A stretch of DNA of 64,000 nt from an uncultured virus (IMG/VR IMGVR_UViG_3300028588_000802) (lineage: Duplodnaviria > Heunggongvirae > Uroviricota > Caudoviricetes): the IMG/VR virus record IMGVR_UViG_3300028588_000802; one strand, given 5' to 3'. Below, one piece after another: positions 1-64,000 of this stretch; the first letter of the stretch is position 1; each line of letters starts with the position of its first letter. Under the pieces are notes generated by a model. It had not been told where the DNA came from and searched no databases. It was given only the letters and a program-made list of their open reading frames with translations. The position numbers and the translations under genes are program-made.

Positions 1-492
1 TTAGCCTTCGCCGTGGAACTCCTTGTGGATTGCCTCGTCGAGCCCACCCGGCTGGAAGTATACCTTACCATCGGGCAGGTCCAAGTTGCCGAACCCGTCG
101 GCAGAAAGCTGCAGGTCCCACTCCTGTCCGAAGGCGGCAGACATCTCGCGCATGAAGTCTGCGGTGCACGTGGTGACCGGGACGCTCGGCTCGCGTGGGA
201 ACGCGTCCTCGCGGAGTTCATGGTCCATGCCTTCTTCCGGCGTGCTGGCCATCGCCTGGGCCGCTTCGATGGTGCCAATACCCGTGGCCCAAGGAACTGC
301 CGCGTTGCATGCGGCCCAGTCCTGCAGTTCTTCACCCTCGTCGGTCTCCCAGTCGATGACCAGTTGGCGTGGTGGCGTCTTGCCGCCGCACAGCAGCGCC
401 AGCGATTCCAGGAAGCGGTCGACGTAGCCCGTTTTTGTCGGGGCTGGAGCCGGCTTAGCGCGGGACGTTTTGGTTTTGGTCTTGTCAGTCAT
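1..492 (-). CDS. hypothetical protein
   Basis: 163-aa ORF directly downstream of the NDT-like gene; no recognised motif. Confidence 0.6.
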   Translation of the reverse strand: MTDKTKTKTSRAKPAPAPTKTGYVDRFLESLALLCGGKTPPRQLVIDWETDEGEELQDWAACNAAVPWATGIGTIEAAQAMASTPEEGMDHELREDAFPREPSVPVTTCTADFMREMSAAFGQEWDLQLSADGFGNLDLPDGKVYFQPGGLDEAIHKEFHGEG

Positions 493-536
493 GTCGGACT
501 TTCGTAAGTTGTCGGGTTAGGCGCAGCAGGTGGCGG

Positions 537-1004
537 TCACACTCTCGAGGGGCCAAACGGCGCCTGTGTCCGGCGAACCGCTGCCATCAGCGTGTCCGGC
601 AGAGTCGGGTACGTCGGCACGCCGTAGCGTGCCGCGAGTTCTTCCAGGTAGCGCATTTTCGGCGCTCCTTCCGGGAAGCCAAAGACCACCTTCCCCGACG
701 CGATAAGCGCGCCAAACTCTACGTTCGTGGTGAAGGCGGGAAGGGTCTCGAGGTCGCGAGGAACCCAGAACACGACCACGGTGGCCATGTTCAGGGCCTC
801 CCACTCCCAGTGAATTTGGTGGTCATAGCTGTCGTGAACGGCGCCGGACGCGAGTTCCGGGACAAGCACTGTGCCCGTGAAGCCCAACTGCTTGAGCAAC
901 TCGCAGGCCTGCGGGCGCCAGGACGCCACATCCTTGCTTCGCGGCGTGGGGCCGGCGAGAAAGATTGACTTGGGGAGGTCCTGCTGGGCGTAGTGAATAT
1001 TCAT
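537..1004 (-). CDS. nucleoside 2-deoxyribosyltransferase-like protein
   Basis: SIFLAGP...WR...QIHWEWEAL...VVFWVPR...TTNVEFG pattern typical of NDT-like proteins; start placed at MNIHY. Confidence 0.7.
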   Translation of the reverse strand: MNIHYAQQDLPKSIFLAGPTPRSKDVASWRPQACELLKQLGFTGTVLVPELASGAVHDSYDHQIHWEWEALNMATVVVFWVPRDLETLPAFTTNVEFGALIASGKVVFGFPEGAPKMRYLEELAARYGVPTYPTLPDTLMAAVRRTQAPFGPSRV

Positions 1005-1118
1005 GGTTAATGGTTGCAATGTCGAAGTGCCATTATACATTACAACTGCTATATTGTGCACACTATATTGTGCAAATTAGTGTGCTATACTGTACACAGC
1101 AATTTGTGCTGAGGACCT

Positions 1119-1262
1119 CTGAATCCTGCCGCCTGCACCGGTTCTCCGGATGGCGAATTTCAGGAAGTCGAAACACCACTACACGCGACATCCCAACTTA
1201 ATCGTTGGCTTTGTCGGTAACGCAGGCGCCGCACTTCATCGCACACACGTGCATAGGCCAAC
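1119..1262 (+). ncRNA. conserved structured leader RNA, copy A (candidate cis-regulatory pseudoknot)
   Basis: CTGAA/TTCAG stem, GCC/GGC, hairpin CCGG-TTCT-CCGG, long-range GCCTGC(1131-36)/GCAGGC(1222-27); same layout at three other loci. Confidence 0.7.
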
Positions 1263-1282
1263 TTTTAAATTGGAGAATCACC

Positions 1283-2326
1283 ATGAGTGAACAAGCTCAA
1301 CGCATCGTCACGTCCCATAAAGAAGCAGCAAAACGAGCCACCGAGTATCTGGCACGAGCACGTAACCTCAAACTCAAGCAGGCAGAAGCGCTTGAACTGG
1401 TCGCGCAAGTGCTCGGCGTGGCCAACTGGCAAACGCTCAACGCGATGGCGCAACAGGGCAGGGCACCGCGGCTGGATGTAGGTGATACGCCGGCGCAGGA
1501 GGCCGTAGTAGTTTCGGCAGCTCCCGACGCGACGGTGAAGGACAATCACACCCGGGGTGCTGAAAGTATGGCCGGACGGCTGGCTGTCTACTACTACGAG
1601 CGCGGCTACAGCGAGCACCCGATGTTCAGCCGTGAAGATTGGCCCGGCGACGTTGATGTGCCAGGCACGGAGGACCTCGAGTACTGGGGCTTTGTGCTAC
1701 GGCGTCTGACGCACATCCGAGCCTTGTTCCCTTGGGACCGTGGTCATATCGCGCAAATTGCTCTTTGCGAGGCAGCCGGTATCGATGTCGACTTCGACTT
1801 CAATAACGAGCGGTGGGTCGTTGCCAGTTCTGAGCTCGATGAGTTCTTGGACCATGATGGTGACCCGTCTGAGCTCGGGCTGTGGTCGCAGCTTGCAAAA
1901 GAAGTTGAGGCGCGCACTAAGAAACTGCAGGGCATTTCGGAAAAGCACTGGCATAGCATGCACACTGAGGCACGATGCTCGGCCGCCACAGCCGCATTTG
2001 GTGTCCGGTCGTATCGGAAGCCACCTGAAGCGGCGACAGGCGTCACCCGTGATTTCCTGCTGCAGTTCGGTTTCTCTACGGAGTTCCGCCCGGGGGAGAA
2101 GATGCCGTACCTCGTGCAGAAACTTCCGACCTGGAGCATGCCGTACATGCGAGAACATGCCATCAAAACTGGAGAGGTGTCCGAGGGTGGTATTGCTGTG
2201 CTTGAGGTTACTCCGCAAGGTATGCTCGTGTTCTCGATTCCGGAGGACGACTATCGGGAAGACCCTGTCTCGATGACGTCTGAGGACGCAAAGGGCGTAT
2301 TCAGAGACGCCGGCGTTCCAATTTAA
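1283..2326 (+). CDS. Glyoxalase_8-like N-terminal domain protein, paralogue A
   Basis: N-terminus KEAAKR...LKQAEALELVAQVLGVANWQTL; RBS GGAG before ATG 1283. Confidence 0.7.
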   Translation: MSEQAQRIVTSHKEAAKRATEYLARARNLKLKQAEALELVAQVLGVANWQTLNAMAQQGRAPRLDVGDTPAQEAVVVSAAPDATVKDNHTRGAESMAGRLAVYYYERGYSEHPMFSREDWPGDVDVPGTEDLEYWGFVLRRLTHIRALFPWDRGHIAQIALCEAAGIDVDFDFNNERWVVASSELDEFLDHDGDPSELGLWSQLAKEVEARTKKLQGISEKHWHSMHTEARCSAATAAFGVRSYRKPPEAATGVTRDFLLQFGFSTEFRPGEKMPYLVQKLPTWSMPYMREHAIKTGEVSEGGIAVLEVTPQGMLVFSIPEDDYREDPVSMTSEDAKGVFRDAGVPI

Positions 2327-2342
2327 GCTGTGTAATTATTCC

Positions 2343-2367
2343 CCGCCAGGTTCGCCTGGCGGTTTTT
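2343..2367 (+). terminator. intrinsic terminator
   Basis: CCGCCAGG-TTCG-CCTGGCGG followed by TTTTT. Confidence 0.8.
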
Positions 2368-2411
2368 CTTTGGGCGCAAGAAAAACGCCGAGCAGTTGCT
2401 CGGCGTTGAAA

Positions 2412-2678
2412 TTACATCTCGTAGGGTCCGGCCGGGCCCTTCGGCAGCAGGGCGCGTTTCTCTGCCCGGCTGGCGTTGACGGTTACGGACTTCTTGCACT
2501 CCGGGCATTGGACGACTGCGCGGTAGTGGTCCTCGGTCTCGGGCATACATTCGATTTCGTGATTACCGACTTGCACAGGGGCGTGGACCAGCTGTAAGTC
2601 GCTCTGGCTGTATCGAAGCAAGCTTCCACATCCGCCGCACGTCACCTGGTTCTTGGTACCTCGTTTCAGCACTTCCAT
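2412..2678 (-). CDS. small zinc-ribbon protein
   Basis: CGGC...CPEC cysteine pairs; AAAGG RBS. Confidence 0.55.
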   Translation of the reverse strand: MEVLKRGTKNQVTCGGCGSLLRYSQSDLQLVHAPVQVGNHEIECMPETEDHYRAVVQCPECKKSVTVNASRAEKRALLPKGPAGPYEM

Positions 2679-2790
2679 ATCTGACCTTTCTAGGGGAATC
2701 TTCTTAGTGTAGCTCGCCGGCGGCAGACGGGAGCTTCCCAGGTGAGCGAACTGTCGCTACACTTAGCTGAGCAACTTAGCGCTCAGGAGC

Positions 2791-2936
2791 CCAGCTCCCG
2801 CCGTCCGCGCCGAGGAATCGGTTTGGCAAACACTGGTCAGTAGTACTCTTTTGAAGACATTTTCCCAACATTCATTGTTGGCTTTGTCGGTAATGCGGAC
2901 GCTGTATCTTCATCGCACATTCGTGCATAGGCCAAC
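2791..2936 (+). ncRNA. conserved structured leader RNA, copy B
   Basis: CCAG/CTGG stem, GCC/GGC, hairpin CCGA-GGAA-TCGG, long-range GTCCGC(2803-08)/GCGGAC(2895-2900). Confidence 0.7.
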
Positions 2937-2956
2937 TTTTGAATTTGGAGAACCAC

Positions 2957-4159
2957 ATGAGTGAATTGGCTCAACGTATCGTCACGTCCCACAAGGAAGC
3001 AGCAAAACGCGCAGCAGAACATCTCACCCGCACCCGGAAGCTCAAGTTGTCCTCTACCGAGTCTCTGGAGCTTGTTGCCCGCGTCTTGGGCGTCGCCAAT
3101 TGGCAAACGCTGCTTGGCATGGCAAATGCAGGTAAAGGCCCACGTATCGACGATGGCGCGGTGCCCGTAGTGCCGGCGGTCCCTCCGAGGGAGCTCACAG
3201 CGGCCGAGCAACTGGCGAACTACTACGGTACGCCTACCGCATGGGGTGCGCATCCGAAATGGACGCGAAAGGACTGGTCGTACGAGGTCGATAACAACGA
3301 CACCGGCGCCAGCTACTGGGAATACGTCGTTTCGGAGATTGAATCTCACCAGGAGATGTATCCCTGGGAGCGCGATGCAAGTTTCGCCGTTCAGCTGGTG
3401 AAGAAGTCCGGTGCTGAGGTCGGAGAAGGTGATGACGGTTGGGTGCTTTGCACTCAACACGACTTCTTCTTCGGAACTGAGCACGATGATGAAGAAAGTG
3501 TATGGGACGATGCTGCAGATGAACTGCAGCGCCACATGGCGGTAGTGCTCAAGCTCTCGGAGCCTTCCAAACTTTCGGAAGCACAGTGGCTCAAGCTCGC
3601 GGAAGAGTACTTCGCGTCGCTGGGTTCGGCTACCGCGGCCCCGGCCGCTGCTGAGCCTTACGACTCGGGAACGTCTGAGACGTTCCAGTACGCGGCACAG
3701 CTGGTCGAAGAGGAATTGCGCCCTGCTGTTGCGCTGTTCCAGACCTCACCCGCGCCGGTCGAGCCCTATGATGGCGGCACCAAGGAACTGTTTGCCCATA
3801 TGGGACGTAAGGCGGCAAAGGAGATGCAAGCGACCGTCGACATGTTCCGCAAGTCCGAGCAGGCCAAGCTTGCAAAGGCCATTGGCGAAGCAGCAGGTAC
3901 TGAAGTAGCCCCGCGCAAGGTCATCTCACCGGAAGGCACCGCTGTTGGGGATTCGGAGATGTGGGCCGTTGTGCATACCTGGGTTGCGAAAGTAACTCGC
4001 ATTCCAGAACAGCCAACTGCAGCTGACCTCTGGCAACAAGTGGCAGTGACGGTCTTAGCTCACGTTGCGGAAGCGACAGGCCTCGTGTTCGAAGTGCCCT
4101 TCACCGCGGAGCAGGTCCAGCGAGTCGCTGACTTCTTCGCAAAGCAGCATCGCAGCTAA
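2957..4159 (+). CDS. Glyoxalase_8-like N-terminal domain protein, paralogue B
   Basis: N-terminus nearly identical to paralogue A (QRIVTSHKEAAKRA...LGVANWQTL); C-terminus divergent. Confidence 0.7.
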   Translation: MSELAQRIVTSHKEAAKRAAEHLTRTRKLKLSSTESLELVARVLGVANWQTLLGMANAGKGPRIDDGAVPVVPAVPPRELTAAEQLANYYGTPTAWGAHPKWTRKDWSYEVDNNDTGASYWEYVVSEIESHQEMYPWERDASFAVQLVKKSGAEVGEGDDGWVLCTQHDFFFGTEHDDEESVWDDAADELQRHMAVVLKLSEPSKLSEAQWLKLAEEYFASLGSATAAPAAAEPYDSGTSETFQYAAQLVEEELRPAVALFQTSPAPVEPYDGGTKELFAHMGRKAAKEMQATVDMFRKSEQAKLAKAIGEAAGTEVAPRKVISPEGTAVGDSEMWAVVHTWVAKVTRIPEQPTAADLWQQVAVTVLAHVAEATGLVFEVPFTAEQVQRVADFFAKQHRS

Positions 4160-4167
4160 CTGATTCC

Positions 4168-4194
4168 ACCGGAGCCTCGTGCTCCGGTTTTTTT
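4168..4194 (+). terminator. intrinsic terminator
   Basis: ACCGGAGC-CTCGT-GCTCCGGT followed by T run. Confidence 0.8.
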
Positions 4195-4228
4195 CGCGCA
4201 GCGACTGCAGGACTCGGCGCCGGCGCGC

Positions 4229-4249
4229 CCTATACTTGTCAGGACAACT
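4229..4249 (+). promoter_or_regulatory. GCTAYAC-N5-AGGMCAACT upstream motif (representative copy)
   Basis: CCTATAC-TTGTC-AGGACAACT, 15 nt before ATG 4265; about 29 copies in the window. Confidence 0.75.
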
Positions 4250-4264
4250 CTCAAAGGTTAGAAC

Positions 4265-4966
4265 ATGTATTCGCAAGAAGCAGGAAAATTAATCACTGGC
4301 CGCACCCGCGGTACCGGTAAAGTCGTAGACGAATGGACCTTCAAGTCGCCGTTGACCAAGGGGCCGAAGATGGACGTGCAAATCTCCATCGAAAAGTCCG
4401 ACGGCGATAGCATCACATTTGTCGCGCGCAGCCAAGCGCTCCCGGGTGCGTTGCGGGACCAGAACATCGAAACCCTTCGCTCCAAGGTCGAAGAGGCCCT
4501 GCGCACGCAGCACCAGCTGCTCACCGGGCTCGTATGGGAATCCTGGCTCGAAGTGCAGGTTCGAGGCGCTCGTGAAGCGCACAGTGTTCGAGCAGATGTC
4601 GAGTCGCGACTCGAGGTGAAGTACTGCTATCTCAAGCGGGCCGTTCACCCCGTGACTGGCGACGCGTACACCGTCAACCACAACGGCGTAGCAGTGCCGT
4701 TCCCGCTGCCGAAACTGGCGGGCGAAGCCGATACCCCCGAGGATGTCCAGGTCGGCGACATCAAAGGCGTGTGGCGCGGTCGGGAACCCGAAGCTGAATA
4801 CTCGTATGTTCCGGCGACCGATGAAAACGTTGCAGGCCTCGAAGACCTGATGGCAAGGATGCAGGCCCTTCGCGGCGCCTTGTCGAAGTTCCTTCGCCAG
4901 GACACAATCAACCAGTCCCTTGAGGGCCTGACGAATCCGTCAGCGGCGCTTCCGGCTCCGCTGTAA
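4265..4966 (+). CDS. hypothetical protein
   Basis: 233-aa ORF with upstream motif, RBS and downstream hairpin terminator. Confidence 0.7.
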   Translation: MYSQEAGKLITGRTRGTGKVVDEWTFKSPLTKGPKMDVQISIEKSDGDSITFVARSQALPGALRDQNIETLRSKVEEALRTQHQLLTGLVWESWLEVQVRGAREAHSVRADVESRLEVKYCYLKRAVHPVTGDAYTVNHNGVAVPFPLPKLAGEADTPEDVQVGDIKGVWRGREPEAEYSYVPATDENVAGLEDLMARMQALRGALSKFLRQDTINQSLEGLTNPSAALPAPL

Positions 4967-5102
4967 CAAGTCAAATCGTTCCCGAAACGCGCCTCTTGGC
5001 GCGTTTTCTTTTTCCGGCTCACCCACCGCGGCACGCCCGGCTGAAAACGAATAATTTTCATGGCTATATCGAGTATCACTCTTTTTCAATGGAAGCATAC
5101 TC

Positions 5103-5927
5103 ATGGTCTGGAAATTCAACACCGAAGCGGCAGAGAAGCAGCATGCCGAGCGCGCCTCGCGCATCGAGCCCGGTGCCGCTGATACCAATACGCCGGCGCC
5201 TGTTGCGCGCCCAACTGTGCATTACCACGCCCCGGTAGCAGCCCCTGGAGGCCGCGCCGAGCCGGTGCTGGTCGAAAACGCGGAGCTTGACGCCCACATG
5301 CGCAATATCGGCGCTGGAGGGCAAGGACGGCACGTTGAGCCAGGCTGGGGCGAGCCGGCGCAAGAGCCCGAGGCTTCCGCGCCTACCTCCGTCTTTGGTC
5401 AAGCAGAGCCTGGCCTTGGCTACGCGCATGTCGACGTCGACAACTTCCCTCAAACCGACTCGGCCTGGGATGTGCAGCCGTTCCAAGGTACGCCGGACGA
5501 GCTCCCGGACCTGCGCCCGATTCCGCCGGCCCCCGAGGAGCATCCTGGCCACCTCTACCGCAATTCGAGCACGTTCGGCCATGCGCTTCGCATGCCACAC
5601 GACGACCCGCGCCAGCAGCTCTGGACGGACCAGCGGCGCGACCGCGGCTTCGACGACACCGAGCTCTGGGGGCTGGACGACACTTTCGCTCGCTTCATTC
5701 TTCCACGCCTGAAGGCGCTGCGACAGCAAAAGCTGGAGGCGCCAAACAGCAAGATGGACTTGGCTCTCTGGTACAGCTTCCTGGACAAGATGATTCGTGC
5801 TTTCGAGCTTCTGCTTCCTGAAGGCGGCGGCGCCTGGTCGCGGGGCACCCTCAACGACCGGGAACGTGCCCAGCTCCAGGAAGGGCTGGACCTGTTCCGC
5901 CAGTACTACTTCTCGCTGTGCTCGTAA
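5103..5927 (+). CDS. hypothetical protein (phage-like C-terminal region)
   Basis: 274-aa ORF; low-complexity N-terminus, ordered C-terminus RGFDDTELWGLDDTFARFILPRL. Confidence 0.6.
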   Translation: MVWKFNTEAAEKQHAERASRIEPGAADTNTPAPVARPTVHYHAPVAAPGGRAEPVLVENAELDAHMRNIGAGGQGRHVEPGWGEPAQEPEASAPTSVFGQAEPGLGYAHVDVDNFPQTDSAWDVQPFQGTPDELPDLRPIPPAPEEHPGHLYRNSSTFGHALRMPHDDPRQQLWTDQRRDRGFDDTELWGLDDTFARFILPRLKALRQQKLEAPNSKMDLALWYSFLDKMIRAFELLLPEGGGAWSRGTLNDRERAQLQEGLDLFRQYYFSLCS

Positions 5928-5987
5928 GCCTCGTTCGGCCGCGTTACCGATAAGCTGGCTTCGGCCAGCTTTTTGTTTGCACCACTG

Positions 5988-6008
5988 CCTACACTGAGCA
6001 GGACAACT
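5988..6008 (+). promoter_or_regulatory. GCTAYAC-N5-AGGMCAACT motif
   Basis: CCTACAC-TGAGC-AGGACAACT before ATG 6023. Confidence 0.75.
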
Positions 6009-6022
6009 TAAAAGGATTTTTC

Positions 6023-6457
6023 ATGAACAGTAAAATGGTCGAGGCGGCACTGGCTGCACTGCGGGACCCCGAGTTCGGCAAGTCTTTCCTCGCAGAGCGC
6101 GAGGCTCGCATCGCACGTCAGAAGGCTTTCGCGGAATCGGACGTCTTCCTGCGTATGGTGGCGGCCATGAGGGACAATCCGGTCTACGTCAGCGTCAGCT
6201 CCGAGCATGCGCTGTACTTCCCCGATGAGGTACGGGCGAGCGCCGGCTGGGACTTCGCGACAAAGGAAGACGTCGAGCAGTTCTTCAACGTGATTTCCGA
6301 TTACAACGCTCCTACAGTGGCGCTGGAGTCTCACGACGAGGACGACGACTGTCCCTTCGAAAACCGACAGTTCGAGAACCACGGCCTGGCCGTGAGTATT
6401 ATGTACGGGCAGGGAACGGCAATCAGCGTAAGTAATCTGGCTCCAGTGCCGGATTAA
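6023..6457 (+). CDS. hypothetical protein
   Basis: 144-aa ORF with AAGGA RBS and upstream motif. Confidence 0.7.
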   Translation: MNSKMVEAALAALRDPEFGKSFLAEREARIARQKAFAESDVFLRMVAAMRDNPVYVSVSSEHALYFPDEVRASAGWDFATKEDVEQFFNVISDYNAPTVALESHDEDDDCPFENRQFENHGLAVSIMYGQGTAISVSNLAPVPD

Positions 6458-6514
6458 CTTTGCTTAAATTTTCAGCCCCGGCGCATTGAGCAGCCGGGGC
6501 TTTTCTTTTGGGCT

Positions 6515-6865
6515 TTAGCCCTTCGCAGCTTTCACTGCGTTTCGCTTTGCACGCCACGCGATAAGCGCCAGGTTGACCAGGGAGAACAGGGTGCCGGGCG
6601 TGAACTCCGCGGCGGCGACAAGCGTCATGCTGTCGTACCAACGCTTCAGCGTACGCGGCCACTTTCGGCCGTCGGGCCCGATGTAGATGACGGTGACCGG
6701 GAACTCATCTTTTTTTGCTTCGTCGGGAGAGCTCGTCACGTCCAGGACCGTGTACAGCGTGCCCCCCTTATGTCGCCAAACGGAGCCGGGCTCTGGCAGC
6801 GCTGCCGGGTCGATTGTGCGGGATATATCAGTTTTTTCGAGGGTTGGTGTGCTCGGCTGCATCAT
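6515..6865 (-). CDS. DUF1653-like protein
   Basis: PGSVWRHKGGTLYTVL...VIY...GRKWPR pattern. Confidence 0.5.
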   Translation of the reverse strand: MMQPSTPTLEKTDISRTIDPAALPEPGSVWRHKGGTLYTVLDVTSSPDEAKKDEFPVTVIYIGPDGRKWPRTLKRWYDSMTLVAAAEFTPGTLFSLVNLALIAWRAKRNAVKAAKG

Positions 6866-7090
6866 GGGGAGAGGGGCGAAAGCTAAGTGAATAATCCAAG
6901 GTGTAGCGACCTGCTACAAACCCTTTTCAGCCTTTCGTTAGAAAGCACAAATGCTTAAAAGCCAATTTCTGAGCTTTTTAAGAAAAATACGCTTAAAAGG
7001 TATAATTTTTGTGATTACACTACTGTAGCTAGTTGCATAATCTTTCCAGTATGCTGTAGCATTCTTTACCTCACCTTTTAAGGATACTTC

Positions 7091-7393
7091 ATGACCGCAC
7101 TGACCAAAGCTACTTTCATCGACGCTCTCGCTGCCCATACCGGCCAAACGAAAACCGCATCCGCCGAATTCCTCGATGGCTTCATCGCCGTCGTGACCGA
7201 CAGCCTGGCCAAAGGCAACGACATCACCTTCACCGGTTTCGGCTCGTTCAAGGTCAGCAAGCGCGCCGCGCGCGCCGGCCGCAATCCAGCCACCGGCGAA
7301 GCGCTGAAAATCGCTGCGAGCAACGGCGCCACCTTCAAAGCCGGCGCCAGCCTGAAAGCTGCGCTGAACGTGAAAAAGGCCGGCAAGAAGTAA
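7091..7393 (+). CDS. hup: HU family DNA-binding protein
   Basis: LTKATFI...GFGSFKVSKRAARAGRNPATGEALKI...FKAGASLK signature. Confidence 0.95.
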   Translation: MTALTKATFIDALAAHTGQTKTASAEFLDGFIAVVTDSLAKGNDITFTGFGSFKVSKRAARAGRNPATGEALKIAASNGATFKAGASLKAALNVKKAGKK

Positions 7394-7409
7394 TCGCCTC
7401 GGTCACACC

Positions 7410-7438
7410 AAAAAGGCCTGCACGCAGCAGGCCTTTTT
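7410..7438 (+). terminator. intrinsic (bidirectional-looking) terminator
   Basis: AAAAAGGCCTGC-ACGCA-GCAGGCCTTTTT. Confidence 0.8.
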
Positions 7439-7538
7439 GTTTGTCATCGCTTTAGCCGCCAAGGCCTCCACCAGCCCCAAAACTACAAAGCCCACCTCCT
7501 GCATCGGGTAGGTGGGCTTTGCTCTTGGGCCGGCGTGC

Positions 7539-8039
7539 TTAGATTTCTGGCCAGTCCGCAGTACCGGTTTCAGAGTACTGGGTATAAACCCGGGCTTTCA
7601 CGAATGTGACCGGAACATCGCCGGCGGCTGCTTGGAATTGCTGCAGGCAGAAATCTTTCAGGGACGTTGCCAGGTCGAGGGGGAAGGCGCCTTGTGTGGT
7701 GAATGCGATGCTTTGGGCAAGCTGGCCCTCAACCACTTCCGGGTAGCTATCGTTTGCGCACATCTCAGCCCGCGGATGCAGATAGCTGTTGTTGACGTCC
7801 TCGGTCAGCTCGCCATTTGAGAAGCTGTGACGGCTTTCCCAGTTTGGCAGTTTCGATACGTTGTCTTCGACCATGTCGTACGCGCGGTCCTGGATAGCTT
7901 GGCCGACTTCGTCGAATTCGCCCTCGGCCGGCACACTGCCGGCGCCAACTCGGTAGTACAGGCTGAGTTGTTGCTTTTCGATGTGGCGATTGGTGATTAC
8001 TTCGTGCGGGCCGTTCACTTGCTTAGCGTTGTCGGTCAT
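7539..8039 (-). CDS. hypothetical protein
   Basis: 166-aa ORF with GGAGG RBS and TGCTATAAT extended -10 upstream. Confidence 0.65.
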   Translation of the reverse strand: MTDNAKQVNGPHEVITNRHIEKQQLSLYYRVGAGSVPAEGEFDEVGQAIQDRAYDMVEDNVSKLPNWESRHSFSNGELTEDVNNSYLHPRAEMCANDSYPEVVEGQLAQSIAFTTQGAFPLDLATSLKDFCLQQFQAAAGDVPVTFVKARVYTQYSETGTADWPEI

Positions 8040-8111
8040 GGTGTCCTCCCTTGGTTGTTTTCATTATTATAGCATATGACAACTAGGTTTTCGGCCAAGT
8101 TTAGCGGCAAT

Positions 8112-8483
8112 TTACGAGGGGGACGACAGAAATTCCGGTACAAAAACGCGACCGCTTTTGAACTGGGCGAACGGGGCAGCGTGCCGCGGGCGCTGGTCCA
8201 ATGCGTCGACAAAGTTCGCGTACTTGTAGGGGTCATATGTCACGTGGCGAGTGCACGCAACAGTGGTCGCTTGCGGGTGACGCATGTAGCCCACCACTCC
8301 CGCGTGGACGTTCTTGCGGCGTTCCCGAATTACTCGTTGCCGGCCGGCTTCCGAGACCTTGAACACGCAGTCTTCAAGGAAGAGGCTATCGGTATGGAGA
8401 ATGACGCGGCCCTTCGCTGGCCCTTCTAGCGCCTTGACAGACCATACCCGCTTGTGAAGGTTGAAGTACACGTAAACTTTCAT
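8112..8483 (-). CDS. phage-type conserved hypothetical protein
   Basis: MKVYVYFNLHKRVWSVKALEG...GRQRVIRERRKNVHAGV; resembles phage hypotheticals. Confidence 0.65.
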   Translation of the reverse strand: MKVYVYFNLHKRVWSVKALEGPAKGRVILHTDSLFLEDCVFKVSEAGRQRVIRERRKNVHAGVVGYMRHPQATTVACTRHVTYDPYKYANFVDALDQRPRHAAPFAQFKSGRVFVPEFLSSPS

Positions 8484-8613
8484 GTGTTGCCCAATGGTCA
8501 GCAGGGTAGGGCGGCGCCAAAAACCCTGAAATTTGGTAAAGATTTACCGGATTTGGTAGATTAGTATAGCGATGGCTGGTACAATGACGGCAACACCCAG
8601 CTATGGCCTTTTT

Positions 8614-9420
8614 ATGAACCCTGACACTTCTTCCCCTAACCGACTGCTGCTTCAGTTCGACGGCTACAACATCGTTCGCCGCGTGTACGGCGCCGTACCG
8701 GGAGATGATTCTCCTGAGAAGGTTGAGGGGGCTTTTCGTTCCTCGCTGGGCTCGTTTAAGAACGCACTGAAAGACTTTCAACCGACGCACGTCCTGGCGG
8801 CCTTTGACCACGGCGGCCCGACGTTCCGAAATGAGCTCTACGACCGCTATCGCGAGGGGCGCAAGCCGATGCCTGAGGTTCTTCGGCAAGCGATGCCACA
8901 GTTCTTCGAGTCCCTTCGCGCTCTCGGCATCCCCGTTATCTGCATCGAGGGGGTCGAAGCTGACGATGTCTTGGCGACAGCTGGCTTGCGTTGGGTCCGC
9001 ACAGGCAAAGGGCGAGTCGTCACTGTCAGCACTGACAAGGACCTTGCACAGATGGTCCCGGACGGTGTCGAAATCCGAAACCAGTTCGAGAAGTCGTGGC
9101 TCGACGAAGCGTGGGCACAGAAGAAATTCGGTATTTCGCTCACCAAGCTGGGCGACTTCCTGGCACTGATGGGCGACGACGTCGACGGCATCCCGGGAAT
9201 TCCCAAAGTCGGAGTCAAGACGGCGGCAACCTTGCTGGCCGAATACGGCGACCTCGAGGGCGTTCTGGCCAACATGGACAACATCAAAGGCAAGCTCGGG
9301 GAGCGCGTTCGCGAGCATTGTGAAAATGTTCGAATCTCCCGCAAACTCGTGACACTCAAGACGGACGTCGTGTTGAACATGAGCTGGAACCAAATGGCAT
9401 ATCCGGCATTGGCCGCGTAA
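8614..9420 (+). CDS. 5'-3' exonuclease / flap endonuclease (PolA N-terminal-like)
   Basis: AAFD...FRNELY..YREGR, EADDVL, STDKDL, LMGDDVDGIPGIPKVGVKTA helix-hairpin-helix; start could be 8572. Confidence 0.9.
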   Translation: MNPDTSSPNRLLLQFDGYNIVRRVYGAVPGDDSPEKVEGAFRSSLGSFKNALKDFQPTHVLAAFDHGGPTFRNELYDRYREGRKPMPEVLRQAMPQFFESLRALGIPVICIEGVEADDVLATAGLRWVRTGKGRVVTVSTDKDLAQMVPDGVEIRNQFEKSWLDEAWAQKKFGISLTKLGDFLALMGDDVDGIPGIPKVGVKTAATLLAEYGDLEGVLANMDNIKGKLGERVREHCENVRISRKLVTLKTDVVLNMSWNQMAYPALAA

Positions 9421-9430
9421 CGGAGGCACT

Positions 9431-9820
9431 ATGGGTCGCAACTTGAAACGCACAAAAGGGCGCGATGGAACGGCGCTACCGGGCCTCTGGGAGGGCGAGA
9501 ACGTTCGCATGGAGATGGACCAGGGCTATTGGCAATTCCAGGTGCCGACGCGCGAGGTTGGGCAGACGGGCTACTACGAATTCCGCCCGATTTCGATGGG
9601 CGGAAAATGGCGCACTGTCGGTTGGCGCAAGACCTTGGATGGCTGTATCGCGGCCTCCGAGCGCATGATGAGTGGCGAGATGCTGCTCCGGCCGGCGACG
9701 GGCCGAGGTGACGACCGCATCGAAGCGCACCTGGTGCCCTGGTCCGAGGTCGCGGCCGAAATTGCTGTGCATCCCTCTGTCCGAGGCGATACGCCGGCGA
9801 CTGCCGGTGCGCACTGCTGA
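9431..9820 (+). CDS. hypothetical protein
   Basis: 129-aa ORF with GGAGG RBS, coupled to the exonuclease gene. Confidence 0.6.
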   Translation: MGRNLKRTKGRDGTALPGLWEGENVRMEMDQGYWQFQVPTREVGQTGYYEFRPISMGGKWRTVGWRKTLDGCIAASERMMSGEMLLRPATGRGDDRIEAHLVPWSEVAAEIAVHPSVRGDTPATAGAHC

Positions 9821-9877
9821 GTTGATGCGCGGCGATGCATCATGCTATTTTTCTGAAAACTGCTGCGGGAACGTGAA

Positions 9878-10153
9878 GTGCAAGAACTGAAATCGACGAG
9901 CAAGACACTCGAAATTCACGGCCCGCGCGGCCAAATCTGGCGGCCGGCCAGTGGCGACATTTTTGACCAGGCGCGTCAGCTGACCGAAGTCGGTCGCACG
10001 TACGAGGCCCTCCTGACGGCTCAAGATGCGTACATCGCGAAGCACGGCGACATGCATGAGGTCGACTTCCGTGTCGTCACCCGTGAGGTCACGATTACTG
10101 TCATCGGCGCGATGACACCTGAGCGGCTCGAGCAGGCGCAGGACAGGGGCTAA
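9878..10153 (+). CDS. hypothetical protein
   Basis: 91-aa ORF in a + strand run. Confidence 0.5.
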   Translation: MQELKSTSKTLEIHGPRGQIWRPASGDIFDQARQLTEVGRTYEALLTAQDAYIAKHGDMHEVDFRVVTREVTITVIGAMTPERLEQAQDRG

Positions 10154-10206
10154 TGTCTGTCCGCTAGCCGTTCGCGCACTAGCTACCGATGCCCTCAGGA
10201 GAATTC

Positions 10207-10431
10207 ATGTCAATCAGCGACAACCCAGGAGCCCGAACCCTGGCCCGTGGCCTGAAGTACCCCTATGACGGCCGAGAACCTGCCGACGCGGCCCATAAGG
10301 CAGCACTTGGTGTCATAGCCGAACTCAAGGGCCGCAGCGGCCTCGATGCTCTGCTCGATGACCTCGATGAGGAGCTGCGGTGCGAAATCGTCGATAACCT
10401 CGCGGACATCATCCGCTTGGCACACAACTAA
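10207..10431 (+). CDS. hypothetical protein
   Basis: short ORF with AGGAG RBS. Confidence 0.55.
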   Translation: MSISDNPGARTLARGLKYPYDGREPADAAHKAALGVIAELKGRSGLDALLDDLDEELRCEIVDNLADIIRLAHN

Positions 10432-10455
10432 GAACCGAACTTTTAAGGAGTGGTC

Positions 10456-11514
10456 ATGGGTCATTCGGATAGCCAAGGCGCAGAGCAAATCGCGCTGGCA
10501 CCAGAGGCAGAACTGGCGATGAAGCGCGCTCAACTGGGCATCGCGGCCGTAGACTGGAATCGGAGCCTGGCGGCGCCGCTTATCGCAGTTGGCCATGAGA
10601 TAGCGGTGGCTGAGAAAATTGCAGCCTTGGCAAAAGCCATCTCCGAGGCAGAGGTTCCAAAGTCGCCGGACGGGAACTATCACACCGGGGACGAGGACCT
10701 CGACCTCTTGCTCGGGCTCACGGAGGATATGGCAGAGGGGCGCGGCAACATGGATGTTGGCATGCTGTGGGTATCCGTGCTCGAGCGGGTCATGCGGAAG
10801 CTGAAGGATGCGTCTGCGAAAGAGCCAAGGAACTCGGTAGACCGCTTCCTGACCGACCACCTGCGGCTCTGGAAGGACTTGGGCGTACCGGCCCCGGTAA
10901 ATGAACTGCAGTCGATTCAGGCATGGCTGCGCCACTTGGGTGAACACGGCCCAGAAAAGACCAAGCACGCGATGCGCGGTCGAATGACCCTCTTGACGAA
11001 GGCGTCAATCGAACTGCACAAGGCGGGACCGGAGGCGGAGGATGCCGCCGGCATTTACAACGAGCGGTCGAGGGCCGAAATGGCGGCGGCCGCTCAGTCG
11101 AAGACTCCGAAGAAGCCATGCTTTTATGTCGCCAGTCGGGCAAGCGAGCCGGCACGGGCTGAGATGTGGGTTCGCCTGCGAGACGTCGACGGTTATCGCA
11201 TCAACTCGACATGGATTGACGCGGTAGTGAACCAGACTCCCGTCGCGTACGAGGAACTGTGGCCGCGCATCTGCGAAGAGGTCTCACGCTGCGATTGCCT
11301 GGTGCTTTATGTCCAGCCTGAGGATTTCCCGCTGCGAGGCGCTTTCGTCGAGGTTGGAATGGCCCTGGCGGCCGGCAAACCGGTGCGGGTCGTGGCGCCG
11401 GGTGTTCCACTTGCAGCCGAGGACTTCAAGCCTTTGGGCTCCTGGGCGAAGCATCCGCTGGTGCACATTGTGTCTTCGGTGGAGCGGGCTTTTGCAAGCC
11501 TCGACCCAGCGTAA
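10456..11514 (+). CDS. protein with C-terminal NDT-like (Rossmannoid) domain
   Basis: C-terminus FYVASR...STWID...CDCLVLY...GAFVEVGMALAAGKPV. Confidence 0.6.
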   Translation: MGHSDSQGAEQIALAPEAELAMKRAQLGIAAVDWNRSLAAPLIAVGHEIAVAEKIAALAKAISEAEVPKSPDGNYHTGDEDLDLLLGLTEDMAEGRGNMDVGMLWVSVLERVMRKLKDASAKEPRNSVDRFLTDHLRLWKDLGVPAPVNELQSIQAWLRHLGEHGPEKTKHAMRGRMTLLTKASIELHKAGPEAEDAAGIYNERSRAEMAAAAQSKTPKKPCFYVASRASEPARAEMWVRLRDVDGYRINSTWIDAVVNQTPVAYEELWPRICEEVSRCDCLVLYVQPEDFPLRGAFVEVGMALAAGKPVRVVAPGVPLAAEDFKPLGSWAKHPLVHIVSSVERAFASLDPA

Positions 11515-11561
11515 CAGCCAAAAAAATCCCGCAGCGTGAGCTGCGGGATGAAATAAGGTGA

Positions 11562-11942
11562 CTACGAGCGCGCTTTATCTTTTGCGGCCTTAGCTTTCGC
11601 GTTTGCTGCCGCCAACTTCGCGGCTTTGTCCGCGAAGAGCTGTTTCCATCTTGCGATTTCCGTCTCGTCGGTCAACACGTCCAACTCATTCCAGGGATAG
11701 GTGAACGAGCGGCGATGCGACGATTTGCGTCCATAGGGATGAAATTCGACGATAGGGTCATTCGTAAAGGACACATGCCCCACGACTTCACCGGCGCGCT
11801 CGCGCATCTTGTTTGCCTCGGGCGTGAAGAAGGCGCCCAACTCGGTTTCTTTCACTTTCACAAGGCACCCTTTCGGGAAAGCCTCGAGTTTTTCTTCGGG
11901 GGTCATTCGGAACGTTCGGGCGTCCTTCGAGTGCGTGCTCAT
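11562..11942 (-). CDS. hypothetical protein
   Basis: ORF with AGGAG RBS; motif GCTACAC-TGCGC-AGGCCAATT at 11959-11979. Confidence 0.65.
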   Translation of the reverse strand: MSTHSKDARTFRMTPEEKLEAFPKGCLVKVKETELGAFFTPEANKMRERAGEVVGHVSFTNDPIVEFHPYGRKSSHRRSFTYPWNELDVLTDETEIARWKQLFADKAAKLAAANAKAKAAKDKARS

Positions 11943-12112
11943 TACGATGCTCCTGGTTAATTGGCCTGCGCAGTGTAGCAAATTGTCTTTCGGCCAGCTA
12001 ATACCGAAGAGTGCTTAATCACTTCCGAATCACGGAGGGAGCGACATTTGCCTACTATATTGTGCATTTCTGCTATAATAAAAAGAACACATAGACTTTA
12101 TAAAGGAATCAA

Positions 12113-12889
12113 ATGCCCCGCTACAAGGTCGCTGCAGTTGCACGTCACCAGTTCCTGCTTTCGCAGTTCAAAGTGATTCCTTTGGAAGGCACCCGCCGGC
12201 ACGAGCTGCGGTTCTGCGGGGAGTTGCCGCGGGCTGAGAAGTTCCAGGATGCCGTCAATGCCGCGATGGCGGCGGCCGGCAAGCCTATCGGCGAAGGTGC
12301 GGTCGAAATCTCACAAGACCTGGCCAACCGCATCAAGTACCTGCAGAGTCTTTTCGTTGGTTCGAGTCCCCAGGCAAGCCTGGTTACGGGCGAGGGTGGG
12401 GCTGTGTTCCCTTGCGTGACCTATCTGTATGCGATGAAACGCTTCTTCTGGGTCTCGGCAAACGCGACCATCGACGATGTCCTCGATAAAGGCTGTCACG
12501 ACCACGATAAAGCCTCGCCTATCGCGGGCGTGCGCTCGAGCCGGGAGGAAATCTACATGCTGATGCATAGCGCACTGCGCAAAGCATCGGACTCGACGGT
12601 CACGTCCGCACTCTGGAATGCGATGCACGTGCTCGGCCCCGACGCGCGCAACTGGCTGGCCACCTTGGTTTCAACGGCGCTAAGCGAACAAGAGTTCGAG
12701 ACGGATGAGCAAGTCTTGAGCGCGGTGAAAGAGGCGTTCAAGGCGGACCTGGAGTACGTTGGGGATGCTGAGCGCATTCTGGTCAGTTGCCTGGTCAAGA
12801 TGTTCACCGACTCGGACTGGCGAGGTTTGCTGAGCTATTGCATCATCTGGCCGTTCGAAGTGAAAGCGCAGGAAGCTGAAGCGGCGTGA
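12113..12889 (+). CDS. hypothetical protein
   Basis: 258-aa ORF with AAGGA RBS and TGCTATAAT upstream. Confidence 0.7.
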   Translation: MPRYKVAAVARHQFLLSQFKVIPLEGTRRHELRFCGELPRAEKFQDAVNAAMAAAGKPIGEGAVEISQDLANRIKYLQSLFVGSSPQASLVTGEGGAVFPCVTYLYAMKRFFWVSANATIDDVLDKGCHDHDKASPIAGVRSSREEIYMLMHSALRKASDSTVTSALWNAMHVLGPDARNWLATLVSTALSEQEFETDEQVLSAVKEAFKADLEYVGDAERILVSCLVKMFTDSDWRGLLSYCIIWPFEVKAQEAEAA

Positions 12890-13076
12890 CGGCAAGGTAG
12901 CCAATCAGCAGGCCGTGCTTCGCCCGGCTAACTCGAACGGAGGGGCGCCGAAAACTCGGTTCCTTGCCCCTCCCGGTATTAGGGAGGCCCCGCCCCCGTT
13001 CTCGCTCCGCGCTATTGGCTCACGCTGAGCTGCCCTGACGGCAGCTCAGGTCGCACGCAGATAAAGGGAGGATTCC

Positions 13077-14108
13077 CTATCCGCGAGCGATTTTCTTCAC
13101 CGAGGGAGGGGATGGCGTCAGTATCAGGCCGGCCCGGTCGTAATTGACTTTGGCTTCCGGGTAGAGAACCAGGACGTCCTTCAGCGAACGCTTGAACCCC
13201 TCAATGAACTTGTGCTTCGCCGCCTCGGAGCCGAACTGCTGCATGAGTGCTTCCCAAGGCACTTTGGTTTCCCGAGTGATGCACGCATTGCGATATGAAA
13301 GCCAGCAATAGATGTCGATGGCCAAGGCTGAACTTGCCAAGCTCTTCACAATCCGCATATCGACCGGTACCGGGTTTTGCAGGATGTTCTCGTAGAACCG
13401 CTCTGACAGGACGACTTCCGATTGCCAGAACGATTGTTGGCCGGGGTGCGCTGGGTCCCAGAATGAGTCGAGGGACGATTCATCGGTAATACGAAAACCG
13501 GCATTCTTCCAGTTGGCGGCATTTGGGTCGGTCGTGATGGCAATTTGAGCGGCGAACAATCGTTGCATCTGGTTTTTCAGGAGCGTGATGGTACCCCGTT
13601 CGCCGCCCGTTACCCCGTGTTTACCGAGACCGGCCATGAATTGCACTAGGGAGTCTCCTAGCACGATAGTCCGTGAGGCCTTTTCGCTGTTCCGGTTCTT
13701 GACGACCTCGGTAGCAAGCCATGCCAAGATTAGCCGAGGGTATGCTCCGTAGGGGTAGCCGTAGCACATCAGCTCGTCCTTCATCGTCGGCTTGCCTCGA
13801 GCGTTGAGGACTTCTACACGTCGTTGGTAATAGCCTGGCTGAATCAGCATGCTTACGTTGCCACTAGTACGACCCCATGCGGCCGGAGGAGGATTTCCTT
13901 TCGGCTCGCGATAGGGCAGTGTCGCGTGAACGAGCCATCGAGCTACAAAGCTCAAATTGCCACTGCTGAGGGCATCTTCTTGCTCAAGCGCCAGTGCCTC
14001 TTGGGCGAGTTTTGCGAACTTCCGTTCTTTGGCTGCCAGCTGCTTGTTGGCATAGCTGTCCGGGTCCTTCGCCACAAGTTCCAGATGTGTCGGTTTCTTC
14101 GTCGTCAC
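13077..14108 (-). CDS. repA: plasmid replication initiator (RepA_C family)
   Basis: LVHATLPY, GYPYGAYPRLILAWLATE, PVPVDMR...SALAIDIYCWLSYR; adjacent iteron array. Confidence 0.9.
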   Translation of the reverse strand: MTTKKPTHLELVAKDPDSYANKQLAAKERKFAKLAQEALALEQEDALSSGNLSFVARWLVHATLPYREPKGNPPPAAWGRTSGNVSMLIQPGYYQRRVEVLNARGKPTMKDELMCYGYPYGAYPRLILAWLATEVVKNRNSEKASRTIVLGDSLVQFMAGLGKHGVTGGERGTITLLKNQMQRLFAAQIAITTDPNAANWKNAGFRITDESSLDSFWDPAHPGQQSFWQSEVVLSERFYENILQNPVPVDMRIVKSLASSALAIDIYCWLSYRNACITRETKVPWEALMQQFGSEAAKHKFIEGFKRSLKDVLVLYPEAKVNYDRAGLILTPSPPSVKKIARG

Positions 14109-14167
14109 AGCTAGCTTTCAGTAATCGTTTGAGTTGGGTCAATCTTACGTTTCCGTTTTTGTGCTGT

Positions 14168-15336
14168 CACGCAGATTTAGGGAGTGTGCGTCTCGCCTGT
14201 GTTCGTTTGGGCAGGTGTCCACAGCACGTCGGGACGTCCTATTGTTGAGTAAGAGAACCTACAAAACCTTAAAAGCATAACTACTTGAGAGCCGCTGAAA
14301 CGCAGGCCTGGTGCGGCTTTCAGCGGGTACCGGCTCCCTAAATCTGCGCAGCCCCTCCCTATTTCTGCGTTTCATCCTCCCAACATCTGCGTAATCCCCG
14401 CCCTAAATCTGCGTGAAGCCCTCCCTAAATCTGCGTGAAGATTTTTTTGTATCCACAGACTTATACACAACAGTTCAATCGTGCAGGGCCCAACTTGCGA
14501 TAAAGACTCCCTAAATCTGCGTAAACACGTATTTACGCGGCCACGAACGTAACGGTTTTTTCTAATTTTTCCCTAAATCTGCGTGACCTACCGACACGAA
14601 ACGTTGGCTTGGACGCGCGTGTTTGTCTGCTGTTTGAGTTCTGCTGGGCAAGCCGGCTGCAAAAATCCTCCCAAAATCTGCGTGGCTTCGTAGGAGGGCG
14701 GTGTAAGAGGGGACGCGCGAACAGCAACGCGGCGGCCGCGCAGATTTAGGGAGGATTCCCTGTCGAATAAGCGTTTGGACGGGGTGCAGGGGACCCACAC
14801 AAGAGCGTGTTATGTGCGGTACCTCACGCAGCATTTGGGAGGATTTCGGCACCTGTGGATTTCTCCTGCCGGATACGACCGGCACTGGGCCTGCGACGTC
14901 GTGCGCAGATTTAGGGAGGCGATTTACGCGCAGATTTAGGGAGGAATGAGGGAACCGCCATGGCTCCCTTTGCCTAACGGTACAGGGGAGAGCAGGGATA
15001 CCAGCCCGCCGCGGCAAATGACAAACAAGGTTCCGCGCAGATTTAGGGAGAAAACGGCTGAGCGGGGACGATGTTGTGCGCCGGCTTGGGAGACCAGATT
15101 CGGGAGGACAGGCCACGCAGATTTAGGGTGTACGGTGCCGAGACGGGTGTTTGCGGCGCCGAAATTAATGCTCCGGCGCACGCAGAATTAGGGAGGAATT
15201 GTCGGGATTCGCTGAATTGGCTCGCAGCAAAATGCGGTGTCTTGTGACCGGACGTGCTTCCCGAAGCTTGCTGGTTGTCACGCAGATAATGGGAGGATTT
15301 GGCTGCGACAGAAGCATTCCTCCCAAAATCTGCGTG
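14168..15336. repeat. iteron array / replication origin (oriV), unit TCCCTAAATCTGCG(T)
   Basis: About 18 copies: tandem at ~14335, 14356, 14378, 14400, 14422 (21-22 bp period); also ~14508, 14570, 14669, 15321; inverted at ~14168, 14738, 14826, 14903, 14928, 15035, 15114, 15179, 15279. Confidence 0.9.
14449..14469 (+). promoter_or_regulatory. two DnaA boxes
   Basis: GTATCCACA (14449-57) and TTATACACA (14461-69) next to the phased iterons. Confidence 0.7.
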
Positions 15337-15394
15337 GTGGCGCGTTACGTTACCCGACTGTTCGCAGGGCCCGGCCGGCCATAGGCGTCGACGC

Positions 15395-15949
15395 TCAGGA
15401 CGGAAACTTGAGGTACTTCGCTGGCACCTCGGGAACCAGCCACACGCCATTGTCGGAGACCCGGAACTCAAAGCCGTCTCGCACCATTGGGTACGTTTCG
15501 ACGACGAGGACGATAGGCTGACCACGGCGAAGCGCTACGTTCGTGGCCGTCTCTTTGTCCGGCGAAAGATGGACGTCATGACGGCTCATCGGTTTCAAGC
15601 CGTGCTTACGGATTGCGGCGGCAAATTTCCCAACCGTGCCGTGGTACAGGACTGGAGGCGGTGCCTTGACTGTAAGCTTCAGGTCGACCTCGAGGCTGTG
15701 ACCTTGAGCGGCCCGGATGCGTGCTTCATCATCGCTGAGCAAAAAACGTTTCTTGTCGTTCTGTGCGACGACCTGCTTGAGTTCTTCGAGCGAGAAGGCT
15801 GTGCCCGCGGCGGTGGACTTGGCCAACAACTCGGGGACCGCTGCCCACCCTTGCTTGTCCAGCACCAGGTCGATGGAATCTGGTCGATGCCGAAGCACAT
15901 AGCTTAAAAACTTGCTGATACGCGTTGCGTTTTCTGGGGTGATATTCAT
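15395..15949 (-). CDS. kptA: NAD-dependent RNA 2'-phosphotransferase (Tpt1/KptA)
   Basis: SKFLSYVLRH, DKKRF, IRAAQGHS, LYHGT, RHDVHLS, NGVWL motifs. Confidence 0.95.
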   Translation of the reverse strand: MNITPENATRISKFLSYVLRHRPDSIDLVLDKQGWAAVPELLAKSTAAGTAFSLEELKQVVAQNDKKRFLLSDDEARIRAAQGHSLEVDLKLTVKAPPPVLYHGTVGKFAAAIRKHGLKPMSRHDVHLSPDKETATNVALRRGQPIVLVVETYPMVRDGFEFRVSDNGVWLVPEVPAKYLKFPS

Positions 15950-16010
15950 ACTGGTATTCCTATTTTTCTTGTGATTTTGACGTCATCCCAACTACGGCAG
16001 GGGTGGCTGG

Positions 16011-16637
16011 TTATTCGGTCTGATACGCTCCGGCCCAGGCGGGAATGTCCGCTACCAAATATGTTTTGCAGTTGCCGTTCAGGAGGCGCAACACCGCGGC
16101 CTTGCGGGCAGAGACTGAGTCCTTCAAGCCGATGGCGTCGAGTTCGCCAAGTGTGAGCGTTGAGCCGGAAGGGATGAAGTGCTGGTCAAATGCGAAGCCG
16201 GCACCGCGTGCGTCGCCAACCATCGTTCCACGTACCTGGGCCTCTGCCACGTAGAGGACCCCTGCGTGGTGGACAGCGAGCATCACACGCCAAATTGCCA
16301 TCGGACGAGCGCTTGAGCCCTTCAGGTCCTGTTTGAGCTTGTCGAGCATCCAGCGAATATTTACGCCCGCGGAGAACCCCTCGACGTCGAGCGAGGTGTC
16401 TTCGACAAGGACATTCTCGCCGGCCGCCAGTGCTTTGTACATAACGACCTCTTCTGGCGTTCCATCGACTTCCGGAAGGTCCTCTCCAAGCTCAGCCTGG
16501 ACCTGCAGGCCGAAACGCCGGACTTCGGCTAGCTTCTTCTCGTTCGACGTTTTGAGGACGAATGGAATGCTCTTAAGCGTTGAAGCAATCGCAGGGCTGG
16601 AGATGCCGAGCGGTTTGGGCATGGTCTGTGTGGTCAT
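16011..16637 (-). CDS. Ham1/ITPase-like non-canonical NTP pyrophosphatase
   Basis: TSNEKKLAE, DLPEV, VEDTSL, GFAFD..F, SARK motifs. Confidence 0.8.
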   Translation of the reverse strand: MTTQTMPKPLGISSPAIASTLKSIPFVLKTSNEKKLAEVRRFGLQVQAELGEDLPEVDGTPEEVVMYKALAAGENVLVEDTSLDVEGFSAGVNIRWMLDKLKQDLKGSSARPMAIWRVMLAVHHAGVLYVAEAQVRGTMVGDARGAGFAFDQHFIPSGSTLTLGELDAIGLKDSVSARKAAVLRLLNGNCKTYLVADIPAWAGAYQTE

Positions 16638-16647
16638 CGTGCCTCCC

Positions 16648-17310
16648 TTAAACCGGTTTCGTGCGCAGCAGGAGTTCTTCGCGGTTGCGCAGCTGGTAAA
16701 GCTGCGCCGGCCGGCCACCGCTGGTACGGAACTCCCCTGGCAGCTCTTCGAGGATGTCGAACTCGTTCAGCCAACGGCGGAACCCGCGCTTATCGTGGGA
16801 TTCACCCATCACTATCTGGTACGTGTCCTGGACCTGCGGAAGCGTGAATTTTTCCGGTAGCAAGTAGAAGGGCAGGGTCGAGTAACTCGACTTGTCCCGC
16901 AGACGCTTGAGGGCAAAATCCAGGATTCTGTTGTGGTCGAAGGCCAGCTGCGGCACCTCATCGACAGGGAGCAGGATAGAGGCTGCGGCTTTCCCGCCTT
17001 CGAACAAGTCCTCACGCACCAATGCGTAATGCGCCACGCTAAACGACCAGCCGCGCGGGTCGCGGTCCGGACCCGCAAAGGTGTAGAGCTGCTCGAGGTA
17101 GGGCGTCTTGATAAGCGTCTTCGACTCAAGCGTCCGGCGCGCCGCCTCGAGGCTACCTTTGTCTTCATCAACGTGCACGTATCCGCCAGGCAGCGCCAGC
17201 AGACTCTTAAAAGGGTCCTTGTCGCGCTTGACCAGTAGGACATGCAGCCGCTTCAGGATAAGCGTGAACATCACGATGTCGACGGTGGCGATGGGTTGTG
17301 CGTGTGGCAT
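16648..17310 (-). CDS. nrtR: NrtR-family Nudix/wHTH transcriptional regulator
   Basis: VLLVKR...ALPGG, YLEQLYTF..PDRDPRG, LAFDH, FTL..Q..Y, GGRPAQLY; Nudix box lacks the catalytic Glu residues. Confidence 0.85.
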   Translation of the reverse strand: MPHAQPIATVDIVMFTLILKRLHVLLVKRDKDPFKSLLALPGGYVHVDEDKGSLEAARRTLESKTLIKTPYLEQLYTFAGPDRDPRGWSFSVAHYALVREDLFEGGKAAASILLPVDEVPQLAFDHNRILDFALKRLRDKSSYSTLPFYLLPEKFTLPQVQDTYQIVMGESHDKRGFRRWLNEFDILEELPGEFRTSGGRPAQLYQLRNREELLLRTKPV

Positions 17311-17373
17311 ATGGGTGTCCAGTTGGAGCCCAGTGGGACTCGAGGCTATGTTGCTAACTATAGTGATGGCGGG

Positions 17374-17393
17374 TTAGTGCATTTTAACACTAA
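17374..17393. promoter_or_regulatory. palindromic operator (candidate NrtR site)
   Basis: TTAGTG-CATTTTAA-CACTAA. Confidence 0.6.
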
Positions 17394-17539
17394 GGGGGCA
17401 CTTTCTCAATCGAAGCCGATAGTAGAGCAGGGGCCCTCCACCAATTTTTAACTACAATTTAGGCTGAAATTTTAGGGCCGGCCGCAAATTTTTCTCGAAA
17501 CGTATAAAAGATTTCAGCGAGGTGACTACACTCTTAAAA

Positions 17540-17565
17540 TACTTAGTGCAAAAACGCACTAAGTA
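17540..17565. promoter_or_regulatory. palindromic operator (candidate NrtR site)
   Basis: TACTTAGTGC-AAAAAC-GCACTAAGTA; same TTAGTG-N8-CACTAA core. Confidence 0.65.
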
Positions 17566-17616
17566 GTCTATAATGACTTTACGCTGAACAACACACCCCT
17601 GCTAAGGAGCCTGACC

Positions 17617-18471
17617 ATGAACATGAAGAAGAAAATCCACCTGCTGGCAATCGACCCACAAAACGACTTCTGCGACATCCCGAAGGAAGCCCAGCCGCAC
17701 AATCCGATGGCCCTCGGCGAGCGTATTGCCCCAGCCCTGCCGGTTCCTGGCGCGCACGACGACATGATGCGCCTGTCGGCTCTGATTGACCGCCTGGGCT
17801 CGAAGCTGTACGACATCCACGTCACCATGGACTCGCACAACCCGCTGGACATCGCGCACCCGAGCTGGTGGCGCAACGACAAGGGCGCCGCGCCGGCGCC
17901 GTTCACCCAAATCACTGCGGCCGACGTGCGTGCCGGCGTGTGGCGTGCTCGCAATCCGGGCGCACAAGCCCACAGCCTGGCCTACGTCGAATCGCTGGAA
18001 GCCAATGCCCGCTACACCCTCATCATCTGGCCAGAGCACTGCCTCATCGGTCAGTGGGGCCACAACGTCCACGCGGCCGTCGCCAACTCGCTGAACAACT
18101 GGGCCCGCGAGCGCCAGGAAGTGGTGAACTACGTGACCAAGGGCTCGAACGCCATGACCGAGCACTACTCGGCTGTCCAGGCTGAAGTGCCGGTGCCGAA
18201 CGACCCGTCGACCATGCTGAACAGCCGCCTCATCACCACCCTGGGCGATGCCGACATCATCCTCATCGCCGGCGAAGCGCTGTCGCACTGCGTTGCAAGC
18301 ACGGTGCGTGACATTGCCGACAACTTCGGCGAAGAAAACATCAAGAAGCTGGTCCTGCTGACCGACTGCACCAGCTCGGTGGCCGGTTTCGAAGCCCTGG
18401 GCGAGAAGTTCGTCGCCGACATGACCGCCCGCGGCATGCAGACCGCAAAATCGACCGAATTCCTGGCCTAA
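17617..18471 (+). CDS. nicotinamidase-like cysteine hydrolase (isochorismatase family)
   Basis: IDPQNDFC, D.H...H, WPEHC, K..N..TEHYS, AGEALSHCV. Confidence 0.85.
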   Translation: MNMKKKIHLLAIDPQNDFCDIPKEAQPHNPMALGERIAPALPVPGAHDDMMRLSALIDRLGSKLYDIHVTMDSHNPLDIAHPSWWRNDKGAAPAPFTQITAADVRAGVWRARNPGAQAHSLAYVESLEANARYTLIIWPEHCLIGQWGHNVHAAVANSLNNWARERQEVVNYVTKGSNAMTEHYSAVQAEVPVPNDPSTMLNSRLITTLGDADIILIAGEALSHCVASTVRDIADNFGEENIKKLVLLTDCTSSVAGFEALGEKFVADMTARGMQTAKSTEFLA

Positions 18472-18534
18472 GGCGCCGGCCGGCTCCTGTTCGCAGGAGC
18501 CGCTTTCCGCAAACAGACAAAACAAGGACTACCT

Positions 18535-19266
18535 ATGAAACTCTTCGACGACAACATGCAACTGGCCCAAGTGGGTAACTTCGGCTTCTCGGGTGTTCGC
18601 CCGGACAAACTGGGGGCGACCGAGTACACCCTGGTCAACTACGTCGGCGACAAGACCGGCAGTCTTCAAGGTTTCGAGCAGGCTCTGCTCGACGCGAAGA
18701 AGGCCGTTGTCGCTGCATGCCAGAAGAGCCCGCGCTCCGAGTTCCTGATGCTGCGCAACACCGAATTCAACACCCGCATCGACGAAGTGCACGGCTTCGC
18801 TCCGCTGGCGTCCATCGACGCGAGCCAGTACCAGGCGCCGTCCTGCGGCGGCCTGACCGCGCTGTACGACGCGACGTATGACGCGGTCGCGGCGACCAAC
18901 GAATACGCCAAAATCCTGTCGGACTCGGACTTCAGCGTGAACGGCATCATCTTCGTCGTGACCGACGGCTGCGAATCGCCACGTGCCTCTGTCCAGACCG
19001 TCAACTCCATCAAAGCGGAAATCGCTCGCGGCGTGCAGAACGAATGGCTCGAGTCGCTGATGGTGGTCCTGGTTGGCGTCAATGCGTCCATGTACAAGGC
19101 CGAACTCGAGAAGTTCCAGATTGGCGCCGGCCTGACCCAATACGTCGACGTCGGCGACGCCACGCCGCAAAAGCTGGCGCAGCTGGCCGATTTCGTCAGC
19201 CGCAGCATCTCGTCGCAGTCGCAATCGCTGGGCACCGGCGGTCCAAGCCAGTCGCTGAATTTCTAA
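18535..19266 (+). CDS. vWA domain protein (TerY-like)
   Basis: MIDAS-like DKTGS, TALYDA, IFVVTDG. Confidence 0.75.
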   Translation: MKLFDDNMQLAQVGNFGFSGVRPDKLGATEYTLVNYVGDKTGSLQGFEQALLDAKKAVVAACQKSPRSEFLMLRNTEFNTRIDEVHGFAPLASIDASQYQAPSCGGLTALYDATYDAVAATNEYAKILSDSDFSVNGIIFVVTDGCESPRASVQTVNSIKAEIARGVQNEWLESLMVVLVGVNASMYKAELEKFQIGAGLTQYVDVGDATPQKLAQLADFVSRSISSQSQSLGTGGPSQSLNF

Positions 19267-19326
19267 GCAGCACAGGGCGCCCTCGGGCGCCTCTCTCGCT
19301 ATCCCTTTCGCTTTCGAGGACTACCC

Positions 19327-20181
19327 ATGCACGCTGACCACTACTTCACCATCGGCACCGACCACATCTCGGCGGGCACGCCCTGTGAGGACTATGCGCT
19401 TTCGGGAACGCTCCGCTCCGGCGCCGTGTTTGGAGTGGTTGCGGATGGCTGCTCGGGAGCAAATGCGAACACTGACGTGGGGGCGCGGGCGATTGCGTGG
19501 GCTTTTCAACGCGCGCTCAGGGAGCGCGAGGCGGAGCCCGGCCAGTGGTTTGACCCTGGCTTCTCCGAGCTACTGCTCGACATATTCAACCATCACCAGT
19601 ACACCGGCTGCGGGCTGGATTACCAAGCTACGGTTGTCGGTGTCGTTGGCACGCCCGAGGCGGCCAGCGTGTACGTGCATGGCGATGGGGCGGTTATCGT
19701 TCGCTACGCCGACGGTGCCCTTCGGCTCATCCAGCTTGCATGGTGGGAGAATGCTCCCTTCTACATCAATTACAAGCTGCATCCTCAGGCATTGGATGAT
19801 TTCATGCTCCGATTCGCCGATGGCGTCATCGAGCCGTTCCTGCAGACCACGACGGCATTTCGGCAGAGCGCGGGCGAGCTCATCATCGACAGCCCGCAGG
19901 TGAAGCGATTTTCGATGTCGGAGCAGTTCGAAGGCCATGTCCTGCAGTTCCGGCCGGCCGAGGAAGGAATTGTCTCCATCGCGGTACTGACTGACGGCAT
20001 CGAAAAGATTGGCACCCTGGCTCCGGTCGCCGTGGCCACCGAGCTGATGGCGTTCAAGAATTTCGAAGGTTCCTTCGTTAAGCGTCGTGTCATGAAGGCA
20101 CTCAAAGAACTTGCGAAGGTCGGAGCGGTCCCGCGTGACGACCTGGCTGTCGCCACCATCCTGTTTCCCGCAAAGGTGTAA
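19327..20181 (+). CDS. PP2C-family phosphatase
   Basis: IGTDH...CEDY, VADGCSG, HGDG, LTDG, DDL. Confidence 0.8.
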   Translation: MHADHYFTIGTDHISAGTPCEDYALSGTLRSGAVFGVVADGCSGANANTDVGARAIAWAFQRALREREAEPGQWFDPGFSELLLDIFNHHQYTGCGLDYQATVVGVVGTPEAASVYVHGDGAVIVRYADGALRLIQLAWWENAPFYINYKLHPQALDDFMLRFADGVIEPFLQTTTAFRQSAGELIIDSPQVKRFSMSEQFEGHVLQFRPAEEGIVSIAVLTDGIEKIGTLAPVAVATELMAFKNFEGSFVKRRVMKALKELAKVGAVPRDDLAVATILFPAKV

Positions 20182-21947
20182 TGATGTCGAGCTCCATCAT
20201 CAAAGTCGTAATGCCCGGTAAGGGCGAAGTTACCCTCCGTCCGACCGACCACCTGGCAACGGGCGGGGAGGGCGCGGTCTACTCAAAGAACAACCTGATT
20301 TTCAAGCTCTTCCTGAACCCGGAGCGAGCACGCGCAAGCGGGATGGCCGACAAAATCAAGCTGCTCGCGCAGATTCGCCACCCTTACATCATCTCGCCTA
20401 TCGACGTGCTGTACGACACGCAGCACCAGGTCATCGGCTATTACATGGCCGAGGCTGACGGCGTTGCACTGATGAAGACGTTCACCAATGGCTGGCGCGA
20501 CCAGAACTCGTTCACCAACAACGAGTCCGTCAAGCTCGTGTCGAATATGCGCGAAGCGGTACTCGCGGCACACGACCTGAAGGCTGTGATGGTCGACGGC
20601 AACGAGACGAATTACCTGGTCAACGGGGTTGAGCCTCGCATCATCGACGTTGACAGCTGGCAAATCGGCAAGCACCCTGCGACCGCCATTATGCCGTCTA
20701 TCCGAGACCACCATGCCAAGGCGTATGATGAGCGTACGGACTGGTTCGCATGGGGTATCGTGAGCTTCCAGGTGTTCACCGGTATCCATCCGTATAAGGG
20801 CACCCATCCCGGATTCAAGAAGGGTGACCTCGAAGCTCGGATGAAAGCCAATGCCTCGGTGTTCGACGCACAGGTGCGCCTAAACGCGGCGGTGCGAGAC
20901 TTCTCCTGCATTCCAGCGCCGTTGCTGGCTTGGTATGAGGGCGTCTTCGCACGTGGTGAGCGCAGCGCCCCACCAAATCCGCTGCTGACCCAAGCGCCCA
21001 CTGCCCTGACGAAGAAGACCCGCGTATTGCATTCTGCCGGCGGTAGCGTACGTCACGACCGCATTCACGGCTTTGGCGGCAAGGTGCGTCACGTCTCAGC
21101 AAATGGCGTTGCCTTCTACCTGGACGGCAAGGCCCTCAAAGCATTTGACCTCTACCGCAAACAAGGTATTCCAGCCCTTTCAGTTGAGGACATTGAGCAG
21201 TTGTTTGCGAACCAGGCAGGCCTGATTCGGCACGGCGACTCGTTCGTTTTCGTCGAAGTGCATGGCGGCTCCCTTCGCGGTAAGGTCGTTCCCGCAGAAC
21301 GGGACCCGGTGCCGGCACAGCCGAGCACGAATGTCCTCCCGTTGGCCACGTCGAAGCTTCTTGTCATCGGAAACCGCTTGTTCGCGATGAATCCGCAGAG
21401 CCCTGACGGACTGGTGGAGCTGAGCCTGTCGACAATGGGCATCCGTACAGCACTGACGGTGAAGACGCCGTGGCCGGTGAACGTGCAATCGACCCGCTTC
21501 TTCGATGGTTTCGGTGTCATGGATTGCCTGGGTGTTCCGTTCCTTGTCACTCCCGAAAACGAATCCTTGGTAATCCAACGCGCGGTCGGCCTTCAGCAGT
21601 ACAAGCTCATCAACGGCTTTAGCCGCGGCACGTCTTATGTGTGGATGCACGGCGTCAACCGTGATGACGGTCAGATTTATCGATTGGAGCTGCGCTCCAA
21701 CGGCAAGGAATACGAGCTGGTGCATACGGAAGTGGTCGACGAGTCTGAGCTGAACGTTGCAGTGTCGCCGAAGGGCGTCGCTGTTGGAATCTTCGAGGAC
21801 GGCCAGGTGACGGTTCAGAACACCCGCGGCACCGGAGGCAAGCAGGTTCCTGACGGCAGCGTCAACAAGGAGATGCACCTCTTCGCGCTTCCTGACGGTG
21901 TGTTCTACTACGCAGGCAACGACGTCTTCCGGATTTCGCTCACCTAA
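20181..21947 (+). CDS. Ser/Thr kinase-domain protein with beta-rich C-terminus
   Basis: GGEGAVY, FKLF, DGNETNYLV, IIDVDSWQ, TDWFA, GIHPY. Confidence 0.8.
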   Translation: MMSSSIIKVVMPGKGEVTLRPTDHLATGGEGAVYSKNNLIFKLFLNPERARASGMADKIKLLAQIRHPYIISPIDVLYDTQHQVIGYYMAEADGVALMKTFTNGWRDQNSFTNNESVKLVSNMREAVLAAHDLKAVMVDGNETNYLVNGVEPRIIDVDSWQIGKHPATAIMPSIRDHHAKAYDERTDWFAWGIVSFQVFTGIHPYKGTHPGFKKGDLEARMKANASVFDAQVRLNAAVRDFSCIPAPLLAWYEGVFARGERSAPPNPLLTQAPTALTKKTRVLHSAGGSVRHDRIHGFGGKVRHVSANGVAFYLDGKALKAFDLYRKQGIPALSVEDIEQLFANQAGLIRHGDSFVFVEVHGGSLRGKVVPAERDPVPAQPSTNVLPLATSKLLVIGNRLFAMNPQSPDGLVELSLSTMGIRTALTVKTPWPVNVQSTRFFDGFGVMDCLGVPFLVTPENESLVIQRAVGLQQYKLINGFSRGTSYVWMHGVNRDDGQIYRLELRSNGKEYELVHTEVVDESELNVAVSPKGVAVGIFEDGQVTVQNTRGTGGKQVPDGSVNKEMHLFALPDGVFYYAGNDVFRISLT

Positions 21948-22005
21948 CCATGAAGGCCCGGCTCCGCTCACCAAAGCTCCGGGGCTACCAACTCTGAGGC
22001 AGACG

Positions 22006-22383
22006 ATGCAAGAATACTACTCTTCGAAACAAGCGCACGAACACGCAGAAGCCTGGTGCGCTAAGCACCCGGCATGGCTTCAAATCCATGAGGTGGCTGA
22101 CACGGACCAGTACTATGTGCAGTGGTCGGAGCTCAGCGCCGCGCAGAAAAAATACTGGGAGTCCGAGTACGGCTACAATGAATTTGCGACCAAGGCGCGC
22201 AAAATCCCTATGGGCTTCATCACAGGGAAGGGCGAGTTTTTCGAGGACGTGTGCGCTGTTCCTTTTGGCCACAACCTGATGATGGTTCTGAAGGTAGGCG
22301 TTGTCGTTGCGCGTGAGATTCGAGCTGGCGCCGCCGTAGTTGCGGCCCGACCTGTCGGCAGGCCGAGCAGTGCTATCGGCTAG
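22006..22383 (+). CDS. hypothetical protein
   Basis: ORF starting MQEYY after GAGG. Confidence 0.5.
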   Translation: MQEYYSSKQAHEHAEAWCAKHPAWLQIHEVADTDQYYVQWSELSAAQKKYWESEYGYNEFATKARKIPMGFITGKGEFFEDVCAVPFGHNLMMVLKVGVVVAREIRAGAAVVAARPVGRPSSAIG

Positions 22384-22491
22384 TGTCACGGGTGTTGAGC
22401 ATGAGTGGTCGCTCCCGGCCACTACCTGTGACATTGACACCCCGCCGGCAACGGTGAGGTATCTGGATTACGGTGTGAAAGAGCCGCGGCT

Positions 22492-22719
22492 TCAAAGCCC
22501 AGAAGATGGTTGGACAGCCGGCTCTAACGAGTCATCTCTGCGCCACCATTGCCACCAAGTCGGGGATTGCCACCCTTGCTTGCTGGCCGCCTCTTTGCAG
22601 CGTTTTACAGCCTCTTCTTGCTCTGGAGCCGAAGCGAAGATGTAGTCGTGCTTACTAAAGGGGGTTCGTGTGACGCGAATGAATGCGTCATACTTGTTGT
22701 TGGAGGGTGCAAATGACAT
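22492..22719 (-). CDS. small hypothetical protein
   Basis: 75-aa ORF with a Trp-rich tail. Confidence 0.4.
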   Translation of the reverse strand: MSFAPSNNKYDAFIRVTRTPFSKHDYIFASAPEQEEAVKRCKEAASKQGWQSPTWWQWWRRDDSLEPAVQPSSGL

Positions 22720-23307
22720 AGTCGCGTCGCAGCTTTACAGTTGTTGGACAGTGATTGCCTTTCTCCACACGATAATCTGCAGAGCCCAAGTTGCTGAGGT
22801 CGGACACGGCGCCCGCTCTGACGGCTAATCCGTCTCGAGTACCAGCCTGGACGAGTCCAGCGCCAGCTCCACGTATCAGACGCATCCCTTTCAGGCATGC
22901 GACTACGTCCCCGCACATGTGGATAGCGATTAGGTCGAATTTCGCACCACTTTGTCTTCGGCGACCTCAGCTTCCAATCTAGCGAGGTCGGTTATATGCA
23001 AAAGTGCACAATATGTCCAGCACAAATTGACGAGCTTGGGTTTTTAATATAGCATGGCTATATATTAATAATTCGTCGAACCATGTCACGCTCTGAGCTT
23101 ATTATTGAGACCCCCTCGGCCCCGAGCTCGCGCGAAGAAGCCGCGGCATATTCGAGGTTCAAAGCCCGCAAGCCGGGCGAGCAGACTTGGGGCAAGGTAG
23201 CTACGCCCGCCATGTGTGCCTTGACGGGGAAGCTCTGCCGGGCGCAGGCGAATACGCTGACGTCGAGAATGGTAAGCTCGTCGTTCGACAACACAACTGA
23301 GGGCAAT

Positions 23308-23604
23308 ATGTCACGTCTTACGTTCACACGCTGCCTCCAGGAAGCCACCGGCAACCTCGAGTTCGTCGACAACTTCACCCGGTTGACGGGCATTCGCCTG
23401 CTGCCAGTTCCAGCCAGTACCCCGCTCGAACGGCTTATCGACAAAACCGTCGGCTACGGCGAGGTGGGTGAGAACGAACTGGCCGGCTTCCGGCAGTTCG
23501 CGCTTTTTGTGAAAGACACCATCTGGGACCGACTGCCGGCCGAGGTTCGCGACCTCAAGGGTTGGGTCATCCCCGGCCATTTCGTACATCCACAAATCCA
23601 ATAA
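23308..23604 (+). CDS. hypothetical protein
   Basis: ORF MSRLTF after GAGGG; upstream extension to 23083 uncertain. Confidence 0.5.
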   Translation: MSRLTFTRCLQEATGNLEFVDNFTRLTGIRLLPVPASTPLERLIDKTVGYGEVGENELAGFRQFALFVKDTIWDRLPAEVRDLKGWVIPGHFVHPQIQ

Positions 23605-23625
23605 CAAACCGCTCAAGGGACCTGC

Positions 23626-24642
23626 ATGCAATCGACTACCGCTCCGCACCTCAACTCTGGCATTTTCGCAAAGCCGGCCATCTACGAAACTCCGATGCCC
23701 GTCATCATCGCCACGCACAATGGCTCGTTCCACGCGGACGACGTCATCGGGGTCGCCATCCTGCAGCTGGTTTTCCCGAACCACCATATCATCCGCACCC
23801 GCGATGCCGAACAGATTGCGAAGGCGAACTTCGCCGTCGATGTCGGTGGCCAATGGGACGCCACGCTGGGCCGCTTTGACCACCACCAGAAGGGGTTCGA
23901 GGGCGCTCGCCAGTCCGGTGTCGTGTACGCCAGCGCCGGCCTCGTATGGGCCGCCTATGGTACGCATTGCCTGGCGCCGTGGGCGAAGTACCTCAACGAG
24001 CAGAACGTGGCGGACATCGCCAATGCCATCGACGACGAGCTGATGCAACATCTCGACATGGCCGATACCGGTGCCAGCAAGGGCGCGCCAGGCATCTTCG
24101 GGCTGTCTGCACTGCTCTCGCAGTACAACTCGACCTGGTTCGAAGAGAACTGCATGGAGAAGGAGGAGCGAGAAGCACTCAAGCTCGAACGCTTCCTCGA
24201 AGCCGTGGGCGTCGCGCGCCGGCTCCTGCAGCACATCTTGGCCGACAAGGTGAGCGAAGCGACGGCTGCCAACCTGGTGCGCAACTCGCAGCGACTGATG
24301 GACGGCAAAGTCCTGCTGCTGGGCGATTCGGGCATGCCTTGGTACAAGGTGGTCTGCAATGAAATGCCCGAGGTCCTGTTCGTGCTGTATCCGGACTCGA
24401 CTGACGGCCAGTATCAAATCCGCACGGTTCCCGTGGAGCCGGAGTCGTTCGTTGCACGTGCTGACCTGCCCGAGGCCTGGGCTGGCCTGCGCGGGAAGGA
24501 CCTGGCGGACGTAACCGGCGTTCCCGATGCCGTGTTCTGCCACAATGGGTGCTTCATCGGCGGGGCGGCTAGTTTGGCGGGTGCTCAGGCGCTCGCAGCG
24601 CTGGCGCTCAAGGAGCTCGGAGTCACTCCAGCGGAGGCATGA
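23626..24642 (+). CDS. MYG1-family (DHH) exonuclease
   Basis: THNGSFHADD, IIRTRD, DVGG, RFDHHQ, LPEAWAGL, FCHNGCFIG. Confidence 0.9.
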   Translation: MQSTTAPHLNSGIFAKPAIYETPMPVIIATHNGSFHADDVIGVAILQLVFPNHHIIRTRDAEQIAKANFAVDVGGQWDATLGRFDHHQKGFEGARQSGVVYASAGLVWAAYGTHCLAPWAKYLNEQNVADIANAIDDELMQHLDMADTGASKGAPGIFGLSALLSQYNSTWFEENCMEKEEREALKLERFLEAVGVARRLLQHILADKVSEATAANLVRNSQRLMDGKVLLLGDSGMPWYKVVCNEMPEVLFVLYPDSTDGQYQIRTVPVEPESFVARADLPEAWAGLRGKDLADVTGVPDAVFCHNGCFIGGAASLAGAQALAALALKELGVTPAEA

Positions 24643-25031
24643 TGAGCAAGCTCGCAGAATACATTCTGGCGCACACTACGATGGCGCCGGCGGGACAGAA
24701 CCCACAGGCGGCAAACCTGGTGTTCTTCGACGTCGTCGCGGGGCCGGGCGCCAGCGGGGCGGAACTGCGCGAGCTGCTCACGGCAAGCACGGACAGCTAC
24801 CCAACCACGATGCTCTTCGACGGCGACGAGCACAGCTACATCGAAATCGGCGGCTGGCTCGGCAGCCAGCAGCTGGCGCTTCGCCTGATGGGCCTTGGCA
24901 CCTTGCTCGAGGTGTGGCAGCTGCTGTCGCCTCGTACCATGCTGGGCAACGACATCCCAGCAGAAACTGAGCGGAAGATGGCCGAGATGGGCTTGCTGTC
25001 AATCCAGGCGCGAGTGCCGGCCGCAGCCTAA
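24639..25031 (+). CDS. hypothetical protein
   Basis: overlaps the MYG1 stop (coupled translation). Confidence 0.65.
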   Translation: MMSKLAEYILAHTTMAPAGQNPQAANLVFFDVVAGPGASGAELRELLTASTDSYPTTMLFDGDEHSYIEIGGWLGSQQLALRLMGLGTLLEVWQLLSPRTMLGNDIPAETERKMAEMGLLSIQARVPAAA

Positions 25032-25134
25032 GTACCTTCGTCACGTGATTAGCCCCGCCGCCGAGAGGTCGCGGGGTTTTTCGTTTGGGGTTGCTGCCTA
25101 CACTGCTCAGGACAACTCTTTTTAAGGATTCACC

Positions 25135-25512
25135 ATGCCTCGTTCCATCCGCAGTCAAGCAGTCGAGAAGTACGTCGTTCGTCACAACGGTCGCGGTATC
25201 CACGTCTACCAGATGCCGGTGCCAGGCCTGCATGCACAGCTGCTGTCGCAAGAAGTGCTGGCGCTGGCAGCCGAGCGTGCGTACAAGCGGGGCTGGCGCA
25301 AAATCGTGCTGACCTGGGCCGACATGCCATGCAGCACGTGTTTCGAGACGGGCTATGCCTACCTGCTGGCGCTCAATTGCGCGATGGCGCGCGAAGCTGA
25401 CTCGCACTACCGCATTAGCGAAGAACTGTGCCGTATCGGCCGTGACGGCGATGTCTTCAATCCGCCGCCGGCGAGTGAATCGTTTTACGACTACGAGCGC
25501 GACTACCTGTGA
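25135..25512 (+). CDS. hypothetical protein
   Basis: motif CCTACAC-TGCTC-AGGACAACT at 25097-25117 and AAGGA RBS. Confidence 0.65.
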   Translation: MPRSIRSQAVEKYVVRHNGRGIHVYQMPVPGLHAQLLSQEVLALAAERAYKRGWRKIVLTWADMPCSTCFETGYAYLLALNCAMAREADSHYRISEELCRIGRDGDVFNPPPASESFYDYERDYL

Positions 25513-25598
25513 CAGGCCGCGCATCTGTTCAAATCCCGCCTCGTGCGGGATTTTCTTTGGGCGAAAAAAAGGCCGCGGAGTTACCCGGGCCTTCGAAA

Positions 25599-26291
25599 TC
25601 AATCAATTTTTCGCAAATACCACTTGCCTGTTGCATCGTTCAGGTCTTCGCGAAAACTCGGATGGTTCAACTGGTCAAACCCTTGGCGGCCAACTCGCGA
25701 GTGCATGTTGATACCCATGACACGACGCACCTTCTTTCCGATTAGAAGGTCTTGTGAGAGGAACGTCCCTGTTTCGTACTCGAACGTGTCCTCGTCAAAG
25801 ACCTTGGAGCCGCGAGCCACTACTCCATGGGGCATGGCCGAGTCGAAAAGCACTACCGTCCCGTAGACCAGTGGGATGCGCTTGTCCAGATGAGGGAAGT
25901 ACAAGTCCCATTTGGCATCTTCGCTTAGCCACAACACGCAGAATACTTCCTTCGTGTACGAATCCGCATCATGGTGAAACCGGGCGCCGGTGCAGGCTAA
26001 CGCCACGGCCGCCTGCTTACGCGGAACGTTGCTCAGTCCTTGTTGGCTCAGCCAGTCGTCCATCGCTTTTTGCAGTGCGGGAGGCGCCAGGTGCGGGTGC
26101 TGCCCCAGATTGCAGACCTCGCCTACGCAGGTCATCGCGAACTTGCCGATGACTTCTGACCATTCGTCGCATTCCTCCAAAGTTGGAGGTGCAACGGGTA
26201 ACACGTCGGCCAGGACGATGTTGGAGATTGAGCGACACCCTCCACCGGTCATCCGGACTAACGTAGTCTCCGGTTTAATCTCTTTCCACAT
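25599..26291 (-). CDS. 2OG-Fe(II) dioxygenase-like protein, paralogue 1
   Basis: FHHD...L.FP.LD...GTVVLFD..MPHGV (HxD...H triad); paralogue at 57156. Confidence 0.6.
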   Translation of the reverse strand: MWKEIKPETTLVRMTGGGCRSISNIVLADVLPVAPPTLEECDEWSEVIGKFAMTCVGEVCNLGQHPHLAPPALQKAMDDWLSQQGLSNVPRKQAAVALACTGARFHHDADSYTKEVFCVLWLSEDAKWDLYFPHLDKRIPLVYGTVVLFDSAMPHGVVARGSKVFDEDTFEYETGTFLSQDLLIGKKVRRVMGINMHSRVGRQGFDQLNHPSFREDLNDATGKWYLRKID

Positions 26292-26348
26292 ACTGCTACT
26301 CCCAAAAAATGTCCTACTTGGTGTAGCGACCGCAGGACAAGTTCCGGA

Positions 26349-26723
26349 TTACGCGCAGCGGGCGAGTAGTCGTGGCCACATCGCGGATTCCGCATCGTCA
26401 TCGGAGTCGCAGCCACGGCCTACGCCCAAAGCCTTCGCTAGGCCGGTCGACAACTGCCGACCGGCCTCGAGGTCGGGAGCATCGTCTAAGACTGGCACAT
26501 CCTGGTCGGGATGCGCTGCTTTAAAGATGTACCCGAGAGGGTTGCGCACCAGTCCACAGACCGTTCGGCCATCCCGGGCTTCCAGCGCCACGCAGGGGCC
26601 CTCAGAGCAGTTCAGGAACTCCTGGGCTAGCTGGCAAGGCTGCACGGTGCAGCAATAGCCGCAGCCGTTGCAGGGCTCGCCGAAGCGGGGTTTTGGAAGC
26701 GTCGATTGCGTGTTCATGTTCAT
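26349..26723 (-). CDS. cysteine-cluster (Fe-S/Zn) protein
   Basis: PCNGCGYCC...PC...GPC...CGL. Confidence 0.6.
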   Translation of the reverse strand: MNMNTQSTLPKPRFGEPCNGCGYCCTVQPCQLAQEFLNCSEGPCVALEARDGRTVCGLVRNPLGYIFKAAHPDQDVPVLDDAPDLEAGRQLSTGLAKALGVGRGCDSDDDAESAMWPRLLARCA

Positions 26724-26768
26724 AAGTATGGCCTATTGAGAAAACGGACCCGAGGGCCCGTTTGTAAA

Positions 26769-27374
26769 TTACGCTTGCTGAACAGTGAAGTCCATCACAT
26801 CGACGAGGTGCAGACTCAGGTGGCACCGGAACTGCTCGGCAGTGCCGGGATTGCCGACGAACATCCGTTTAGCTGGGTCTTCGACCTTGAACGTCGTGAC
26901 CTGCCTGTGAGAGCCAAAGGCAAAGCCTGGCGCTGGCACCGTGAACACGACACCTGGGCGCAGAGCTGCCTTACGAGCCCAGTGCTGCGCACAGCGTTCG
27001 CGCCACACACGGGTGAGGTGCTTCTCCCGCGCAGCATAGGGCAGTTCGTCCACCGGCGTGAGCTTCTTGAGCAGCCGCTCAGGCATAAATGCCACGCACG
27101 GCTCCTCCGATTCATCACGGAACCGGTAGTGCCCCTGGCCCTTGATGGTTTCAACGACCACCACAAAGCCGGTGCAGATGGCTTTGCCCGTGGCGCGGTT
27201 CGTGGCCTGCAGGACGCCATAGGCGCCTTCGCGGCCGTTCACCATCTGCAGGATGTGATAGTCAACGCCCTGTTCTTCGTTGGCCCACTTCGAGCCAGCG
27301 TAGTACGACGAGACCCTGCGCAGAAAAGCGATGTTGCTCTCGCCGGAGCGCTTATCAACTACTGAGTAACCCAT
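26769..27374 (-). CDS. hypothetical protein
   Basis: 201-aa ORF with GGAGG RBS; motif at 27411-27431. Confidence 0.7.
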   Translation of the reverse strand: MGYSVVDKRSGESNIAFLRRVSSYYAGSKWANEEQGVDYHILQMVNGREGAYGVLQATNRATGKAICTGFVVVVETIKGQGHYRFRDESEEPCVAFMPERLLKKLTPVDELPYAAREKHLTRVWRERCAQHWARKAALRPGVVFTVPAPGFAFGSHRQVTTFKVEDPAKRMFVGNPGTAEQFRCHLSLHLVDVMDFTVQQA

Positions 27375-27451
27375 GTGTATCCTCCAATATCGAGCAAAGC
27401 GGAAGCTCTGCGTTGTCCTGAGAGGTATAGGTAGCGCCGGCGCTGCGCGGG

Positions 27452-27673
27452 TCAGTAAATCTGCTTAGCGCGGTCCAGGCCGGCCTGGTTGACGCGATAG
27501 CGTTTGTCGGTCTCCATGTCGATGAATCCCTTCTTCACCAGGCGCATGAGAGTTCGAGCATCTGTCGCGGACAATTCGGACACAGGCGTACTGCACACAG
27601 GAAGCATCATGCGGACATCGGACACCAGCGTAACGAGAAGGGCGCTCTCGGCGGCGCTTAGCTGCACAGGCAT
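27452..27673 (-). CDS. small wHTH-like protein
   Basis: RTLMRLVKKGFI...YRVNQAG pattern. Confidence 0.45.
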   Translation of the reverse strand: MPVQLSAAESALLVTLVSDVRMMLPVCSTPVSELSATDARTLMRLVKKGFIDMETDKRYRVNQAGLDRAKQIY

Positions 27674-28017
27674 GCGACCTCCGCTGCGGGCAGGATGGCT
27701 TGCTCCGCCGAGGCGGCCAGTTGCAGTTCGCCCGATTCAGCTGCCGGAGCCAAAGCCGGCATGGCGTCGATGCTGAGTAGGGCCGTCAGGCCTTGAAGCA
27801 TCCCACCGAGCAGGGCGCCATAGGCCATGCCGTCCGAGCTCAGGGCCTTAACCCGGGTGACCAGGGCTTGTGCTTGGCTGACGGGCAGTGTGTGTGGCAC
27901 CTCTTCAGATAGCATCGAGGCTAGAAGCTCTCGGTGGAAGTTGTCGAGGGTGACCAGGTTACCGGTACGGAAGAGTTGGAAAGACATGACGTAGGGTAGT
28001 GAATCGAATTGCGGCAT
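27658..28017 (-). CDS. hypothetical protein
   Basis: ORF overlapping the next gene; start uncertain. Confidence 0.45.
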   Translation of the reverse strand: MPQFDSLPYVMSFQLFRTGNLVTLDNFHRELLASMLSEEVPHTLPVSQAQALVTRVKALSSDGMAYGALLGGMLQGLTALLSIDAMPALAPAAESGELQLAASAEQAILPAAEVACLCS

Positions 28018-28222
28018 TTTAACACAACTAACGCTATATTGTTCGACAAACAACAATGAAGGCGTTTAATGTGGCGGCGCTACACCGTTCGTCCGAACAA
28101 CTTCAACCCCCAGTAGTTACTTCTAGGAAGAAGTGGTTTACAGCCCTGTTAACAAACAGGAAACGCAGCCTCTAGCTGGCACAAAGAAAAACACCTTCCG
28201 GGGAGGAAGGTGTTCGGAACCA

Positions 28223-28504
28223 TCATTGAATGGCAAGTGCTTGCGGGAACAAGCGCATGGTTGCTTTCGCCTTGTGGAGGATACCGGTGAGGGTTTCATC
28301 CAGGCGGTAGCCTTTGGTAATTTCTGCTTCGAGAGCCTGTACTACCAGAGGCGCACCTTTCGGCAGAGCTGCTTGCAGGGTGATGAAACTGATGAACTGC
28401 GCGTCACCCACGTTGTTGGCGCGACGGACTGGAGCGCTTTGGAGGGCACTGACAATACGGCTGCTATGGGCGTTGGCAAGGGTTCTCATGAATCTGTCCT
28501 TCAT
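28223..28504 (-). CDS. hypothetical protein
   Basis: motif at 28510-28530 upstream, hairpin terminator downstream. Confidence 0.55.
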   Translation of the reverse strand: MKDRFMRTLANAHSSRIVSALQSAPVRRANNVGDAQFISFITLQAALPKGAPLVVQALEAEITKGYRLDETLTGILHKAKATMRLFPQALAIQ

Positions 28505-28587
28505 TCAAAAATGGGCCTATCCCGTATAGCGAGCACATTGGGCTCGCTACACAAGGCAGACCCAATTAAATGCCGAGGAGGAATATC

Positions 28588-28893
28588 ATGATTAAAATTG
28601 GAACTGTTGTCGTGGGCACCGAGAACCTCAACGTGTTTCGCACCGAGTACAACAACTCGGGGCTGGCTATCGTACTGAAAGACCAGAAGGGCTATCCGTT
28701 CGCGACCCTGTCGTACAACCTTCCCGACACGCCGCTGGGCAAGGATGAGTTCCTGGCCAAGACCGTCCGTGAAAATGAAGTGCTGCGCGAGCCTCTGCTT
28801 CGCTCCGGGCTCTTCGAGGATACCGGGCGCCGCGGACCTGCCCCTTGGGACGACCTCGAGGTGTGGCAGCTGGGCGGGGAATGCCCGTTTTAA
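28588..28893 (+). CDS. DUF4313-like protein
   Basis: YNN.GLAI.L....PFATLSYNL...EN...L..SGLFEDTG; GAGGAGG RBS. Confidence 0.55.
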   Translation: MIKIGTVVVGTENLNVFRTEYNNSGLAIVLKDQKGYPFATLSYNLPDTPLGKDEFLAKTVRENEVLREPLLRSGLFEDTGRRGPAPWDDLEVWQLGGECPF

Positions 28894-29007
28894 TTTGTTC
28901 CAATCCTGCTCAGCTTTGAGCAGGATTTTTTACGTCCGACCCCAGCAAGAAAAAACCCGCTCAGCATCGGCTAAGCGGGGAATAAAGCGAGGCTTTGCGG
29001 GCCTACG

Positions 29008-29655
29008 TTAGCGCACGAATGGCACCGGGGTCGGGCTGTACGTTTCAGCCATCTGCAGTACGACATTCGCCTGCTCGGGCTTCAGCCGGAGGTTCGTCCT
29101 GAGGTGGCTCTCGAAAGAGCGCACGCTTTCTTGGCGAGCGATTTCTGCTTCGCACGCGGCCAGGAACCGCTGACCTTCTTTGCCGCCGAGCCAGTGCATT
29201 ACTTGCTCCGCGACCTCGTAGTCCTCGAGGGACACCTTCCCACGTTCGAGAGGGCCACCTGGCGGCATCAGCAGGCGCTCGAGCGTGCGGTAACCGCCGT
29301 TGACAGACATCTTGCGGACTGTGTGTGCCGCCCACGCTTGGACGTAGGCGGTCTCACGACGCAAGACGTTCTCGGAGAGCTTTCGACCTTCAGCGAGCAC
29401 GGCGCGGCCCATATTGCAGCCGAGCCAGACAACGACGGTCGCGGCGACCGTTGCTGCACGTTCGGTCAACGGGAACGCATAGTCCGACAACACGCCCGAG
29501 AGCATGTAGTTGAACGGGTGGTCCGGGTTGCCATCGTCAGCCATGAACTTCTTCCAGGCCGAGTAAAACACCATCTCGCCGATTACATCTTCTCGGGGCG
29601 GGTACATCGGTTCGTTCTTGAATTGGGGCTGGTCCCAAATGTCGTCTGTTTCCAT
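29008..29655 (-). CDS. hypothetical protein, tandem paralogue 1
   Basis: high similarity to 29781..30428; own upstream motif and terminator. Confidence 0.75.
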   Translation of the reverse strand: METDDIWDQPQFKNEPMYPPREDVIGEMVFYSAWKKFMADDGNPDHPFNYMLSGVLSDYAFPLTERAATVAATVVVWLGCNMGRAVLAEGRKLSENVLRRETAYVQAWAAHTVRKMSVNGGYRTLERLLMPPGGPLERGKVSLEDYEVAEQVMHWLGGKEGQRFLAACEAEIARQESVRSFESHLRTNLRLKPEQANVVLQMAETYSPTPVPFVR

Positions 29656-29780
29656 TCCTTGTTCCTTCAAAAGAGTTGTCCTGTCCAGTGTAGCCACGCG
29701 CCGGCACCGGGCGCCGTCTAGCTTCTCAAAGAAAACCCGCTCAGCTTGCGCTGAACGGGGAATGAGACTGCAGGTTGCTG

Positions 29781-30428
29781 TTACTGGACGAACTGAACCG
29801 GCTTAGTGCTGTAGCCGGCCGCCATTCGCAGCGTCATCTCGACCGAAGTGGGCGAGAGGTTGAGGTTGACGGTCAGGTGACGTTTGAACTCCTCGACCTG
29901 CTGCTGGCGCTGGATTTCCGCTTCGCACGCGGCCAGGAACTTCTGACCGATGTCGCCGCCAAGCCAGAGCATGACACGCTCAGCGACCTCGAAGTCCTGC
30001 AAGGAAACGCCCTGAGTCGTCGGTCGCTCGCCTGGCGGCGTGAGCAGCAGTTCAAGGGTCCGGAAGCCTTCGTTGACCGCACTGTCGCGCATGTTATGTG
30101 CAGACCATGTGCTCAGGTAGACCTTGTCCCGGCGCATCCTGTGCTTGTCGGTGTTTTCTGCCGCATGAAGCATGTCGACGCCGCGGCGGCAACCAAGCCA
30201 GCAGATGACGGAAGCGGCAACTGTCGCTGCACGCTGCGACAGAGGAACGCCCGAGCTCATCAGGATTGTTCCCAGCTTATAGTTCGGCGCCTGGCGGCCC
30301 TCGCTATCTTGCGCGGTGTATGCCAGCCACGCATCGCGGAAGACGTGTTCACCGATGTTGCCGTCCCTTGGAGGCTGCATCGGCTGGTTGTCGAACTGGG
30401 CCAAGCATTCGACTTCTTGAGTTTCCAT
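29781..30428 (-). CDS. hypothetical protein, tandem paralogue 2
   Basis: shares PPR...IGE, RAATVAA..WLGC, WLGG..GQ.FLAACEAEI with paralogue 1. Confidence 0.75.
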   Translation of the reverse strand: METQEVECLAQFDNQPMQPPRDGNIGEHVFRDAWLAYTAQDSEGRQAPNYKLGTILMSSGVPLSQRAATVAASVICWLGCRRGVDMLHAAENTDKHRMRRDKVYLSTWSAHNMRDSAVNEGFRTLELLLTPPGERPTTQGVSLQDFEVAERVMLWLGGDIGQKFLAACEAEIQRQQQVEEFKRHLTVNLNLSPTSVEMTLRMAAGYSTKPVQFVQ

Positions 30429-30545
30429 CTGTACGTCCCTTCAAAATAGTTGTCCTGTCCAGTGTAGCGAAGCTTTGCCCAGTGCAAAAAGAAAAGCCCG
30501 CCAGATTGAGCTGGCGGGCAGAAGTAGTGCGGGCAGGGTGCCGGC

Positions 30546-30782
30546 CTAGCGCTCAGGCTGCGGGCATGGGGCAACGTAGTCCCAGCCGCTGGTGTCGACG
30601 TCGCGACCGCTTGCGCAGTCGCCGCTTGCGCACCATTTCTTCGCGAACGGTTGCCACTGCATGACGACCAGCCCATGGGAATGGCCGTCATAGTCGCGGC
30701 GTTCCAGCCAGTGGTGACCGGCATCCATGCTCATGCGCAGTGGCGGCGCCGGTTCGATATCTCGTTTGTGCGGGGTGTTCAT
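30546..30782 (-). CDS. small hypothetical protein
   Basis: motif at 30796-30816 and GGAG RBS. Confidence 0.55.
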   Translation of the reverse strand: MNTPHKRDIEPAPPLRMSMDAGHHWLERRDYDGHSHGLVVMQWQPFAKKWCASGDCASGRDVDTSGWDYVAPCPQPER

Positions 30783-30869
30783 GATTTCTCCGAAAGGTTG
30801 ACCTACTTGGTGTAGCAACCCTTATTGTTCACTTGCTATAATGGAATTCTCATCACATCAAGGACTACC

Positions 30870-31628
30870 ATGCTCGGAACGATTGTTGGAGACGTCTGGG
30901 GTTCCTGCCTCGAGCGCAGCTGCACCACCTCACGGGAGCTGCCGGCACTCACTGCGGCCCATCATGTGACAGACGACACTGTCATCACCATGGCCGTCAT
31001 TGACCACCTGAAGCGGGGTGTTCCGTTGAAGGAGGCTTTCAAGGACTGGGTTGCCGCTTACCCGGGCGTGGGCTACGGCAGCAAGTTCGAGGCCTGGGCC
31101 GAGGGCCGGGAGCCGGAGGCACCTGTGAGCTGGGCAAACGGCGCCTTGATGCGTATCGGGCCCGTTGCTGCGACCTCAAGCACGCTCGAGCAAGCCCGCA
31201 GCCTGGCGGCCGACATCACCAGCACCACCCATGGCCACCCTATCGCGATGACTGCTGTTGACCAGTACGTGCAGCTGCACTGGGCGGCGTTGCATGGCGC
31301 CAGCCGAGATGAGCTCCTGCAGATGTGGAAAGGCATGGGCGGGGCAGTCCACTCGGTTGAGGCCATGCACGCTGAAGGCTCGCCAATGAGACTGCGCGCC
31401 GACGACACGCTTGAAGACGTGATGAGCTGCCTAGCTGAAAGCACCGACTTCGATTCGCTTATCGGTACCTGCCTGTATCACGGCGGCGACAGTGACACCA
31501 TTGCAGCTGTTGCGGGTGTCCTAGGCGAAGCGCTCTGGGATGTGCCGGTGCATCTCGCGCAAGCCGTAGAACCGTATCTCGATGACCGAATTCGCGGTAC
31601 GCTGGCGCTGCTTGGCACGGGGCAGTAG
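30870..31628 (+). CDS. ADP-ribosylglycohydrolase (DraG/ARH family)
   Basis: GTIVGDVWG, TDDT, SWANGALMR, TH.HP, GGDSDTIAA. Confidence 0.85.
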   Translation: MLGTIVGDVWGSCLERSCTTSRELPALTAAHHVTDDTVITMAVIDHLKRGVPLKEAFKDWVAAYPGVGYGSKFEAWAEGREPEAPVSWANGALMRIGPVAATSSTLEQARSLAADITSTTHGHPIAMTAVDQYVQLHWAALHGASRDELLQMWKGMGGAVHSVEAMHAEGSPMRLRADDTLEDVMSCLAESTDFDSLIGTCLYHGGDSDTIAAVAGVLGEALWDVPVHLAQAVEPYLDDRIRGTLALLGTGQ

Positions 31629-31636
31629 AGGCGCGG

Positions 31637-32197
31637 CTATCGAGTAGTCTTGGTGGGCGCGACGGCCCACTCCGACTCGGGGTCTGCGGACAAATCCGGG
31701 TCAGCGAGAGGGATGGTGTAATCCAGCGCCAGCCGCGATTCCACGTGCGCCAGGATGGTGTAGGGTTCTTCGGACCCGAAGCACTGCACTATCTCGTTCT
31801 CACGAGCCGCGGCTCGGATACCGTTGTCGCCGCGAGCCTCTAGGTTCACCGCACGGCATACCGCGACGTTTGCGGCCTTCAGCAGCCAGTACTGGGGCGC
31901 ACCAGGTTGAACCTGCTCCCATGTCACTGGCGCCGGCTGCATTCCGTGCGCCGGGGTTCCCGGCAGCACCATCAGGAAGTTGCGGTCAAGTAGCTCGTCG
32001 ATGGAATCGGGTGACCGGGCCTCTTGGGCATTGAACGCCTGCTCCGCAGCCAGGACCTGCTGAGCCTGATGGAGCAGCTCGGTTGCGGCTACTCGGGACA
32101 CTGCACGGTTGGCCGTGTCTCCCGCATAGGAGATGGTGGCCGCTGCCAGCGCAGCTACCAAGGCGATAGAGATGAGGGCGACAATCAGCGAGAACAT
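31637..32197 (-). CDS. pilin-like protein
   Basis: hydrophobic N-terminus MFSLIVALISIALVAALAAATISYAG followed by a pilin-like amphipathic helix. Confidence 0.5.
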   Translation of the reverse strand: MFSLIVALISIALVAALAAATISYAGDTANRAVSRVAATELLHQAQQVLAAEQAFNAQEARSPDSIDELLDRNFLMVLPGTPAHGMQPAPVTWEQVQPGAPQYWLLKAANVAVCRAVNLEARGDNGIRAAARENEIVQCFGSEEPYTILAHVESRLALDYTIPLADPDLSADPESEWAVAPTKTTR

Positions 32198-32289
32198 GCG
32201 GTCTCCGGAGGGTGGGCTATCCTTCCGTATAGGGAGCGCTGTTAGATAAAAAACCTCCTGCAGGGCAGGAGGTTGGAATTACTGCAAGG

Positions 32290-32772
32290 TTACTTCGGTG
32301 TGTTCGCTTGGTAGTCCTTCAATAGCACGTAGAGCTCGGCGGCCGATAGGCCTTCAGGGTCACGGGACAGCCTACGAATCGTCGAACGAATCACTGCCGC
32401 CCGGTTCGAGAAGTCGCAATTCTCTTCCTCGTAGTGCGCCACCAAGGCATCCAAATCGACCTCGTGGGACAGCACTCCGATGCGCTTGAACCGCGTAGCA
32501 AAGACATCGTCTGGAACGACAATGTTTTGACCGAGTGCGTCCGGGGCGTACCCGAAGCGTGCACGTTGTTCCGAGAAGGAGAGCTCCTCCTGAGAGATGC
32601 TCTCGGCAAGTGCCGGATGTGCCCAGTGCGTGTACGGCGCCAGGAGCTTACCCCGGGCAATCGCCTTCTCTCCGTCGCCGAGAACGGCGATTTGATGGCA
32701 TTGACCAGGGATGGTGTAGTACGCACCGGTCAGCGTGTCCTGAAAGACCTCGTCGGTCTGGGTAACTTTCAA
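32290..32772 (-). CDS. hypothetical protein
   Basis: probable TTG start overlapping the upstream stop. Confidence 0.5.
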   Translation of the reverse strand: MKVTQTDEVFQDTLTGAYYTIPGQCHQIAVLGDGEKAIARGKLLAPYTHWAHPALAESISQEELSFSEQRARFGYAPDALGQNIVVPDDVFATRFKRIGVLSHEVDLDALVAHYEEENCDFSNRAAVIRSTIRRLSRDPEGLSAAELYVLLKDYQANTPK

Positions 32773-33434
32773 ATTTCTTCCTCTTCCTTGGTGGTGAAGC
32801 CCGCCGGCGCCTGGGTGATAGCCCAGCTGCTCAGCTTGCTGCGAATGATTCCTGCACGGGGCGCGGCGTAGCAATACATATCGAGTTCCGAATGCCAGTA
32901 CAGCCCATCCAGGCCTAAGACGTGTTCTGCGTAGGCAAGCGCCAGCATGTCCGGCGCGAAGCCGAGATTCACGTGCTGCTCTGCATACTCGACCAGCTTA
33001 TCCGTCGGGGCCGGGGTAACTTCCGTGTAGCGTCGGATAATATCTTCCTCATCATCCTCGCCGAGCTCGCGCACCGACTCTTCCCGGGTTGCGTGGGTGT
33101 AGGTTTTAACGATGTCGTCGCCGTTTTCAGTCATGTCCGCGCATTCGGTCATCACCGCAAGGCACTCGACGGCGTAACCTTCCTGGTATGCCCAGGCATT
33201 GATTATCTGCCACGCTTCCTTGGAAATACGGCAGACGTCCAGAAAACGACCCTTCGGCTTGGAGAGAATCCAGATTGGAGCCATTCCCAGCTTGGCAATG
33301 TGGCGCCAGGCATTGGGCGTACGTGAGACCGACAGGCACGGGCCTTCGTGGCTCGAGCGCGAGTTCGGCGGTGGCTGCACTGCCATGTCGCCCACGTGGT
33401 AAATCCTCGAAAATTTCTTGATAGGGAATTGCAC
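32769..33434 (-). CDS. hypothetical protein
   Basis: GTG start after AGGAGG; motif at 33447-33467. Confidence 0.7.
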   Translation of the reverse strand: MQFPIKKFSRIYHVGDMAVQPPPNSRSSHEGPCLSVSRTPNAWRHIAKLGMAPIWILSKPKGRFLDVCRISKEAWQIINAWAYQEGYAVECLAVMTECADMTENGDDIVKTYTHATREESVRELGEDDEEDIIRRYTEVTPAPTDKLVEYAEQHVNLGFAPDMLALAYAEHVLGLDGLYWHSELDMYCYAAPRAGIIRSKLSSWAITQAPAGFTTKEEEEI

Positions 33435-33721
33435 TTCGTCCTCCTGAGTTGTCCTGCGAAGTGTAGTGACCGCGCTCCGCACCTTGGCCAACCCAGTATC
33501 TTGTCGGCTTAGCATGTGATAAAATGCTTAAAACATCAGCAGTCCAATACTGAAGTCCCAACCGCCCAGTTGTTTGCTATACAACCCAGAGGACAAGATT
33601 TTACGTGGCGCTCTGCCACTTGCTCAGACTAAAACCAATAAAACGAGGGGTTCGCCCGTCGACAAGTAAATAGGCTTTGGGTTCGCCCAAGAGAGCCAGC
33701 TGATAACACACAAGGACAAGA

Positions 33722-34018
33722 ATGCTGCAAATTACCGGATATTGTGACGATTTTCTGATGAACGACGTCAAGGACATCGCCTCGCAGTTCATGCGAGACG
33801 TGCTTGGCTTCCTCCCTGGCGAATTCTCACTCTCCGATGACAGTACCCTGGATGACTTTTCCCTCATGAGTCGCCTGGACACCGGCGAGCTCACGTGGGA
33901 TGAGTTTGTGCTCAACAAGGTGGCCGACACCTATGGACTCACCCTGTCCTCGACCCGCATCAACCTGGTTACGCTGTTCACCCAGATTGAGCAGTCGACG
34001 AACGTGACGTACCACTGA
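33722..34018 (+). CDS. hypothetical acidic protein
   Basis: 98-aa ORF after a hairpin-rich leader. Confidence 0.55.
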   Translation: MLQITGYCDDFLMNDVKDIASQFMRDVLGFLPGEFSLSDDSTLDDFSLMSRLDTGELTWDEFVLNKVADTYGLTLSSTRINLVTLFTQIEQSTNVTYH

Positions 34019-34132
34019 CCGTCGCAGCATCGCAATTCATTCCAAGCCGCACTCCTTCCCGGACTGCGGCTTTTTCATTGCTAGTGCGACTCGCGGTCGC
34101 TACACGAGGTAGGACAACTACTGGAGTCAATC

Positions 34133-34489
34133 ATGGCCATCGCAAAGCAAGAACAAGCAGCAACTCCCGCAATCAACCCGGCCGAGCGCTACGACCTCGT
34201 CAAAGAGGGCGCTATTGTGCTGTTCGAATATCGTGGCAACGTGGAGTCCGGGAACGTAATCTACGTCCAAGGCACGCGCATCGGGCTGGTGTGGTTGGAG
34301 GGATACAAGAGTCGTAACGAAGACCTGCAAGTGCACGAACTGCTGTCTGTCTGGGACAAGAAGGGCCCTTGGATGGCTATCTTCCCCTTCACCGGCACCG
34401 GGCATCTCTTCCCCGCCGGCCGTGCTTGGCTCGAAAAGCACCCGAATCCGACCGACCGTCGCGAATTCCAACCGCCGAGCAACACGTAA
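34133..34489 (+). CDS. hypothetical protein
   Basis: motif GCTACAC-GAGGT-AGGACAACT at 34099-34119, GGAG RBS, terminator. Confidence 0.7.
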   Translation: MAIAKQEQAATPAINPAERYDLVKEGAIVLFEYRGNVESGNVIYVQGTRIGLVWLEGYKSRNEDLQVHELLSVWDKKGPWMAIFPFTGTGHLFPAGRAWLEKHPNPTDRREFQPPSNT

Positions 34490-34528
34490 TTCAAAAGCGC
34501 CCCTCAGGGCGCTTTTTCTTTTGTGGAG

Positions 34529-35005
34529 CTAGTCCGCTCGAGGCTTCACGTGCCAGAGCTGATGAATTTCCGAGAGCGGTTTGAACCCAGAGTCGGGCGA
34601 ATAGAAGGCGAGCCCGCGGGGCGGGGTTTCGGGCTGAGCGGAGAGAACAGTACGCCTGTGTGGGATAACGAACCCTGAGAGTACCGTGAGCCCGTGCCGG
34701 ACAACGAACCGAGGCTCGGGCTTGCCGGCTGCGCGGGTGGCGCGGTGCAGCTCCGGGATTACAGTGAGGGCGTCAGCCATTGGGATTTCGACCAGGGCGA
34801 CATCGACGCCAGTCCATTGCTTGACGCAGCAGGCGTACACCGCCTCGAGGTCTTCCTCTGGAATCTGCTCATCGCGAAGGATGCAGAGAGCCTCTGCTTT
34901 TGAGCCCGCGACGCAGAGATTGCGTAACTCTTTGGCGACCGGGCTACGGATGGTCTCGAAGACCTCGTCTATCAGGGCGCGTATGCGCAATTCTTCGGTG
35001 CTCAT
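34529..35005 (-). CDS. hypothetical protein
   Basis: 158-aa ORF. Confidence 0.55.
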   Translation of the reverse strand: MSTEELRIRALIDEVFETIRSPVAKELRNLCVAGSKAEALCILRDEQIPEEDLEAVYACCVKQWTGVDVALVEIPMADALTVIPELHRATRAAGKPEPRFVVRHGLTVLSGFVIPHRRTVLSAQPETPPRGLAFYSPDSGFKPLSEIHQLWHVKPRAD

Positions 35006-35095
35006 TGTCAGAGAAATTTTGCAATATCAGAACCGTTTATTGTAGCACTAGTAAGTGAAGTGGTACAATTTCGACTGCGGAAGGTGGTGAAGCAT

Positions 35096-35111
35096 CACGC
35101 AGATTTAGGGA
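35096..35111 (-). repeat. orphan iteron
   Basis: CACGCAGATTTAGGGA, identical to the oriV iterons. Confidence 0.75.
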
Positions 35112-35172
35112 GGAAAATAGAAATGGACGCATGTATGCGTCCATTCAGAATTACAGAACCGATTAGGGTTCG

Positions 35173-35433
35173 TTACATCGGCGGCTTCTTGACCTTTTTG
35201 CAGTCTTCGATGCCAATCGGCGGGCAGACGAAGTTGCTCTGGCTGGTGGCCGGCGCCGAAGCGACAGCGTTGGTCTGGGTCGAGGAGGTGACGGCGGCCG
35301 GCTGGGCGAAGGTCAGTTCCGAAGGCTTGGTGTGGTCGACAGGGGTCGAGGCGGTAGCTGCGGAGACGGAAGCACTTGCTGCCAGGGCGACTGCCATCAT
35401 CAGGCCGATGGAGCGCATACGCGATTTGTTCAT
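35173..35433 (-). CDS. small secreted protein
   Basis: signal-peptide-like N-terminus and AAGGA RBS. Confidence 0.6.
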   Translation of the reverse strand: MNKSRMRSIGLMMAVALAASASVSAATASTPVDHTKPSELTFAQPAAVTSSTQTNAVASAPATSQSNFVCPPIGIEDCKKVKKPPM

Positions 35434-35601
35434 GGTTTTTCCTTAGTTTGGTTTGAAAGATGTCCTGGTGTCTTGTATTAACTACCTGACACTACGTATA
35501 GCAGTTAGTAACGCAAAAAGCGTTCTATACCTAATGCGGGGTGGCCAGGCTGCAGCGACCACACCGCACCCTTCGAAGCAACTGTTTTTGGAAGCGCACT
35601 C

Positions 35602-36156
35602 ATGTTCCATCTCCACCTTAAATCCGTGCTATCTCCTGAGCTGTGCCAAGAGCTTATTGCCCAGGCTACTGCCGCGGGTTTTGAGCAGGCGAAGGTGAAT
35701 AGTTATGGCACGCAGAAGCGTATGACAAACATTCGGAACAACGAGCGCAGGGAGTGGGACGATGCCCGTCTGGCGCGCAGACTGGAAGGCGTACTCATTG
35801 AGCATGCCGCGGACGATTTCCCTTTTGGGATTTACGACCGAATGTTCGCCGGCGCTGGCGCCCATTTCCGGATGTACCGCTATCGCCCAGGCCAGTACTT
35901 CAAGCCGCATCGTGACGGGCAGTTTCGGCTGAACGAATTGAAGAGTTTCGTTACGGTTCTTTTCTACCTGAACGATACCGACGGCGGCGAGACGATTCTC
36001 ATGCCAACCAGCTACCTCTATCGGGACAACTGGATTACGGTTAAGCCTGGAGTTGGCGACGTACTTTTGTTCGAACATGACTTTTGGCACGAAGGCCGGC
36101 CCGTGCTCTCAGGGGAGAAGTACGTTCTCCGCACAGACCTCTTCTACCGCGGCTAG
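35602..36156 (+). CDS. 2OG-Fe(II) oxygenase (prolyl 4-hydroxylase-like)
   Basis: YRY..GQYFKPHRDG, FYLND..GGET, HEG......K.VLRTD. Confidence 0.85.
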   Translation: MFHLHLKSVLSPELCQELIAQATAAGFEQAKVNSYGTQKRMTNIRNNERREWDDARLARRLEGVLIEHAADDFPFGIYDRMFAGAGAHFRMYRYRPGQYFKPHRDGQFRLNELKSFVTVLFYLNDTDGGETILMPTSYLYRDNWITVKPGVGDVLLFEHDFWHEGRPVLSGEKYVLRTDLFYRG

Positions 36157-36224
36157 GCGCCGCCGGTTCGTATGCCAATGAAAAAGCCCAGCGGCGCTGG
36201 GCTTTGCGAGGGAGTATGAGCGCC

Positions 36225-36689
36225 TTACTTGGCAGCTTGAGGGGCAGGCGCGACCGGCGCCGGCGTGGCGGTCGGCACGATACGCTTGTCTGCTTCGGCC
36301 TTAGCCAGCGCCTGCGATGGAGTCGGTTTGGCCCCGTTGGCCGCTGTCATTGCGGCGCGCTGTTTCATGAACTCATCCATCTGGAGCTTGTGTGCGGCAG
36401 CGAGTTCCTCCGGCGTCACGAAGCCGTCTTTGTTGGTGTCGAATTTCCGGAAATTGGTCTGCGCCGGTTCCAGGAACTCCTTCAGGGTCACCTTGCCGTC
36501 TTTGTTCTTGTCGAAGCGCGTGAGCTGACGTGCTGCCATCTCGACTTCGCGGTCTGCGCGGGACACAGGTGTCGTGATTGCTTTTGCAGGCTTGGCCGCA
36601 GGGTTCGAGACCGGAGTTACCGGCGTCAGTTGGGCCATCGCGGCGGATGCAGTGAGGGTGAACAGCGCTGCAGCAAGAATTTTCTTCAT
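36225..36689 (-). CDS. secreted EF-hand protein
   Basis: signal peptide; DKNKDGKVTLKE and DTNKDGFVTPEE EF-hand loops. Confidence 0.8.
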   Translation of the reverse strand: MKKILAAALFTLTASAAMAQLTPVTPVSNPAAKPAKAITTPVSRADREVEMAARQLTRFDKNKDGKVTLKEFLEPAQTNFRKFDTNKDGFVTPEELAAAHKLQMDEFMKQRAAMTAANGAKPTPSQALAKAEADKRIVPTATPAPVAPAPQAAK

Positions 36690-36836
36690 AGGGTTCCTTG
36701 AGGAGGTTCGGTTGTATTCGTTTAGGTGTTACAGGCAAACCCTGTATAGCGTGGGCGGTTAGTCAAGGTGCTAAGCCAGCCAAGATTGCCGCGCTTATAA
36801 TTGCTACACATGCAAGGCCCACTAACAGAGCAAATC

Positions 36837-37730
36837 ATGATTTCAGAAATCCAATTCATCGACCTCGCTAAATCCGAGACCTTCTCGTACGCGGCGAAAG
36901 TCAAGTTCTTCAAGGCGAATGCCAGTATCAAGTTCGAGCCAGGGCTCAACATCCTTTTCGGCGTCAATGGCTGCGGCAAGTCCACAGTTCTTCGAATGGC
37001 GGCACTCGCAACGGCGGCAGAGCAGGGCGGTGTTTCGACCATTACCCGTACCTGGGTCGGCGAGGTGGCCGACCGTTTTAAAGGTTGTTCCAATATGGAC
37101 GGGCTGAAGGTGCTGCACGATGGCACACCCGTCATGTACGGTAACCCGCGCAACGCCGTAGGTCTGTTCGGAGGAAGCGCCGCGTTTGATGACGACTTCT
37201 TCGACGAAGGCCTGGCAAACCTGCACTCTAAAGACTCGACCGGATACTCTACGATTAACCGGCTGGGCAAAATGCTGTCGATGCTCGCCGGCCGGATGCC
37301 CTTCCCAGAGAAGATTGACGACCGCATCGGCTTGCTGAAAGACCGTACTCGAGATACGGAGGATACAATCGCGTTCGAGCTCCTGAAGGCGTCTATTCCA
37401 GTAGGTCCGCGCACATTCATCCTGGATGAGCCGGAGTCCGGGCTCGCGATTCCCGTCCAGAAGAAAGTCTTCGATGACCTGTACAAGGCTGCACGAACGC
37501 TCGATGTCCAGCTGCTGGTCGCGACTCATTCGATGTTCGCACTCGGGCTGACCGGGGCAAACTACATCGAGATGGAGCCGGACTATCTCCTGCACGCAAA
37601 GAACGCGTTCTCCGCAGTGCACGTGCGGCTCGAGCTGGAACGGATGCTTGCGGAACTCGAGGAGAAAAAGGGGTCGGACCGGAAGGATGCGACTGCTGAC
37701 GACTCCAACGGCACCGCCAGCAACACGTAG
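36837..37730 (+). CDS. ABC/AAA-type ATPase
   Basis: Walker A GVNGCGKS, ILDEPESGL, VATHS. Confidence 0.8.
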   Translation: MISEIQFIDLAKSETFSYAAKVKFFKANASIKFEPGLNILFGVNGCGKSTVLRMAALATAAEQGGVSTITRTWVGEVADRFKGCSNMDGLKVLHDGTPVMYGNPRNAVGLFGGSAAFDDDFFDEGLANLHSKDSTGYSTINRLGKMLSMLAGRMPFPEKIDDRIGLLKDRTRDTEDTIAFELLKASIPVGPRTFILDEPESGLAIPVQKKVFDDLYKAARTLDVQLLVATHSMFALGLTGANYIEMEPDYLLHAKNAFSAVHVRLELERMLAELEEKKGSDRKDATADDSNGTASNT

Positions 37731-37819
37731 TAATTCGACCGCACCTTCTGGTGCGGTTTTTCTTGGCGGGTTAGTCCTGGTCGCTACACCGTAGTAGGAC
37801 AACCACGAAAGGACTACCT

Positions 37820-38236
37820 ATGAACGTACCAACCAGCCTGCAGGGCAAAGACATCAACGGTTACACCGACGCTGCTCATGCTCGCAAAGAGCGTTTCCAC
37901 AAGGATGGCAAGAAATTCATGAAGGAGCTCGCCGCGGCACTCGGCATCACCGACGCCTGCGACATCCGCAGCAACAAAGCGGGGCCCGCGGTTTCGGGTG
38001 AGGTGAGCCTCCACGGGGACCACATCTACGTCCAGCTGTCGGGCAGCTACCACGAAGGTCCGCAGTTGCTCTACCGCAGCTGCAAGAATCGCAAGGACTA
38101 CACCGGCGGCACCAACAACTTCATCAGCATGGAGAAGCTCGCCTCATCGCTGCAGGCACGTGACAACTTCGTCAAGCACTGCAAGTCCCTGATGGCCGCT
38201 GCTCAAGAAGTCGCCGGCGCCGCAGTTTCGGCTTAA
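37820..38236 (+). CDS. hypothetical protein
   Basis: motif at 37783-37804 and AAGGA RBS. Confidence 0.7.
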   Translation: MNVPTSLQGKDINGYTDAAHARKERFHKDGKKFMKELAAALGITDACDIRSNKAGPAVSGEVSLHGDHIYVQLSGSYHEGPQLLYRSCKNRKDYTGGTNNFISMEKLASSLQARDNFVKHCKSLMAAAQEVAGAAVSA

Positions 38237-38317
38237 TTCCCACGCCTGCCACCTCCCGGTGCGCAGGCTTTTTTACGTCCATAGAAAAACCGCACAGACA
38301 AGCTGTGCGGTTGAGAA

Positions 38318-38560
38318 TTACTGCTGTGCGGGCACCACCTCGAACTGATTCATGTTGGCGAGGAAGCCCTTTTTACGGCTGGTCTCGACCCAGAACAGCT
38401 CCAGGTTGCCCGGCCGCTCCGTTCCGAAGATTTTGCCGATTTCACCCAGGCTGGCCCAGGTTTCGTCAGGCCGGCCTGGGAACGTTGCAATCAGGTCCTC
38501 CTTAAACCTCACGGAGTCGCCTGGCTGCGGCAGGTGTGCGTACTTCGGGTCGACCTTCAT
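38318..38560 (-). CDS. small hypothetical protein
   Basis: coupled to the upstream gene (ATGA overlap). Confidence 0.55.
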   Translation of the reverse strand: MKVDPKYAHLPQPGDSVRFKEDLIATFPGRPDETWASLGEIGKIFGTERPGNLELFWVETSRKKGFLANMNQFEVVPAQQ

Positions 38561-38811
38561 GCGCCACCCTCGTCGCTGGTGACGGTGCTTGGCAGCGCCA
38601 GCGGGCCGAAGAATTGGCCGCCAATCGGAGCGCCGTCTGCGAACTTGAGGCTGATGGCGCAGGAATGGCAGTCTGCATCCACGAACGAGCCGCTGATACG
38701 GCCGCGTGCGTCAATCTTGAGGAAGCCGACATGCTTGATGCCGATGTCGTCCACCCACTCGTATGCGCCAGGTTGCGTCACCTCTGCGGCGGTCATTGCC
38801 TTGTACTTCAT
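38557..38811 (-). CDS. small hypothetical protein
   Basis: AAGGA RBS. Confidence 0.55.
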   Translation of the reverse strand: MKYKAMTAAEVTQPGAYEWVDDIGIKHVGFLKIDARGRISGSFVDADCHSCAISLKFADGAPIGGQFFGPLALPSTVTSDEGGA

Positions 38812-38832
38812 GTGTGTCCTTTCAGATAGACG

Positions 38833-39423
38833 TTAAAGAGGCTTCAGCTGGTACGAGGCGCCGGGGAGCAGCTCGAAGAACAGCTCGCCATCGTGCTCTT
38901 GTGGGGCCGAGCTAACATCACCCCAGAACGTGCTCATGCTGCGCAGCTCTTCGCTCAGCGCCTTGGTTTCCGGAGTGCGCTCGAAGTACTTGGCCAACTC
39001 GAACTTCGTGACGCCGGGCAGGTAGAGCGGCGCGAACACCAGCTTTTCGTCGAGGGACAGGCTGCCGAAATCGCGACCGTGGGCGGATGCCACGTGGCGC
39101 ATCAGCCGGCCGACGTCCTGGTGGTCGCGGGCGTCCTTCACGTCCAGGTGGGCCAGCTTCGGCAGCGGGCCACGCAGGTCGACTTCGCAGACGACATAGC
39201 GTGAAGCGTCACTACCGACCGCACTTGCGTTCACCAGCGCCAGCTCGGGCGTCGGGCTCGCGTACACGGCATGACGACGGCTGGGAGCGGAGCCAGGGCG
39301 CAGCCATTCCCACAGGTTGTCCACCAGGTAGGGGATGTTGCTTGGGATGCGACGGGAGGCTTGTGGGCCAAAGATGAGGTTCGGGTTGAAGCCTTCTTTT
39401 GCGACTGCACGATACATTTTCAT
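38833..39423 (-). CDS. hypothetical protein (possible ART-like fold)
   Basis: MYRA...SRRHAVYASP...GELFFE; motif at 39440-39460. Confidence 0.6.
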   Translation of the reverse strand: MKMYRAVAKEGFNPNLIFGPQASRRIPSNIPYLVDNLWEWLRPGSAPSRRHAVYASPTPELALVNASAVGSDASRYVVCEVDLRGPLPKLAHLDVKDARDHQDVGRLMRHVASAHGRDFGSLSLDEKLVFAPLYLPGVTKFELAKYFERTPETKALSEELRSMSTFWGDVSSAPQEHDGELFFELLPGASYQLKPL

Positions 39424-39542
39424 GAGTGGTCCTTTCGGTGATTGTCCTGCGCAGTGTAGCGACGAAGGTCTTTTCGGGGAGTCCTTCGCGCAGGGAGCGT
39501 TCGGCGAAGAAAAAGCCGACGCTAGCGCCGGCTTGTGAAGTA

Positions 39543-40175
39543 TTAATGTGCTTTTCCGAGCCAGGTCATGACCTGGTCCCAGCGGCCCTGAATGTCTGGC
39601 AGTGAGAAACGCTCGTAGGCGCTCATGACCAGGTCCTCTCGCAGCTGAATCCAGCGTTTTTGGTCCTCGCTGTACTCGCGGCCGTAGGTGTTGCAAGGTG
39701 AGGTTCCTCCGAAACACCAATCTTCCATATGGCGCAGGACGATGACGAATTCCCGAAGAAATCCTTCCGTTTCGTATCCGCCGGCTTCAAGCAGTCGAAG
39801 CTGGATTCCACCTACGCGGCATTCCCGCTCAGTGGCCTGCATCGTCCTCGGCTCGTAGTAACGCTCTCCGCCAATCACGACGGACGACCGGATTCGCATG
39901 TCGAACATATCTTGCTTGACGCGGCGTTTCCAGATGCGTGAGGGGAGCAAGCTCATTTCGATTGCGTGGGAGACTTCGTGCAGGACGTTCTTGACGCTCT
40001 TGCACTCCGAGGGACCGGCACGGCTGCCGAACCGGCGGCCATCGTAACCTTCGTTTGGCCCGATGATGAAAGCAGGGTGGAACAGCCAGGGGAGGGTAGT
40101 CTGCAGTTCTGCTTCGATTTCGGGCACTGGTTGAAACAGGCCGGCTTTAGGCTTAGGGGTGATAACTGATTCCAT
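39543..40175 (-). CDS. HExxH-motif protein
   Basis: VLHEVSHAIE; motif at 40194-40214. Confidence 0.6.
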   Translation of the reverse strand: MESVITPKPKAGLFQPVPEIEAELQTTLPWLFHPAFIIGPNEGYDGRRFGSRAGPSECKSVKNVLHEVSHAIEMSLLPSRIWKRRVKQDMFDMRIRSSVVIGGERYYEPRTMQATERECRVGGIQLRLLEAGGYETEGFLREFVIVLRHMEDWCFGGTSPCNTYGREYSEDQKRWIQLREDLVMSAYERFSLPDIQGRWDQVMTWLGKAH

Positions 40176-40312
40176 GGTGCGATTCTCTCAGAAAGATGTC
40201 CTTCCTTGTGTAGCCACTGCCGGCGACACTGAATCGAGGGCGCGGCGCCGGCTCAAGGCCTGAGTTGCCACTTCCATGAAGAACCGCCGGCGGGTGCCGG
40301 CGGTAGTCAGGA

Positions 40313-41314
<1,002 letters not shown>

Positions 41315-41458
41315 TTAAACCCGAAGCGGCCGACGGCACCCGCAGGGCATAGACCCCACCCACTCGAGAACGTACACTAGCTGCGTTTCCGGGCTCCTTC
41401 GCGCGGCGCCGTGCGGGCGCTATACAAGGAAGGCCCACTCCCTCTACAAAGGACATTT

Positions 41459-42061
41459 ATGAACCAACCACAAGCCACCCAGAACCGCGAAGCCTACCAA
41501 AACTACCTGGCCAATGCGCTCGCCGCACTCACCAACGCCGGCCTCAACCACCTGACCCCTGAAGTCGAAGCCTGGGTCGAAGCACATTTCGCGCGCGGCA
41601 CCGCCGTCGACCAGCTGCAAAATGCCTGGAACGATTTCGAGAACGTCGGCCTGGTACAGAAGGTAAAGGCCGCGTCGCGCATGGAATACGTGAAGGACGA
41701 GCTGACCCGCAAACTCGAACGGGCGACCGAGCGCAAGGCCGAACTCGCCGCCAAGCTCAAGGCATCCGACCTGGACAACATCGCCGACCTGGCGGCCGAG
41801 AACATCGAAGCCCTCCTGAAGGTCACGACCCAGGTGCGCATGTTCGGCCGGTTCATGAAGGCAATCCAGACGCGTGAGCAAGCGAACGAGGCGCCAACCG
41901 ATACCTTCGCACAGCTCTCGGGGCATGCTTACCGCGAAGCTGCTCTCGGCGCGTCGCACCAGTCCATCGGTTCGTCCTGGGGCTCGAACGAGGCGAAGCG
42001 AGCCGAGCTCGCAGCTGCCGGCGAAATCGCTCTCCTGTTTGTCGACGTCAGTCGCATCTAA
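41459..42061 (+). CDS. hypothetical helical protein
   Basis: motif at 41419-41439 and AAGGA RBS. Confidence 0.7.
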   Translation: MNQPQATQNREAYQNYLANALAALTNAGLNHLTPEVEAWVEAHFARGTAVDQLQNAWNDFENVGLVQKVKAASRMEYVKDELTRKLERATERKAELAAKLKASDLDNIADLAAENIEALLKVTTQVRMFGRFMKAIQTREQANEAPTDTFAQLSGHAYREAALGASHQSIGSSWGSNEAKRAELAAAGEIALLFVDVSRI

Positions 42062-42184
42062 TCTGTAATTTGGCTCCTCGAGATTCGTTCTCGGGGAGTT
42101 TTTCTTTGGAGTCGCCGGATGCTTGGCCGTAGATAAAAAAGACCCCTCCTGTGAAGGAAGGGCCGAGGGATGAGGCTGTGTGGT

Positions 42185-42490
42185 CTAGCGGAAGACCGTG
42201 ATGGACTTGATGTCGGCAAGCCGGACTTGACCGATGGTGCGGGTGTAATTGCTGTCCGAGTTGCTGAGGTTGAAAACGGTGTCGCCAGTGTCACAGTGAC
42301 GTACGACGCTAATCGGACGGGGGCCTTCGATGATGAGACCACCTGAGCCGACTTTCTTGCCGTTCCAGCTTGCGCCCGCAACGACGCGTATCTCGACCAT
42401 CAGCGAGGCCTTCTGCTTCTTGGGGGCGAGCGCATAGCCGCGCATCGTCTCTAGGATGACCTCTTTATCGGTAATGGTAATGGTTTGCAT
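42185..42490 (-). CDS. hypothetical protein
   Basis: motif at 42506-42526 and GAGGA RBS. Confidence 0.6.
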   Translation of the reverse strand: MQTITITDKEVILETMRGYALAPKKQKASLMVEIRVVAGASWNGKKVGSGGLIIEGPRPISVVRHCDTGDTVFNLSNSDSNYTRTIGQVRLADIKSITVFR

Positions 42491-42644
42491 TCATGTCCTC
42501 ATGTGGATTGACCTTCTTCGTGTAGGTACGACCGGGCCACGCTACGCGACGTTGTGGGCCCGGCGCCAGGGGCTCTAACATCAGCGAACCTCTCGTTTAA
42601 TCCGCCATATCTTTACAGAGTCTCACCCAACCTCGAGGACATTC

Positions 42645-43295
42645 ATGACTGGCACGACTATCTCCCTGCTTCTGGCCACGGGACTGTTTTCGCTGACGAC
42701 GCTTGCTGCACTCGCCAAGCTTTGCATGCTAAGAAAACGAGCTCAACGTGACCAGCGCGAACTTGAGAGCTACAAAGCTGCATATGCGGAACTAAGCAGT
42801 GTTATCTATTCCATTCGAAACATATTTGACCATTTTGACACTTACGTTGACACCGACGAAAAGTTAGGGCGGTTCCTTTGGCAGCTGGGCATGTCGTTTC
42901 CGCAATACGTCGAGGAACTGCCAGGAATGCTCCAACCTCTGCCTCCCGGTGCGCCGAGCGAGGTCCGGGAGGGCGCGCTTCCGAGCTTGCCGTTTGCCTT
43001 CAGAGATGGCAGGGAGCTGGACAAAATGGTGAACGACATCAACGACCCGGTGTTCAATCGTCTCTGGGAAATTCGTTCACCTGCCGCCATTGGTGAAATG
43101 CTGCGTCACGGGCTATTTCTCTCTTTTGGATACACGGATGCGGTCGCGATGTGGAAGCCAGACGGGGTGAACCTGAACATCAAGCCAGCCGACGTCGGCT
43201 ATACCAACTGGGGACTGCGGCCGCTAGAGGCGCTTCGCCAATTCGACCAGGTTTGGCGGAAATGGCGGACCTTGCAAGTGCCCCAGACTGACTGA
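42645..43295 (+). CDS. membrane-anchored hypothetical protein
   Basis: N-terminal hydrophobic helix. Confidence 0.6.
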   Translation: MTGTTISLLLATGLFSLTTLAALAKLCMLRKRAQRDQRELESYKAAYAELSSVIYSIRNIFDHFDTYVDTDEKLGRFLWQLGMSFPQYVEELPGMLQPLPPGAPSEVREGALPSLPFAFRDGRELDKMVNDINDPVFNRLWEIRSPAAIGEMLRHGLFLSFGYTDAVAMWKPDGVNLNIKPADVGYTNWGLRPLEALRQFDQVWRKWRTLQVPQTD

Positions 43296-43352
43296 AAGCT
43301 TTGCTGCGAAAGAAAAACCCACGGCCGAGACCGTGGGTTAATTGTTGAATTG

Positions 43353-44615
43353 TTATGCAATTTGCAGTAGGCCTGCTTTTGGCAGAAGCTGCGAGAGGGC
43401 GGGCTCGAACCAAGTTTGAACCCAGGCCTCGACTCGGCCCTTAAATGGCTCCCAGTGCGCTTCCTGGCGTTCTGTGGCCTCATCAAACAAGGCTAGGGAG
43501 AACGTCTCTCCGTTGATGACCAGGTTTCGTGGCTCCCGGGCATCCTGCACCCGCGGTTGAGGCAGCTTACTGACCAACGACGGGTAAGATTCCTGCAGCA
43601 CCTTCTGTGCGTCGCCCAAGTGGTCCGGGAACGAGAAGAAATTCGCCTTTTCAAGAACCTGCAATTCCTCGCCGGATTGCACGAAGAGCGACAGCGCCAG
43701 CAGCTGGTCCAGGACTGGTGTGTCCTTGAAGTAGACGCAAAGCTTCGCGATGAAAAGGTCGTCCTTTGTGAGCAACGACAGGTCGTACGGCGTATGCGCG
43801 CGGCCCTTAGCGCTCCTGTCCTCCAACCAGCCAGGTTCCCCTAACGGCCGGAGTATGAACTTGAACTTCGAGTCCGGATGTGAAAGCTCGACTTCGTGCC
43901 CGCTGACAAACAGGCGCAGGTTGTCCTCCTGGCGAAACTGCGCGAACAGCTTGCAGACCTTCTTGATGGCGGCGCGCACCGGACGCTTGTTCTCCAGACG
44001 AAGCCGGGCTTTGCGGGCCGCTTCATTACGGTCGTAAGCCTCACCGCTCAAGGAAACCCTGTCGTCCAGGGTCTGCCGATGCGCAGCCTGCAGCCGGCGA
44101 AAGGCAGCGCCACCATCTTTCCGGTACCAGTTGATGGCCCGCTCGAGCTTTTCGTTGTCGCCGTAGAGACGCTCGAGGAACCCTCCCATTCGCTGGTTCA
44201 GAATCGCGCGCACCTTGGTTTCGGTGACGTCTTCTTCCCCATGAATGGTCTTTTCAGACCAGAACGTGTCCATGCGCTCCGAGAGCCCCTCGATGAGGGT
44301 ACACTGCTCGATTTTTCCGAGGTCGCCCTGCACCTTCATCTGAACCAGGAATGATGCACGCTCCTGCACGTATCGAGCTAAGTCCGGAAGCGAGCGTAAG
44401 GAGTTGAGGGCAACCCAATGCTGGCGTTCTTCCTCGGCGCCGCGCAGCGCCATTCTCGCGACGTTCTGCAAGAAATGGTCTGGCAGGATGCGGTCAGCTG
44501 CGATGAGCCTGTCTACGTGCCGGTATGCGTTCTCCAACAGGTAGATAGTGGCATGCTCAACCGGTGTTAGCTGGCCAAGCTCTGCCGCAGAGTCCACGAT
44601 GTATTGGACATCCAT
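43353..44615 (-). CDS. hypothetical protein with LCxxxxxxPxxDxxLA motif
   Basis: 420-aa ORF starting 3 nt after the stop of the GG-ending gene. Confidence 0.7.
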   Translation of the reverse strand: MDVQYIVDSAAELGQLTPVEHATIYLLENAYRHVDRLIAADRILPDHFLQNVARMALRGAEEERQHWVALNSLRSLPDLARYVQERASFLVQMKVQGDLGKIEQCTLIEGLSERMDTFWSEKTIHGEEDVTETKVRAILNQRMGGFLERLYGDNEKLERAINWYRKDGGAAFRRLQAAHRQTLDDRVSLSGEAYDRNEAARKARLRLENKRPVRAAIKKVCKLFAQFRQEDNLRLFVSGHEVELSHPDSKFKFILRPLGEPGWLEDRSAKGRAHTPYDLSLLTKDDLFIAKLCVYFKDTPVLDQLLALSLFVQSGEELQVLEKANFFSFPDHLGDAQKVLQESYPSLVSKLPQPRVQDAREPRNLVINGETFSLALFDEATERQEAHWEPFKGRVEAWVQTWFEPALSQLLPKAGLLQIA

Positions 44616-44618
44616 CGC

Positions 44619-45044
44619 TTAGCCCCCGACGATGGGGCGCGTGGCGAGGGTCTGGTGACGGAGGACTTCCTTCGCGCTGGTTGCGATGCCAACCGTGTCG
44701 TACGAACGTTCCTTAGCCAGCGGCACCACATGTGCTTGTCCGGCCGCGACCGCGGTATTGATGGCGTCATCGCCCAGGTTCATGATGATGGACTTTGCCA
44801 GCGCATCGTCGGCGACTACCTTGCCGGCCTTGCGGATTTGCTCGATGCTTTCGGCTTCCACTTTCTTGTGGCCGAGCAAACCGCCGAGACGAGGTTTCAG
44901 GATGAAGAAGGTGTAACGCTCTTTCCGCTTTTGCTCGATGAGCGCCAGCATGGCTTCTTCGTTGTCCTTGTCCCAGGAAATGGTGATGTCGCCAGTCTCG
45001 TTGAGGAAGGTGATGCTCGGGATGATTTGTTCTACGGTTTCCAT
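44619..45044 (-). CDS. small protein ending in C-terminal GG (possibly ubiquitin-like)
   Basis: ends RPIVGG-stop; motif at 45059-45079. Confidence 0.65.
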   Translation of the reverse strand: METVEQIIPSITFLNETGDITISWDKDNEEAMLALIEQKRKERYTFFILKPRLGGLLGHKKVEAESIEQIRKAGKVVADDALAKSIIMNLGDDAINTAVAAGQAHVVPLAKERSYDTVGIATSAKEVLRHQTLATRPIVGG

Positions 45045-45129
45045 ATGTACTCCAAAAAAGTTGTCCTGGCCAGTGTAGCGAAGGCGCCCACCAAAGGAAA
45101 ATCCGCTAGCAAGCTAGCGGATTGTGGAA

Positions 45130-45549
45130 TTACGTTGTGGCGGGTTGAACGCTGAGGTTGTGCCAGCTCTCGGACATCATGTCATGCGCATAGCACCAGG
45201 TCGCCTGCAAGCCGTTCGACTCTGCCCAGTCCGTGAAGTCTTTCCAGTACGAGTAGTACGGGTGTTTGGCGTCCGTGAAATCAGGACCGGAGTAGCGCCC
45301 GAGGAGGCTGCCGACTTCCATGTGACTGTGATTCTTACCGACTTCAATTGGCTTCACCGGGCGGCCAGTCACGATGTTGCGGGTGAACTGTGCCTTCGCG
45401 TCGTCGAAGAAGCGGGTCAGCAACAGCTGGATGCGATGTTTCTCTGCGTTTTCGTCGTCGACTTTGGCTTGCGCCAGACGAGCTTCCTCGTCTTGGTCGT
45501 GCTGAATTTTGGTGCGCAGCAGCTCGCCGAGGGATGGGGTATTCGACAT
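45130..45549 (-). CDS. hypothetical protein, tandem paralogue 1
   Basis: shares FF..AK..F...I..GRP and YW.DF..WA..NGL with the next gene. Confidence 0.7.
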   Translation of the reverse strand: MSNTPSLGELLRTKIQHDQDEEARLAQAKVDDENAEKHRIQLLLTRFFDDAKAQFTRNIVTGRPVKPIEVGKNHSHMEVGSLLGRYSGPDFTDAKHPYYSYWKDFTDWAESNGLQATWCYAHDMMSESWHNLSVQPATT

Positions 45550-45631
45550 GGGTACTCCTATTGTCCTGAGTTGATAAAGTGGCCTACCCAATATAGGCAC
45601 CGACGGCTGAAGCTGCCGAGGGCTAAGCGCG

Positions 45632-46045
45632 CTACGCGGGCTTCACACTCAATTCGTACCAAGCGCACTCCGACGAAAAGTCGTTGTGGAACTCCCAGAC
45701 CGGGGCCAGGCCGTTATCCTTGGCCCACATCGCAAAATCTCCCCAATAGAAGCTCATCCGGTGCTTGAAGTTGGTGATAGGGACTTCGGAGCGAAGTGCT
45801 CCAATTAGCGAGGCAACCTCTAAGTTGGCGCCATTTCCGACTCGGATTCGACTCAGCGGCCGGCCCGCCAATATCTCATGCTTGAACAGCGATTTGGCGT
45901 TCGCGAAAAACGTTTCCACCAGTAACTCCTCGCGCTCCTGTCGAGCTTTCAGTTCTTCCTCGCTAGGCGGACCGGGCGGAGGAGCGCGGGTGCCCAGCGC
46001 CAGCCGGTGCGCCAGGATGTTACCGAGAGACTTGGAAGGGGTCAT
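45632..46045 (-). CDS. hypothetical protein, tandem paralogue 2
   Basis: paralogue of 45130..45549. Confidence 0.7.
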   Translation of the reverse strand: MTPSKSLGNILAHRLALGTRAPPPGPPSEEELKARQEREELLVETFFANAKSLFKHEILAGRPLSRIRVGNGANLEVASLIGALRSEVPITNFKHRMSFYWGDFAMWAKDNGLAPVWEFHNDFSSECAWYELSVKPA

Positions 46046-46140
46046 GGAGTCACGGGCGAGGTCGTCGTAAAGTGTTGCTCTATGCGAATATTATAGCACG
46101 AGCTCGTTTATAAAATTTTGCTATACAGAATAAGGCTCGG

Positions 46141-46275
46141 TCTGCGGCCATCCCCTTGCGCTGAGAAATCAGTACGGTAAACCAGCAGATGTTAGGACAA
46201 CACACACCCGGTCTTTTGCTAATAGCAGAAGCGAAGGTTCGACAAGGCAAGGACTCGACAAATGTTCGCTTCTGC
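46141..46275 (+). ncRNA. conserved structured leader RNA, copy C
   Basis: TCTGC/GCAGA stem, hairpin CTGA-GAAA-TCAG, long-range CCTTGC(46154-59)/GCAAGG(46247-52). Confidence 0.6.
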
Positions 46276-46294
46276 GAATTACAAAGGACACACC

Positions 46295-47203
46295 ATGAAT
46301 CAAGCAACTCTGAAATCGCGCGCAACCGTTATCGGTAAGGTCTTTGCCGCGAAAGGCATCACGCTCTCCCGGGCCGAGCAGCTCGACATCGTCGCGCAGC
46401 TCGAAGGGGCCCAGAACTGGCATCATGCTAGTGCTGAGGCGTCCTCGGCGCCGGCATCGGGGCTCCCTATCAACTTCAACTCCTTCCAAAAGGAGGCGGC
46501 ACGTGCCTACTGCGGAGGTGACTACGCAGACCGAACGGTGCTCGATGAAGGGCTGGAGCACTCCGATAGGCTGTTTGGCTTCGTTATCCGAGAAATCGGT
46601 GAAGCGGGGGAGGACGTGGGCGAAGCTGCCCGCGTAATCCAGCAAGCATCCGAGGAGCTGGCGGAAGTCGCAGCACATCTGGCCAACCTGGGCGCCAAGG
46701 CACATGCGCCTTTGCCATCAACCGGGGTAACTGGAACAGATGGCAAACGTTCGGCATGGACGTTCCAATTTTTGTCCAGCCGCGACGGCGAACCACTGTC
46801 GATGCGGGGTAAGGCACCGCACCTGCAGGCCTGGCTTGACACTGAGCAGGCCGCTTTCGATGCCATCCGGGAGACCTGTCTCGATGAAGAAGCTTTCGTA
46901 GCAGAGGTCAATGGCCAAATCGGCACTCTGTACGAGATGGAGATTGAGACGGCTAACTCGGATATTCCGGACGAACGGTTTCCTCGTTGCCCCGTTTCGG
47001 AGGAAGACCGCCATGCGCAGTTGCTGCGGGACATTCAGGACCTCGAGAAGCTGCACCCTTACGCTACCTGGGGCGTCGTCCATGCGAGTGCGGTCATTCC
47101 AATGAATCGACTAGGAGTGTGGGGGTTCATCCCGCATAGCCCGGACTTCGACAAGGAAAAGGCACGAGCGCTGCTCGAAAGCATGTACGAAAAGTTCTAT
47201 TAA
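46295..47203 (+). CDS. Glyoxalase_8-like N-terminal domain protein, paralogue C
   Basis: LKSRA...KGITLSRAEQLDIVAQLEGAQNWH. Confidence 0.65.
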   Translation: MNQATLKSRATVIGKVFAAKGITLSRAEQLDIVAQLEGAQNWHHASAEASSAPASGLPINFNSFQKEAARAYCGGDYADRTVLDEGLEHSDRLFGFVIREIGEAGEDVGEAARVIQQASEELAEVAAHLANLGAKAHAPLPSTGVTGTDGKRSAWTFQFLSSRDGEPLSMRGKAPHLQAWLDTEQAAFDAIRETCLDEEAFVAEVNGQIGTLYEMEIETANSDIPDERFPRCPVSEEDRHAQLLRDIQDLEKLHPYATWGVVHASAVIPMNRLGVWGFIPHSPDFDKEKARALLESMYEKFY

Positions 47204-47244
47204 TTCTCACCAAACCGCTGGTTCCCGCCGGCGGTTTTTCTTTA

Positions 47245-47949
47245 TCAGCTCAGCTTTTTAAATACGTACCAGGCGTCGTTAATCCCGTGGAACTGGACGT
47301 GGTCTTTGTTAAGCGCAGCCGACTCAATTTCCAAGTGTTCCCAGGCTTCGTTACGCAAGTATTCGAAGAAGTTGTCGTCCGCAGTGCAGCCGCCAATCTC
47401 GCCTTGATATACGAGCATCTGGCCAGACTTCATTGCCGAGGCTACCTCGAAAGCCAACGGGGAGCCGTGCTCGGGCCAAGAGAGGATGAGGGCATCGTAG
47501 GCCGTCACGTCGACCTTCCTGACGTCCTCGACCAGGTCGACCTTCCAGAAGGTGCGCCAATCCTGCTCTGTAGGCTCCAGCCCCGGAGGGAACACCTCGA
47601 GGGCCACGGTGCTCACGCCTTGCGCTGCAAGTGCGTGCGAGAGGAATCCGCCGCCGGAGCCTACGTCCAGTACCGACTTCCCCCGTAACAGGTCCGCGAG
47701 CGCCTCTACACACTCTTTCGAGAGCAGCACATAGCCATACTTGGCCCAGTACTTATCGCGGCCGAGGCCGAAGAGGAAATCCGTATTGAAGTCCTTCGGT
47801 GGCGGGTCAAAGTAACGGCGCCGGGCGGGATATGTCGAGGCCGGCTGCAGAGGTTCTATCTCGCGATGGATGGCCTCGACCATATCCGCCATCAGTTTCT
47901 GCTGTTCTGCCGAAGGAGCCTCGGGCATAATGTCTTCGCGCGTTGTCAT
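47245..47949 (-). CDS. class I SAM-dependent methyltransferase
   Basis: VLDVGSGGG motif I, LILSWP, YQGE.GGCTA. Confidence 0.75.
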   Translation of the reverse strand: MTTREDIMPEAPSAEQQKLMADMVEAIHREIEPLQPASTYPARRRYFDPPPKDFNTDFLFGLGRDKYWAKYGYVLLSKECVEALADLLRGKSVLDVGSGGGFLSHALAAQGVSTVALEVFPPGLEPTEQDWRTFWKVDLVEDVRKVDVTAYDALILSWPEHGSPLAFEVASAMKSGQMLVYQGEIGGCTADDNFFEYLRNEAWEHLEIESAALNKDHVQFHGINDAWYVFKKLS

Positions 47950-48200
47950 TTACCCAGTATATCGGGCGGGGGCAGCTGCGCACAACCCTGCTCCGCTAAA
48001 CCGCATCGCTATCCGTACTCACGCGCCTACCTCGTTGCGCCGCGGGGCCGCGCATTTACAACAGAAAACTGGAGAGGAGTCGAATCATGTCGGACATGCG
48101 CTGCGCACCTGAGGTCGAAGCGTTGGGCAGTGCTTGTCGAGCACTGAGCTGGTTGCCACAGGCACTCCCGGTGCAGACCGCCGGGCGGATTCGCTACCTG

Positions 48201-48731
48201 ATGGATGCCTCATTTTGCAGCTTGCCTCTCTACTTTGCGCTCAAGGGGAAGCACGACTATTCCATGGTGAACTCGGGGTCGTTCCTCCCCGCCGTGCAAG
48301 CGGAGGTGGAGCGCATCGCCGCGGAGTATGACGTGGCGGTGTTCCCAGAGTCGCGCTTTCCGTTCCTGCGCCAGGTAACGGCGAAAGTTGGCCATGCAGT
48401 GGAGTTGTGCAAGCGTTCGAAGGACGCTGTTTGCGCTCGGGCGATGGCTGGCCACAAGTGGAGTAAGCTCGAGCGCCAGAGCCAGGAGCGGGCCTGGGCT
48501 CAGATGGGGGAGATGTTCACCATCAACCTCATCAAGTCGAATCAGCGGCGCCACTACGCCCCACACCTCTTCGAGCAGGTCGACATTCCCGCCGGCGCAA
48601 GAGTGTTGCTCCTGGACGATTTCATCATGTCGGGTATGACCCTGCAGGCGATGCAGGCGGCTGTTGGCCGAGAGAATTGCGACGCGTTTGGCGTCTTCTA
48701 CCAGCGCCAGCAGGCCGCTACCAGCGAATGA
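48201..48731 (+). CDS. phosphoribosyltransferase-like protein
   Basis: PRPP-binding RVLLLDDFIMSGMTL. Confidence 0.6.
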   Translation: MDASFCSLPLYFALKGKHDYSMVNSGSFLPAVQAEVERIAAEYDVAVFPESRFPFLRQVTAKVGHAVELCKRSKDAVCARAMAGHKWSKLERQSQERAWAQMGEMFTINLIKSNQRRHYAPHLFEQVDIPAGARVLLLDDFIMSGMTLQAMQAAVGRENCDAFGVFYQRQQAATSE

Positions 48732-48764
48732 AAAACGCCACCGGGAAGGTGGCGTTGAATCAGG

Positions 48765-49028
48765 TTAGTACTTGCCGCTTTCGTTGTTCAGCTGGCCCAG
48801 GATGCCGCCGAGGTCGACAAAGTCCAGGTCTTCGAGACGGTCAGTCGCTTGGTAGCTTTCGGCTGCGTAGCCGCCGAACGACACGTTGCCGCTTGCGCTG
48901 ACATTGATGCTCCAGTCGCCGTCGGCGTAACCGCGACTGTATTCGATGCCACCATTCGCTTGAGCGAAGTTACGGATGACGTCGACCGCACTACGGCGCA
49001 GTTGTTTCAGGTCTTCTTGAATTTGCAT
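48765..49028 (-). CDS. small hypothetical protein
   Basis: motif at 49048-49070 and GAGGA RBS. Confidence 0.6.
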   Translation of the reverse strand: MQIQEDLKQLRRSAVDVIRNFAQANGGIEYSRGYADGDWSINVSASGNVSFGGYAAESYQATDRLEDLDFVDLGGILGQLNNESGKY

Positions 49029-49421
49029 GATGTCCTCGGGTTGTTAAAAATGTCCTGCTACTCGTGTAGCGAACGCGCCAGAAAGCGAAAAGCCCGGCGC
49101 GAGGCCAGGCTTAAGTGTTGGTGCCGGGTTTATTTTCCTTCTGCCGGCTCCAGAAGAGTTACGCTTTTCACGAACAGTGGAGACAGCCAACATCGCTGCA
49201 AGTGCCTCTGCAGTTTCTTAGTCAGTTACTTTGTTGCCAAAGGGTTGCTAATCAACGAATGCGAGCATTGTACACTCACAGTTCTCGTAAAGCAACGATT
49301 TTCTCACTGGAAGTGCTTTATAGTGCACTACTAGACTAGATTGCCACAGTTTTTGCTTGAGACTATCTCATTTTTCAGTGGCCGAAAAAATCCCCTGCGG
49401 CGTGAGCGGCAGGGGAGGGAA

Positions 49422-50045
49422 TCACGTAGGAGTGGTCGGCGTTGACGTGTGCCAGAAGATGGTGCGCAGCAGTTCACGCTCAGCATCGGCCAACAAATTC
49501 GACTTGGACAACTTATCGTACAACTCCAGCTTCGCCGGCTGTTCCAGTGGGGCAGCCAGTGCGGCGGCCATTGGTTCCGCAGTTGGTTCTTCAACCGGCG
49601 CCAGCAAGAACGGGAAGGTGTTCTGGAGCAGCAGCGCCAGTTCACGCTCACAGTTGTCTTTCAGCGTTGGGGAAGATGCGATGGCCTTTGCCAAGTGCGT
49701 GCGCATGAAGCTGAGGATTTCGCTCTTTGCCGGGTCAAAGCTGTCCTTCTTTTGGATACCGGCGAGGAGCCGGCGGTAGAGGGGAACCACGACCATCAGT
49801 TCACGTTGCGCCACGCGGCGGGCCTCGACCGCCTCATAGTGCTGGGTGAGTTTGTCCAGCTTCAGCCTCAGCTTCGGTGTCCCGTAGCGCGGCTCGCCAT
49901 TCGCCAGGTTGGTGAAGATGAGCTGATTGCTCGCATGGTAAATTTCTCGACGTTGGCGAATGATGCCTTCGAAGAGAGCGAACAGTGCGGGAACGAATTC
50001 TCGCGGTGCGCGAGAGGTGGAAACAACTGGTTGCTGTACCGTCAT
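49422..50045 (-). CDS. hypothetical protein
   Basis: motif variant at 50061-50081. Confidence 0.6.
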   Translation of the reverse strand: MTVQQPVVSTSRAPREFVPALFALFEGIIRQRREIYHASNQLIFTNLANGEPRYGTPKLRLKLDKLTQHYEAVEARRVAQRELMVVVPLYRRLLAGIQKKDSFDPAKSEILSFMRTHLAKAIASSPTLKDNCERELALLLQNTFPFLLAPVEEPTAEPMAAALAAPLEQPAKLELYDKLSKSNLLADAERELLRTIFWHTSTPTTPT

Positions 50046-50158
50046 GGGTTTCTTTCAAAGAGTTGGCCTATGTAATGTAGGTACTCAAGTGATTATTCGT
50101 TTTGTATCATTCAATATAGCAGGTATAATACGCGTTTCTCGAACTGCGGATTTCCCCA

Positions 50159-50425
50159 ATGCCTACCGCCAAAAAGGTTGCCCCGCCTAAAATGGTGGAC
50201 GTTACGCCAGGTCAGCTGAGCATCGAGCGGGTGGGTGGCTGGACTCAGGCCGGCTTGGTGGCCATGACGTACCACGAGGCGCTACCAGGTGGACGCGTTG
50301 AAATCATCTCCAAGCGGCACCTGTACCATCCAATCGCCGGCCGAGACCTGTACCCTCTACCGGAGCAGCTAGAAGCCATGAAGGCCGGACAGCCGGTCAA
50401 GTTCACGGGCAAGCAGTGGGCCTAG
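50159..50425 (+). CDS. small hypothetical protein
   Basis: 88-aa ORF after TATAAT. Confidence 0.5.
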   Translation: MPTAKKVAPPKMVDVTPGQLSIERVGGWTQAGLVAMTYHEALPGGRVEIISKRHLYHPIAGRDLYPLPEQLEAMKAGQPVKFTGKQWA

Positions 50426-50465
50426 CCTAGTTTCTACACTGGTCAGGACAACTATCTCGGAGTAA

Positions 50466-50918
50466 ATGATGAATGAGAAACTGGTAACGACTCTGCTGTT
50501 CTCGGAGGACTTCAGCGATGTGCTTATCGCTCGCGTTGCGGCCGACGAAGGGAAGTCGGTAATCGGGTTCCCGCAGAATGTGGCGCCTGCAGGAGAAGTT
50601 ACGTACTGCAGTTTGCCGTGTTTAGCGGCAACGCGGGCGATTAAGGCGGCAGTTGGTTTGGAAATTCCGCTGCAAGATTGGTTCCTCGCCAAGCACACAC
50701 CAGGGCGTGTCGACGAATGGGCGGTTTACGCTACGGTGCCGCGCGAGGTGCTCTTCCGAGCCGCGTCGAATGTCGATGGCGTCGTTTACGTGCTTCCTGT
50801 CAGTGCGGTTCTCACTGATGCATGGGCAGACCCGAGCAAGTACAGTCCGGCCTTCCTCGTCCTCCTGGCGGCAGCGCGTACCAAAGCAGCCGAACGCAAA
50901 AAGTCATTCGAGTACTAA
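50466..50918 (+). CDS. hypothetical protein (possibly degenerate Nudix fold)
   Basis: motif at 50433-50453; GE....AATRAIKAAVGL resembles a decayed Nudix box. Confidence 0.55.
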   Translation: MMNEKLVTTLLFSEDFSDVLIARVAADEGKSVIGFPQNVAPAGEVTYCSLPCLAATRAIKAAVGLEIPLQDWFLAKHTPGRVDEWAVYATVPREVLFRAASNVDGVVYVLPVSAVLTDAWADPSKYSPAFLVLLAAARTKAAERKKSFEY

Positions 50919-51070
50919 GAGTCGGCGGTTTTTGACCTGTTCCAGGCGACGAGCAATCGTCGCCTTTTTTCGAGAAGTGTTGCGGCAGGACTGCAGGCAA
51001 GGCTCGTTGCTTGAAACCAATATAGCACCAGTGTACAATCGGTTCCACTAGGAAACTTTTGGATATTGGA

Positions 51071-51529
51071 ATGCCCCGCAACTCCCGCCCTCGTAAGAAA
51101 TACGTACCGAAACCGGACGACTCCATCCTGATGCGTTTCAGCGAAGAGGATGAACGTCAGTTCCAGCTGGCCCCGCATGTGCAGCTGACCAGCCTCATGC
51201 ACGGCAATGGCGACAGCTACGCCTGGGATACGCTGGAATTGCGTCTCAAGTGGGCGCGGAATCTGGCTGAGAAAAAGGCCTTGCCGGAGGTAGTCGCCGA
51301 GCTCGATAAAGGCTTCTCATCCCTGCTCGAAGTGCACAACCGTTACTCCCTCATCGCCCGCTATGGCGTCTCCGGCGCCGAGGCAACGAGCCTAGGTGAC
51401 AGCCTGAACCTGGCCGACGAACTGCAGGTCGCATCGACCAAGAGGGAACTGCGCGATTCCCTCAACCTAACCCTTGCCAGTCTGCGGCGTAACCCGTCGT
51501 TGGACAGAAAGAACTGCTTCGCTTCATGA
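51071..51529 (+). CDS. hypothetical protein
   Basis: basic N-terminus RPRKKYVPKP; coupled to the next gene. Confidence 0.6.
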   Translation: MPRNSRPRKKYVPKPDDSILMRFSEEDERQFQLAPHVQLTSLMHGNGDSYAWDTLELRLKWARNLAEKKALPEVVAELDKGFSSLLEVHNRYSLIARYGVSGAEATSLGDSLNLADELQVASTKRELRDSLNLTLASLRRNPSLDRKNCFAS

Positions 51530-52347
51530 GCTATTTGCCTACCGCACCACGCATTCGCCGCTTGGCGGCAAACGTGAACGGCACCGACTACGTTTGCGGT
51601 GACATCCACGGCGCGTACAACACTGTTTTGGCCGCAATGAAGGCCGCAAACTTCGACGGTTCGCGCGACCGTCTCATCGTTCCCGGCGACCTGATTGACC
51701 GTGGTGCGGACTCGTGGCGCTGCGCCCGGTTCGCGCGTCTCCCGTACGTCGAAGCTCTTCGCGGTAACCACGAAGACATGCTCCTCGAACTGTACAAGGA
51801 CGGCCCTCCCGACGAAGCGGTGCTGCAGTGGGCGGCTCGCCACAACGGCTTCGGCTGGTGGCTATCGGTCCCGGATGAACTTCGCCACGAAATCCTGGTC
51901 GAGTTGGCCAAGCTTCCGACCATCATCGAGCTCGAGACGCCGCGGGGCCTGGTTGGCTTCGTGCACGCCGACGTTCCGGCCGGCATGGACTGGCAGACCT
52001 TCACTCGCGAGGTCGAAGCCGAGAACCCGGAGGTGCTGGAAACCGCACTCTGGGGTCGCGACCGCATCACCGAAGGCAACATCGATGGCGTCAAGGGCAT
52101 CGGACGCGTGTTTGTGGGGCACACCCCTCAATGGGACGGTATTCAACGTTTCGGGAACGTCTACGCTTGCGACACGGGCGCTATCTTCGGCGAGATGGGT
52201 TTGAAGGCCGAAGGGCGGTTGACCTTTGCGCAAGCGATGTGCCAGACCCGTGTCCTGACTGCGCCGCGCGAACCGGCGCTCGTGGACATTCGACGTGACC
52301 TGTCGAACGAGCCGATTCGGCCTTTCGGCAACTATCTGGGCTGCTGA
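51526..52347 (+). CDS. metallophosphoesterase (NinI/PphA-like Ser/Thr phosphatase)
   Basis: GDIHG, GDLIDRG, RGNHE, FVHA, GHTP, DTGA. Confidence 0.9.
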   Translation: MSYLPTAPRIRRLAANVNGTDYVCGDIHGAYNTVLAAMKAANFDGSRDRLIVPGDLIDRGADSWRCARFARLPYVEALRGNHEDMLLELYKDGPPDEAVLQWAARHNGFGWWLSVPDELRHEILVELAKLPTIIELETPRGLVGFVHADVPAGMDWQTFTREVEAENPEVLETALWGRDRITEGNIDGVKGIGRVFVGHTPQWDGIQRFGNVYACDTGAIFGEMGLKAEGRLTFAQAMCQTRVLTAPREPALVDIRRDLSNEPIRPFGNYLGC

Positions 52348-52439
52348 CCCGCCTTTCGAAAGATGCACCAGGCGGCGATGGCCGCCTGTTTTCGTTTACG
52401 CCGGCGCCATGCACGCTCGGCTGAACAAGGAGAACACAT

Positions 52440-53321
52440 ATGGAAGTGATGGCACATAAGGATTCGGTTACTGGGCGCCTGTTCGAGTCGAAGGAGCAAT
52501 TCGACCAGTTCCAAGAGGAGCAGCGAAAGGTTGCGGAGGCCGCAACACGTCGCGAGCTGCTCTTGGGGCAGTTGGCTGATTTGAAGCGCTACGTGCCTGA
52601 ACATTTCGAGACGCCTTCGGATTTAGCGCATGTCGTGACGGCGGCTTACACCAAGTTCCTGGACATTTCCAATGAACTGGTCGTGGGCGGGACGGCCAAA
52701 CGACCCAAGCGTCAGCCGCTGAAGCTGACGGACGTTAGTGTTAGCCGCATCAAAATCACGGCCCCCGGCATCCGGGAGCCCGGGATGTTCTCGGCGTATG
52801 TACGTGTCACGCTCTCCGAAGAGCCTATGTTTCGCACGAACAAGGAAGGGGAGTTTTCGGTCTACCTCGACAACGTACTTGCACCTCTTGCCCTGGGGTG
52901 CGGTGGGGCCTCGTCGAACGACGACGGCACCTATGAGATTCGCTCGGAGCTTCGTGCTCCGTTGAGTAAGCTGCCGCGTCTCGCTAAGCGCCTGGAAACG
53001 CTGGCAGAGCTGTACATCGCCCGCTCCGAGCACTTGCAACGCATCGAAAACGCGGCGGCGCAGGTGGCCGCGGCCGACGAGGAGCACATCCGCCTAGCCG
53101 ACGAAGCGGTGCAGGCCACTCAGCTCGCCCAGGAAGCCCTTCGGAAGGCCGAGGCTGCACGTGAGGCCGTCGAGCGCCATGATGCGGAGTTGACGGCGCA
53201 GCATGCTGCAGAGAACCCATTCAACCGTCAATCTCTGTGGGAGGCCGCGACAGCCGGCTTCGAGGGCCAGCTCGACGAATTCTCGTTCGGGATGGCGCTG
53301 GTATCCATGGAACGGAAATAG
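52440..53321 (+). CDS. hypothetical protein
   Basis: 293-aa ORF with AGGAG RBS. Confidence 0.65.
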   Translation: MEVMAHKDSVTGRLFESKEQFDQFQEEQRKVAEAATRRELLLGQLADLKRYVPEHFETPSDLAHVVTAAYTKFLDISNELVVGGTAKRPKRQPLKLTDVSVSRIKITAPGIREPGMFSAYVRVTLSEEPMFRTNKEGEFSVYLDNVLAPLALGCGGASSNDDGTYEIRSELRAPLSKLPRLAKRLETLAELYIARSEHLQRIENAAAQVAAADEEHIRLADEAVQATQLAQEALRKAEAAREAVERHDAELTAQHAAENPFNRQSLWEAATAGFEGQLDEFSFGMALVSMERK

Positions 53322-53395
53322 CGCTGTCGGCCCCAGCCGGCCTTTTCGGTCGGCTGTTTTTTCTGGATAATCCGCGGGAACTCTGAAAGGCACTC

Positions 53396-53794
53396 GTGAA
53401 AGAATTTACGTTGCGCAACAAGGCCAGCAATAGGCCAATCATGACGCTGACACCCGCAATGTTGGCGAAGATGCTCGCCGCGCGCCCAGAGTCGGTGAGC
53501 CTAGTGCTGGCCAAGAAGCGGCACGACTATAAGCAGCTCACGGGGAAGACGTTGTCCATCGACCATGAGCAAGAACTGGCTCTCTTGGCGCACGCCGGCG
53601 CCGATGCGCGCGGGACGTGGCTAAATCGTTATTCGCATCTTCCCTATCCGTTGACGATGGTGAAGCCCATATTCGCCGACGGGTTTATGCTTCGTTCAAT
53701 GTCGGGAAGTATGGAAGAAGACCTGACGCTGGTCGAATCGTTCCATGCACTATTGGACGCACACCTGCCGGTAATCACGCCAAGCGATAGTTGA
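53396..53794 (+). CDS. hypothetical protein
   Basis: 132-aa ORF. Confidence 0.5.
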   Translation: MKEFTLRNKASNRPIMTLTPAMLAKMLAARPESVSLVLAKKRHDYKQLTGKTLSIDHEQELALLAHAGADARGTWLNRYSHLPYPLTMVKPIFADGFMLRSMSGSMEEDLTLVESFHALLDAHLPVITPSDS

Positions 53795-53914
53795 GGGTAT
53801 TCCTCACTTTTTGAACGGCCGGGCACTAACTAATGCTATAATAATGCTTACAAAAAGACACGTCAAAAACTGAGTCGGCGACCATTTACCCGGCTAAACT
53901 AGAAGGAATACGAC

Positions 53915-54442
53915 ATGCGTCGCGGTGAGAATGTTTCAGAAGGGTTCGTGAATTTTCCGTTCGACTCCCCGGACTACCCAATCGCAGGTGGCCGCGGAAT
54001 GTTCGTCAAGCTCGTAGTTTTAGAAAGTGCCCCGGATAGTACCGAGCCACTAGGAATGTGCTGCGGCGTCATCGTTTCGGACATGCGCCAAGAAATCCTT
54101 GTAGGTGACGACCTGCGTCCTTACGTGGACCGGCACATACCCGACGATGCCAAGGGTGAAGAAATTCTCAAATACATGGACGAAGGGCAGAAGGCGCAGC
54201 TTGAATGGATGCGATTCCATTTCCCGCGCGAGGGGGGCGAAGGCCTGGAAGCGTACATCTCTCGCGGCTACCGCGCCTCTATCGTCATGGGCTCCACCGG
54301 CTGGTCGGGCTACTCGAATACGGCCGGCAACTGGCGAGCGACGTTCGACGACCTCACGGATGACGGAAAGGCGCTCTATCGTCTGATGCAGCAGCTGAAC
54401 CCCGGTTGCCCCGTCCACTTGCTGACCTTCCTCGACACCTGA
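53915..54442 (+). CDS. hypothetical protein
   Basis: 175-aa ORF with AAGGA RBS and TGCTATAAT upstream. Confidence 0.6.
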   Translation: MRRGENVSEGFVNFPFDSPDYPIAGGRGMFVKLVVLESAPDSTEPLGMCCGVIVSDMRQEILVGDDLRPYVDRHIPDDAKGEEILKYMDEGQKAQLEWMRFHFPREGGEGLEAYISRGYRASIVMGSTGWSGYSNTAGNWRATFDDLTDDGKALYRLMQQLNPGCPVHLLTFLDT

Positions 54443-54453
54443 GCTCGCTCGGG

Positions 54454-54927
54454 TCACTTCGGATGTGACCCTGTTTGCCTCGACAACGGCAGCACTCGGT
54501 CCTGGAGTGCCATGGCAAGCAGCACGTCGTAGCCCTCGAACGGAGCCCCCGCCAGCGCTTGCAGAGCGCTCAGCGGCGGTGCAACGGCCAGGTCCGGGGG
54601 TAGTGCCGGCGCAACTGAATAATAGCTGCCGCAGTCAAGCGTCACCTCCCGGGGCCCGACTTCGAGCCCACGTTTCCGCAGCAAGGCCTTAGCTTGGTCA
54701 ACAGCGGCTTCCGCCGCCTCGCCGGCTGGGCAGAACATGTCCATCGTCCCGTCAGGGTAGGTGACAAGACGCGGGCTACCAGCGCCAGTCGCGAGCGGCG
54801 CAAGCACTTCTTCCGCGGCCAGGCAGCTTAACGCAGGGTCGCGCAGCAAATGGGACATGAGATTCCTCAGTGTTGCGAAAGTTTCATCGGAAGCCTGCAG
54901 CATACTGCGCTTTGGGCAGCCTATCAA
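54454..54927 (-). CDS. hypothetical protein
   Basis: 157-aa ORF; start uncertain. Confidence 0.45.
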   Translation of the reverse strand: MIGCPKRSMLQASDETFATLRNLMSHLLRDPALSCLAAEEVLAPLATGAGSPRLVTYPDGTMDMFCPAGEAAEAAVDQAKALLRKRGLEVGPREVTLDCGSYYSVAPALPPDLAVAPPLSALQALAGAPFEGYDVLLAMALQDRVLPLSRQTGSHPK

Positions 54928-55017
54928 GCGAGAACAGGAAACGATTTGTGATTCCGGATATTGTGGGCGCCAATAGGAGCTATACGAGGTAGGCCCACTC
55001 TTATTTTAGGACTTCTC

Positions 55018-56064
55018 ATGCTCAAAAAACTCCCACTCGAAAACCTGAACAACGCCTTCGACAAGCAGTTCCTGGCGATGCGCTATCTGCTCCTCGGCCT
55101 CCTCGAGGACAAACCACAGTACGTACGAGCACTCCATTCGCTGGAAGCAGCTACGCCGTACGTCGAAGCTTTCAACGCTAACGGCTGGGTGGACACCTAT
55201 TACCAGGCGGCACTCGTCTCGGCCTTCGACCTGTACAGCAATAGCGACGCTGCCGTCGACCTGACAGACGACCTTGTCCGGCTGCTGACGCCGAATTTCA
55301 GTCAGTTCCCAGTGGTGCAAGTCGACCCGGCGGCAGACGAAGACGAGGGCGACAGCATGATGCCCCAGTTGGTCGGCCTGCCGGCGATGGTCAGCGGTAA
55401 CTTCGACAAGCTGTTCGTGTCGATGCAGTTCTACCTGCTCGGGCTTGCCCGCCATGACCCGTCTTACCTGGTGGCCTACGACGCATTGATGTACACGTCG
55501 AAAATCCACACGGGCTTCCGCAAGAACGGCAAGACGCCGGAGTTCCAGCACCAGCTCGAGATTGCGCACTTGATGCGCACCCTCAAGCGTTACATGATGT
55601 ACCCAGCTGAAACGCTTGCGGCGATTTTCCTCCATGACACGCCGGAGGATTACGACGTCGAACGTGCCGAGCTGGAAAAGCGTTTCGGCCCTCGTGTGGC
55701 GCATTCGGCGATGTTGCTGAACAAGTACGATGAGCAAGGCAACGCGAAGCCGCTGGACGAGTACTACTCGGCGCTGGCGTATGACCCAATCGCCTCGATT
55801 GCAAAGCCTGGGGATAATGCGCATAACCAGTCGACGATGCCAGGTGTGTTTGGGTTCAAGAAGCAGCACGATTACACCCAGAACATCCGCATGCGTAGCT
55901 GGAGCATGATGAAGGTTGCGCGCCGGCTGCACCCGCTGCAGGAGCCGATTTACCAGAACCTGGGCTTCATTCTGCGCACGCAGTACAACGGCGTTCAGGC
56001 AATGCTCGATGCACTGAAGTTCGACCCAGACACGGGCCGAATCCACCCTGCGCTCGAAGCGTAA
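55018..56064 (+). CDS. HD-domain hydrolase (SpoT/Mesh1-like)
   Basis: H.GFRKNG.TPEFQHQLEIA, AAIFLHDTPED, K..DN.HN; motif at 54979-54999. Confidence 0.75.
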   Translation: MLKKLPLENLNNAFDKQFLAMRYLLLGLLEDKPQYVRALHSLEAATPYVEAFNANGWVDTYYQAALVSAFDLYSNSDAAVDLTDDLVRLLTPNFSQFPVVQVDPAADEDEGDSMMPQLVGLPAMVSGNFDKLFVSMQFYLLGLARHDPSYLVAYDALMYTSKIHTGFRKNGKTPEFQHQLEIAHLMRTLKRYMMYPAETLAAIFLHDTPEDYDVERAELEKRFGPRVAHSAMLLNKYDEQGNAKPLDEYYSALAYDPIASIAKPGDNAHNQSTMPGVFGFKKQHDYTQNIRMRSWSMMKVARRLHPLQEPIYQNLGFILRTQYNGVQAMLDALKFDPDTGRIHPALEA

Positions 56065-56069
56065 TTCCC

Positions 56070-56100
56070 ATGCCACCTCCTAACCGAGGTGGCATTTTTT
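56070..56100 (+). terminator. intrinsic terminator
   Basis: ATGCCACCTC...GAGGTGGCAT followed by T run. Confidence 0.75.
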
Positions 56101-56203
56101 CTGGAGCGGCCTAAGGGGTTAGACTAGGCTATAGTGGGTCAAAGGGTGCGGGGGGGCGGCGTCCGGCCGCTCGCTACACCAGAGAGGACAACTACCAAGG
56201 ACT

Positions 56204-56659
56204 ATGATGTCGAAGCAACAGAACCCACGACAGAAGCAAGAACAAATCGATGCATTGGCGGCAAAGCTTGCTGCCGCGGAGCCCGAAGTCATGCCGACGG
56301 GTGTGCCGTTCTACGCGTCGTTCGATGAATACGTGCAGGACCATCCGGACGGCGAGAAGTATCGCGCCTGGCTCACCAACAACAATCGTAATGCGGTTTC
56401 GCTGGTCCTGATGCGAGGCGCCGCAACCCACAATTCACTTCCAGGTGGCTACCTGGCCATTACCTTGAAGGAGTACACGCCGTCAGGCTGCAAGTCATAC
56501 CTGCTGCTCTCGCTGCGAGACAATGACGACGGCTTGGCCATTTCGACCTGGCCGGCCGAAGAGCGCGCCGCAGCGGAATCTGTCGTTGCGAACATGAAGT
56601 TGCTGGCACCTTTCAGCATGCGCGAAGCGGTGGAGGTATTCGGCCTGCGCTTCGACTAA
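56204..56659 (+). CDS. hypothetical protein
   Basis: motif at 56173-56193 and AAGGA RBS. Confidence 0.65.
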   Translation: MMSKQQNPRQKQEQIDALAAKLAAAEPEVMPTGVPFYASFDEYVQDHPDGEKYRAWLTNNNRNAVSLVLMRGAATHNSLPGGYLAITLKEYTPSGCKSYLLLSLRDNDDGLAISTWPAEERAAAESVVANMKLLAPFSMREAVEVFGLRFD

Positions 56660-56761
56660 GCGAATTGGTTTTCATTCGGGAACCCCGCGCGGTACGCTAC
56701 CGCCGGGGTTTTCTTTTGGGTAGCCTTGACCGAGGAGGATGAGGCGGCCTCTCCACGAGGC

Positions 56762-57142
56762 TTAGGCTGCGGAGGATGGCTCCTGCGGAGCAGGGGCGGG
56801 CGTTGGCCACGTATCACGGGCTTGGTCCATCTCGAGGTCGCCGGCGCAGCGCTTGCACAGGGAGTTCTCCTGCGCGCACGGCAGGCAAAGCACGTCGGTA
56901 GCGGAGGTCGAGTACTGTTGTTCCTCGTGACAGCACGCACATGGCTGCTTTGTGAATGCCTGTTGGGCCAGCCGGCGGCCGTAGTGGCAGTTTTTGCAGA
57001 AGTGGCGCTCGAGCCGCGCCGCCTTGTCAGTATCTTCGAGCAAGGCACGGGCTTGCTCCAGGGTCGAGTCGACCCGCAGACGTGCCATCCGCGTCTGTGC
57101 GGACATGAAGTTCTTGTCGAGCTTTGGGGCTGTGCGGTCCAT
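56762..57142 (-). CDS. Cys-rich zinc-finger protein
   Basis: four CxxC pairs. Confidence 0.65.
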   Translation of the reverse strand: MDRTAPKLDKNFMSAQTRMARLRVDSTLEQARALLEDTDKAARLERHFCKNCHYGRRLAQQAFTKQPCACCHEEQQYSTSATDVLCLPCAQENSLCKRCAGDLEMDQARDTWPTPAPAPQEPSSAA

Positions 57143-57155
57143 CGTATCTCCAGGG

Positions 57156-57917
57156 TTATTGGGGGCTTGCCTCGGGGCGGAAGCGTCCGCGTTTGGGTGT
57201 TATCCATTTGCCGGTCGCACGCTGCACCTGGAAGCCTGGTTCCATTGAATAGTCGACATAACCTGGCCAGCCGGCGTCGGTCGTCAGCAAGGTGATACCC
57301 ATCGCCTCCGGCACGCCAGGCACCGCCGCACCAAAATCAAATGACAGAAACGTCTGCATCGGCAGGGTCGTATAGGACCGGGCATTGAACACCTTCAGGC
57401 CTTTGCGAATGACGCCATGCGGCTGCCCCGCATCAAACACGACGATGGTGCCGAAAGAGAGCGGAACTCGCACATCGAGGGCAGGGAACACCAGCTCTAG
57501 GCCACAGCCTTCCTCCGTCCAGACAACGCAGAACACGCTGTCGCCGAAAGCACTGAGGTCGTGGTGGAACGACGCAGCGACGCACCCCAGCGGGCTGACA
57601 CTTGCTCGCTCACGCAGGTCAGGAAGGCCACGCTCCTGCATCCAGGCCATTGCGGCCTCACGAGCCTCATCACAAATAGGATTCGCCCGCACGCAGTCAG
57701 AGGACACCACCACGATATCAGAGGGCTTCGATGTCGGGCTCTTCAACGATTCGTGCCAGGCTGCGCGCTTCCGGGTGATGGAGTCAGGCAGCGCCAGCTG
57801 GCCCGACAACACCTTTTCGCTGATAGTCCGAAACTCGCCGTCTCCGCCAACAACAGGAGAGATGATTTCGACCAGAATGTCCGATGTGCGAATTGAGTTC
57901 ATTTCGACATTATACAC
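57156..57917 (-). CDS. 2OG-Fe(II) dioxygenase-like protein, paralogue 2
   Basis: FHHD...FCVVW...LVFP.LD.RVPL..GT.VVFD..QPHGV. Confidence 0.6.
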   Translation of the reverse strand: MYNVEMNSIRTSDILVEIISPVVGGDGEFRTISEKVLSGQLALPDSITRKRAAWHESLKSPTSKPSDIVVVSSDCVRANPICDEAREAAMAWMQERGLPDLRERASVSPLGCVAASFHHDLSAFGDSVFCVVWTEEGCGLELVFPALDVRVPLSFGTIVVFDAGQPHGVIRKGLKVFNARSYTTLPMQTFLSFDFGAAVPGVPEAMGITLLTTDAGWPGYVDYSMEPGFQVQRATGKWITPKRGRFRPEASPQ

Positions 57918-57979
57918 CTATGTGCTACGTTAATGCGTTCAAGCGGTAATTTAATACCGGAATATGGTATCATGTTGGC

Positions 57980-58570
57980 ATGCCATCTCTAACCCATCCC
58001 TGGTCGGCGCCCGCCGCCAACCTGTCCCTCATCCGCGAAGTCCGATTCACGGCTAGGCCGGGTGCGGTGGTGCCCGCGGCAATGAAGGCCCGGGTGCTGA
58101 CGGCGCTTGCGGCGTGGGTGGAGCAAGCGAGAGCACACGTGTCGAAGGACTTCCCTGCGCCCAACGTAAGCTTCGACCTAAATGGCTCCTGCGCTGGCGA
58201 AGCATACTCCGGGCTTGGGCTGATTAGGCTCAATCCCGTTCTGCTACTCGCGGAGCCTGACACATTCGAGAAAATCATTCTTCCGCATGAGCTGGGGCAC
58301 CTGCTTGCGCACTATCTGCATGGTGACGACATTTCGCCACATGGTGCAGAGTGGGCGGCGGTGATGCGCCTGCTAGGCGTCGAGCCGCGTCGACACCACA
58401 GCATCGTGAACCCAAAGGACGTCGGCGGGTACGCCTGTTCCTGTAATGACGACAATCGGCTTACATATCGGCAGCACCAGAAGGCTCGCACCGGGCAGGT
58501 GTACTGCTGCGTCGAGTGCCATGGGCCACTTACGTACCGTGACGGCGCTTCCGTGGTGGCACCCGACTAG
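57980..58570 (+). CDS. SprT-family zinc metalloprotease
   Basis: IRLNPVL, PHELGHL, PHGAEW, Y.C.C, C..C. Confidence 0.8.
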   Translation: MPSLTHPWSAPAANLSLIREVRFTARPGAVVPAAMKARVLTALAAWVEQARAHVSKDFPAPNVSFDLNGSCAGEAYSGLGLIRLNPVLLLAEPDTFEKIILPHELGHLLAHYLHGDDISPHGAEWAAVMRLLGVEPRRHHSIVNPKDVGGYACSCNDDNRLTYRQHQKARTGQVYCCVECHGPLTYRDGASVVAPD

Positions 58571-58615
58571 GAGTCGGCAGTCGCTATATGGGTATTACCC
58601 CGATGGCCGCTGCTA

Positions 58616-59638
58616 ATGCACTCGACGCCTCTACAACTTCCGCGGGAAGTCCCCATTTCCAAGCGGCGCGCACCGCCCGTTGCCGCGGCGGTTAAAGAAC
58701 GCGCAAGACAGTCCTTGGCCAACTGGGTCGCTATCGCGCAGGCCCGGTTCGGCCAGCCCCTCTTCGTCCCCACTATCAGTTTCGACCTGGTCGGCACAGC
58801 AGGGGGAATGGCGTACACCGAGAAGTTGCACGTCCAGCTCAATGGAGTCCTTTTAACCGAAAACCTCGAAGAATTCGAGCGGCAAATCATTCCGCATGAG
58901 CTGGCGCACCTTTTGGTTCAGTTCCGCCATGGCTTCCCCGGCGGGCATGGCAAAGAGTGGAAGGCCACGATGCGCACGCTTGGGCTTGAGCCGGACCGCA
59001 CGCATAGCCTGGACACAACGAATTCCCGTACCACTCCAGTCGTCCTCGGGTACCGATGCGATTGCGGCCCACGTCCAGTGTCGATGAAAGAGCACCGGAG
59101 TGTTCAGCGTGGGGGATGGATTAAGTGCAAGCGATGTCAGAAGAAGTATGTGCTGGAAGGTGCGCCGCAGCTGAAGATGCCGGGGAAGGCCCCGGTTCCT
59201 CTTTCGCAGGTACGAGTAGTGCCTCGGGGCCGCCCTGTTGCCCCGCCATCCGTGTATCGACCGACACCGCCGGCGCCATCTGCTCGAGCGCCGACTGAGC
59301 GAATGCTTAGTTTTGCGAGCTCTTTGGCGGCTAAACACAGCATCACGTTGGACGCTGCAAGTCGACGTGATTTCAGGGCGTGCCAGGCCTTCTTGGACAA
59401 GTGGAGCAAGGCTCCAGTCGCTCCGCGGCCGGCAGGGCCGGTGCCGCGGCTTGAGCCACGTCCGGCGCCGTTGCCGGCTCCTCGCCCGGCTGTCCCAACT
59501 CCGAACAGTTTTGACGCGCCTACAGAGCGCCAGCTAGAGTATGCCCGCAGCATCGCGTCGCGGAAGAGGCTTGACATCCCTGCTGCTGTCTTGGGGTCCA
59601 AGCGAGGGCTGTCCGCTTGGATTGACCAGCACAAATGA
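58616..59638 (+). CDS. SprT-family metalloprotease with repeated C-terminal domain
   Basis: PHELAHL, HGKEWK, YRCDC; two PTER.L.(F/Y)A.S.A repeats. Confidence 0.8.
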   Translation: MHSTPLQLPREVPISKRRAPPVAAAVKERARQSLANWVAIAQARFGQPLFVPTISFDLVGTAGGMAYTEKLHVQLNGVLLTENLEEFERQIIPHELAHLLVQFRHGFPGGHGKEWKATMRTLGLEPDRTHSLDTTNSRTTPVVLGYRCDCGPRPVSMKEHRSVQRGGWIKCKRCQKKYVLEGAPQLKMPGKAPVPLSQVRVVPRGRPVAPPSVYRPTPPAPSARAPTERMLSFASSLAAKHSITLDAASRRDFRACQAFLDKWSKAPVAPRPAGPVPRLEPRPAPLPAPRPAVPTPNSFDAPTERQLEYARSIASRKRLDIPAAVLGSKRGLSAWIDQHK

Positions 59639-59654
59639 CAAGACCCTAGCAGGC

Positions 59655-61415
59655 TTAGTGCGAAACTCTCGGGCGGAGCATTTGAGATTCTGGGATGCGC
59701 AGTGACGTTTGGCGCTTTTCTACGAAGGCCTCGAAAGCGGAAGGCGCCAAAGGCACGCTGATGCAATAGCCCTGAATTTCGTCACAGGCGGTACTGCGCA
59801 GGAAGCTCAGGTGTTCCTCGGTCTCGACTCCTTCAGCAACGACCGTCAGGTTCAGCGAGTGGGCCAGGTTGATAATGGCTGTTGCCAGCTGCTCCGGGTT
59901 GATAGTCGGTGACCGTTGCTTAAGGAACGAGCGGTCGAGCTTCAAGCAGTCCAGGGGGAACAGGCTGAGGTAGGAGAGGGATGAGTACCCTGTGCCGAAA
60001 TCGTCGACCGCCAGGTGTACGCCGAGCTTCCTGAGTTCCGACAGGACTCCCACGGCCAGCTCTGTATCGGTCATCAGTGCGGTCTCCGTCAATTCCAGCT
60101 CCAGCTGGTCCGCATCGAGGCCGCTTGCCCGGAGGGCGTCCTCCACTGTTTCCAGAAGACGTCTGCTCTGGAGCTGTCGAGCCGACACGTTGACCGATAC
60201 TCGGAACGGACGCTTGTGGAGCTCTGACCAAGTCTTGGCCTGACGGGTAGCCTCTCGAAGCACCCACGCGCCAATCTGCTCAATAAGCCCGGCCTCTTCG
60301 GCAAGAGGTACAAAGCTAGCAGGCGAGACGGCGCCCAGTTCCGGATGATTCCAGCGAAGCAACGCTTCCATGCCGGCGATTTCCATGGTGCGCAGGTCTA
60401 CACGGGGCTGGTAGTGAATCTTGAACTCGCCGTTGTCCAAAGCTTGGCGCAGGGCACTCAGTAGCAGCATCCGCGACTGGGATTGCAGGCTCATCTCCGC
60501 ATCGTAGAAACGAAGGTGCAGCCCCGACTCGCGGCTGAGCTTCGCGGAATAGAGCGCCGTGTTCGCGCACTTGAGCAGGACTTCGCACGAATCACCATCT
60601 TGAGGAAACAAGCTGATGCCCATGGACGCAGTGATACCAATTTCGCGACCGCGAACAAGCATAGGCTGAGATAGCGCCTGTAGGACCTTCGAGGCAACTC
60701 GACTCGCGGAGGTGCGGCCGTTTCGGCATTCAGCGATGATGATGAATTCGTTACCTCCCAGGCGGGCAACTAAATCGTTCTCCCGGACAGTTGCGGCCAA
60801 GCGCTTTGCCACCTCTTGCAAGACGACGTCGCCGAATTCCATGCCCAGGCCTTCATTGATGGCCTTGAACCGGTCTAGGTCGAGAAACATGACGGCCTGC
60901 GCCATTTCGCCCCGCGGGTCGTTCAGCCGAAGTCGAAGCCGCTCCAAAACTGCTGTGCGCGTCGGGAGGCCCGTCAACGGGTCATACTTGGAGAAGTTCC
61001 TGAGGCGGGGAGTTTGGCGGTCAGAAACGTCAATGACGGCGCCGACGTAACCTTCCACCTGGCCCTGGCCGGTTAGCCGCGGTGCACCTGAGCTAACCAT
61101 CCAGCGCGTCGTTCCATCGGACTTGATGACCCGATACTCGACTTGATACTCTGTTCCCTGGGCGCGAGCATTTTCCAGCACCGCGCGTACATGCTTCACG
61201 TCGTCAGCGTGAATCACGCTCAACCAGTCGTCCAGACTGAGGGTCTCGATAGAATCGAGGCTTTCTCGTGCCCCTGGATTCAGGTAGATGTATGTCCCGG
61301 CCGCGTTCATCTCCCAAACAATCATCGAAGCGGTGTCTGCGAGGTTACGCAATGCACATTCACGTGAAACGTCGGGCGGATTAGTTTCTGTTGATTCTCG
61401 CAAGGTTTTTTCCAT
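59655..61415 (-). CDS. PAS-GGDEF-EAL protein (likely c-di-GMP phosphodiesterase)
   Basis: PAS domain, DLDRFK, degenerate GGNEF, intact EAL, DDFGTGYSSL, EGVE. Confidence 0.9.
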   Translation of the reverse strand: MEKTLRESTETNPPDVSRECALRNLADTASMIVWEMNAAGTYIYLNPGARESLDSIETLSLDDWLSVIHADDVKHVRAVLENARAQGTEYQVEYRVIKSDGTTRWMVSSGAPRLTGQGQVEGYVGAVIDVSDRQTPRLRNFSKYDPLTGLPTRTAVLERLRLRLNDPRGEMAQAVMFLDLDRFKAINEGLGMEFGDVVLQEVAKRLAATVRENDLVARLGGNEFIIIAECRNGRTSASRVASKVLQALSQPMLVRGREIGITASMGISLFPQDGDSCEVLLKCANTALYSAKLSRESGLHLRFYDAEMSLQSQSRMLLLSALRQALDNGEFKIHYQPRVDLRTMEIAGMEALLRWNHPELGAVSPASFVPLAEEAGLIEQIGAWVLREATRQAKTWSELHKRPFRVSVNVSARQLQSRRLLETVEDALRASGLDADQLELELTETALMTDTELAVGVLSELRKLGVHLAVDDFGTGYSSLSYLSLFPLDCLKLDRSFLKQRSPTINPEQLATAIINLAHSLNLTVVAEGVETEEHLSFLRSTACDEIQGYCISVPLAPSAFEAFVEKRQTSLRIPESQMLRPRVSH

Positions 61416-61746
61416 CCGTGAGTAGCCATACGAAATGTTGCACGACCGTCAGACTGGGCCACTCTCCAGTTACTGGCGCTATATTGCGCGGAAATCCAGG
61501 TGTAATGACGTTAGGATTTTTCGCTGTTTACACGCTATTAAACCATAATGTCAAATTTCCTGCTTGCCGCATGTAACAACTCGTTACCTCTGAAACAGTA
61601 CCGGTAGTGCTTATTAGTCTACTTGTTGCTTGCGTACACATCAGCATTGGTGTTACTCTAAGGCAAGCCAGTCCCTGGCGAGATTTTTGTTCTTAAATTT
61701 GTAACCGTTATCGGTTGCCTCGTTCAGCTAGGCTTATTTCATCACT

Positions 61747-62700
61747 ATGCGCCATCCCCTTCCTACGCAACACCAAGAAGTCTATGCCGCGTTTATTTCA
61801 AAAATCGTGGACGATGCCGCTAACCGGGAATTTACTCGTAGCTTGGTCGGGCGCCATGTAGTTACAATGCTTATGGAGCAACGGGCGGAGATGGCGAAGG
61901 CTCAAACTGAGGGAGAGCCTATTGATACGTTCAAGTACGTCGGCTCCTTCATTCTTGCACTTCACGACTACGTCAAATGGATGTCCGAAAAAGGCGAGGA
62001 GTTCCGCGCCAAGCTTGACGAAGAGTTCGCACGCCTTACCGAAGTCTGGGAGAACAAGGCTCGCCACTCCTGGATGACGGACCATGGCAGATTCCGATTG
62101 CAGAGGGCACTGGACTTGCAGCCGATGACCCGGCAACATTCCGCGCTGTTCCCGTTACGTACACGGGCGATGACGGCAACGCTAATTGCGGCTTACGACG
62201 CGCTTGCAACCGCATCGCCGGCGGAGAACTGGAAAATTGCGTTGGAGGCCTTTTTCGGCGCGTACAAGAACTACCGGTTCGACTTCGTTGCCCTCACAAA
62301 AACGGCAGGGCCGGCTTTCATCGCGCAGAATGGTCTCGTAACCGAGATGGTCCAGGACATTGATGAGCGTATCGCAGCTATCGAGCGAAAAGCCAGAGCG
62401 CAGGTAGCTGCGGAATTGGCGGCCGAGCGCGCCGCGGCGGAGGCTCAGGAAGACGAGGATGACACCGCGCAGGCGCCGCATTACGCAGGGGATTCGTACC
62501 CGGCAGGGCGCACGGCAGCTGTCCTGGATGAGCCGTTCGAGAGCTCCAACACTGCCTGGGAATTAGATTCGTCTTTCGAGTCCGTGGACAATAGCTATTG
62601 GACTTACGAGCAGGAGTACAACCCAGCGAACGGCCTGCCTATGGTCGGGGCGTATGATACCAACAACAATATGTACGGCACGAACTTCAACGATTTCTGA
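61747..62700 (+). CDS. hypothetical protein
   Basis: 317-aa ORF; acidic tail ending YNPANGLPMVGAYDTNNNMYG. Confidence 0.6.
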   Translation: MRHPLPTQHQEVYAAFISKIVDDAANREFTRSLVGRHVVTMLMEQRAEMAKAQTEGEPIDTFKYVGSFILALHDYVKWMSEKGEEFRAKLDEEFARLTEVWENKARHSWMTDHGRFRLQRALDLQPMTRQHSALFPLRTRAMTATLIAAYDALATASPAENWKIALEAFFGAYKNYRFDFVALTKTAGPAFIAQNGLVTEMVQDIDERIAAIERKARAQVAAELAAERAAAEAQEDEDDTAQAPHYAGDSYPAGRTAAVLDEPFESSNTAWELDSSFESVDNSYWTYEQEYNPANGLPMVGAYDTNNNMYGTNFNDF

Positions 62701-62839
62701 CCGCGGGGCCGCCGCCGGGGCTAGACCCTGGTTTGCGGCTCACGACGGCCGCCGCGCAATCGATACGTAAGCACTCCTCTCCGGAGAACTACTCCTGCAG
62801 AGCGAATTTGTTCCAGCTCCCTATACATGGTCTAGGCCA

Positions 62840-62985
62840 CAACAGCCTGCCGTCTGCGCCACCTCGGTGGTATGGCAAACGTTGGTTAAACCCCTCCCAA
62901 TTCGCAAACCCGCCTCGTAGGCACAAGGGTGAGCGGAGCAATGCAGACAGTTCCAAGGACATCATCATGACCATCGCCCTTGCGC
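62840..62985 (+). ncRNA. conserved structured leader RNA, copy D
   Basis: CAAC/GTTG stem, GCC/GGC, hairpin CCAC-CTCG-GTGG, long-range GTCTGC(62852-57)/GCAGAC(62943-48). Confidence 0.7.
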
Positions 62986-63002
62986 AAACAAGGAATAGAG
63001 AA

Positions 63003-63689
63003 ATGCACAACTCGCAACTGCAACTGAAGGACCTGTCGGAGAAGAACGCAAAGGCACTGGCAAGCTCGGTGACGAAGTTTTTGAAAGCTCATGGCATCGA
63101 GCTTCAACACACGAAGGCACTTGACCTGACTGGCACCCTCTGTGGATTCGGCAACTGGCAAGGCCTGCAGGCGGCCATCGTCAAGAAGGAAGAGGAGGAC
63201 GCGTCTAAGCCCATCATTATGAGCTACGACGAGTTCTTTGACACCTTCCGGCCTGTGAAAAACAAGCTGGACCCACATGCTCCGGCAGATGGGTATGGGT
63301 TTGAAACCTACGGCGCCGAGTGGGAAGCGGTTCAAGCTGCTCACGCTCGAGACCCCGGCACCGTCTGGACCGTCGTTGACGGCGAGGGCACTGCCTGGCT
63401 CTCCGAGGGGCTGCACTACGTGAACCGGGCGTTCTACTTCATCACCAGGAAGCCTGCGATTGCCGGCCGGGTCTACAACATCCCTTACGGGCATGAGGTA
63501 GGCGACCTGGCTTTTGAGATTTCGGTTATCAATCCGGACACGCAAGAGTCGGAAATTATCGACGTGCGCTATGGCGCTTCCGCTGAAGAGGTGCTGGCCG
63601 ATGCAAGTATCGACTACACCGAAGAAGTCGAAGGCGTTGTTGAAGAAGGCCAATCCCGAGTCATCATCGTAAAGCAGGTCGCACACTGA
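63003..63689 (+). CDS. Glyoxalase_8-like N-terminal domain protein, paralogue D
   Basis: AKALA...LKAHGIELQHTKALDL...GFGNWQGL; alternative in-frame ATG at 62967. Confidence 0.65.
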   Translation: MHNSQLQLKDLSEKNAKALASSVTKFLKAHGIELQHTKALDLTGTLCGFGNWQGLQAAIVKKEEEDASKPIIMSYDEFFDTFRPVKNKLDPHAPADGYGFETYGAEWEAVQAAHARDPGTVWTVVDGEGTAWLSEGLHYVNRAFYFITRKPAIAGRVYNIPYGHEVGDLAFEISVINPDTQESEIIDVRYGASAEEVLADASIDYTEEVEGVVEEGQSRVIIVKQVAH

Positions 63690-63699
63690 CCTTTCATTT

Positions 63700-63729
63700 G
63701 CCCTCAACTAACGTTGAGGGCTTTTTTTT
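63700..63729 (+). terminator. intrinsic terminator
   Basis: GCCCTCAAC-TAAC-GTTGAGGGC followed by T8. Confidence 0.85.
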
Positions 63730-63809
63730 GCCTTGCGGGCACCTTGGGAAGCCTTCACGGCGGCCGGTTCGCTATACCTCGTAGGACATCATCTTTTCGA
63801 GGTAAAACC

Positions 63810-64000
63810 ATGTGCACCACCTTCTTCTGCCCCAGCTGCCGTCGTCACAAAGACCTGTCAGCACGCAGCGACCGCAAGTCGAGCAACTCCTACGTTTGCA
63901 CGACATGCGAAGAGCGCATCAACAAGCTGACAAAGCCAAAAGTGCTCAAAACCCGTGATGGTCAGGAATTCACCATCAAAGGTCAGCACGTTCAGACTTC
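63810..64000 (+). CDS. zinc-ribbon protein (partial, runs off the window)
   Basis: MCTTFFCPSC...YVCTTC; motif at 63771-63791 and GAGG RBS. Confidence 0.55.
   Translation, partial: MCTTFFCPSCRRHKDLSARSDRKSSNSYVCTTCEERINKLTKPKVLKTRDGQEFTIKGQHVQT

Follow-up and report, generated by a model that had tools for sequence, protein, structure and literature searches.

The window analysed here, a 64-kb stretch of a megabase-sized plasmid-like replicon, carries a two-part signal that heads ~27 of its small genes and has the consensus T-N-G-C-T-A-Y-A-C, N5 (rarely N6-7), A-G-G-H-C-A-A-C-T. We found a copy at each of the 29 coordinates proposed in a first-pass annotation: a permissive pattern (NCTAYAY, N4-8, AGG[ACT]C) returns 28 sites, all among these coordinates, and the remaining one, at 28546(+), reads GCTACAC-aaggc-AGACCCAAT and is recovered at three mismatches. 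The four longer spacers that had been reported are also present, as one N6 (37783) and three N7 copies (33576, 49048 and 62820) beside 25 N5 copies; N4 and N8 spacers, which the pattern allows, were not found in the window. Exact GCTAYAC-N5-AGGMCAACT occurs 5 times versus 0.00 in 100 shuffles, the same string with up to three mismatches 30 times versus 0.91 ± 1.01, and CTAYAC-N5-AGGHCAAYT 11 times versus 0.00. Among 150 non-redundant sites from the window and its relatives, 124 have N5, 11 N6 and 15 N7, so that the downstream box is tied to the -10 box at a set distance (N5 in 83%); in the box, A, G, G and C never vary, and A, A, C and T are found at 70-85%.

The five exact copies, all N5, lie at 29674..29694(-), heading an ORF that ends at 29008 and has its ATG 18 nt past the box, 30448..30468(-; ORF 29781-30428, 215 aa; upstream terminator 30519-30496), 34099..34119(+; 34133-34489, 118 aa), 45059..45079(-; 44619-45044, 141 aa) and 56173..56193(+; 56204-56659, 151 aa). 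Further N5 copies on the plus strand are found at 4229..4249, before an orphan (4265-4966, 233 aa), 5988..6008 (6023-6457, 144 aa), 25097..25117 (25135-25512, 125 aa), 41419..41439 (41459-42061, 200 aa) and 50433..50453 (50466-50918, 150 aa). The box AGGCCCACT is shared by 36803..36823(+), which heads an AAA_21 ATPase gene (36837-37730) whose ortholog in the relative L089 retains an AGGCCC variant, and 54979..54999(+), which heads an HD_4-domain gene (55018-56064); 63771..63791(+), with box AGGACATCA, heads an ORF from 63810 that runs off the window. On the minus strand, N5 copies head ORFs at 11959..11979 (box AGGCCAATT; 11562-11942, 126 aa), 26307..26327 (25599-26291, 230 aa), 27411..27431 (26769-27374, 201 aa, with the longest leader, 36 nt), 30796..30816 (box AGGTCAACC; 30546-30782, 78 aa), 33447..33467 (32769-33434, GTG start, 221 aa), 39440..39460 (38833-39423, 196 aa; upstream terminator 39534-39513), 40194..40214 (39543-40175, 210 aa) and 42506..42526 (box AGGTCAATC; 42185-42490, 101 aa). 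The minus-strand copy at 28510..28530 (28223-28504, 93 aa) stands back to back with the degenerate copy at 28546..28566(+), whose ORF ends at 28893 and likely starts at the ATG at 28588, 3' of GAGGAGG. Variant -10 boxes are seen at 45577..45597(-; CCTATAT, box AGGCCACTT; 45130-45549, 139 aa) and 50061..50081(-; CCTACAT; 49422-50045, 207 aa). The N6 copy, 37783..37804(+), follows a terminator at 37737-37758 and heads 37820-38236 (138 aa), and the N7 copy at 49048..49070(-) heads 48765-49028 (87 aa).

Of the 28 pattern sites, 26 are closely followed by a gene in the same orientation. The other two are doubtful: the N7 match at 62820..62842(+), which lies within ORF 62733-63689, has no start codon 3' of it and is probably a chance match, and the N7 copy at 33576..33598(+), which adjoins no start codon, the next gene (33722-34018) being 124 nt off. 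At the 26 sites, a same-strand start codon that opens an ORF of 40 aa or more lies 2-36 nt past the motif end (median 15); across window and relatives, a start codon follows within 40 nt at 143 of the 150 non-redundant sites. A stricter test, which asks for an SD-like sequence plus ATG/GTG 8-40 nt downstream and an ORF of 60 aa or more, is passed by 23/28 window sites and 106/150 sites overall, versus 247/5000 random positions. The ribosome-binding site and start codon follow ~12-20 nt after the motif, and box and start codon are mostly 12-19 nt apart. A hairpin plus T-run ends 22 of 25 motif-headed genes versus 21 of 300 random windows; these genes are mostly single-gene units, and the motif has the terminator of the preceding gene on one side and the unit's own ribosome-binding site on the other. 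Several upstream terminators stop no more than 25 nt before the -10 box (at 5988(+) the T-run stops ~15 nt before it), which leaves no space for a -35 element and points to a start in or just after the motif.

The two modules also occur singly. The downstream box AGGCCAACT at 1255..1263(+) lies 20 nt before the RBS/ATG of 1205-2326, with a GCTATAC box at 1084, 171 nt upstream, and the box at 2929..2937(+) is arranged in the same way in the paralog 2939-4159, for which an upstream motif variant lies at 2756-2776. A -10 box, GCTACAC, without an AGG box is found at 6901..6907(-), intergenic and oriented with ORF 6515-6865, and further promoter-like sites with only a -10 box start at 1084+, 2713-, 8570-, 28079+, 35502-, 36750- and 46120+.

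As the first-pass annotation had stated, the upstream module has no common -35 element, all upstream columns holding at most 0.45 bit. Its remark that the final T of the -10 box is often replaced understates the case: T is present in only 12/24 window sites, and position -7 is random over the 124 N5 sites of window and relatives (A34 C36 G26 T28), so that the box does not belong to the canonical sigma-70 or sigma-S -10 type. We also found a conserved T two bases 5' of the G (21/24 in the window, 102/124 overall), which had gone unremarked. The GC-rich GCCGGC said to lie upstream reduces to a modest trend, GC-rich palindromic hexamers being scored within 35 nt upstream at 10/28 window sites and 29/148 sites overall versus 15% at random. 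Canonical sigma-70 (-35/-10) sites are depleted in the 25-45 kb region (1 versus 5.3 ± 2.1 in shuffles). The full motif is indeed missing before repA, hup, trxB and nrtR; hup, 12113+ and 7539-8039- have canonical TATAAT or TGCTATAAT boxes in its place, and canonical boxes on a few backbone genes fit a two-tier scheme of expression.

In reference genomes, which serve here as a stand-in for the true host chromosome, the composite is at chance level. The 17-base core gives 22 single matches in 22 unrelated records when one genome per species is searched (185,579 species); CTAYAC-N5-AGGHCAAYT gives 8 single matches versus 14 for a reversed control in 301 genomes from the order of G001, a Burkholderiaceae MAG; and TNGCTAYAC-N5-AGG is found 0-8 times per genome versus 0-7 for the control in 121 Pseudomonadota genomes. 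The motif is dense in distantly related, orphan-rich metagenome contigs of up to 1.46 Mb, and the replicon around the window itself forms a contig of up to 1.12 Mb. Twenty-nine metagenome loci (444 kb) hold 122 non-redundant copies, of which 91 lie outside the search seeds, each locus having been retrieved by motif search and thus holding a seed copy by construction. Their nucleotide identity with the window is only ~70% and is confined to a few genes. When they are anchored on the -10 box only, the A-G-G-a-C-a-a-C-T profile still emerges, as it does, more weakly, in further loci that are more distant and of higher GC; 61 of 90 -10 boxes preceding genes have the downstream box and about a third do not.

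We give about even odds (~0.5), judging from sequence, to the motif being a compact promoter that lacks a -35 and has a conserved box at its start site, and whose use is restricted to one superfamily of plasmid-like replicons, giant (0.7 to at least 1.46 Mb) and rich in orphan genes. Most likely only these soil replicons, most of them uncharacterised, use it, and ordinary bacterial chromosomes do not. The upstream module T-N-G-C-T-A-Y-A-C would act as an extended -10 element. Its C(-13)-T-A-Y-A-C recurs in the sigma-S consensus TCTATACTTAA; having neither T(-7) nor the TG step, the module is probably not read by ordinary host sigma-70/sigma-S alone. The downstream module A-G-G-H-C-A-A-C-T would be placed at the expected start of a bacterial multisubunit RNA polymerase, the N5-7 spacers putting its G/A bases 7-10 bp past the -10 box, and at this position it would fix the start site. 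The spacer range agrees with the window of 6-10 bp in which E. coli RNA polymerase starts (bioRxiv 10.1101/239426). A fixed start would give all these mRNAs, as single-gene transcription units, the same 5' end, with a leader of ~20-28 nt before the ribosome-binding site. Recognition may require a specificity factor encoded by the element, such as a divergent sigma-like or polymerase-modifying protein, and a first tier of expression could come from the host-type TATAAT promoters of hup and of two orphans beside hup and repA.

The earlier proposal of a regulon read by the element itself thus gains from the promoter-like behaviour of the motif and its privacy to one element family, but its counterpart gene does not appear: Pfam, PHROGs and a DxDGD scan of the window and ~0.5 Mb of relatives, a small part of replicons of >1 Mb, yielded no gene for a sigma factor, an RNA polymerase or a convincing activator. 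The two orphan proteins behind the canonical promoters near hup/repA do not look like sigma factors in ESM Atlas models. Promoter classes with only a -10 element are known from phages, their readers being sigma-like proteins of the phage or a modified host polymerase (T4 late/gp55, phiEco32, Thermus phage P23-45); they too have a single element near -10, no -35 and a private expression class of one element, but here the carrier is plasmid-like with RepA_C, a second conserved block lies at the start site and a sigma-like gene was not found in the window or the ~0.5 Mb of relatives. The pMPPla107-family Pseudomonas megaplasmids (PMC6482414; NZ_CP031226) are likewise rich in orphans and ~1 Mb in size, with HU, type IVb pilus, tRNA-synthetase and other housekeeping paralogs. 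pMPPla107 (NZ_CP031226) has its own sigma-70-family gene near parAB/HU, of which no homolog is found in the window or loci, and holds no motif copy at one mismatch or fewer; its upstream regions have ordinary TATAnT-type boxes at variable distance, whereas the replication protein of our replicon is nearest to Ralstonia RepA.

Alternatively, a weak sigma-S/sigma-70-type -10 (CTAYAC) read by the host could be joined to an asymmetric operator, AGGHCAACT, of an element-encoded global repressor, which by analogy with KorA/KorB or the L5 gp71 'stoperators' would silence hundreds of cargo genes. We regard this as unlikely. In its favour, the specificity of the box is far beyond a general polymerase preference, the expected start falls within the box, about a third of gene-preceding -10 boxes lack it, and at 1255 and 2929 it stands with no -10 box close by, so that the two modules are separable. 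Moreover, a tandem-HTH protein is conserved in two distant family members (L078 409-1494 and L080 15337-16431, E 2.5e-57). T(-7) is near-invariant in sigma-70/sigma-S promoters, and with T(-7) random and neither -35 nor TG, a promoter read only by the host would be very weak. KorA/KorB of IncP-1 and the L5 gp71 stoperators of mycobacteriophages, which are asymmetric and oriented with transcription, resemble the motif in having tens of copies of one site per replicon; the box here differs in its set place, 5-7 bp past a -10-like box and 12-20 nt ahead of a start codon. We could connect no repressor with the site, and the window holds no homolog of the tandem-HTH gene. The sigma-S (RpoS) extended -10 consensus (PMC3367168) likewise has C at -13 followed by TAYAC and a dispensable -35, and this closeness makes reading by host RpoS conceivable. 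The motif departs from it in the random T(-7) (28/124), in bases after the box that are not A/T-rich, in a conserved T at -16 where sigma-S has a -15/-14 TG, in the invariant start-site box and in the chance-level occurrence of the composite in reference genomes.

Somewhat less probable again is that the downstream box acts mainly in RNA, as a shared 5' leader marking the element's mRNAs. It could favour translation as a standby ribosome site, stabilise the mRNAs, bind a protein encoded by the element or direct non-canonical 5' capping. The tight spacing from box to start codon, which a purely DNA-level element does not need, suggests such a role, as do the paralogous leaders of 1205-2326 and 2939-4159, in which the box adjoins the RBS ~170 nt from the -10 box and forms a predicted 8-bp helix with a GUUGGCUU upstream of it. 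This helix, however, involves two paralogs and no covariation, A12 and G13 are invariant although possibly upstream of the start, and an RNA-binding protein was not found. AGGACAA fits the NAD-capping consensus HRRASWW at 93/150 sites, but the would-be A(+1) is C/T in 34/124 N5 sites and lies 8 bp after the -10 box where 7 bp is modal; the elements are rich in NAD/Nudix genes, yet phages and plasmids often carry NAD-salvage genes for unrelated reasons.

An element-encoded single-subunit (T7-like) or other non-canonical RNA polymerase is an improbable reader. The 23 bp span and the gene-by-gene placement recall phage and linear-plasmid promoters, and the missing -35 and the privacy to one element family also speak for such a reader, but T7-type promoters are contiguous and rigid, whereas here the 5 bases preceding the start show no constraint and the spacer ranges over 5-7; RNA_pol, two-barrel and DxDGD signatures were not found in the window or relatives scanned. 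Elements with a motif before each gene, as in mimivirus (AAAATTGA), poxvirus early promoters and the UCS of yeast killer plasmids, have an RNA polymerase gene of their own. They share with our replicon a very large element, short leaders and one short motif before many mostly orphan genes, and differ in that polymerase, none being found in the window and ~0.5 Mb of relatives, and in that the motif here has a bacterial -10-like half with bacterial ribosome-binding sites and terminators. That the motif is a recombination site, a mobile-element end or another repeat that precedes genes by happenstance, as its short, repeated form and the cassette-like gene layout might suggest, is hardly credible given its strict orientation with the gene and fixed RBS distance, its use on both strands with no inverted-repeat partners, its conservation between replicons with almost no common DNA and the terminators on the opposite side of each gene.

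Metatranscriptome data yielded six short contigs, and contigs of a run with presumed RNA status cross several motif sites unbroken.

The exact motif described in the first-pass annotation, GCTAYAC-N5-AGGMCAACT, has five matches in the window against 0.00 in 100 dinucleotide-preserving shuffles, and 30 against 0.91 ± 1.01 when up to three mismatches are allowed. A permissive pattern (NCTAYAY, N4-8, AGG[ACT]C) recovered 28 window sites, every one of them among the 29 copies that annotation had listed; the 29th, at 28546 on the plus strand, is degenerate and was recovered with three mismatches, so that all 29 are present. When aligned, the N5 copies of the window read T(-2) n G C T A Y A C n5 A G G M C A A Y T, and the conserved T two bases 5′ of the G in this profile was absent from the earlier description. 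We refer to the upstream module, TNGCTAYAC, as the -10 box and to the downstream module, AGGHCAACT, as the AGG box. Pooling the 28 window sites with 122 from relatives (91 of which were not search seeds) gave 150 non-redundant sites with spacers of N5 (124), N6 (11) and N7 (15); no N4 or N8 spacer turned up, although the search of the window allowed both. Across the 124 N5 sites the spacer positions are unconstrained except that a pyrimidine precedes the A (C60, T32), and the AGG box reads A-G-G (invariant in the pattern), H (A90 T21 C13 G0), C, A105, A103, C86 and T91. A start codon opening an ORF of 40 aa or more follows on the same strand, 2-36 nt (median 15) 3′ of the motif, at 26 of the 28 pattern sites. 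The exceptions are 62820, which lies inside an ORF without a downstream start and is probably a chance match, and 33576, where the next gene is 124 nt away. Two copies stand back to back at 28510-28566; their -10 boxes are separated by 15 bp, across the imperfect palindrome GAGCACATTGGGCTC.

The first-pass annotation's observation that the copies have no common -35 was borne out: no upstream column of the aligned copies exceeds 0.45 bit, and there is therefore no -35, including at the 16-18 bp upstream of the -10 expected for housekeeping sigma-70. A consensus scan of 25-45 kb also found canonical -35/-10 sites to be depleted (1 found versus 5.3 ± 2.1 in shuffles). The GC-rich GCCGGC said to lie often upstream fared less well, as GC-rich palindromes do occur upstream at 29 of 148 sites but against a background that is already 15%, and they were rejected as a -35 substitute. 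The final T of the -10 had been described as often A, C or G, and indeed position -7 is A34 C36 G26 T28 over the N5 sites and T in only 12 of 24 window sites, a departure from the T(-7) of sigma-70. Nor does the motif carry the extended -10 TG at -15/-14: -14 is G in 91 of 124 N5 sites, the preceding base is C53 G29 T29 A13, and the conserved T (102/124) sits one position further upstream than the extended -10 T. Judged by its sequence, the upstream half of the motif is not a normal -10 box. Spacers N5-N7 place the G/A of the AGG box 7-10 bp 3′ of the -10 box; for E. coli RNA polymerase, bioRxiv 10.1101/239426 reports a start-site window of 6-10 bp and a mode of 7. This geometry is consistent with a multisubunit polymerase whose -10 reader is of sigma type, the AGG box lying on the predicted start site, and agrees poorly with a rigid single-subunit phage polymerase. 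In our preferred reading, to which we give a probability of about one half, a family of giant plasmid-like replicons uses the motif as its private promoter of two modules, and the host core polymerase reads it together with an element-specific factor.

An alternative, which we consider unlikely, is a host sigma-S-like promoter combined with a global operator. As the sigma-S consensus, TCTATACTTAA, is given in PMC3367168, the upstream half of the motif equals it from -13 to -8, whereas the T(-7) and the A/T-rich tail of that consensus are missing from the motif. The C(-13)TAYAC is found in all motif sites partly through construction of the search pattern. The motif resembles a stoperator or global-repressor operator in being an asymmetric, transcription-oriented site present in many copies per replicon. 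A search of the window's genes gave no candidate for a cognate repressor.

A mainly RNA-level role for the AGG box is doubtful as the main explanation and is compatible with the two-module promoter. The AGG box stands at a tightly constrained distance from the start codon. The leaders of the paralogous genes 1205-2326 and 2939-4159 have a -10 box ~170 nt upstream, with a perfect AGGCCAACT adjoining the RBS; a consensus fold of these leaders (two sequences, no covariation) pairs AGGCCAACT with GUUGGCUU. The consensus layout for NAD capping is H-3 R-2 R-1 A+1 S+2 W+3 W+4 with A+1 ~7 bp after the -10. The sequence AGGACAA matches this HRRASWW consensus, and 93 of 150 sites fit it, but the candidate A+1 would lie at 8 bp from the -10, 34 of 124 N5 sites do not have that A, and the AGG box is far more specific than HRRASWW. 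The AGG box may nevertheless act in RNA as well. The two conserved leaders (1060-1290 and 2730-2965, ~170 nt) hold three segments, CCCAAC, GUUGGCUU and AGGCCAAC, the second of which can base-pair with the first or with the third, and the modelled consensus fold sequesters the box beside the RBS; these leaders may act as a switch. Rfam returned no family in the window, the two leaders included.

Promoters of T7-like single-subunit RNA polymerases are contiguous blocks from about -17 to +6, at a fixed distance and A/T-rich from -4 to -1. That a foreign polymerase of any such kind reads the motif is very improbable: the five spacer positions are unconstrained, the spacer varies from 5 to 7, and no polymerase gene was found in the window or in the ORFs of relatives that were scanned. 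Two further readings were dropped on inspection. Sigma-54 promoters (-24/-12) have GG and GC doublets ~10 bp apart and a start ~12 nt after the GC; here the second block of the profile is AGG rather than TGC, and the leader would lose its RBS. The sigma-54 reading and an integron attC reading were set aside over a misfit of spacing and doublets, an orientation that would be wrong and the presence of genes on both strands.

The first-pass annotation had proposed an element-encoded sigma factor, RNA polymerase or activator. Pfam searches of 105 window ORFs and ~510 ORFs of relatives, including a re-scan at E up to 1 of 17 window ORFs beside those of the relatives, yielded no sigma, polymerase or clear dedicated regulator; PHROGs gave the same result for 60 window orphans, and a DxDGD scan of the window and scanned relatives gave no polymerase signature. 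The ORFs scanned are a small part of replicons exceeding 1 Mb, and the absence of a reading factor is therefore weak. Low-confidence ESM Atlas models of the two orphans that follow canonical promoters do not look sigma-like. As candidate family-wide regulators, suggested by their conservation, we note a tandem HTH_3-type protein of two or three domains in the metagenome loci L078 (409-1494) and L080 (15337-16431), two distant family members, with none in the window, and a neighbouring single-HTH protein that is likewise conserved; L080 13813-14646 and L038 18253-18813 belong to the same set of loci. The plasmid pMPPla107 (locus L117, NZ_CP031226.1) has its own sigma-70-family gene at 8438-9127, 7 kb from parAB and beside HU and rdgC, and its upstream regions contain TATAnT-type boxes and not the window's motif. 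It was rejected as a relative, with 0 motif matches in 971,889 bp and no common sigma; a phmmer search for homologs of its sigma in the window and loci found nothing below E 0.01.

A consensus scan of 25-45 kb placed strong intrinsic terminators just 3′ of most small genes. Examples are the terminator at 30519-30496 leading to the motif at 30468-30448 and that at 39534-39513 leading to the motif at 39460, both on the minus strand, and the plus-strand terminator at 37737-37758 leading to the motif at 37783. A hairpin plus T-run lies within ~90 nt of the stop in 22 of 25 motif-headed genes (those with a copy directly upstream of the start) versus 21 of 300 random 95-nt windows. Upstream, a T4 run is present within 40 nt at 42 of 148 motif sites versus 9% of random windows, and terminator T-runs come within 25 nt of the motif at several sites. 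From this placement, the typical unit is terminator, motif, RBS, ORF, terminator. If the predicted terminators hold, transcription must start within the 40-60 nt that separate the start codon from the terminator upstream of it, a stretch whose sole conserved sequence is the motif; that the motif is no promoter at all is scarcely credible. The hup gene and two orphans beside hup and repA (12113 on the plus strand and 7539-8039 on the minus strand) have textbook TATAAT or TGCTATAAT boxes, so that promoters of two classes seem to be present on the replicon. Six short metatranscriptome contigs fall in four genes, three of them directly motif-headed and the fourth, 33722-34018, separated by 124 nt from the N7 copy upstream of it at 33576; assembled contigs cannot show starts, ends or strand. 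In a run guessed to be RNA, contigs run across several motif sites, these too being assembled contigs in which starts are not readable.

Beyond the window, the 17-base core TNGCTACAC-N5-AGGACAACT, present there in five copies, gave 22 single matches in unrelated taxa among genome_contigs (one genome for each of 185,579 species), with no second loose copy near any of the 22. The pattern CTAYAC-N5-AGGHCAAYT, with 11 window copies, was not enriched across the order to which a Burkholderiaceae MAG belongs (301 genomes; 8 single matches versus 14 for the reversed control), and TNGCTAYAC-N5-AGG was no commoner than its control in 121 Pseudomonadota genomes. The first-pass annotation had asked for a comparison with the host chromosome; the comparison made here is with reference genomes, which stand at chance level. 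There were 0 motif copies in Ralstonia insidiosa pRI-1 and one single match in the viral contigs searched. No near-identical DNA was present among PLSDB plasmids, phage records gave one chance-level match of 144 bp, and no counterpart of the replicon family was found in any of the reference genomes or in the plasmid and phage records searched. The literature searched, with subscription journals outside its coverage, held no description of the motif or the family.

Metagenomes gave a different result, with at least 92 motif loci, many copies being on very large contigs. Among the matches listed are a 1,463,929-bp contig with at least 9 motif loci, several contigs of 126-440 kb from one assembly, and others of 176-366 kb. 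Twenty-nine loci (444 kb) with at least two loose motif copies each were kept as relatives; they share ~70% nucleotide identity with the window, confined to few genes, and few common protein families, and their motif, spacing and distance to the ATG are the same as in the window. Three coded 'organism' runs contain relatives ~90-95% identical to the window stretch, and the stretch itself occurs in leaf-litter metagenome runs that may be its source. Further loci, with a higher GC (0.60-0.64, on contigs up to 667 kb), have gene content of the same kind and 5-9 -10 boxes per 20 kb versus an estimated ~1 by chance, and when they are anchored on the -10 box alone a weaker A-G-G-a-C-a-a-C-T profile persists. 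In the group closer to the window than these higher-GC loci, the AGGHC box is present at 61 of 90 gene-preceding -10 boxes, so that the modules can be separated. Across the loci compared, the -10 box is more deeply conserved than the AGG box.

The replication protein of the window is of the RepA_C family (13077-14108, minus strand; Pfam), nearest to that of pRI-1 (55.6% aa) and 46% identical to the Ralstonia solanacearum megaplasmid RepA. Pfam also identified HU, a 5′-3′ exonuclease, Tpt1, Ham1, NrtR, a kinase/PP2C pair, TrxB, two SprT-like proteins and a PAS-GGDEF-EAL protein. About 60 window ORFs have no Pfam or informative PHROG family, as do without family about three quarters of ORFs in the window and relatives together. 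Database records place the proteins of the window on a contig of up to 1,119,147 bases. Relative contigs are orphan-rich and carry type IVb pilus genes, KfrA, NrtR and MCPs as well as paralogs of a housekeeping kind (HU, TrxB, CysRS, FtsH, GyrB/GyrA-like proteins and SecA). By gene content, the window and its relatives look like a new family of giant plasmid-like replicons. The MYG1-like protein at 23311-24543 was discarded as a plasmid marker, its only matches being in Variovorax chromids at 35-40%.

Plasmids are generally thought to depend on host promoters and a few regulators. This replicon family, reaching at least 1.46 Mb, appears to run most of its uncharacterised genes from one unusually built private promoter. 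Should the private promoter hold, the motif would be a simple sequence tag with which to find and bin such elements in metagenomes, and would mark out hundreds of orphan genes as one regulon, open to being switched together. It would also point to a new promoter-recognition factor, for which the 21-bp motif is a bait, and possibly to a shared mRNA 5′ tag. A bolder and improbable extension is that megabase orphan-rich replicons of soil bacteria run their own transcription layer, in which an element-encoded factor reads TNGCTAYAC and starts every cargo mRNA in AGGHCAACT, leaving a 'self' 5′ tag on hundreds of transcripts for selective translation, protection or NAD-type capping. Jumbo phages and giant viruses have private gene-expression systems, and such a layer would be the counterpart of these on plasmids.

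NAD and nucleotide genes are dense in the window (537-1061, 10450-11514, 15395-17310 and 30825-31628) and in L032, L039, L067, L069 and L090; the set comprises NrtR, several Nudix proteins, Tpt1/KptA, ADP-ribosylglycohydrolases and nucleoside 2-deoxyribosyltransferase-like, Ham1, NMNAT-like and CoaE-like proteins. These genes may serve NAD salvage or counter-defence, and a tie to the motif is speculative. A block of NrtR, two orphans, a PP2C phosphatase and a ~590-aa kinase-like protein (16648-21947) is conserved at 12782-18983 of L090 (440-kb contig), where alone it is flanked by an ADP-ribosylglycohydrolase, and the PP2C and kinase-like pair recurs at 13611-16188 of L047 (410-kb contig).

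An N-terminal module of ~50 residues is common to a multi-copy family with three members in the window (1205-2326, 2939-4159 and 46262-47203) and at least nine in relatives (L040, L049, L071, L078, L082 and L090); it matches the start of Pfam Glyoxalase_8 (profile ~6-67 of 143), and the C-terminal parts are unrelated. The 780 bases at 42529-43308, which contain the gene 42645-43295, are missing from relatives in the coded sequencing runs X4 and X8, where 27 other letters stand instead; close relatives thus differ here by an insertion or deletion the size of a gene. In contigs of X8, runs of 18-19 T foreign to the window abut 26875 and 44288 inside minus-strand genes, as if the transcripts were polyadenylated, and the relative L087 encodes a PolyA_pol head-domain protein at 5517-6632.

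What the first reader, a model, noticed from the sequence alone, without database searches (positions are those of the whole stretch)
46120..47203. Most divergent copy (C) of the leader RNA, with a perfect alternative helix that suggests a conformational switch
Seen: primary sequence differs strongly from copies A and B, yet the main helices are kept (CCTTGC/GCAAGG, CTGA-GAAA-TCAG). The 3' arm of the second hairpin, GCAGAAGCGAA (46225-35), is exactly complementary to TTCGCTTCTGC (46265-75) just upstream of the RBS, so two mutually exclusive folds are possible. The same competing pairing exists in D (62921-32 with 62974-85, 11 of 12 pairs) and in A and B (GTTGGC with GCCAAC before the RBS). Inference: a riboswitch-like expression platform controlling translation or transcription.
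Basis: partly seen in the sequence, partly recalled or inferred. Interest (0 to 1): 0.8.

Follow-up and report, generated by a model that had tools for sequence, protein, structure and literature searches.

The report
New structured leader RNA gating translation
The stretch is the long 5' untranslated leader of one gene and belongs to an undescribed family of folded leader RNAs that hide the ribosome-binding site, found in front of every gene of one protein family on three large plasmid-like replicons.

Summary

The region 46134-46294 is the roughly 160-nt 5' UTR of a single-gene unit (CDS 46295-47203, terminator 47212-47237). It belongs to an RNA family with no Rfam match.

I found the same architecture upstream of 19 of 19 genes examined that carry the N-terminal part of Pfam PF20066:
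- 4 in the window
- 8 on Variovorax sp. WDL1 plasmid 2
- 7 on Variovorax sp. PBL-H6 plasmid 2

The architecture has three parts:
- A 5' stem-loop domain (P1-P2-P3).
- A long 3' hairpin whose base pairs the Shine-Dalgarno sequence.
- A 6-bp long-range helix (LR) joining an internal loop of the 5' domain to the apical loop of the 3' hairpin.

The LR helix is Watson-Crick in 72 of 72 cells across 12 copies. In the 11-copy alignment, 5 of its 6 pairs change on both sides.

A competing local hairpin exists in most copies (combined p 2e-5). A second fold of nearly equal energy exists in 10 of 11 copies, but not in C, which is locked shut.

Translation control is well supported. A true switch, and its trigger, remain inferred. 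No leader terminator common to the four window copies was seen.

The parts
46121..46126 (+). Promoter-like core CTATAC, of the same type as the 25 CTAYAC-N5-AGGACAAC motifs in the window. The transcript start is inferred a few bases downstream.
   Evidence: In run X3 position 46124 reads C, giving CTACAC. The start site is inferred, not mapped.
46141..46189 (+). 5' domain of leader C. P1 is 46141-45/46185-89. P2 is 46152-53/46176-77. P3 is 46161-64/46169-72 with a GAAA loop. The internal-loop strand CCUUGC (LR 5') is at 46154-59.
46154..46159 (+). LR 5' strand (CCUUGC).
   Evidence: It pairs with 46247-52. LR is Watson-Crick in 72 of 72 cells in 12 copies.
46190..46210 (+). C/A-rich linker containing AGGACAAC (46194-46201).
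   Evidence: No conserved pairing was found. A role as a ribosome standby site is speculative.
46211..46289 (+). Long 3' hairpin. The lower stem 46211-18/46282-89 pairs the SD AAGGA (46284-88). The middle stem is 46220-23/46278-81. The apical hairpin Ha is 46239-42/46255-58.
46247..46252 (+). LR 3' strand (GCAAGG) in the 12-nt loop of Ha, preceded by CAAG (format YAAN). It overlaps an upstream SD-like AAGGA at 46249-53.
46213..46231 (+). It is mutually exclusive with the lower and upper stems.
   Evidence: -7.8 kcal/mol, 4.5% of shuffles as good
46262..46264 (+). In-frame upstream ATG with its own AAGGA 8 nt before. A possible alternative start, not conserved in the Variovorax copies.
46295..47203 (+). 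CDS of paralogue C. The N-terminus matches the N-terminal part of PF20066. The rest has no family or fold match.
47212..47237 (+). Intrinsic-terminator-like hairpin followed by a T run, closing the single-gene unit.
1119..1282 (+). Leader copy A (LR 1131-36/1222-27; SD 1272-75; CDS from 1283).
2791..2956 (+). Leader copy B (LR 2803-08/2895-2900; SD 2947-50; CDS from 2957).
62840..63002 (+). Leader copy D (LR 62852-57/62943-48; SD 62990-94; CDS from 63003; in-frame upstream ATG at 62967).

Best explanation
Positions about 46134-46294 are the 5' untranslated leader of the mRNA for gene C. It is one member of a previously undescribed family of structured leaders, roughly 150-190 nt long.

The RNA folds into two domains:
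- A 5'-terminal stem-loop domain (P1, P2, an asymmetric internal loop, and P3 closed by a 4-5-nt loop).
- A long interrupted hairpin whose bottom helix pairs the Shine-Dalgarno sequence with a pyrimidine-rich segment about 75 nt upstream.

Six bases of the internal loop pair with six bases shown in the apical loop of the long hairpin. That loop has the format YAAN-[6 nt]-A. The pairing ties the two domains together, either as a kissing or pseudoknot contact or, alternatively, as the closing helix of a second fold.

The default state hides the ribosome-binding site, so the leader sets or gates translation initiation of the downstream gene.

Shown:
- The helices and their covariation.
- SD pairing in the predicted folds.
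- The strict linkage to genes with the PF20066 N-terminal module.

Inferred:
- That translation is the controlled step.
- That something opens the lock. Candidates are a protein (possibly the product's own conserved N-terminal module), a metastable co-transcriptional fold, or a small ligand.
For: LR helix:
- On a MAFFT alignment made without structure information, 66 of 66 cells are Watson-Crick.
- 5 of 6 pairs changed on both sides, with no one-sided change.
- Sliding the 3' partner drops pairing to 26-40%.
- With the 12th copy the count is 72 of 72, in 9 different sequences. A 10th variant (GUUUGC/GCAAAC) is on the PBL-H6 plasmid.
- Per-copy chance of the 6-mer complement is 1.5-5.5%.
- Spacing is 78-114 nt, and 91-93 nt in the window copies.

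5' domain:
- 85% of cells are paired against 65% in shuffles (0 of 500 shuffles as high).
- 8 of 11 pairs have changes on both sides.
- P1 has 12 different sequences at the same place. Positional consistency in the four window copies was reached by 7 of 20000 shuffles.

3' hairpin:
- Present in all 12 copies. The SD is paired by the long hairpin in 11 and by a small local hairpin in V155.
- z-scores are -1.67, -2.20, -2.61 and -5.39 for A, B, D and C.

Strand: G.U pairs occur on the sense strand only.

Linkage to PF20066-module genes:
- 4 of 4 in the window.
- 8 of 8 on Variovorax WDL1 plasmid 2.
- 7 of 7 on PBL-H6 plasmid 2. The detector's background is about 10 false hits per 128 kb.

Unit structure:
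- Promoter-like core before the leader and a terminator-like hairpin after each window gene (for C; read by eye for A, B and D).
- Other genes with the same core have leaders of only 10-25 nt.

Control: of 145 outside matches to the primary-sequence pattern (25 viral, 120 metagenomic), none had both P3 and the LR complement.

Weak support: an RNA-library contig covers 46212-46362. DNA carry-over is not excluded.
Against: - No experiment and no mapped transcript start. The promoter assignment rests on a repeated motif.
- Single-sequence folding of whole leaders is barely better than shuffles (z -0.67 to -1.75).
- P2 hardly varies (GCC/GGC), so it is untested by covariation. It is imperfect in C, V148, V152 and V154.
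- The family was found in only three replicons, two of them close relatives.
- The covariance model of the 5' domain detects non-training members poorly. V155 scores 20 bits, level with a likely false hit, and V158 is missed.
- SD pairing is a thermodynamic prediction. In several copies mean P(SD unpaired) is 0.26-0.42 even in the closed fold.
- C and D have a second in-frame start upstream, so which AUG is used is unsettled.
Confidence: 0.72

Rival explanations
1. Bistable switch. The leader alternates between two folds. In the closed two-domain fold the long hairpin forms and the SD is paired. In the second fold LR is an ordinary nested helix closing a multiloop, the 5' arm of the long hairpin folds back on itself (the 'second hairpin'), and the SD is more exposed. 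A factor, or the order of transcription, decides which fold is populated.
For: - The LR-nested fold lies between 6.3 kcal/mol more stable and 1.2 kcal/mol less stable than the two-domain fold in 10 of 11 copies, and is the free MFE in V151. It was also the MFE for A and B over a slightly different stretch.
- Mean P(SD unpaired) is 0.44 in the nested fold against 0.26. It is higher in 8 copies, equal in 2 and lower in 1 (Wilcoxon p 0.02).
- The 40 nt upstream of Ha self-fold better than shuffles in 10 of 11 copies (Fisher p 2.4e-5).
- Ha and nested LR cannot coexist, yet both are supported: Ha stems with different sequences pair in A-D and appear in the folds of most V copies; LR is 72 of 72.
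Against: - The nested fold's own helices cannot be aligned column by column, so they have no covariation test.
- D's competing hairpin is no better than chance (p 0.40).
- In A, B and D the SD stays largely paired in both folds.
- In C the closed fold wins by 12.6 kcal/mol.
- Every strongly supported helix is compatible with one pseudoknotted fold.
- The energy model ignores the kissing contact, which would favour the closed fold further.
Confidence: 0.35
2. Autogenous or family-wide protein control. The conserved N-terminal module shared by all the downstream proteins, or another replicon-encoded protein, binds the leader and shifts it between open and closed. The suggested site is the 5' domain or its junction with Ha. 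This would resemble ribosomal-protein leaders or phage Mu Com acting on mom mRNA (both recalled, not tested here).
For: - 19 of 19 leaders precede genes with the PF20066 N-terminal module, while the C-terminal parts differ.
- Few conserved unpaired bases, as is typical of protein sites rather than metabolite pockets.
- The downstream genes have no metabolic annotation.
Against: - The leader and the module are adjacent on the DNA, so duplication alone links them.
- There is no evidence that the module binds RNA.
- The AlphaFold2 model is poor in that region (pLDDT 29-52 for residues 1-70).
- There is no solved relative.
Confidence: 0.25
3. Metabolite- or ion-sensing riboswitch. The 5' domain together with the LR contact would form an aptamer, and the long hairpin would be its expression platform.
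For: - The two-part layout, a pseudoknot-like contact and SD sequestration are the layout of several translational riboswitch classes (recalled).
- An alternative pairing exists.
Against: - Only about 12 invariant or near-invariant columns in the 5' domain, mostly paired.
- The LR strands vary freely (10 variants).
- No link to metabolic or transport genes.
- No Rfam similarity even at E 10.
Confidence: 0.1
4. Fixed structural element without regulation. The fold only stabilises the mRNA through its 5'-terminal stem-loop, and holds translation of a dose-sensitive protein at a constant low level.
For: - The 5' domain begins within about 10-25 nt of the inferred start.
- All supported helices fit a single fold.
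- C is locked closed.
Against: - A 6-bp tertiary contact with a conserved loop format, plus self-folding 5' arms, is more than stability or damping would need.
- This cannot be excluded with sequence data alone.
Confidence: 0.2

Closest known systems
Pseudoknot-dependent translation control of rep genes in IncI-alpha, IncB and IncL/M plasmids (ColIb-P9 repZ; pMU604 repA)
   Same: - A plasmid-borne mRNA leader.
- A hairpin loop pairs with a distant segment of the same leader.
- The ribosome-binding site is buried in secondary structure.

I saw only the titles of Asano & Mizobuchi 1998 (J Biol Chem 273:11815) and Athanasopoulos et al. 1999 (PMC93579), in the reference list of PMC10724649. The mechanism itself is recalled.
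   Different: - Those systems need a translated leader peptide and an antisense RNA, and they control a replication initiator.
- Here no conserved leader ORF exists (read).
- No antisense RNA signal was seen; I did not run a dedicated antisense-promoter scan.
- The genes are not rep genes.
- The distant partner is an internal loop of a separate 5' domain, not a site next to the RBS.
Translational riboswitches with a pseudoknot that hides the SD (SAM-II, preQ1-II classes; recalled)
   Same: Long-range pairing combined with SD occlusion in a 5' UTR.
   Different: - No Rfam match.
- No conserved pocket.
- No metabolic gene context.
- Much larger, and built from two domains.
E. coli rpsO (S15) autoregulatory leader (recalled)
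   Same: Equilibrium between hairpins and a pseudoknot around the RBS, with the protein product as proposed effector.
   Different: - No sequence or family relation.
- Protein binding here is pure inference.
HIV-1 DIS-type kissing loops (recalled)
   Same: A loop of 9-12 nt in which six pairing bases are flanked by unpaired adenines. Here the format is YAAN-[6 nt]-A(A) in 12 of 12 copies.
   Different: - Here the partner is an internal loop of the same molecule, not a second hairpin.
- Only one of ten LR variants is self-complementary.
Single-strand promoters (Frpo/ssi) of plasmid leading regions (recalled)
   Same: Structured DNA or RNA upstream of plasmid genes of unknown function.
   Different: - Those are long DNA hairpins that rebuild -35 and -10 boxes.
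- Here a promoter-like core lies upstream of the structure.
- The helices are short, with a tertiary-type contact.
- The element ends at an SD.

Membership tests
Any Rfam 15 family | Covariance-model score at or above the family's gathering threshold | tested here: not met
   - 0 matches in the whole window at gathering thresholds.
- 0 matches at E up to 10 on 46050-46350.
- On 8 Variovorax loci the only row is an unrelated ctRNA_p42d match at 22.6 bits against a cut-off of 50, away from the leader.
Riboswitch (ligand-sensing) | Aptamer with a block of highly conserved, mostly unpaired nucleotides | tested here: not met
   In the 12-copy alignment of the 5' domain there are 7 invariant and 5 near-invariant columns, most of them inside P2, P3 or LR.
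Riboswitch (ligand-sensing) | Expression platform with mutually exclusive pairings that involve the SD or a terminator | tested here: inconclusive
   - The SD is paired in the closed fold in all copies.
- An alternative fold lies within about 6 kcal/mol in 10 of 11 copies and exposes the SD more in 8 of 11.
- No terminator common to the four window copies was seen (A and B have a T run after the upper stem).
Riboswitch (ligand-sensing) | Association with genes for metabolism or transport of the ligand | tested here: not met
   All 19 downstream genes carry the PF20066 N-terminal module and are otherwise uncharacterised.
IncI-alpha/IncB-type pseudoknot control | Translated leader peptide whose translation opens the structure | tested here: not met
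   - Leader ORFs are not conserved. A has a 46-codon frame from 1150, D has 5 codons from 62872, and B and C have none at that place (read).
- The upstream in-frame ATG occurs only in C and D.
IncI-alpha/IncB-type pseudoknot control | Antisense RNA gene opposite the leader | not tested
   The consensus scan of 45900-47400 found no promoter-like site on either strand. No dedicated search was made in the other copies.
RNA thermometer (ROSE, fourU; recalled definitions) | A short, marginally stable SD hairpin with mismatches or G.U pairs that melts near 37-42 C | tested here: not met
   The 3' hairpins fold at -20.7 to -42.2 kcal/mol, with 6-11-bp upper stems.
The leader family described here (working definition) | LR 6-mer complement 78-114 nt apart, with the 3' strand preceded by YAAN and lying 40-62 nt before the ATG | tested here: met
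   12 of 12 copies, including C. The signature was also found before 7 of 7 PF20066 genes on PBL-H6 plasmid 2.
The leader family described here (working definition) | P1-P2-P3 5' domain, and a long hairpin pairing the SD | tested here: met

The most novel reading that the evidence does not exclude
The leader and the N-terminal module encoded right behind it form one self-regulating RNA-protein cassette that megaplasmids reuse in front of different C-terminal payloads.

The module, or a replicon factor, would read the junction between the internal loop and the kissing loop. The copy-specific 6-bp LR 'address' (10 variants) would keep paralogous mRNAs from cross-talking. The self-folding 5' arm would make each transcript translatable only for a short period during or after synthesis.

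This would be a new class of bistable leader RNA with a protein effector.
Probability: 0.2. Interest if true: 0.85.

Novelty: new variant of a known kind. Interest (0 to 1): 0.72.

Why it matters
Covariation this clean is rare outside curated RNA families: a 6-bp long-range helix that is Watson-Crick in 72 of 72 cells, in nine sequence variants among those 12 copies (a tenth on the PBL-H6 plasmid). This family has no Rfam match, and I found no paper on it. The two literature searches that could have shown one gave nothing relevant.

- **A regulatory layer on unstudied replicons.** The leader marks post-transcriptional control on very large Burkholderiales plasmids or chromids, whose genes are mostly of unknown function.
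- **A handle on PF20066.** It gives a first lead on the N-terminal module of PF20066, which has no assigned role.
- **A compact test system.** It can be used to ask how an internal-loop to hairpin-loop contact cooperates with an SD-hiding hairpin, and whether the result is a lock, a timer or a switch.
- **A search recipe.** Looking for a PF20066 gene plus the LR signature upstream finds members that a covariance model of the 5' domain misses.

Tried and rejected
**Database identity**
- Rfam: nothing.
- DNA of the region against phage and plasmid records: no match.
- Protein C against phages and plasmids: no match.
- Protein A against plasmids: only two weak C-terminal hits.

**DNA of homologues from the large collections**
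- Six protein-based scans found no true relative: genome contigs twice, metagenome contigs once, viral contigs three times.
- Homologues P0002-P0027 are therefore known only as proteins.
All were chance. One checked case lies inside a capsid-like ORF on the other strand.

**Other searches**
- The genome search around a named genus was not possible without a genome handle.
- tblastn with a 70-aa module found only the four Variovorax plasmids.
- No PF20066 gene was found on Ralstonia insidiosa pB1902 or on the Methylomonas plasmid.
- Earlier findings of this scan: none.

**Function of protein C**
- No PADLOC hit and no meaningful NCBIfam hit.
- No PDB sequence match.
- AlphaFold2 model mean pLDDT 67; Foldseek found nothing at E below 0.001.

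**Read laying**
- The table of differences was cut (44 rows not shown), so run X4's changes inside the leader could not be read.
- X5 and X12 cover only parts of the stretch. I draw nothing from the uncovered parts.

**Ideas considered and rejected**
- Leader peptide or attenuation: ORFs are not conserved.
- Intrinsic terminator in the leader: A and B have a U run after the upper stem, but C and D do not.
- CsrA/RsmA-type GGA sites: the P3 loops are not consistently GGA.
- ssDNA promoter or DNA cruciform: the wobble pairs are strand-specific.
- Literature search for the promoter motif strings returned only primer coincidences.
Full report
**1. The observation**

- GCAGAAGCGAA (46225-35) and TTCGCTTCTGC (46265-75) are perfect reverse complements.
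- CCTTGC (46154-59) and GCAAGG (46247-52), and CTGA-GAAA-TCAG (46161-72), are where stated.
- In D, 62921-32 against 62974-85 gives 10 Watson-Crick pairs, one G.U and one mismatch.
- In A and B, GTTGGC/GCCAAC extends to 8 bp.

The 96 nt from 46205 to 46300 fold at -33.1 kcal/mol, z -5.39, with 0 of 200 shuffles as good. In that fold the 11-bp helix is the upper part of a 23-bp interrupted hairpin. The bottom of the hairpin (46211-18 with 46282-89) pairs the Shine-Dalgarno AAGGA at 46284-88. Whole leaders folded one at a time are only weakly better than chance (z -0.67 to -1.75).

**2. Setting**

The window (GC 58%) has no DNA match in the phage or plasmid collections.
- It carries a RepA_C gene with iteron-like repeats. 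That RepA is 56% identical to RepA of Ralstonia insidiosa plasmids.
- The protein of gene D is on record on a contig of 1.12 Mb. The replicon is therefore a very large plasmid or chromid.
- About 25 copies of a compact motif, CTAYAC-N5-AGGACAAC, lie 10-25 nt before ribosome-binding sites on both strands. I read it as the replicon's usual promoter-like element.

Four genes stand out: A from 1283, B from 2957, C from 46295 and D from 63003.
- Each has the CTAYAC core.
- Each then has a leader placing the ATG 174-200 nt after the core.
- Each has its own terminator-like hairpin (for C; by eye for the others).
- Their proteins share only an N-terminal stretch of about 60 residues. It matches the N-terminal part of Pfam PF20066 (E 2.7e-7 to 1.4e-3; only A is above the curated cut-off). 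The rest differs.
- A profile of that stretch finds no fifth gene in the window.

**3. The 5' domain**

The four leaders align over about 52 nt.
- P3 is a 4-bp hairpin with a 4-nt loop: CCGG/CCGG, CCGA/UCGG, CUGA/UCAG and CCAC/GUGG.
- P1 is CUGAA/UUCAG, CCAG/CUGG, UCUGC/GCAGA and CAAC/GUUG, always starting 19-20 nt before P3. Only 7 of 20000 shuffles gave such positional consistency.
- P2 is GCC/GGC (UCC/GGU in C).
- A covariance model of this domain scores the four copies at 49.6-58.4 bits, which is by construction. The next-best site in the window scores 11.8 bits.

**4. The long-range helix**

The 6 nt just before P3 are the exact reverse complement of 6 nt lying 91-93 nt downstream in all four copies:

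| Copy | LR 5' | LR 3' |
|---|---|---|
| A | GCCUGC | GCAGGC |
| B | GUCCGC | GCGGAC |
| C | CCUUGC | GCAAGG |
| D | GUCUGC | GCAGAC |

The chance per copy is 1.5-5.5%. The 3' strand always lies in the loop of a small hairpin (Ha) at the tip of the long 3' hairpin.

**5. Relatives outside the window**

Protein homologues exist: 6 for C and 19 for D. Their DNA could not be fetched. A strict primary-sequence pattern found only chance matches: 0 of 145 had both P3 and the LR complement.

A weak tblastn hit of D's N-terminus led to Variovorax sp. WDL1 plasmid 2 (816 kb). Upstream of that gene lies the same architecture, including a CTATAC core.
- Scanning the plasmid with the model gave 10 matches at E up to 1, of which I accept 7.
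- A Pfam scan of the plasmid gave 8 PF20066 matches. Seven are those same genes.
- The eighth gene, missed by the model, has the leader on inspection, with LR GCUCUC/GAGAGC.
- All seven downstream ORFs tested match PF20066. Six match at the N-terminus. One matches at residues 106-148, with E 0.006.

On Variovorax sp. PBL-H6 plasmid 2, a simple detector (LR complement, YAAN before the 3' strand, hairpin after the 5' strand) found the signature before 7 of 7 PF20066 matches.
- One of these has a new LR variant, GUUUGC/GCAAAC.
- The same detector gives 10 false hits in the 128 kb of both window strands, about 5% per 680-nt upstream region.

The total is 19 of 19 genes in three replicons. Two of the replicons are closely related, so they are not independent.

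**6. Covariation counts**

On a MAFFT alignment of 11 full leaders, made without any structure input, the LR columns pair in 66 of 66 cells.
- 5 of 6 pairs changed on both sides.
- There is no one-sided change and no mispair.
- Sliding the partner by 1-3 columns gives 26-40% pairing.
- With the 12th copy the count is 72 of 72.

The 5' domain was counted on a model-fitted alignment of 10 copies, which leans towards the model.
- 85% of cells are paired against 65% in shuffles (0 of 500 as high).
- 8 of 11 pairs have changes on both sides.
- P1 has 12 different sequences. 10 of 12 have at least 4 contiguous Watson-Crick pairs within the segment. The other two are CCUGG/CCGGG, with a G.U, and GCUG/CAGC, which runs one base past the segment end.

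The Ha loop reads YAAN-[LR 3']-A(A) in 12 of 12 copies. In all 12 copies the 3' domain folds as a long hairpin with LR 3' at its tip. The SD is paired by the base of that hairpin in 11 copies. In V155 it is paired by a small local hairpin that also covers the AUG.

**7. Which start codon**

C and D each have a second, in-frame ATG with its own AAGGA, 33 and 36 nt upstream (46262 and 62967), inside the apical part of the hairpin.
- Some homologues were called from it.
- None of the Variovorax copies examined has one.
- The Met at the downstream start is invariant in C's family.
- The distance from LR to ATG fits the other copies only for the downstream start.

I take 46295 as the main start and leave dual initiation open.

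**8. One fold or two**

All strongly supported helices use different nucleotides, so a single pseudoknotted fold can hold them all.
- If LR is forced as a nested helix, Ha and the long hairpin are excluded. The resulting fold lies between 6.3 kcal/mol more stable and 1.2 kcal/mol less stable than the two-domain fold in 10 of 11 copies. It exposes the SD more in 8 copies, equally in 2 and less in 1 (means 0.44 against 0.26).

Several points argue against it.
- The energy model cannot credit the kissing contact to the closed fold.
- D's competing hairpin is at chance level.
- In A, B and D the SD stays largely paired in both folds.
- C is closed by 12.6 kcal/mol.

I put the switch at about one in three.

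**9. Mechanism and comparison**

What is best supported is a cis-acting leader that hides the ribosome-binding site and so governs translation initiation. No terminator-like hairpin common to the four window leaders was seen (A and B have a T run after the upper stem), so I drop transcription control.

A metabolite riboswitch is unlikely. There are few conserved unpaired bases, the LR strands vary freely, and there is no metabolic context.

The strict linkage to one protein module makes control by that module, or by another replicon factor, the most attractive effector. Adjacency on the DNA explains the linkage equally well.

The closest described systems are the pseudoknot-dependent rep leaders of IncI-alpha, IncB and IncL/M plasmids. 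I saw only their titles, in a reference list. They share the idea of a loop pairing at a distance within a plasmid leader. They differ in needing a leader peptide and an antisense RNA.

**10. Verdict**

Copy C is its most tightly closed member.

Noticed in passing
whole window, e.g. 4230-4248, 25098-25116, 50434-50452, 45078-45060(-): A 19-20-nt motif CTAYAC-N5-AGGACAAC occurs 25 times on both strands (at most 2 mismatches in the second half). Each copy lies 10-25 nt before an SD and ATG, with no conserved -35. It is a compact promoter-like element. The same CTATAC core precedes the leaders on the Variovorax plasmids.
   Followed up: partly
13080-14108 (-) and 14167-15147: A RepA_C replication gene, with RepA 56% identical to that of Ralstonia insidiosa plasmids. 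It is flanked by iteron-like repeats (CGCAGATTTAGGGAG) in both orientations.
   Followed up: partly
46008-46129: A related strain (coded run X3) has one contig (to 46876) with 22 differences over 45950-46876. At least 21 of them lie in 46008-46129, so at most one lies to the right of 46130. This is a mosaic joint at the promoter core. Position 46124 reads C there, turning CTATAC into CTACAC.
   Followed up: no
46262 and 62967: Copies C and D each carry a second in-frame ATG with its own AAGGA, inside the apical part of the 3' hairpin. Some homologues are annotated from it. Two protein isoforms are possible.
   Followed up: partly
63003-63689 (gene D): The protein collection lists this protein on a contig of 1,119,147 bases, so the replicon is over 1.1 Mb. 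Residues 66-162 resemble hypothetical proteins on Vibrio, Methylomonas and Sphingopyxis megaplasmids.
   Followed up: no
59658-61415 (-): A PAS-GGDEF-EAL signalling protein. Nearby are two SprT-like genes, an HD-domain gene and a calcineurin-like phosphoesterase. Most other ORFs in the window have no family.
   Followed up: no
29008-30449: Two adjacent divergent units share about 79-84% identical stretches (29132-29235 with 29905-30008; 28952-28983 with 29732-29763). This is a local duplication of a gene with its terminator.
   Followed up: no
46190-46210; 1164-1190; 62885-62912: The linker between the two RNA domains is poor in G and rich in C and A in copies A, C and D (for example ACACACACCC). 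It may be a single-stranded landing site for the ribosome. B's linker is U-rich instead.
   Followed up: no
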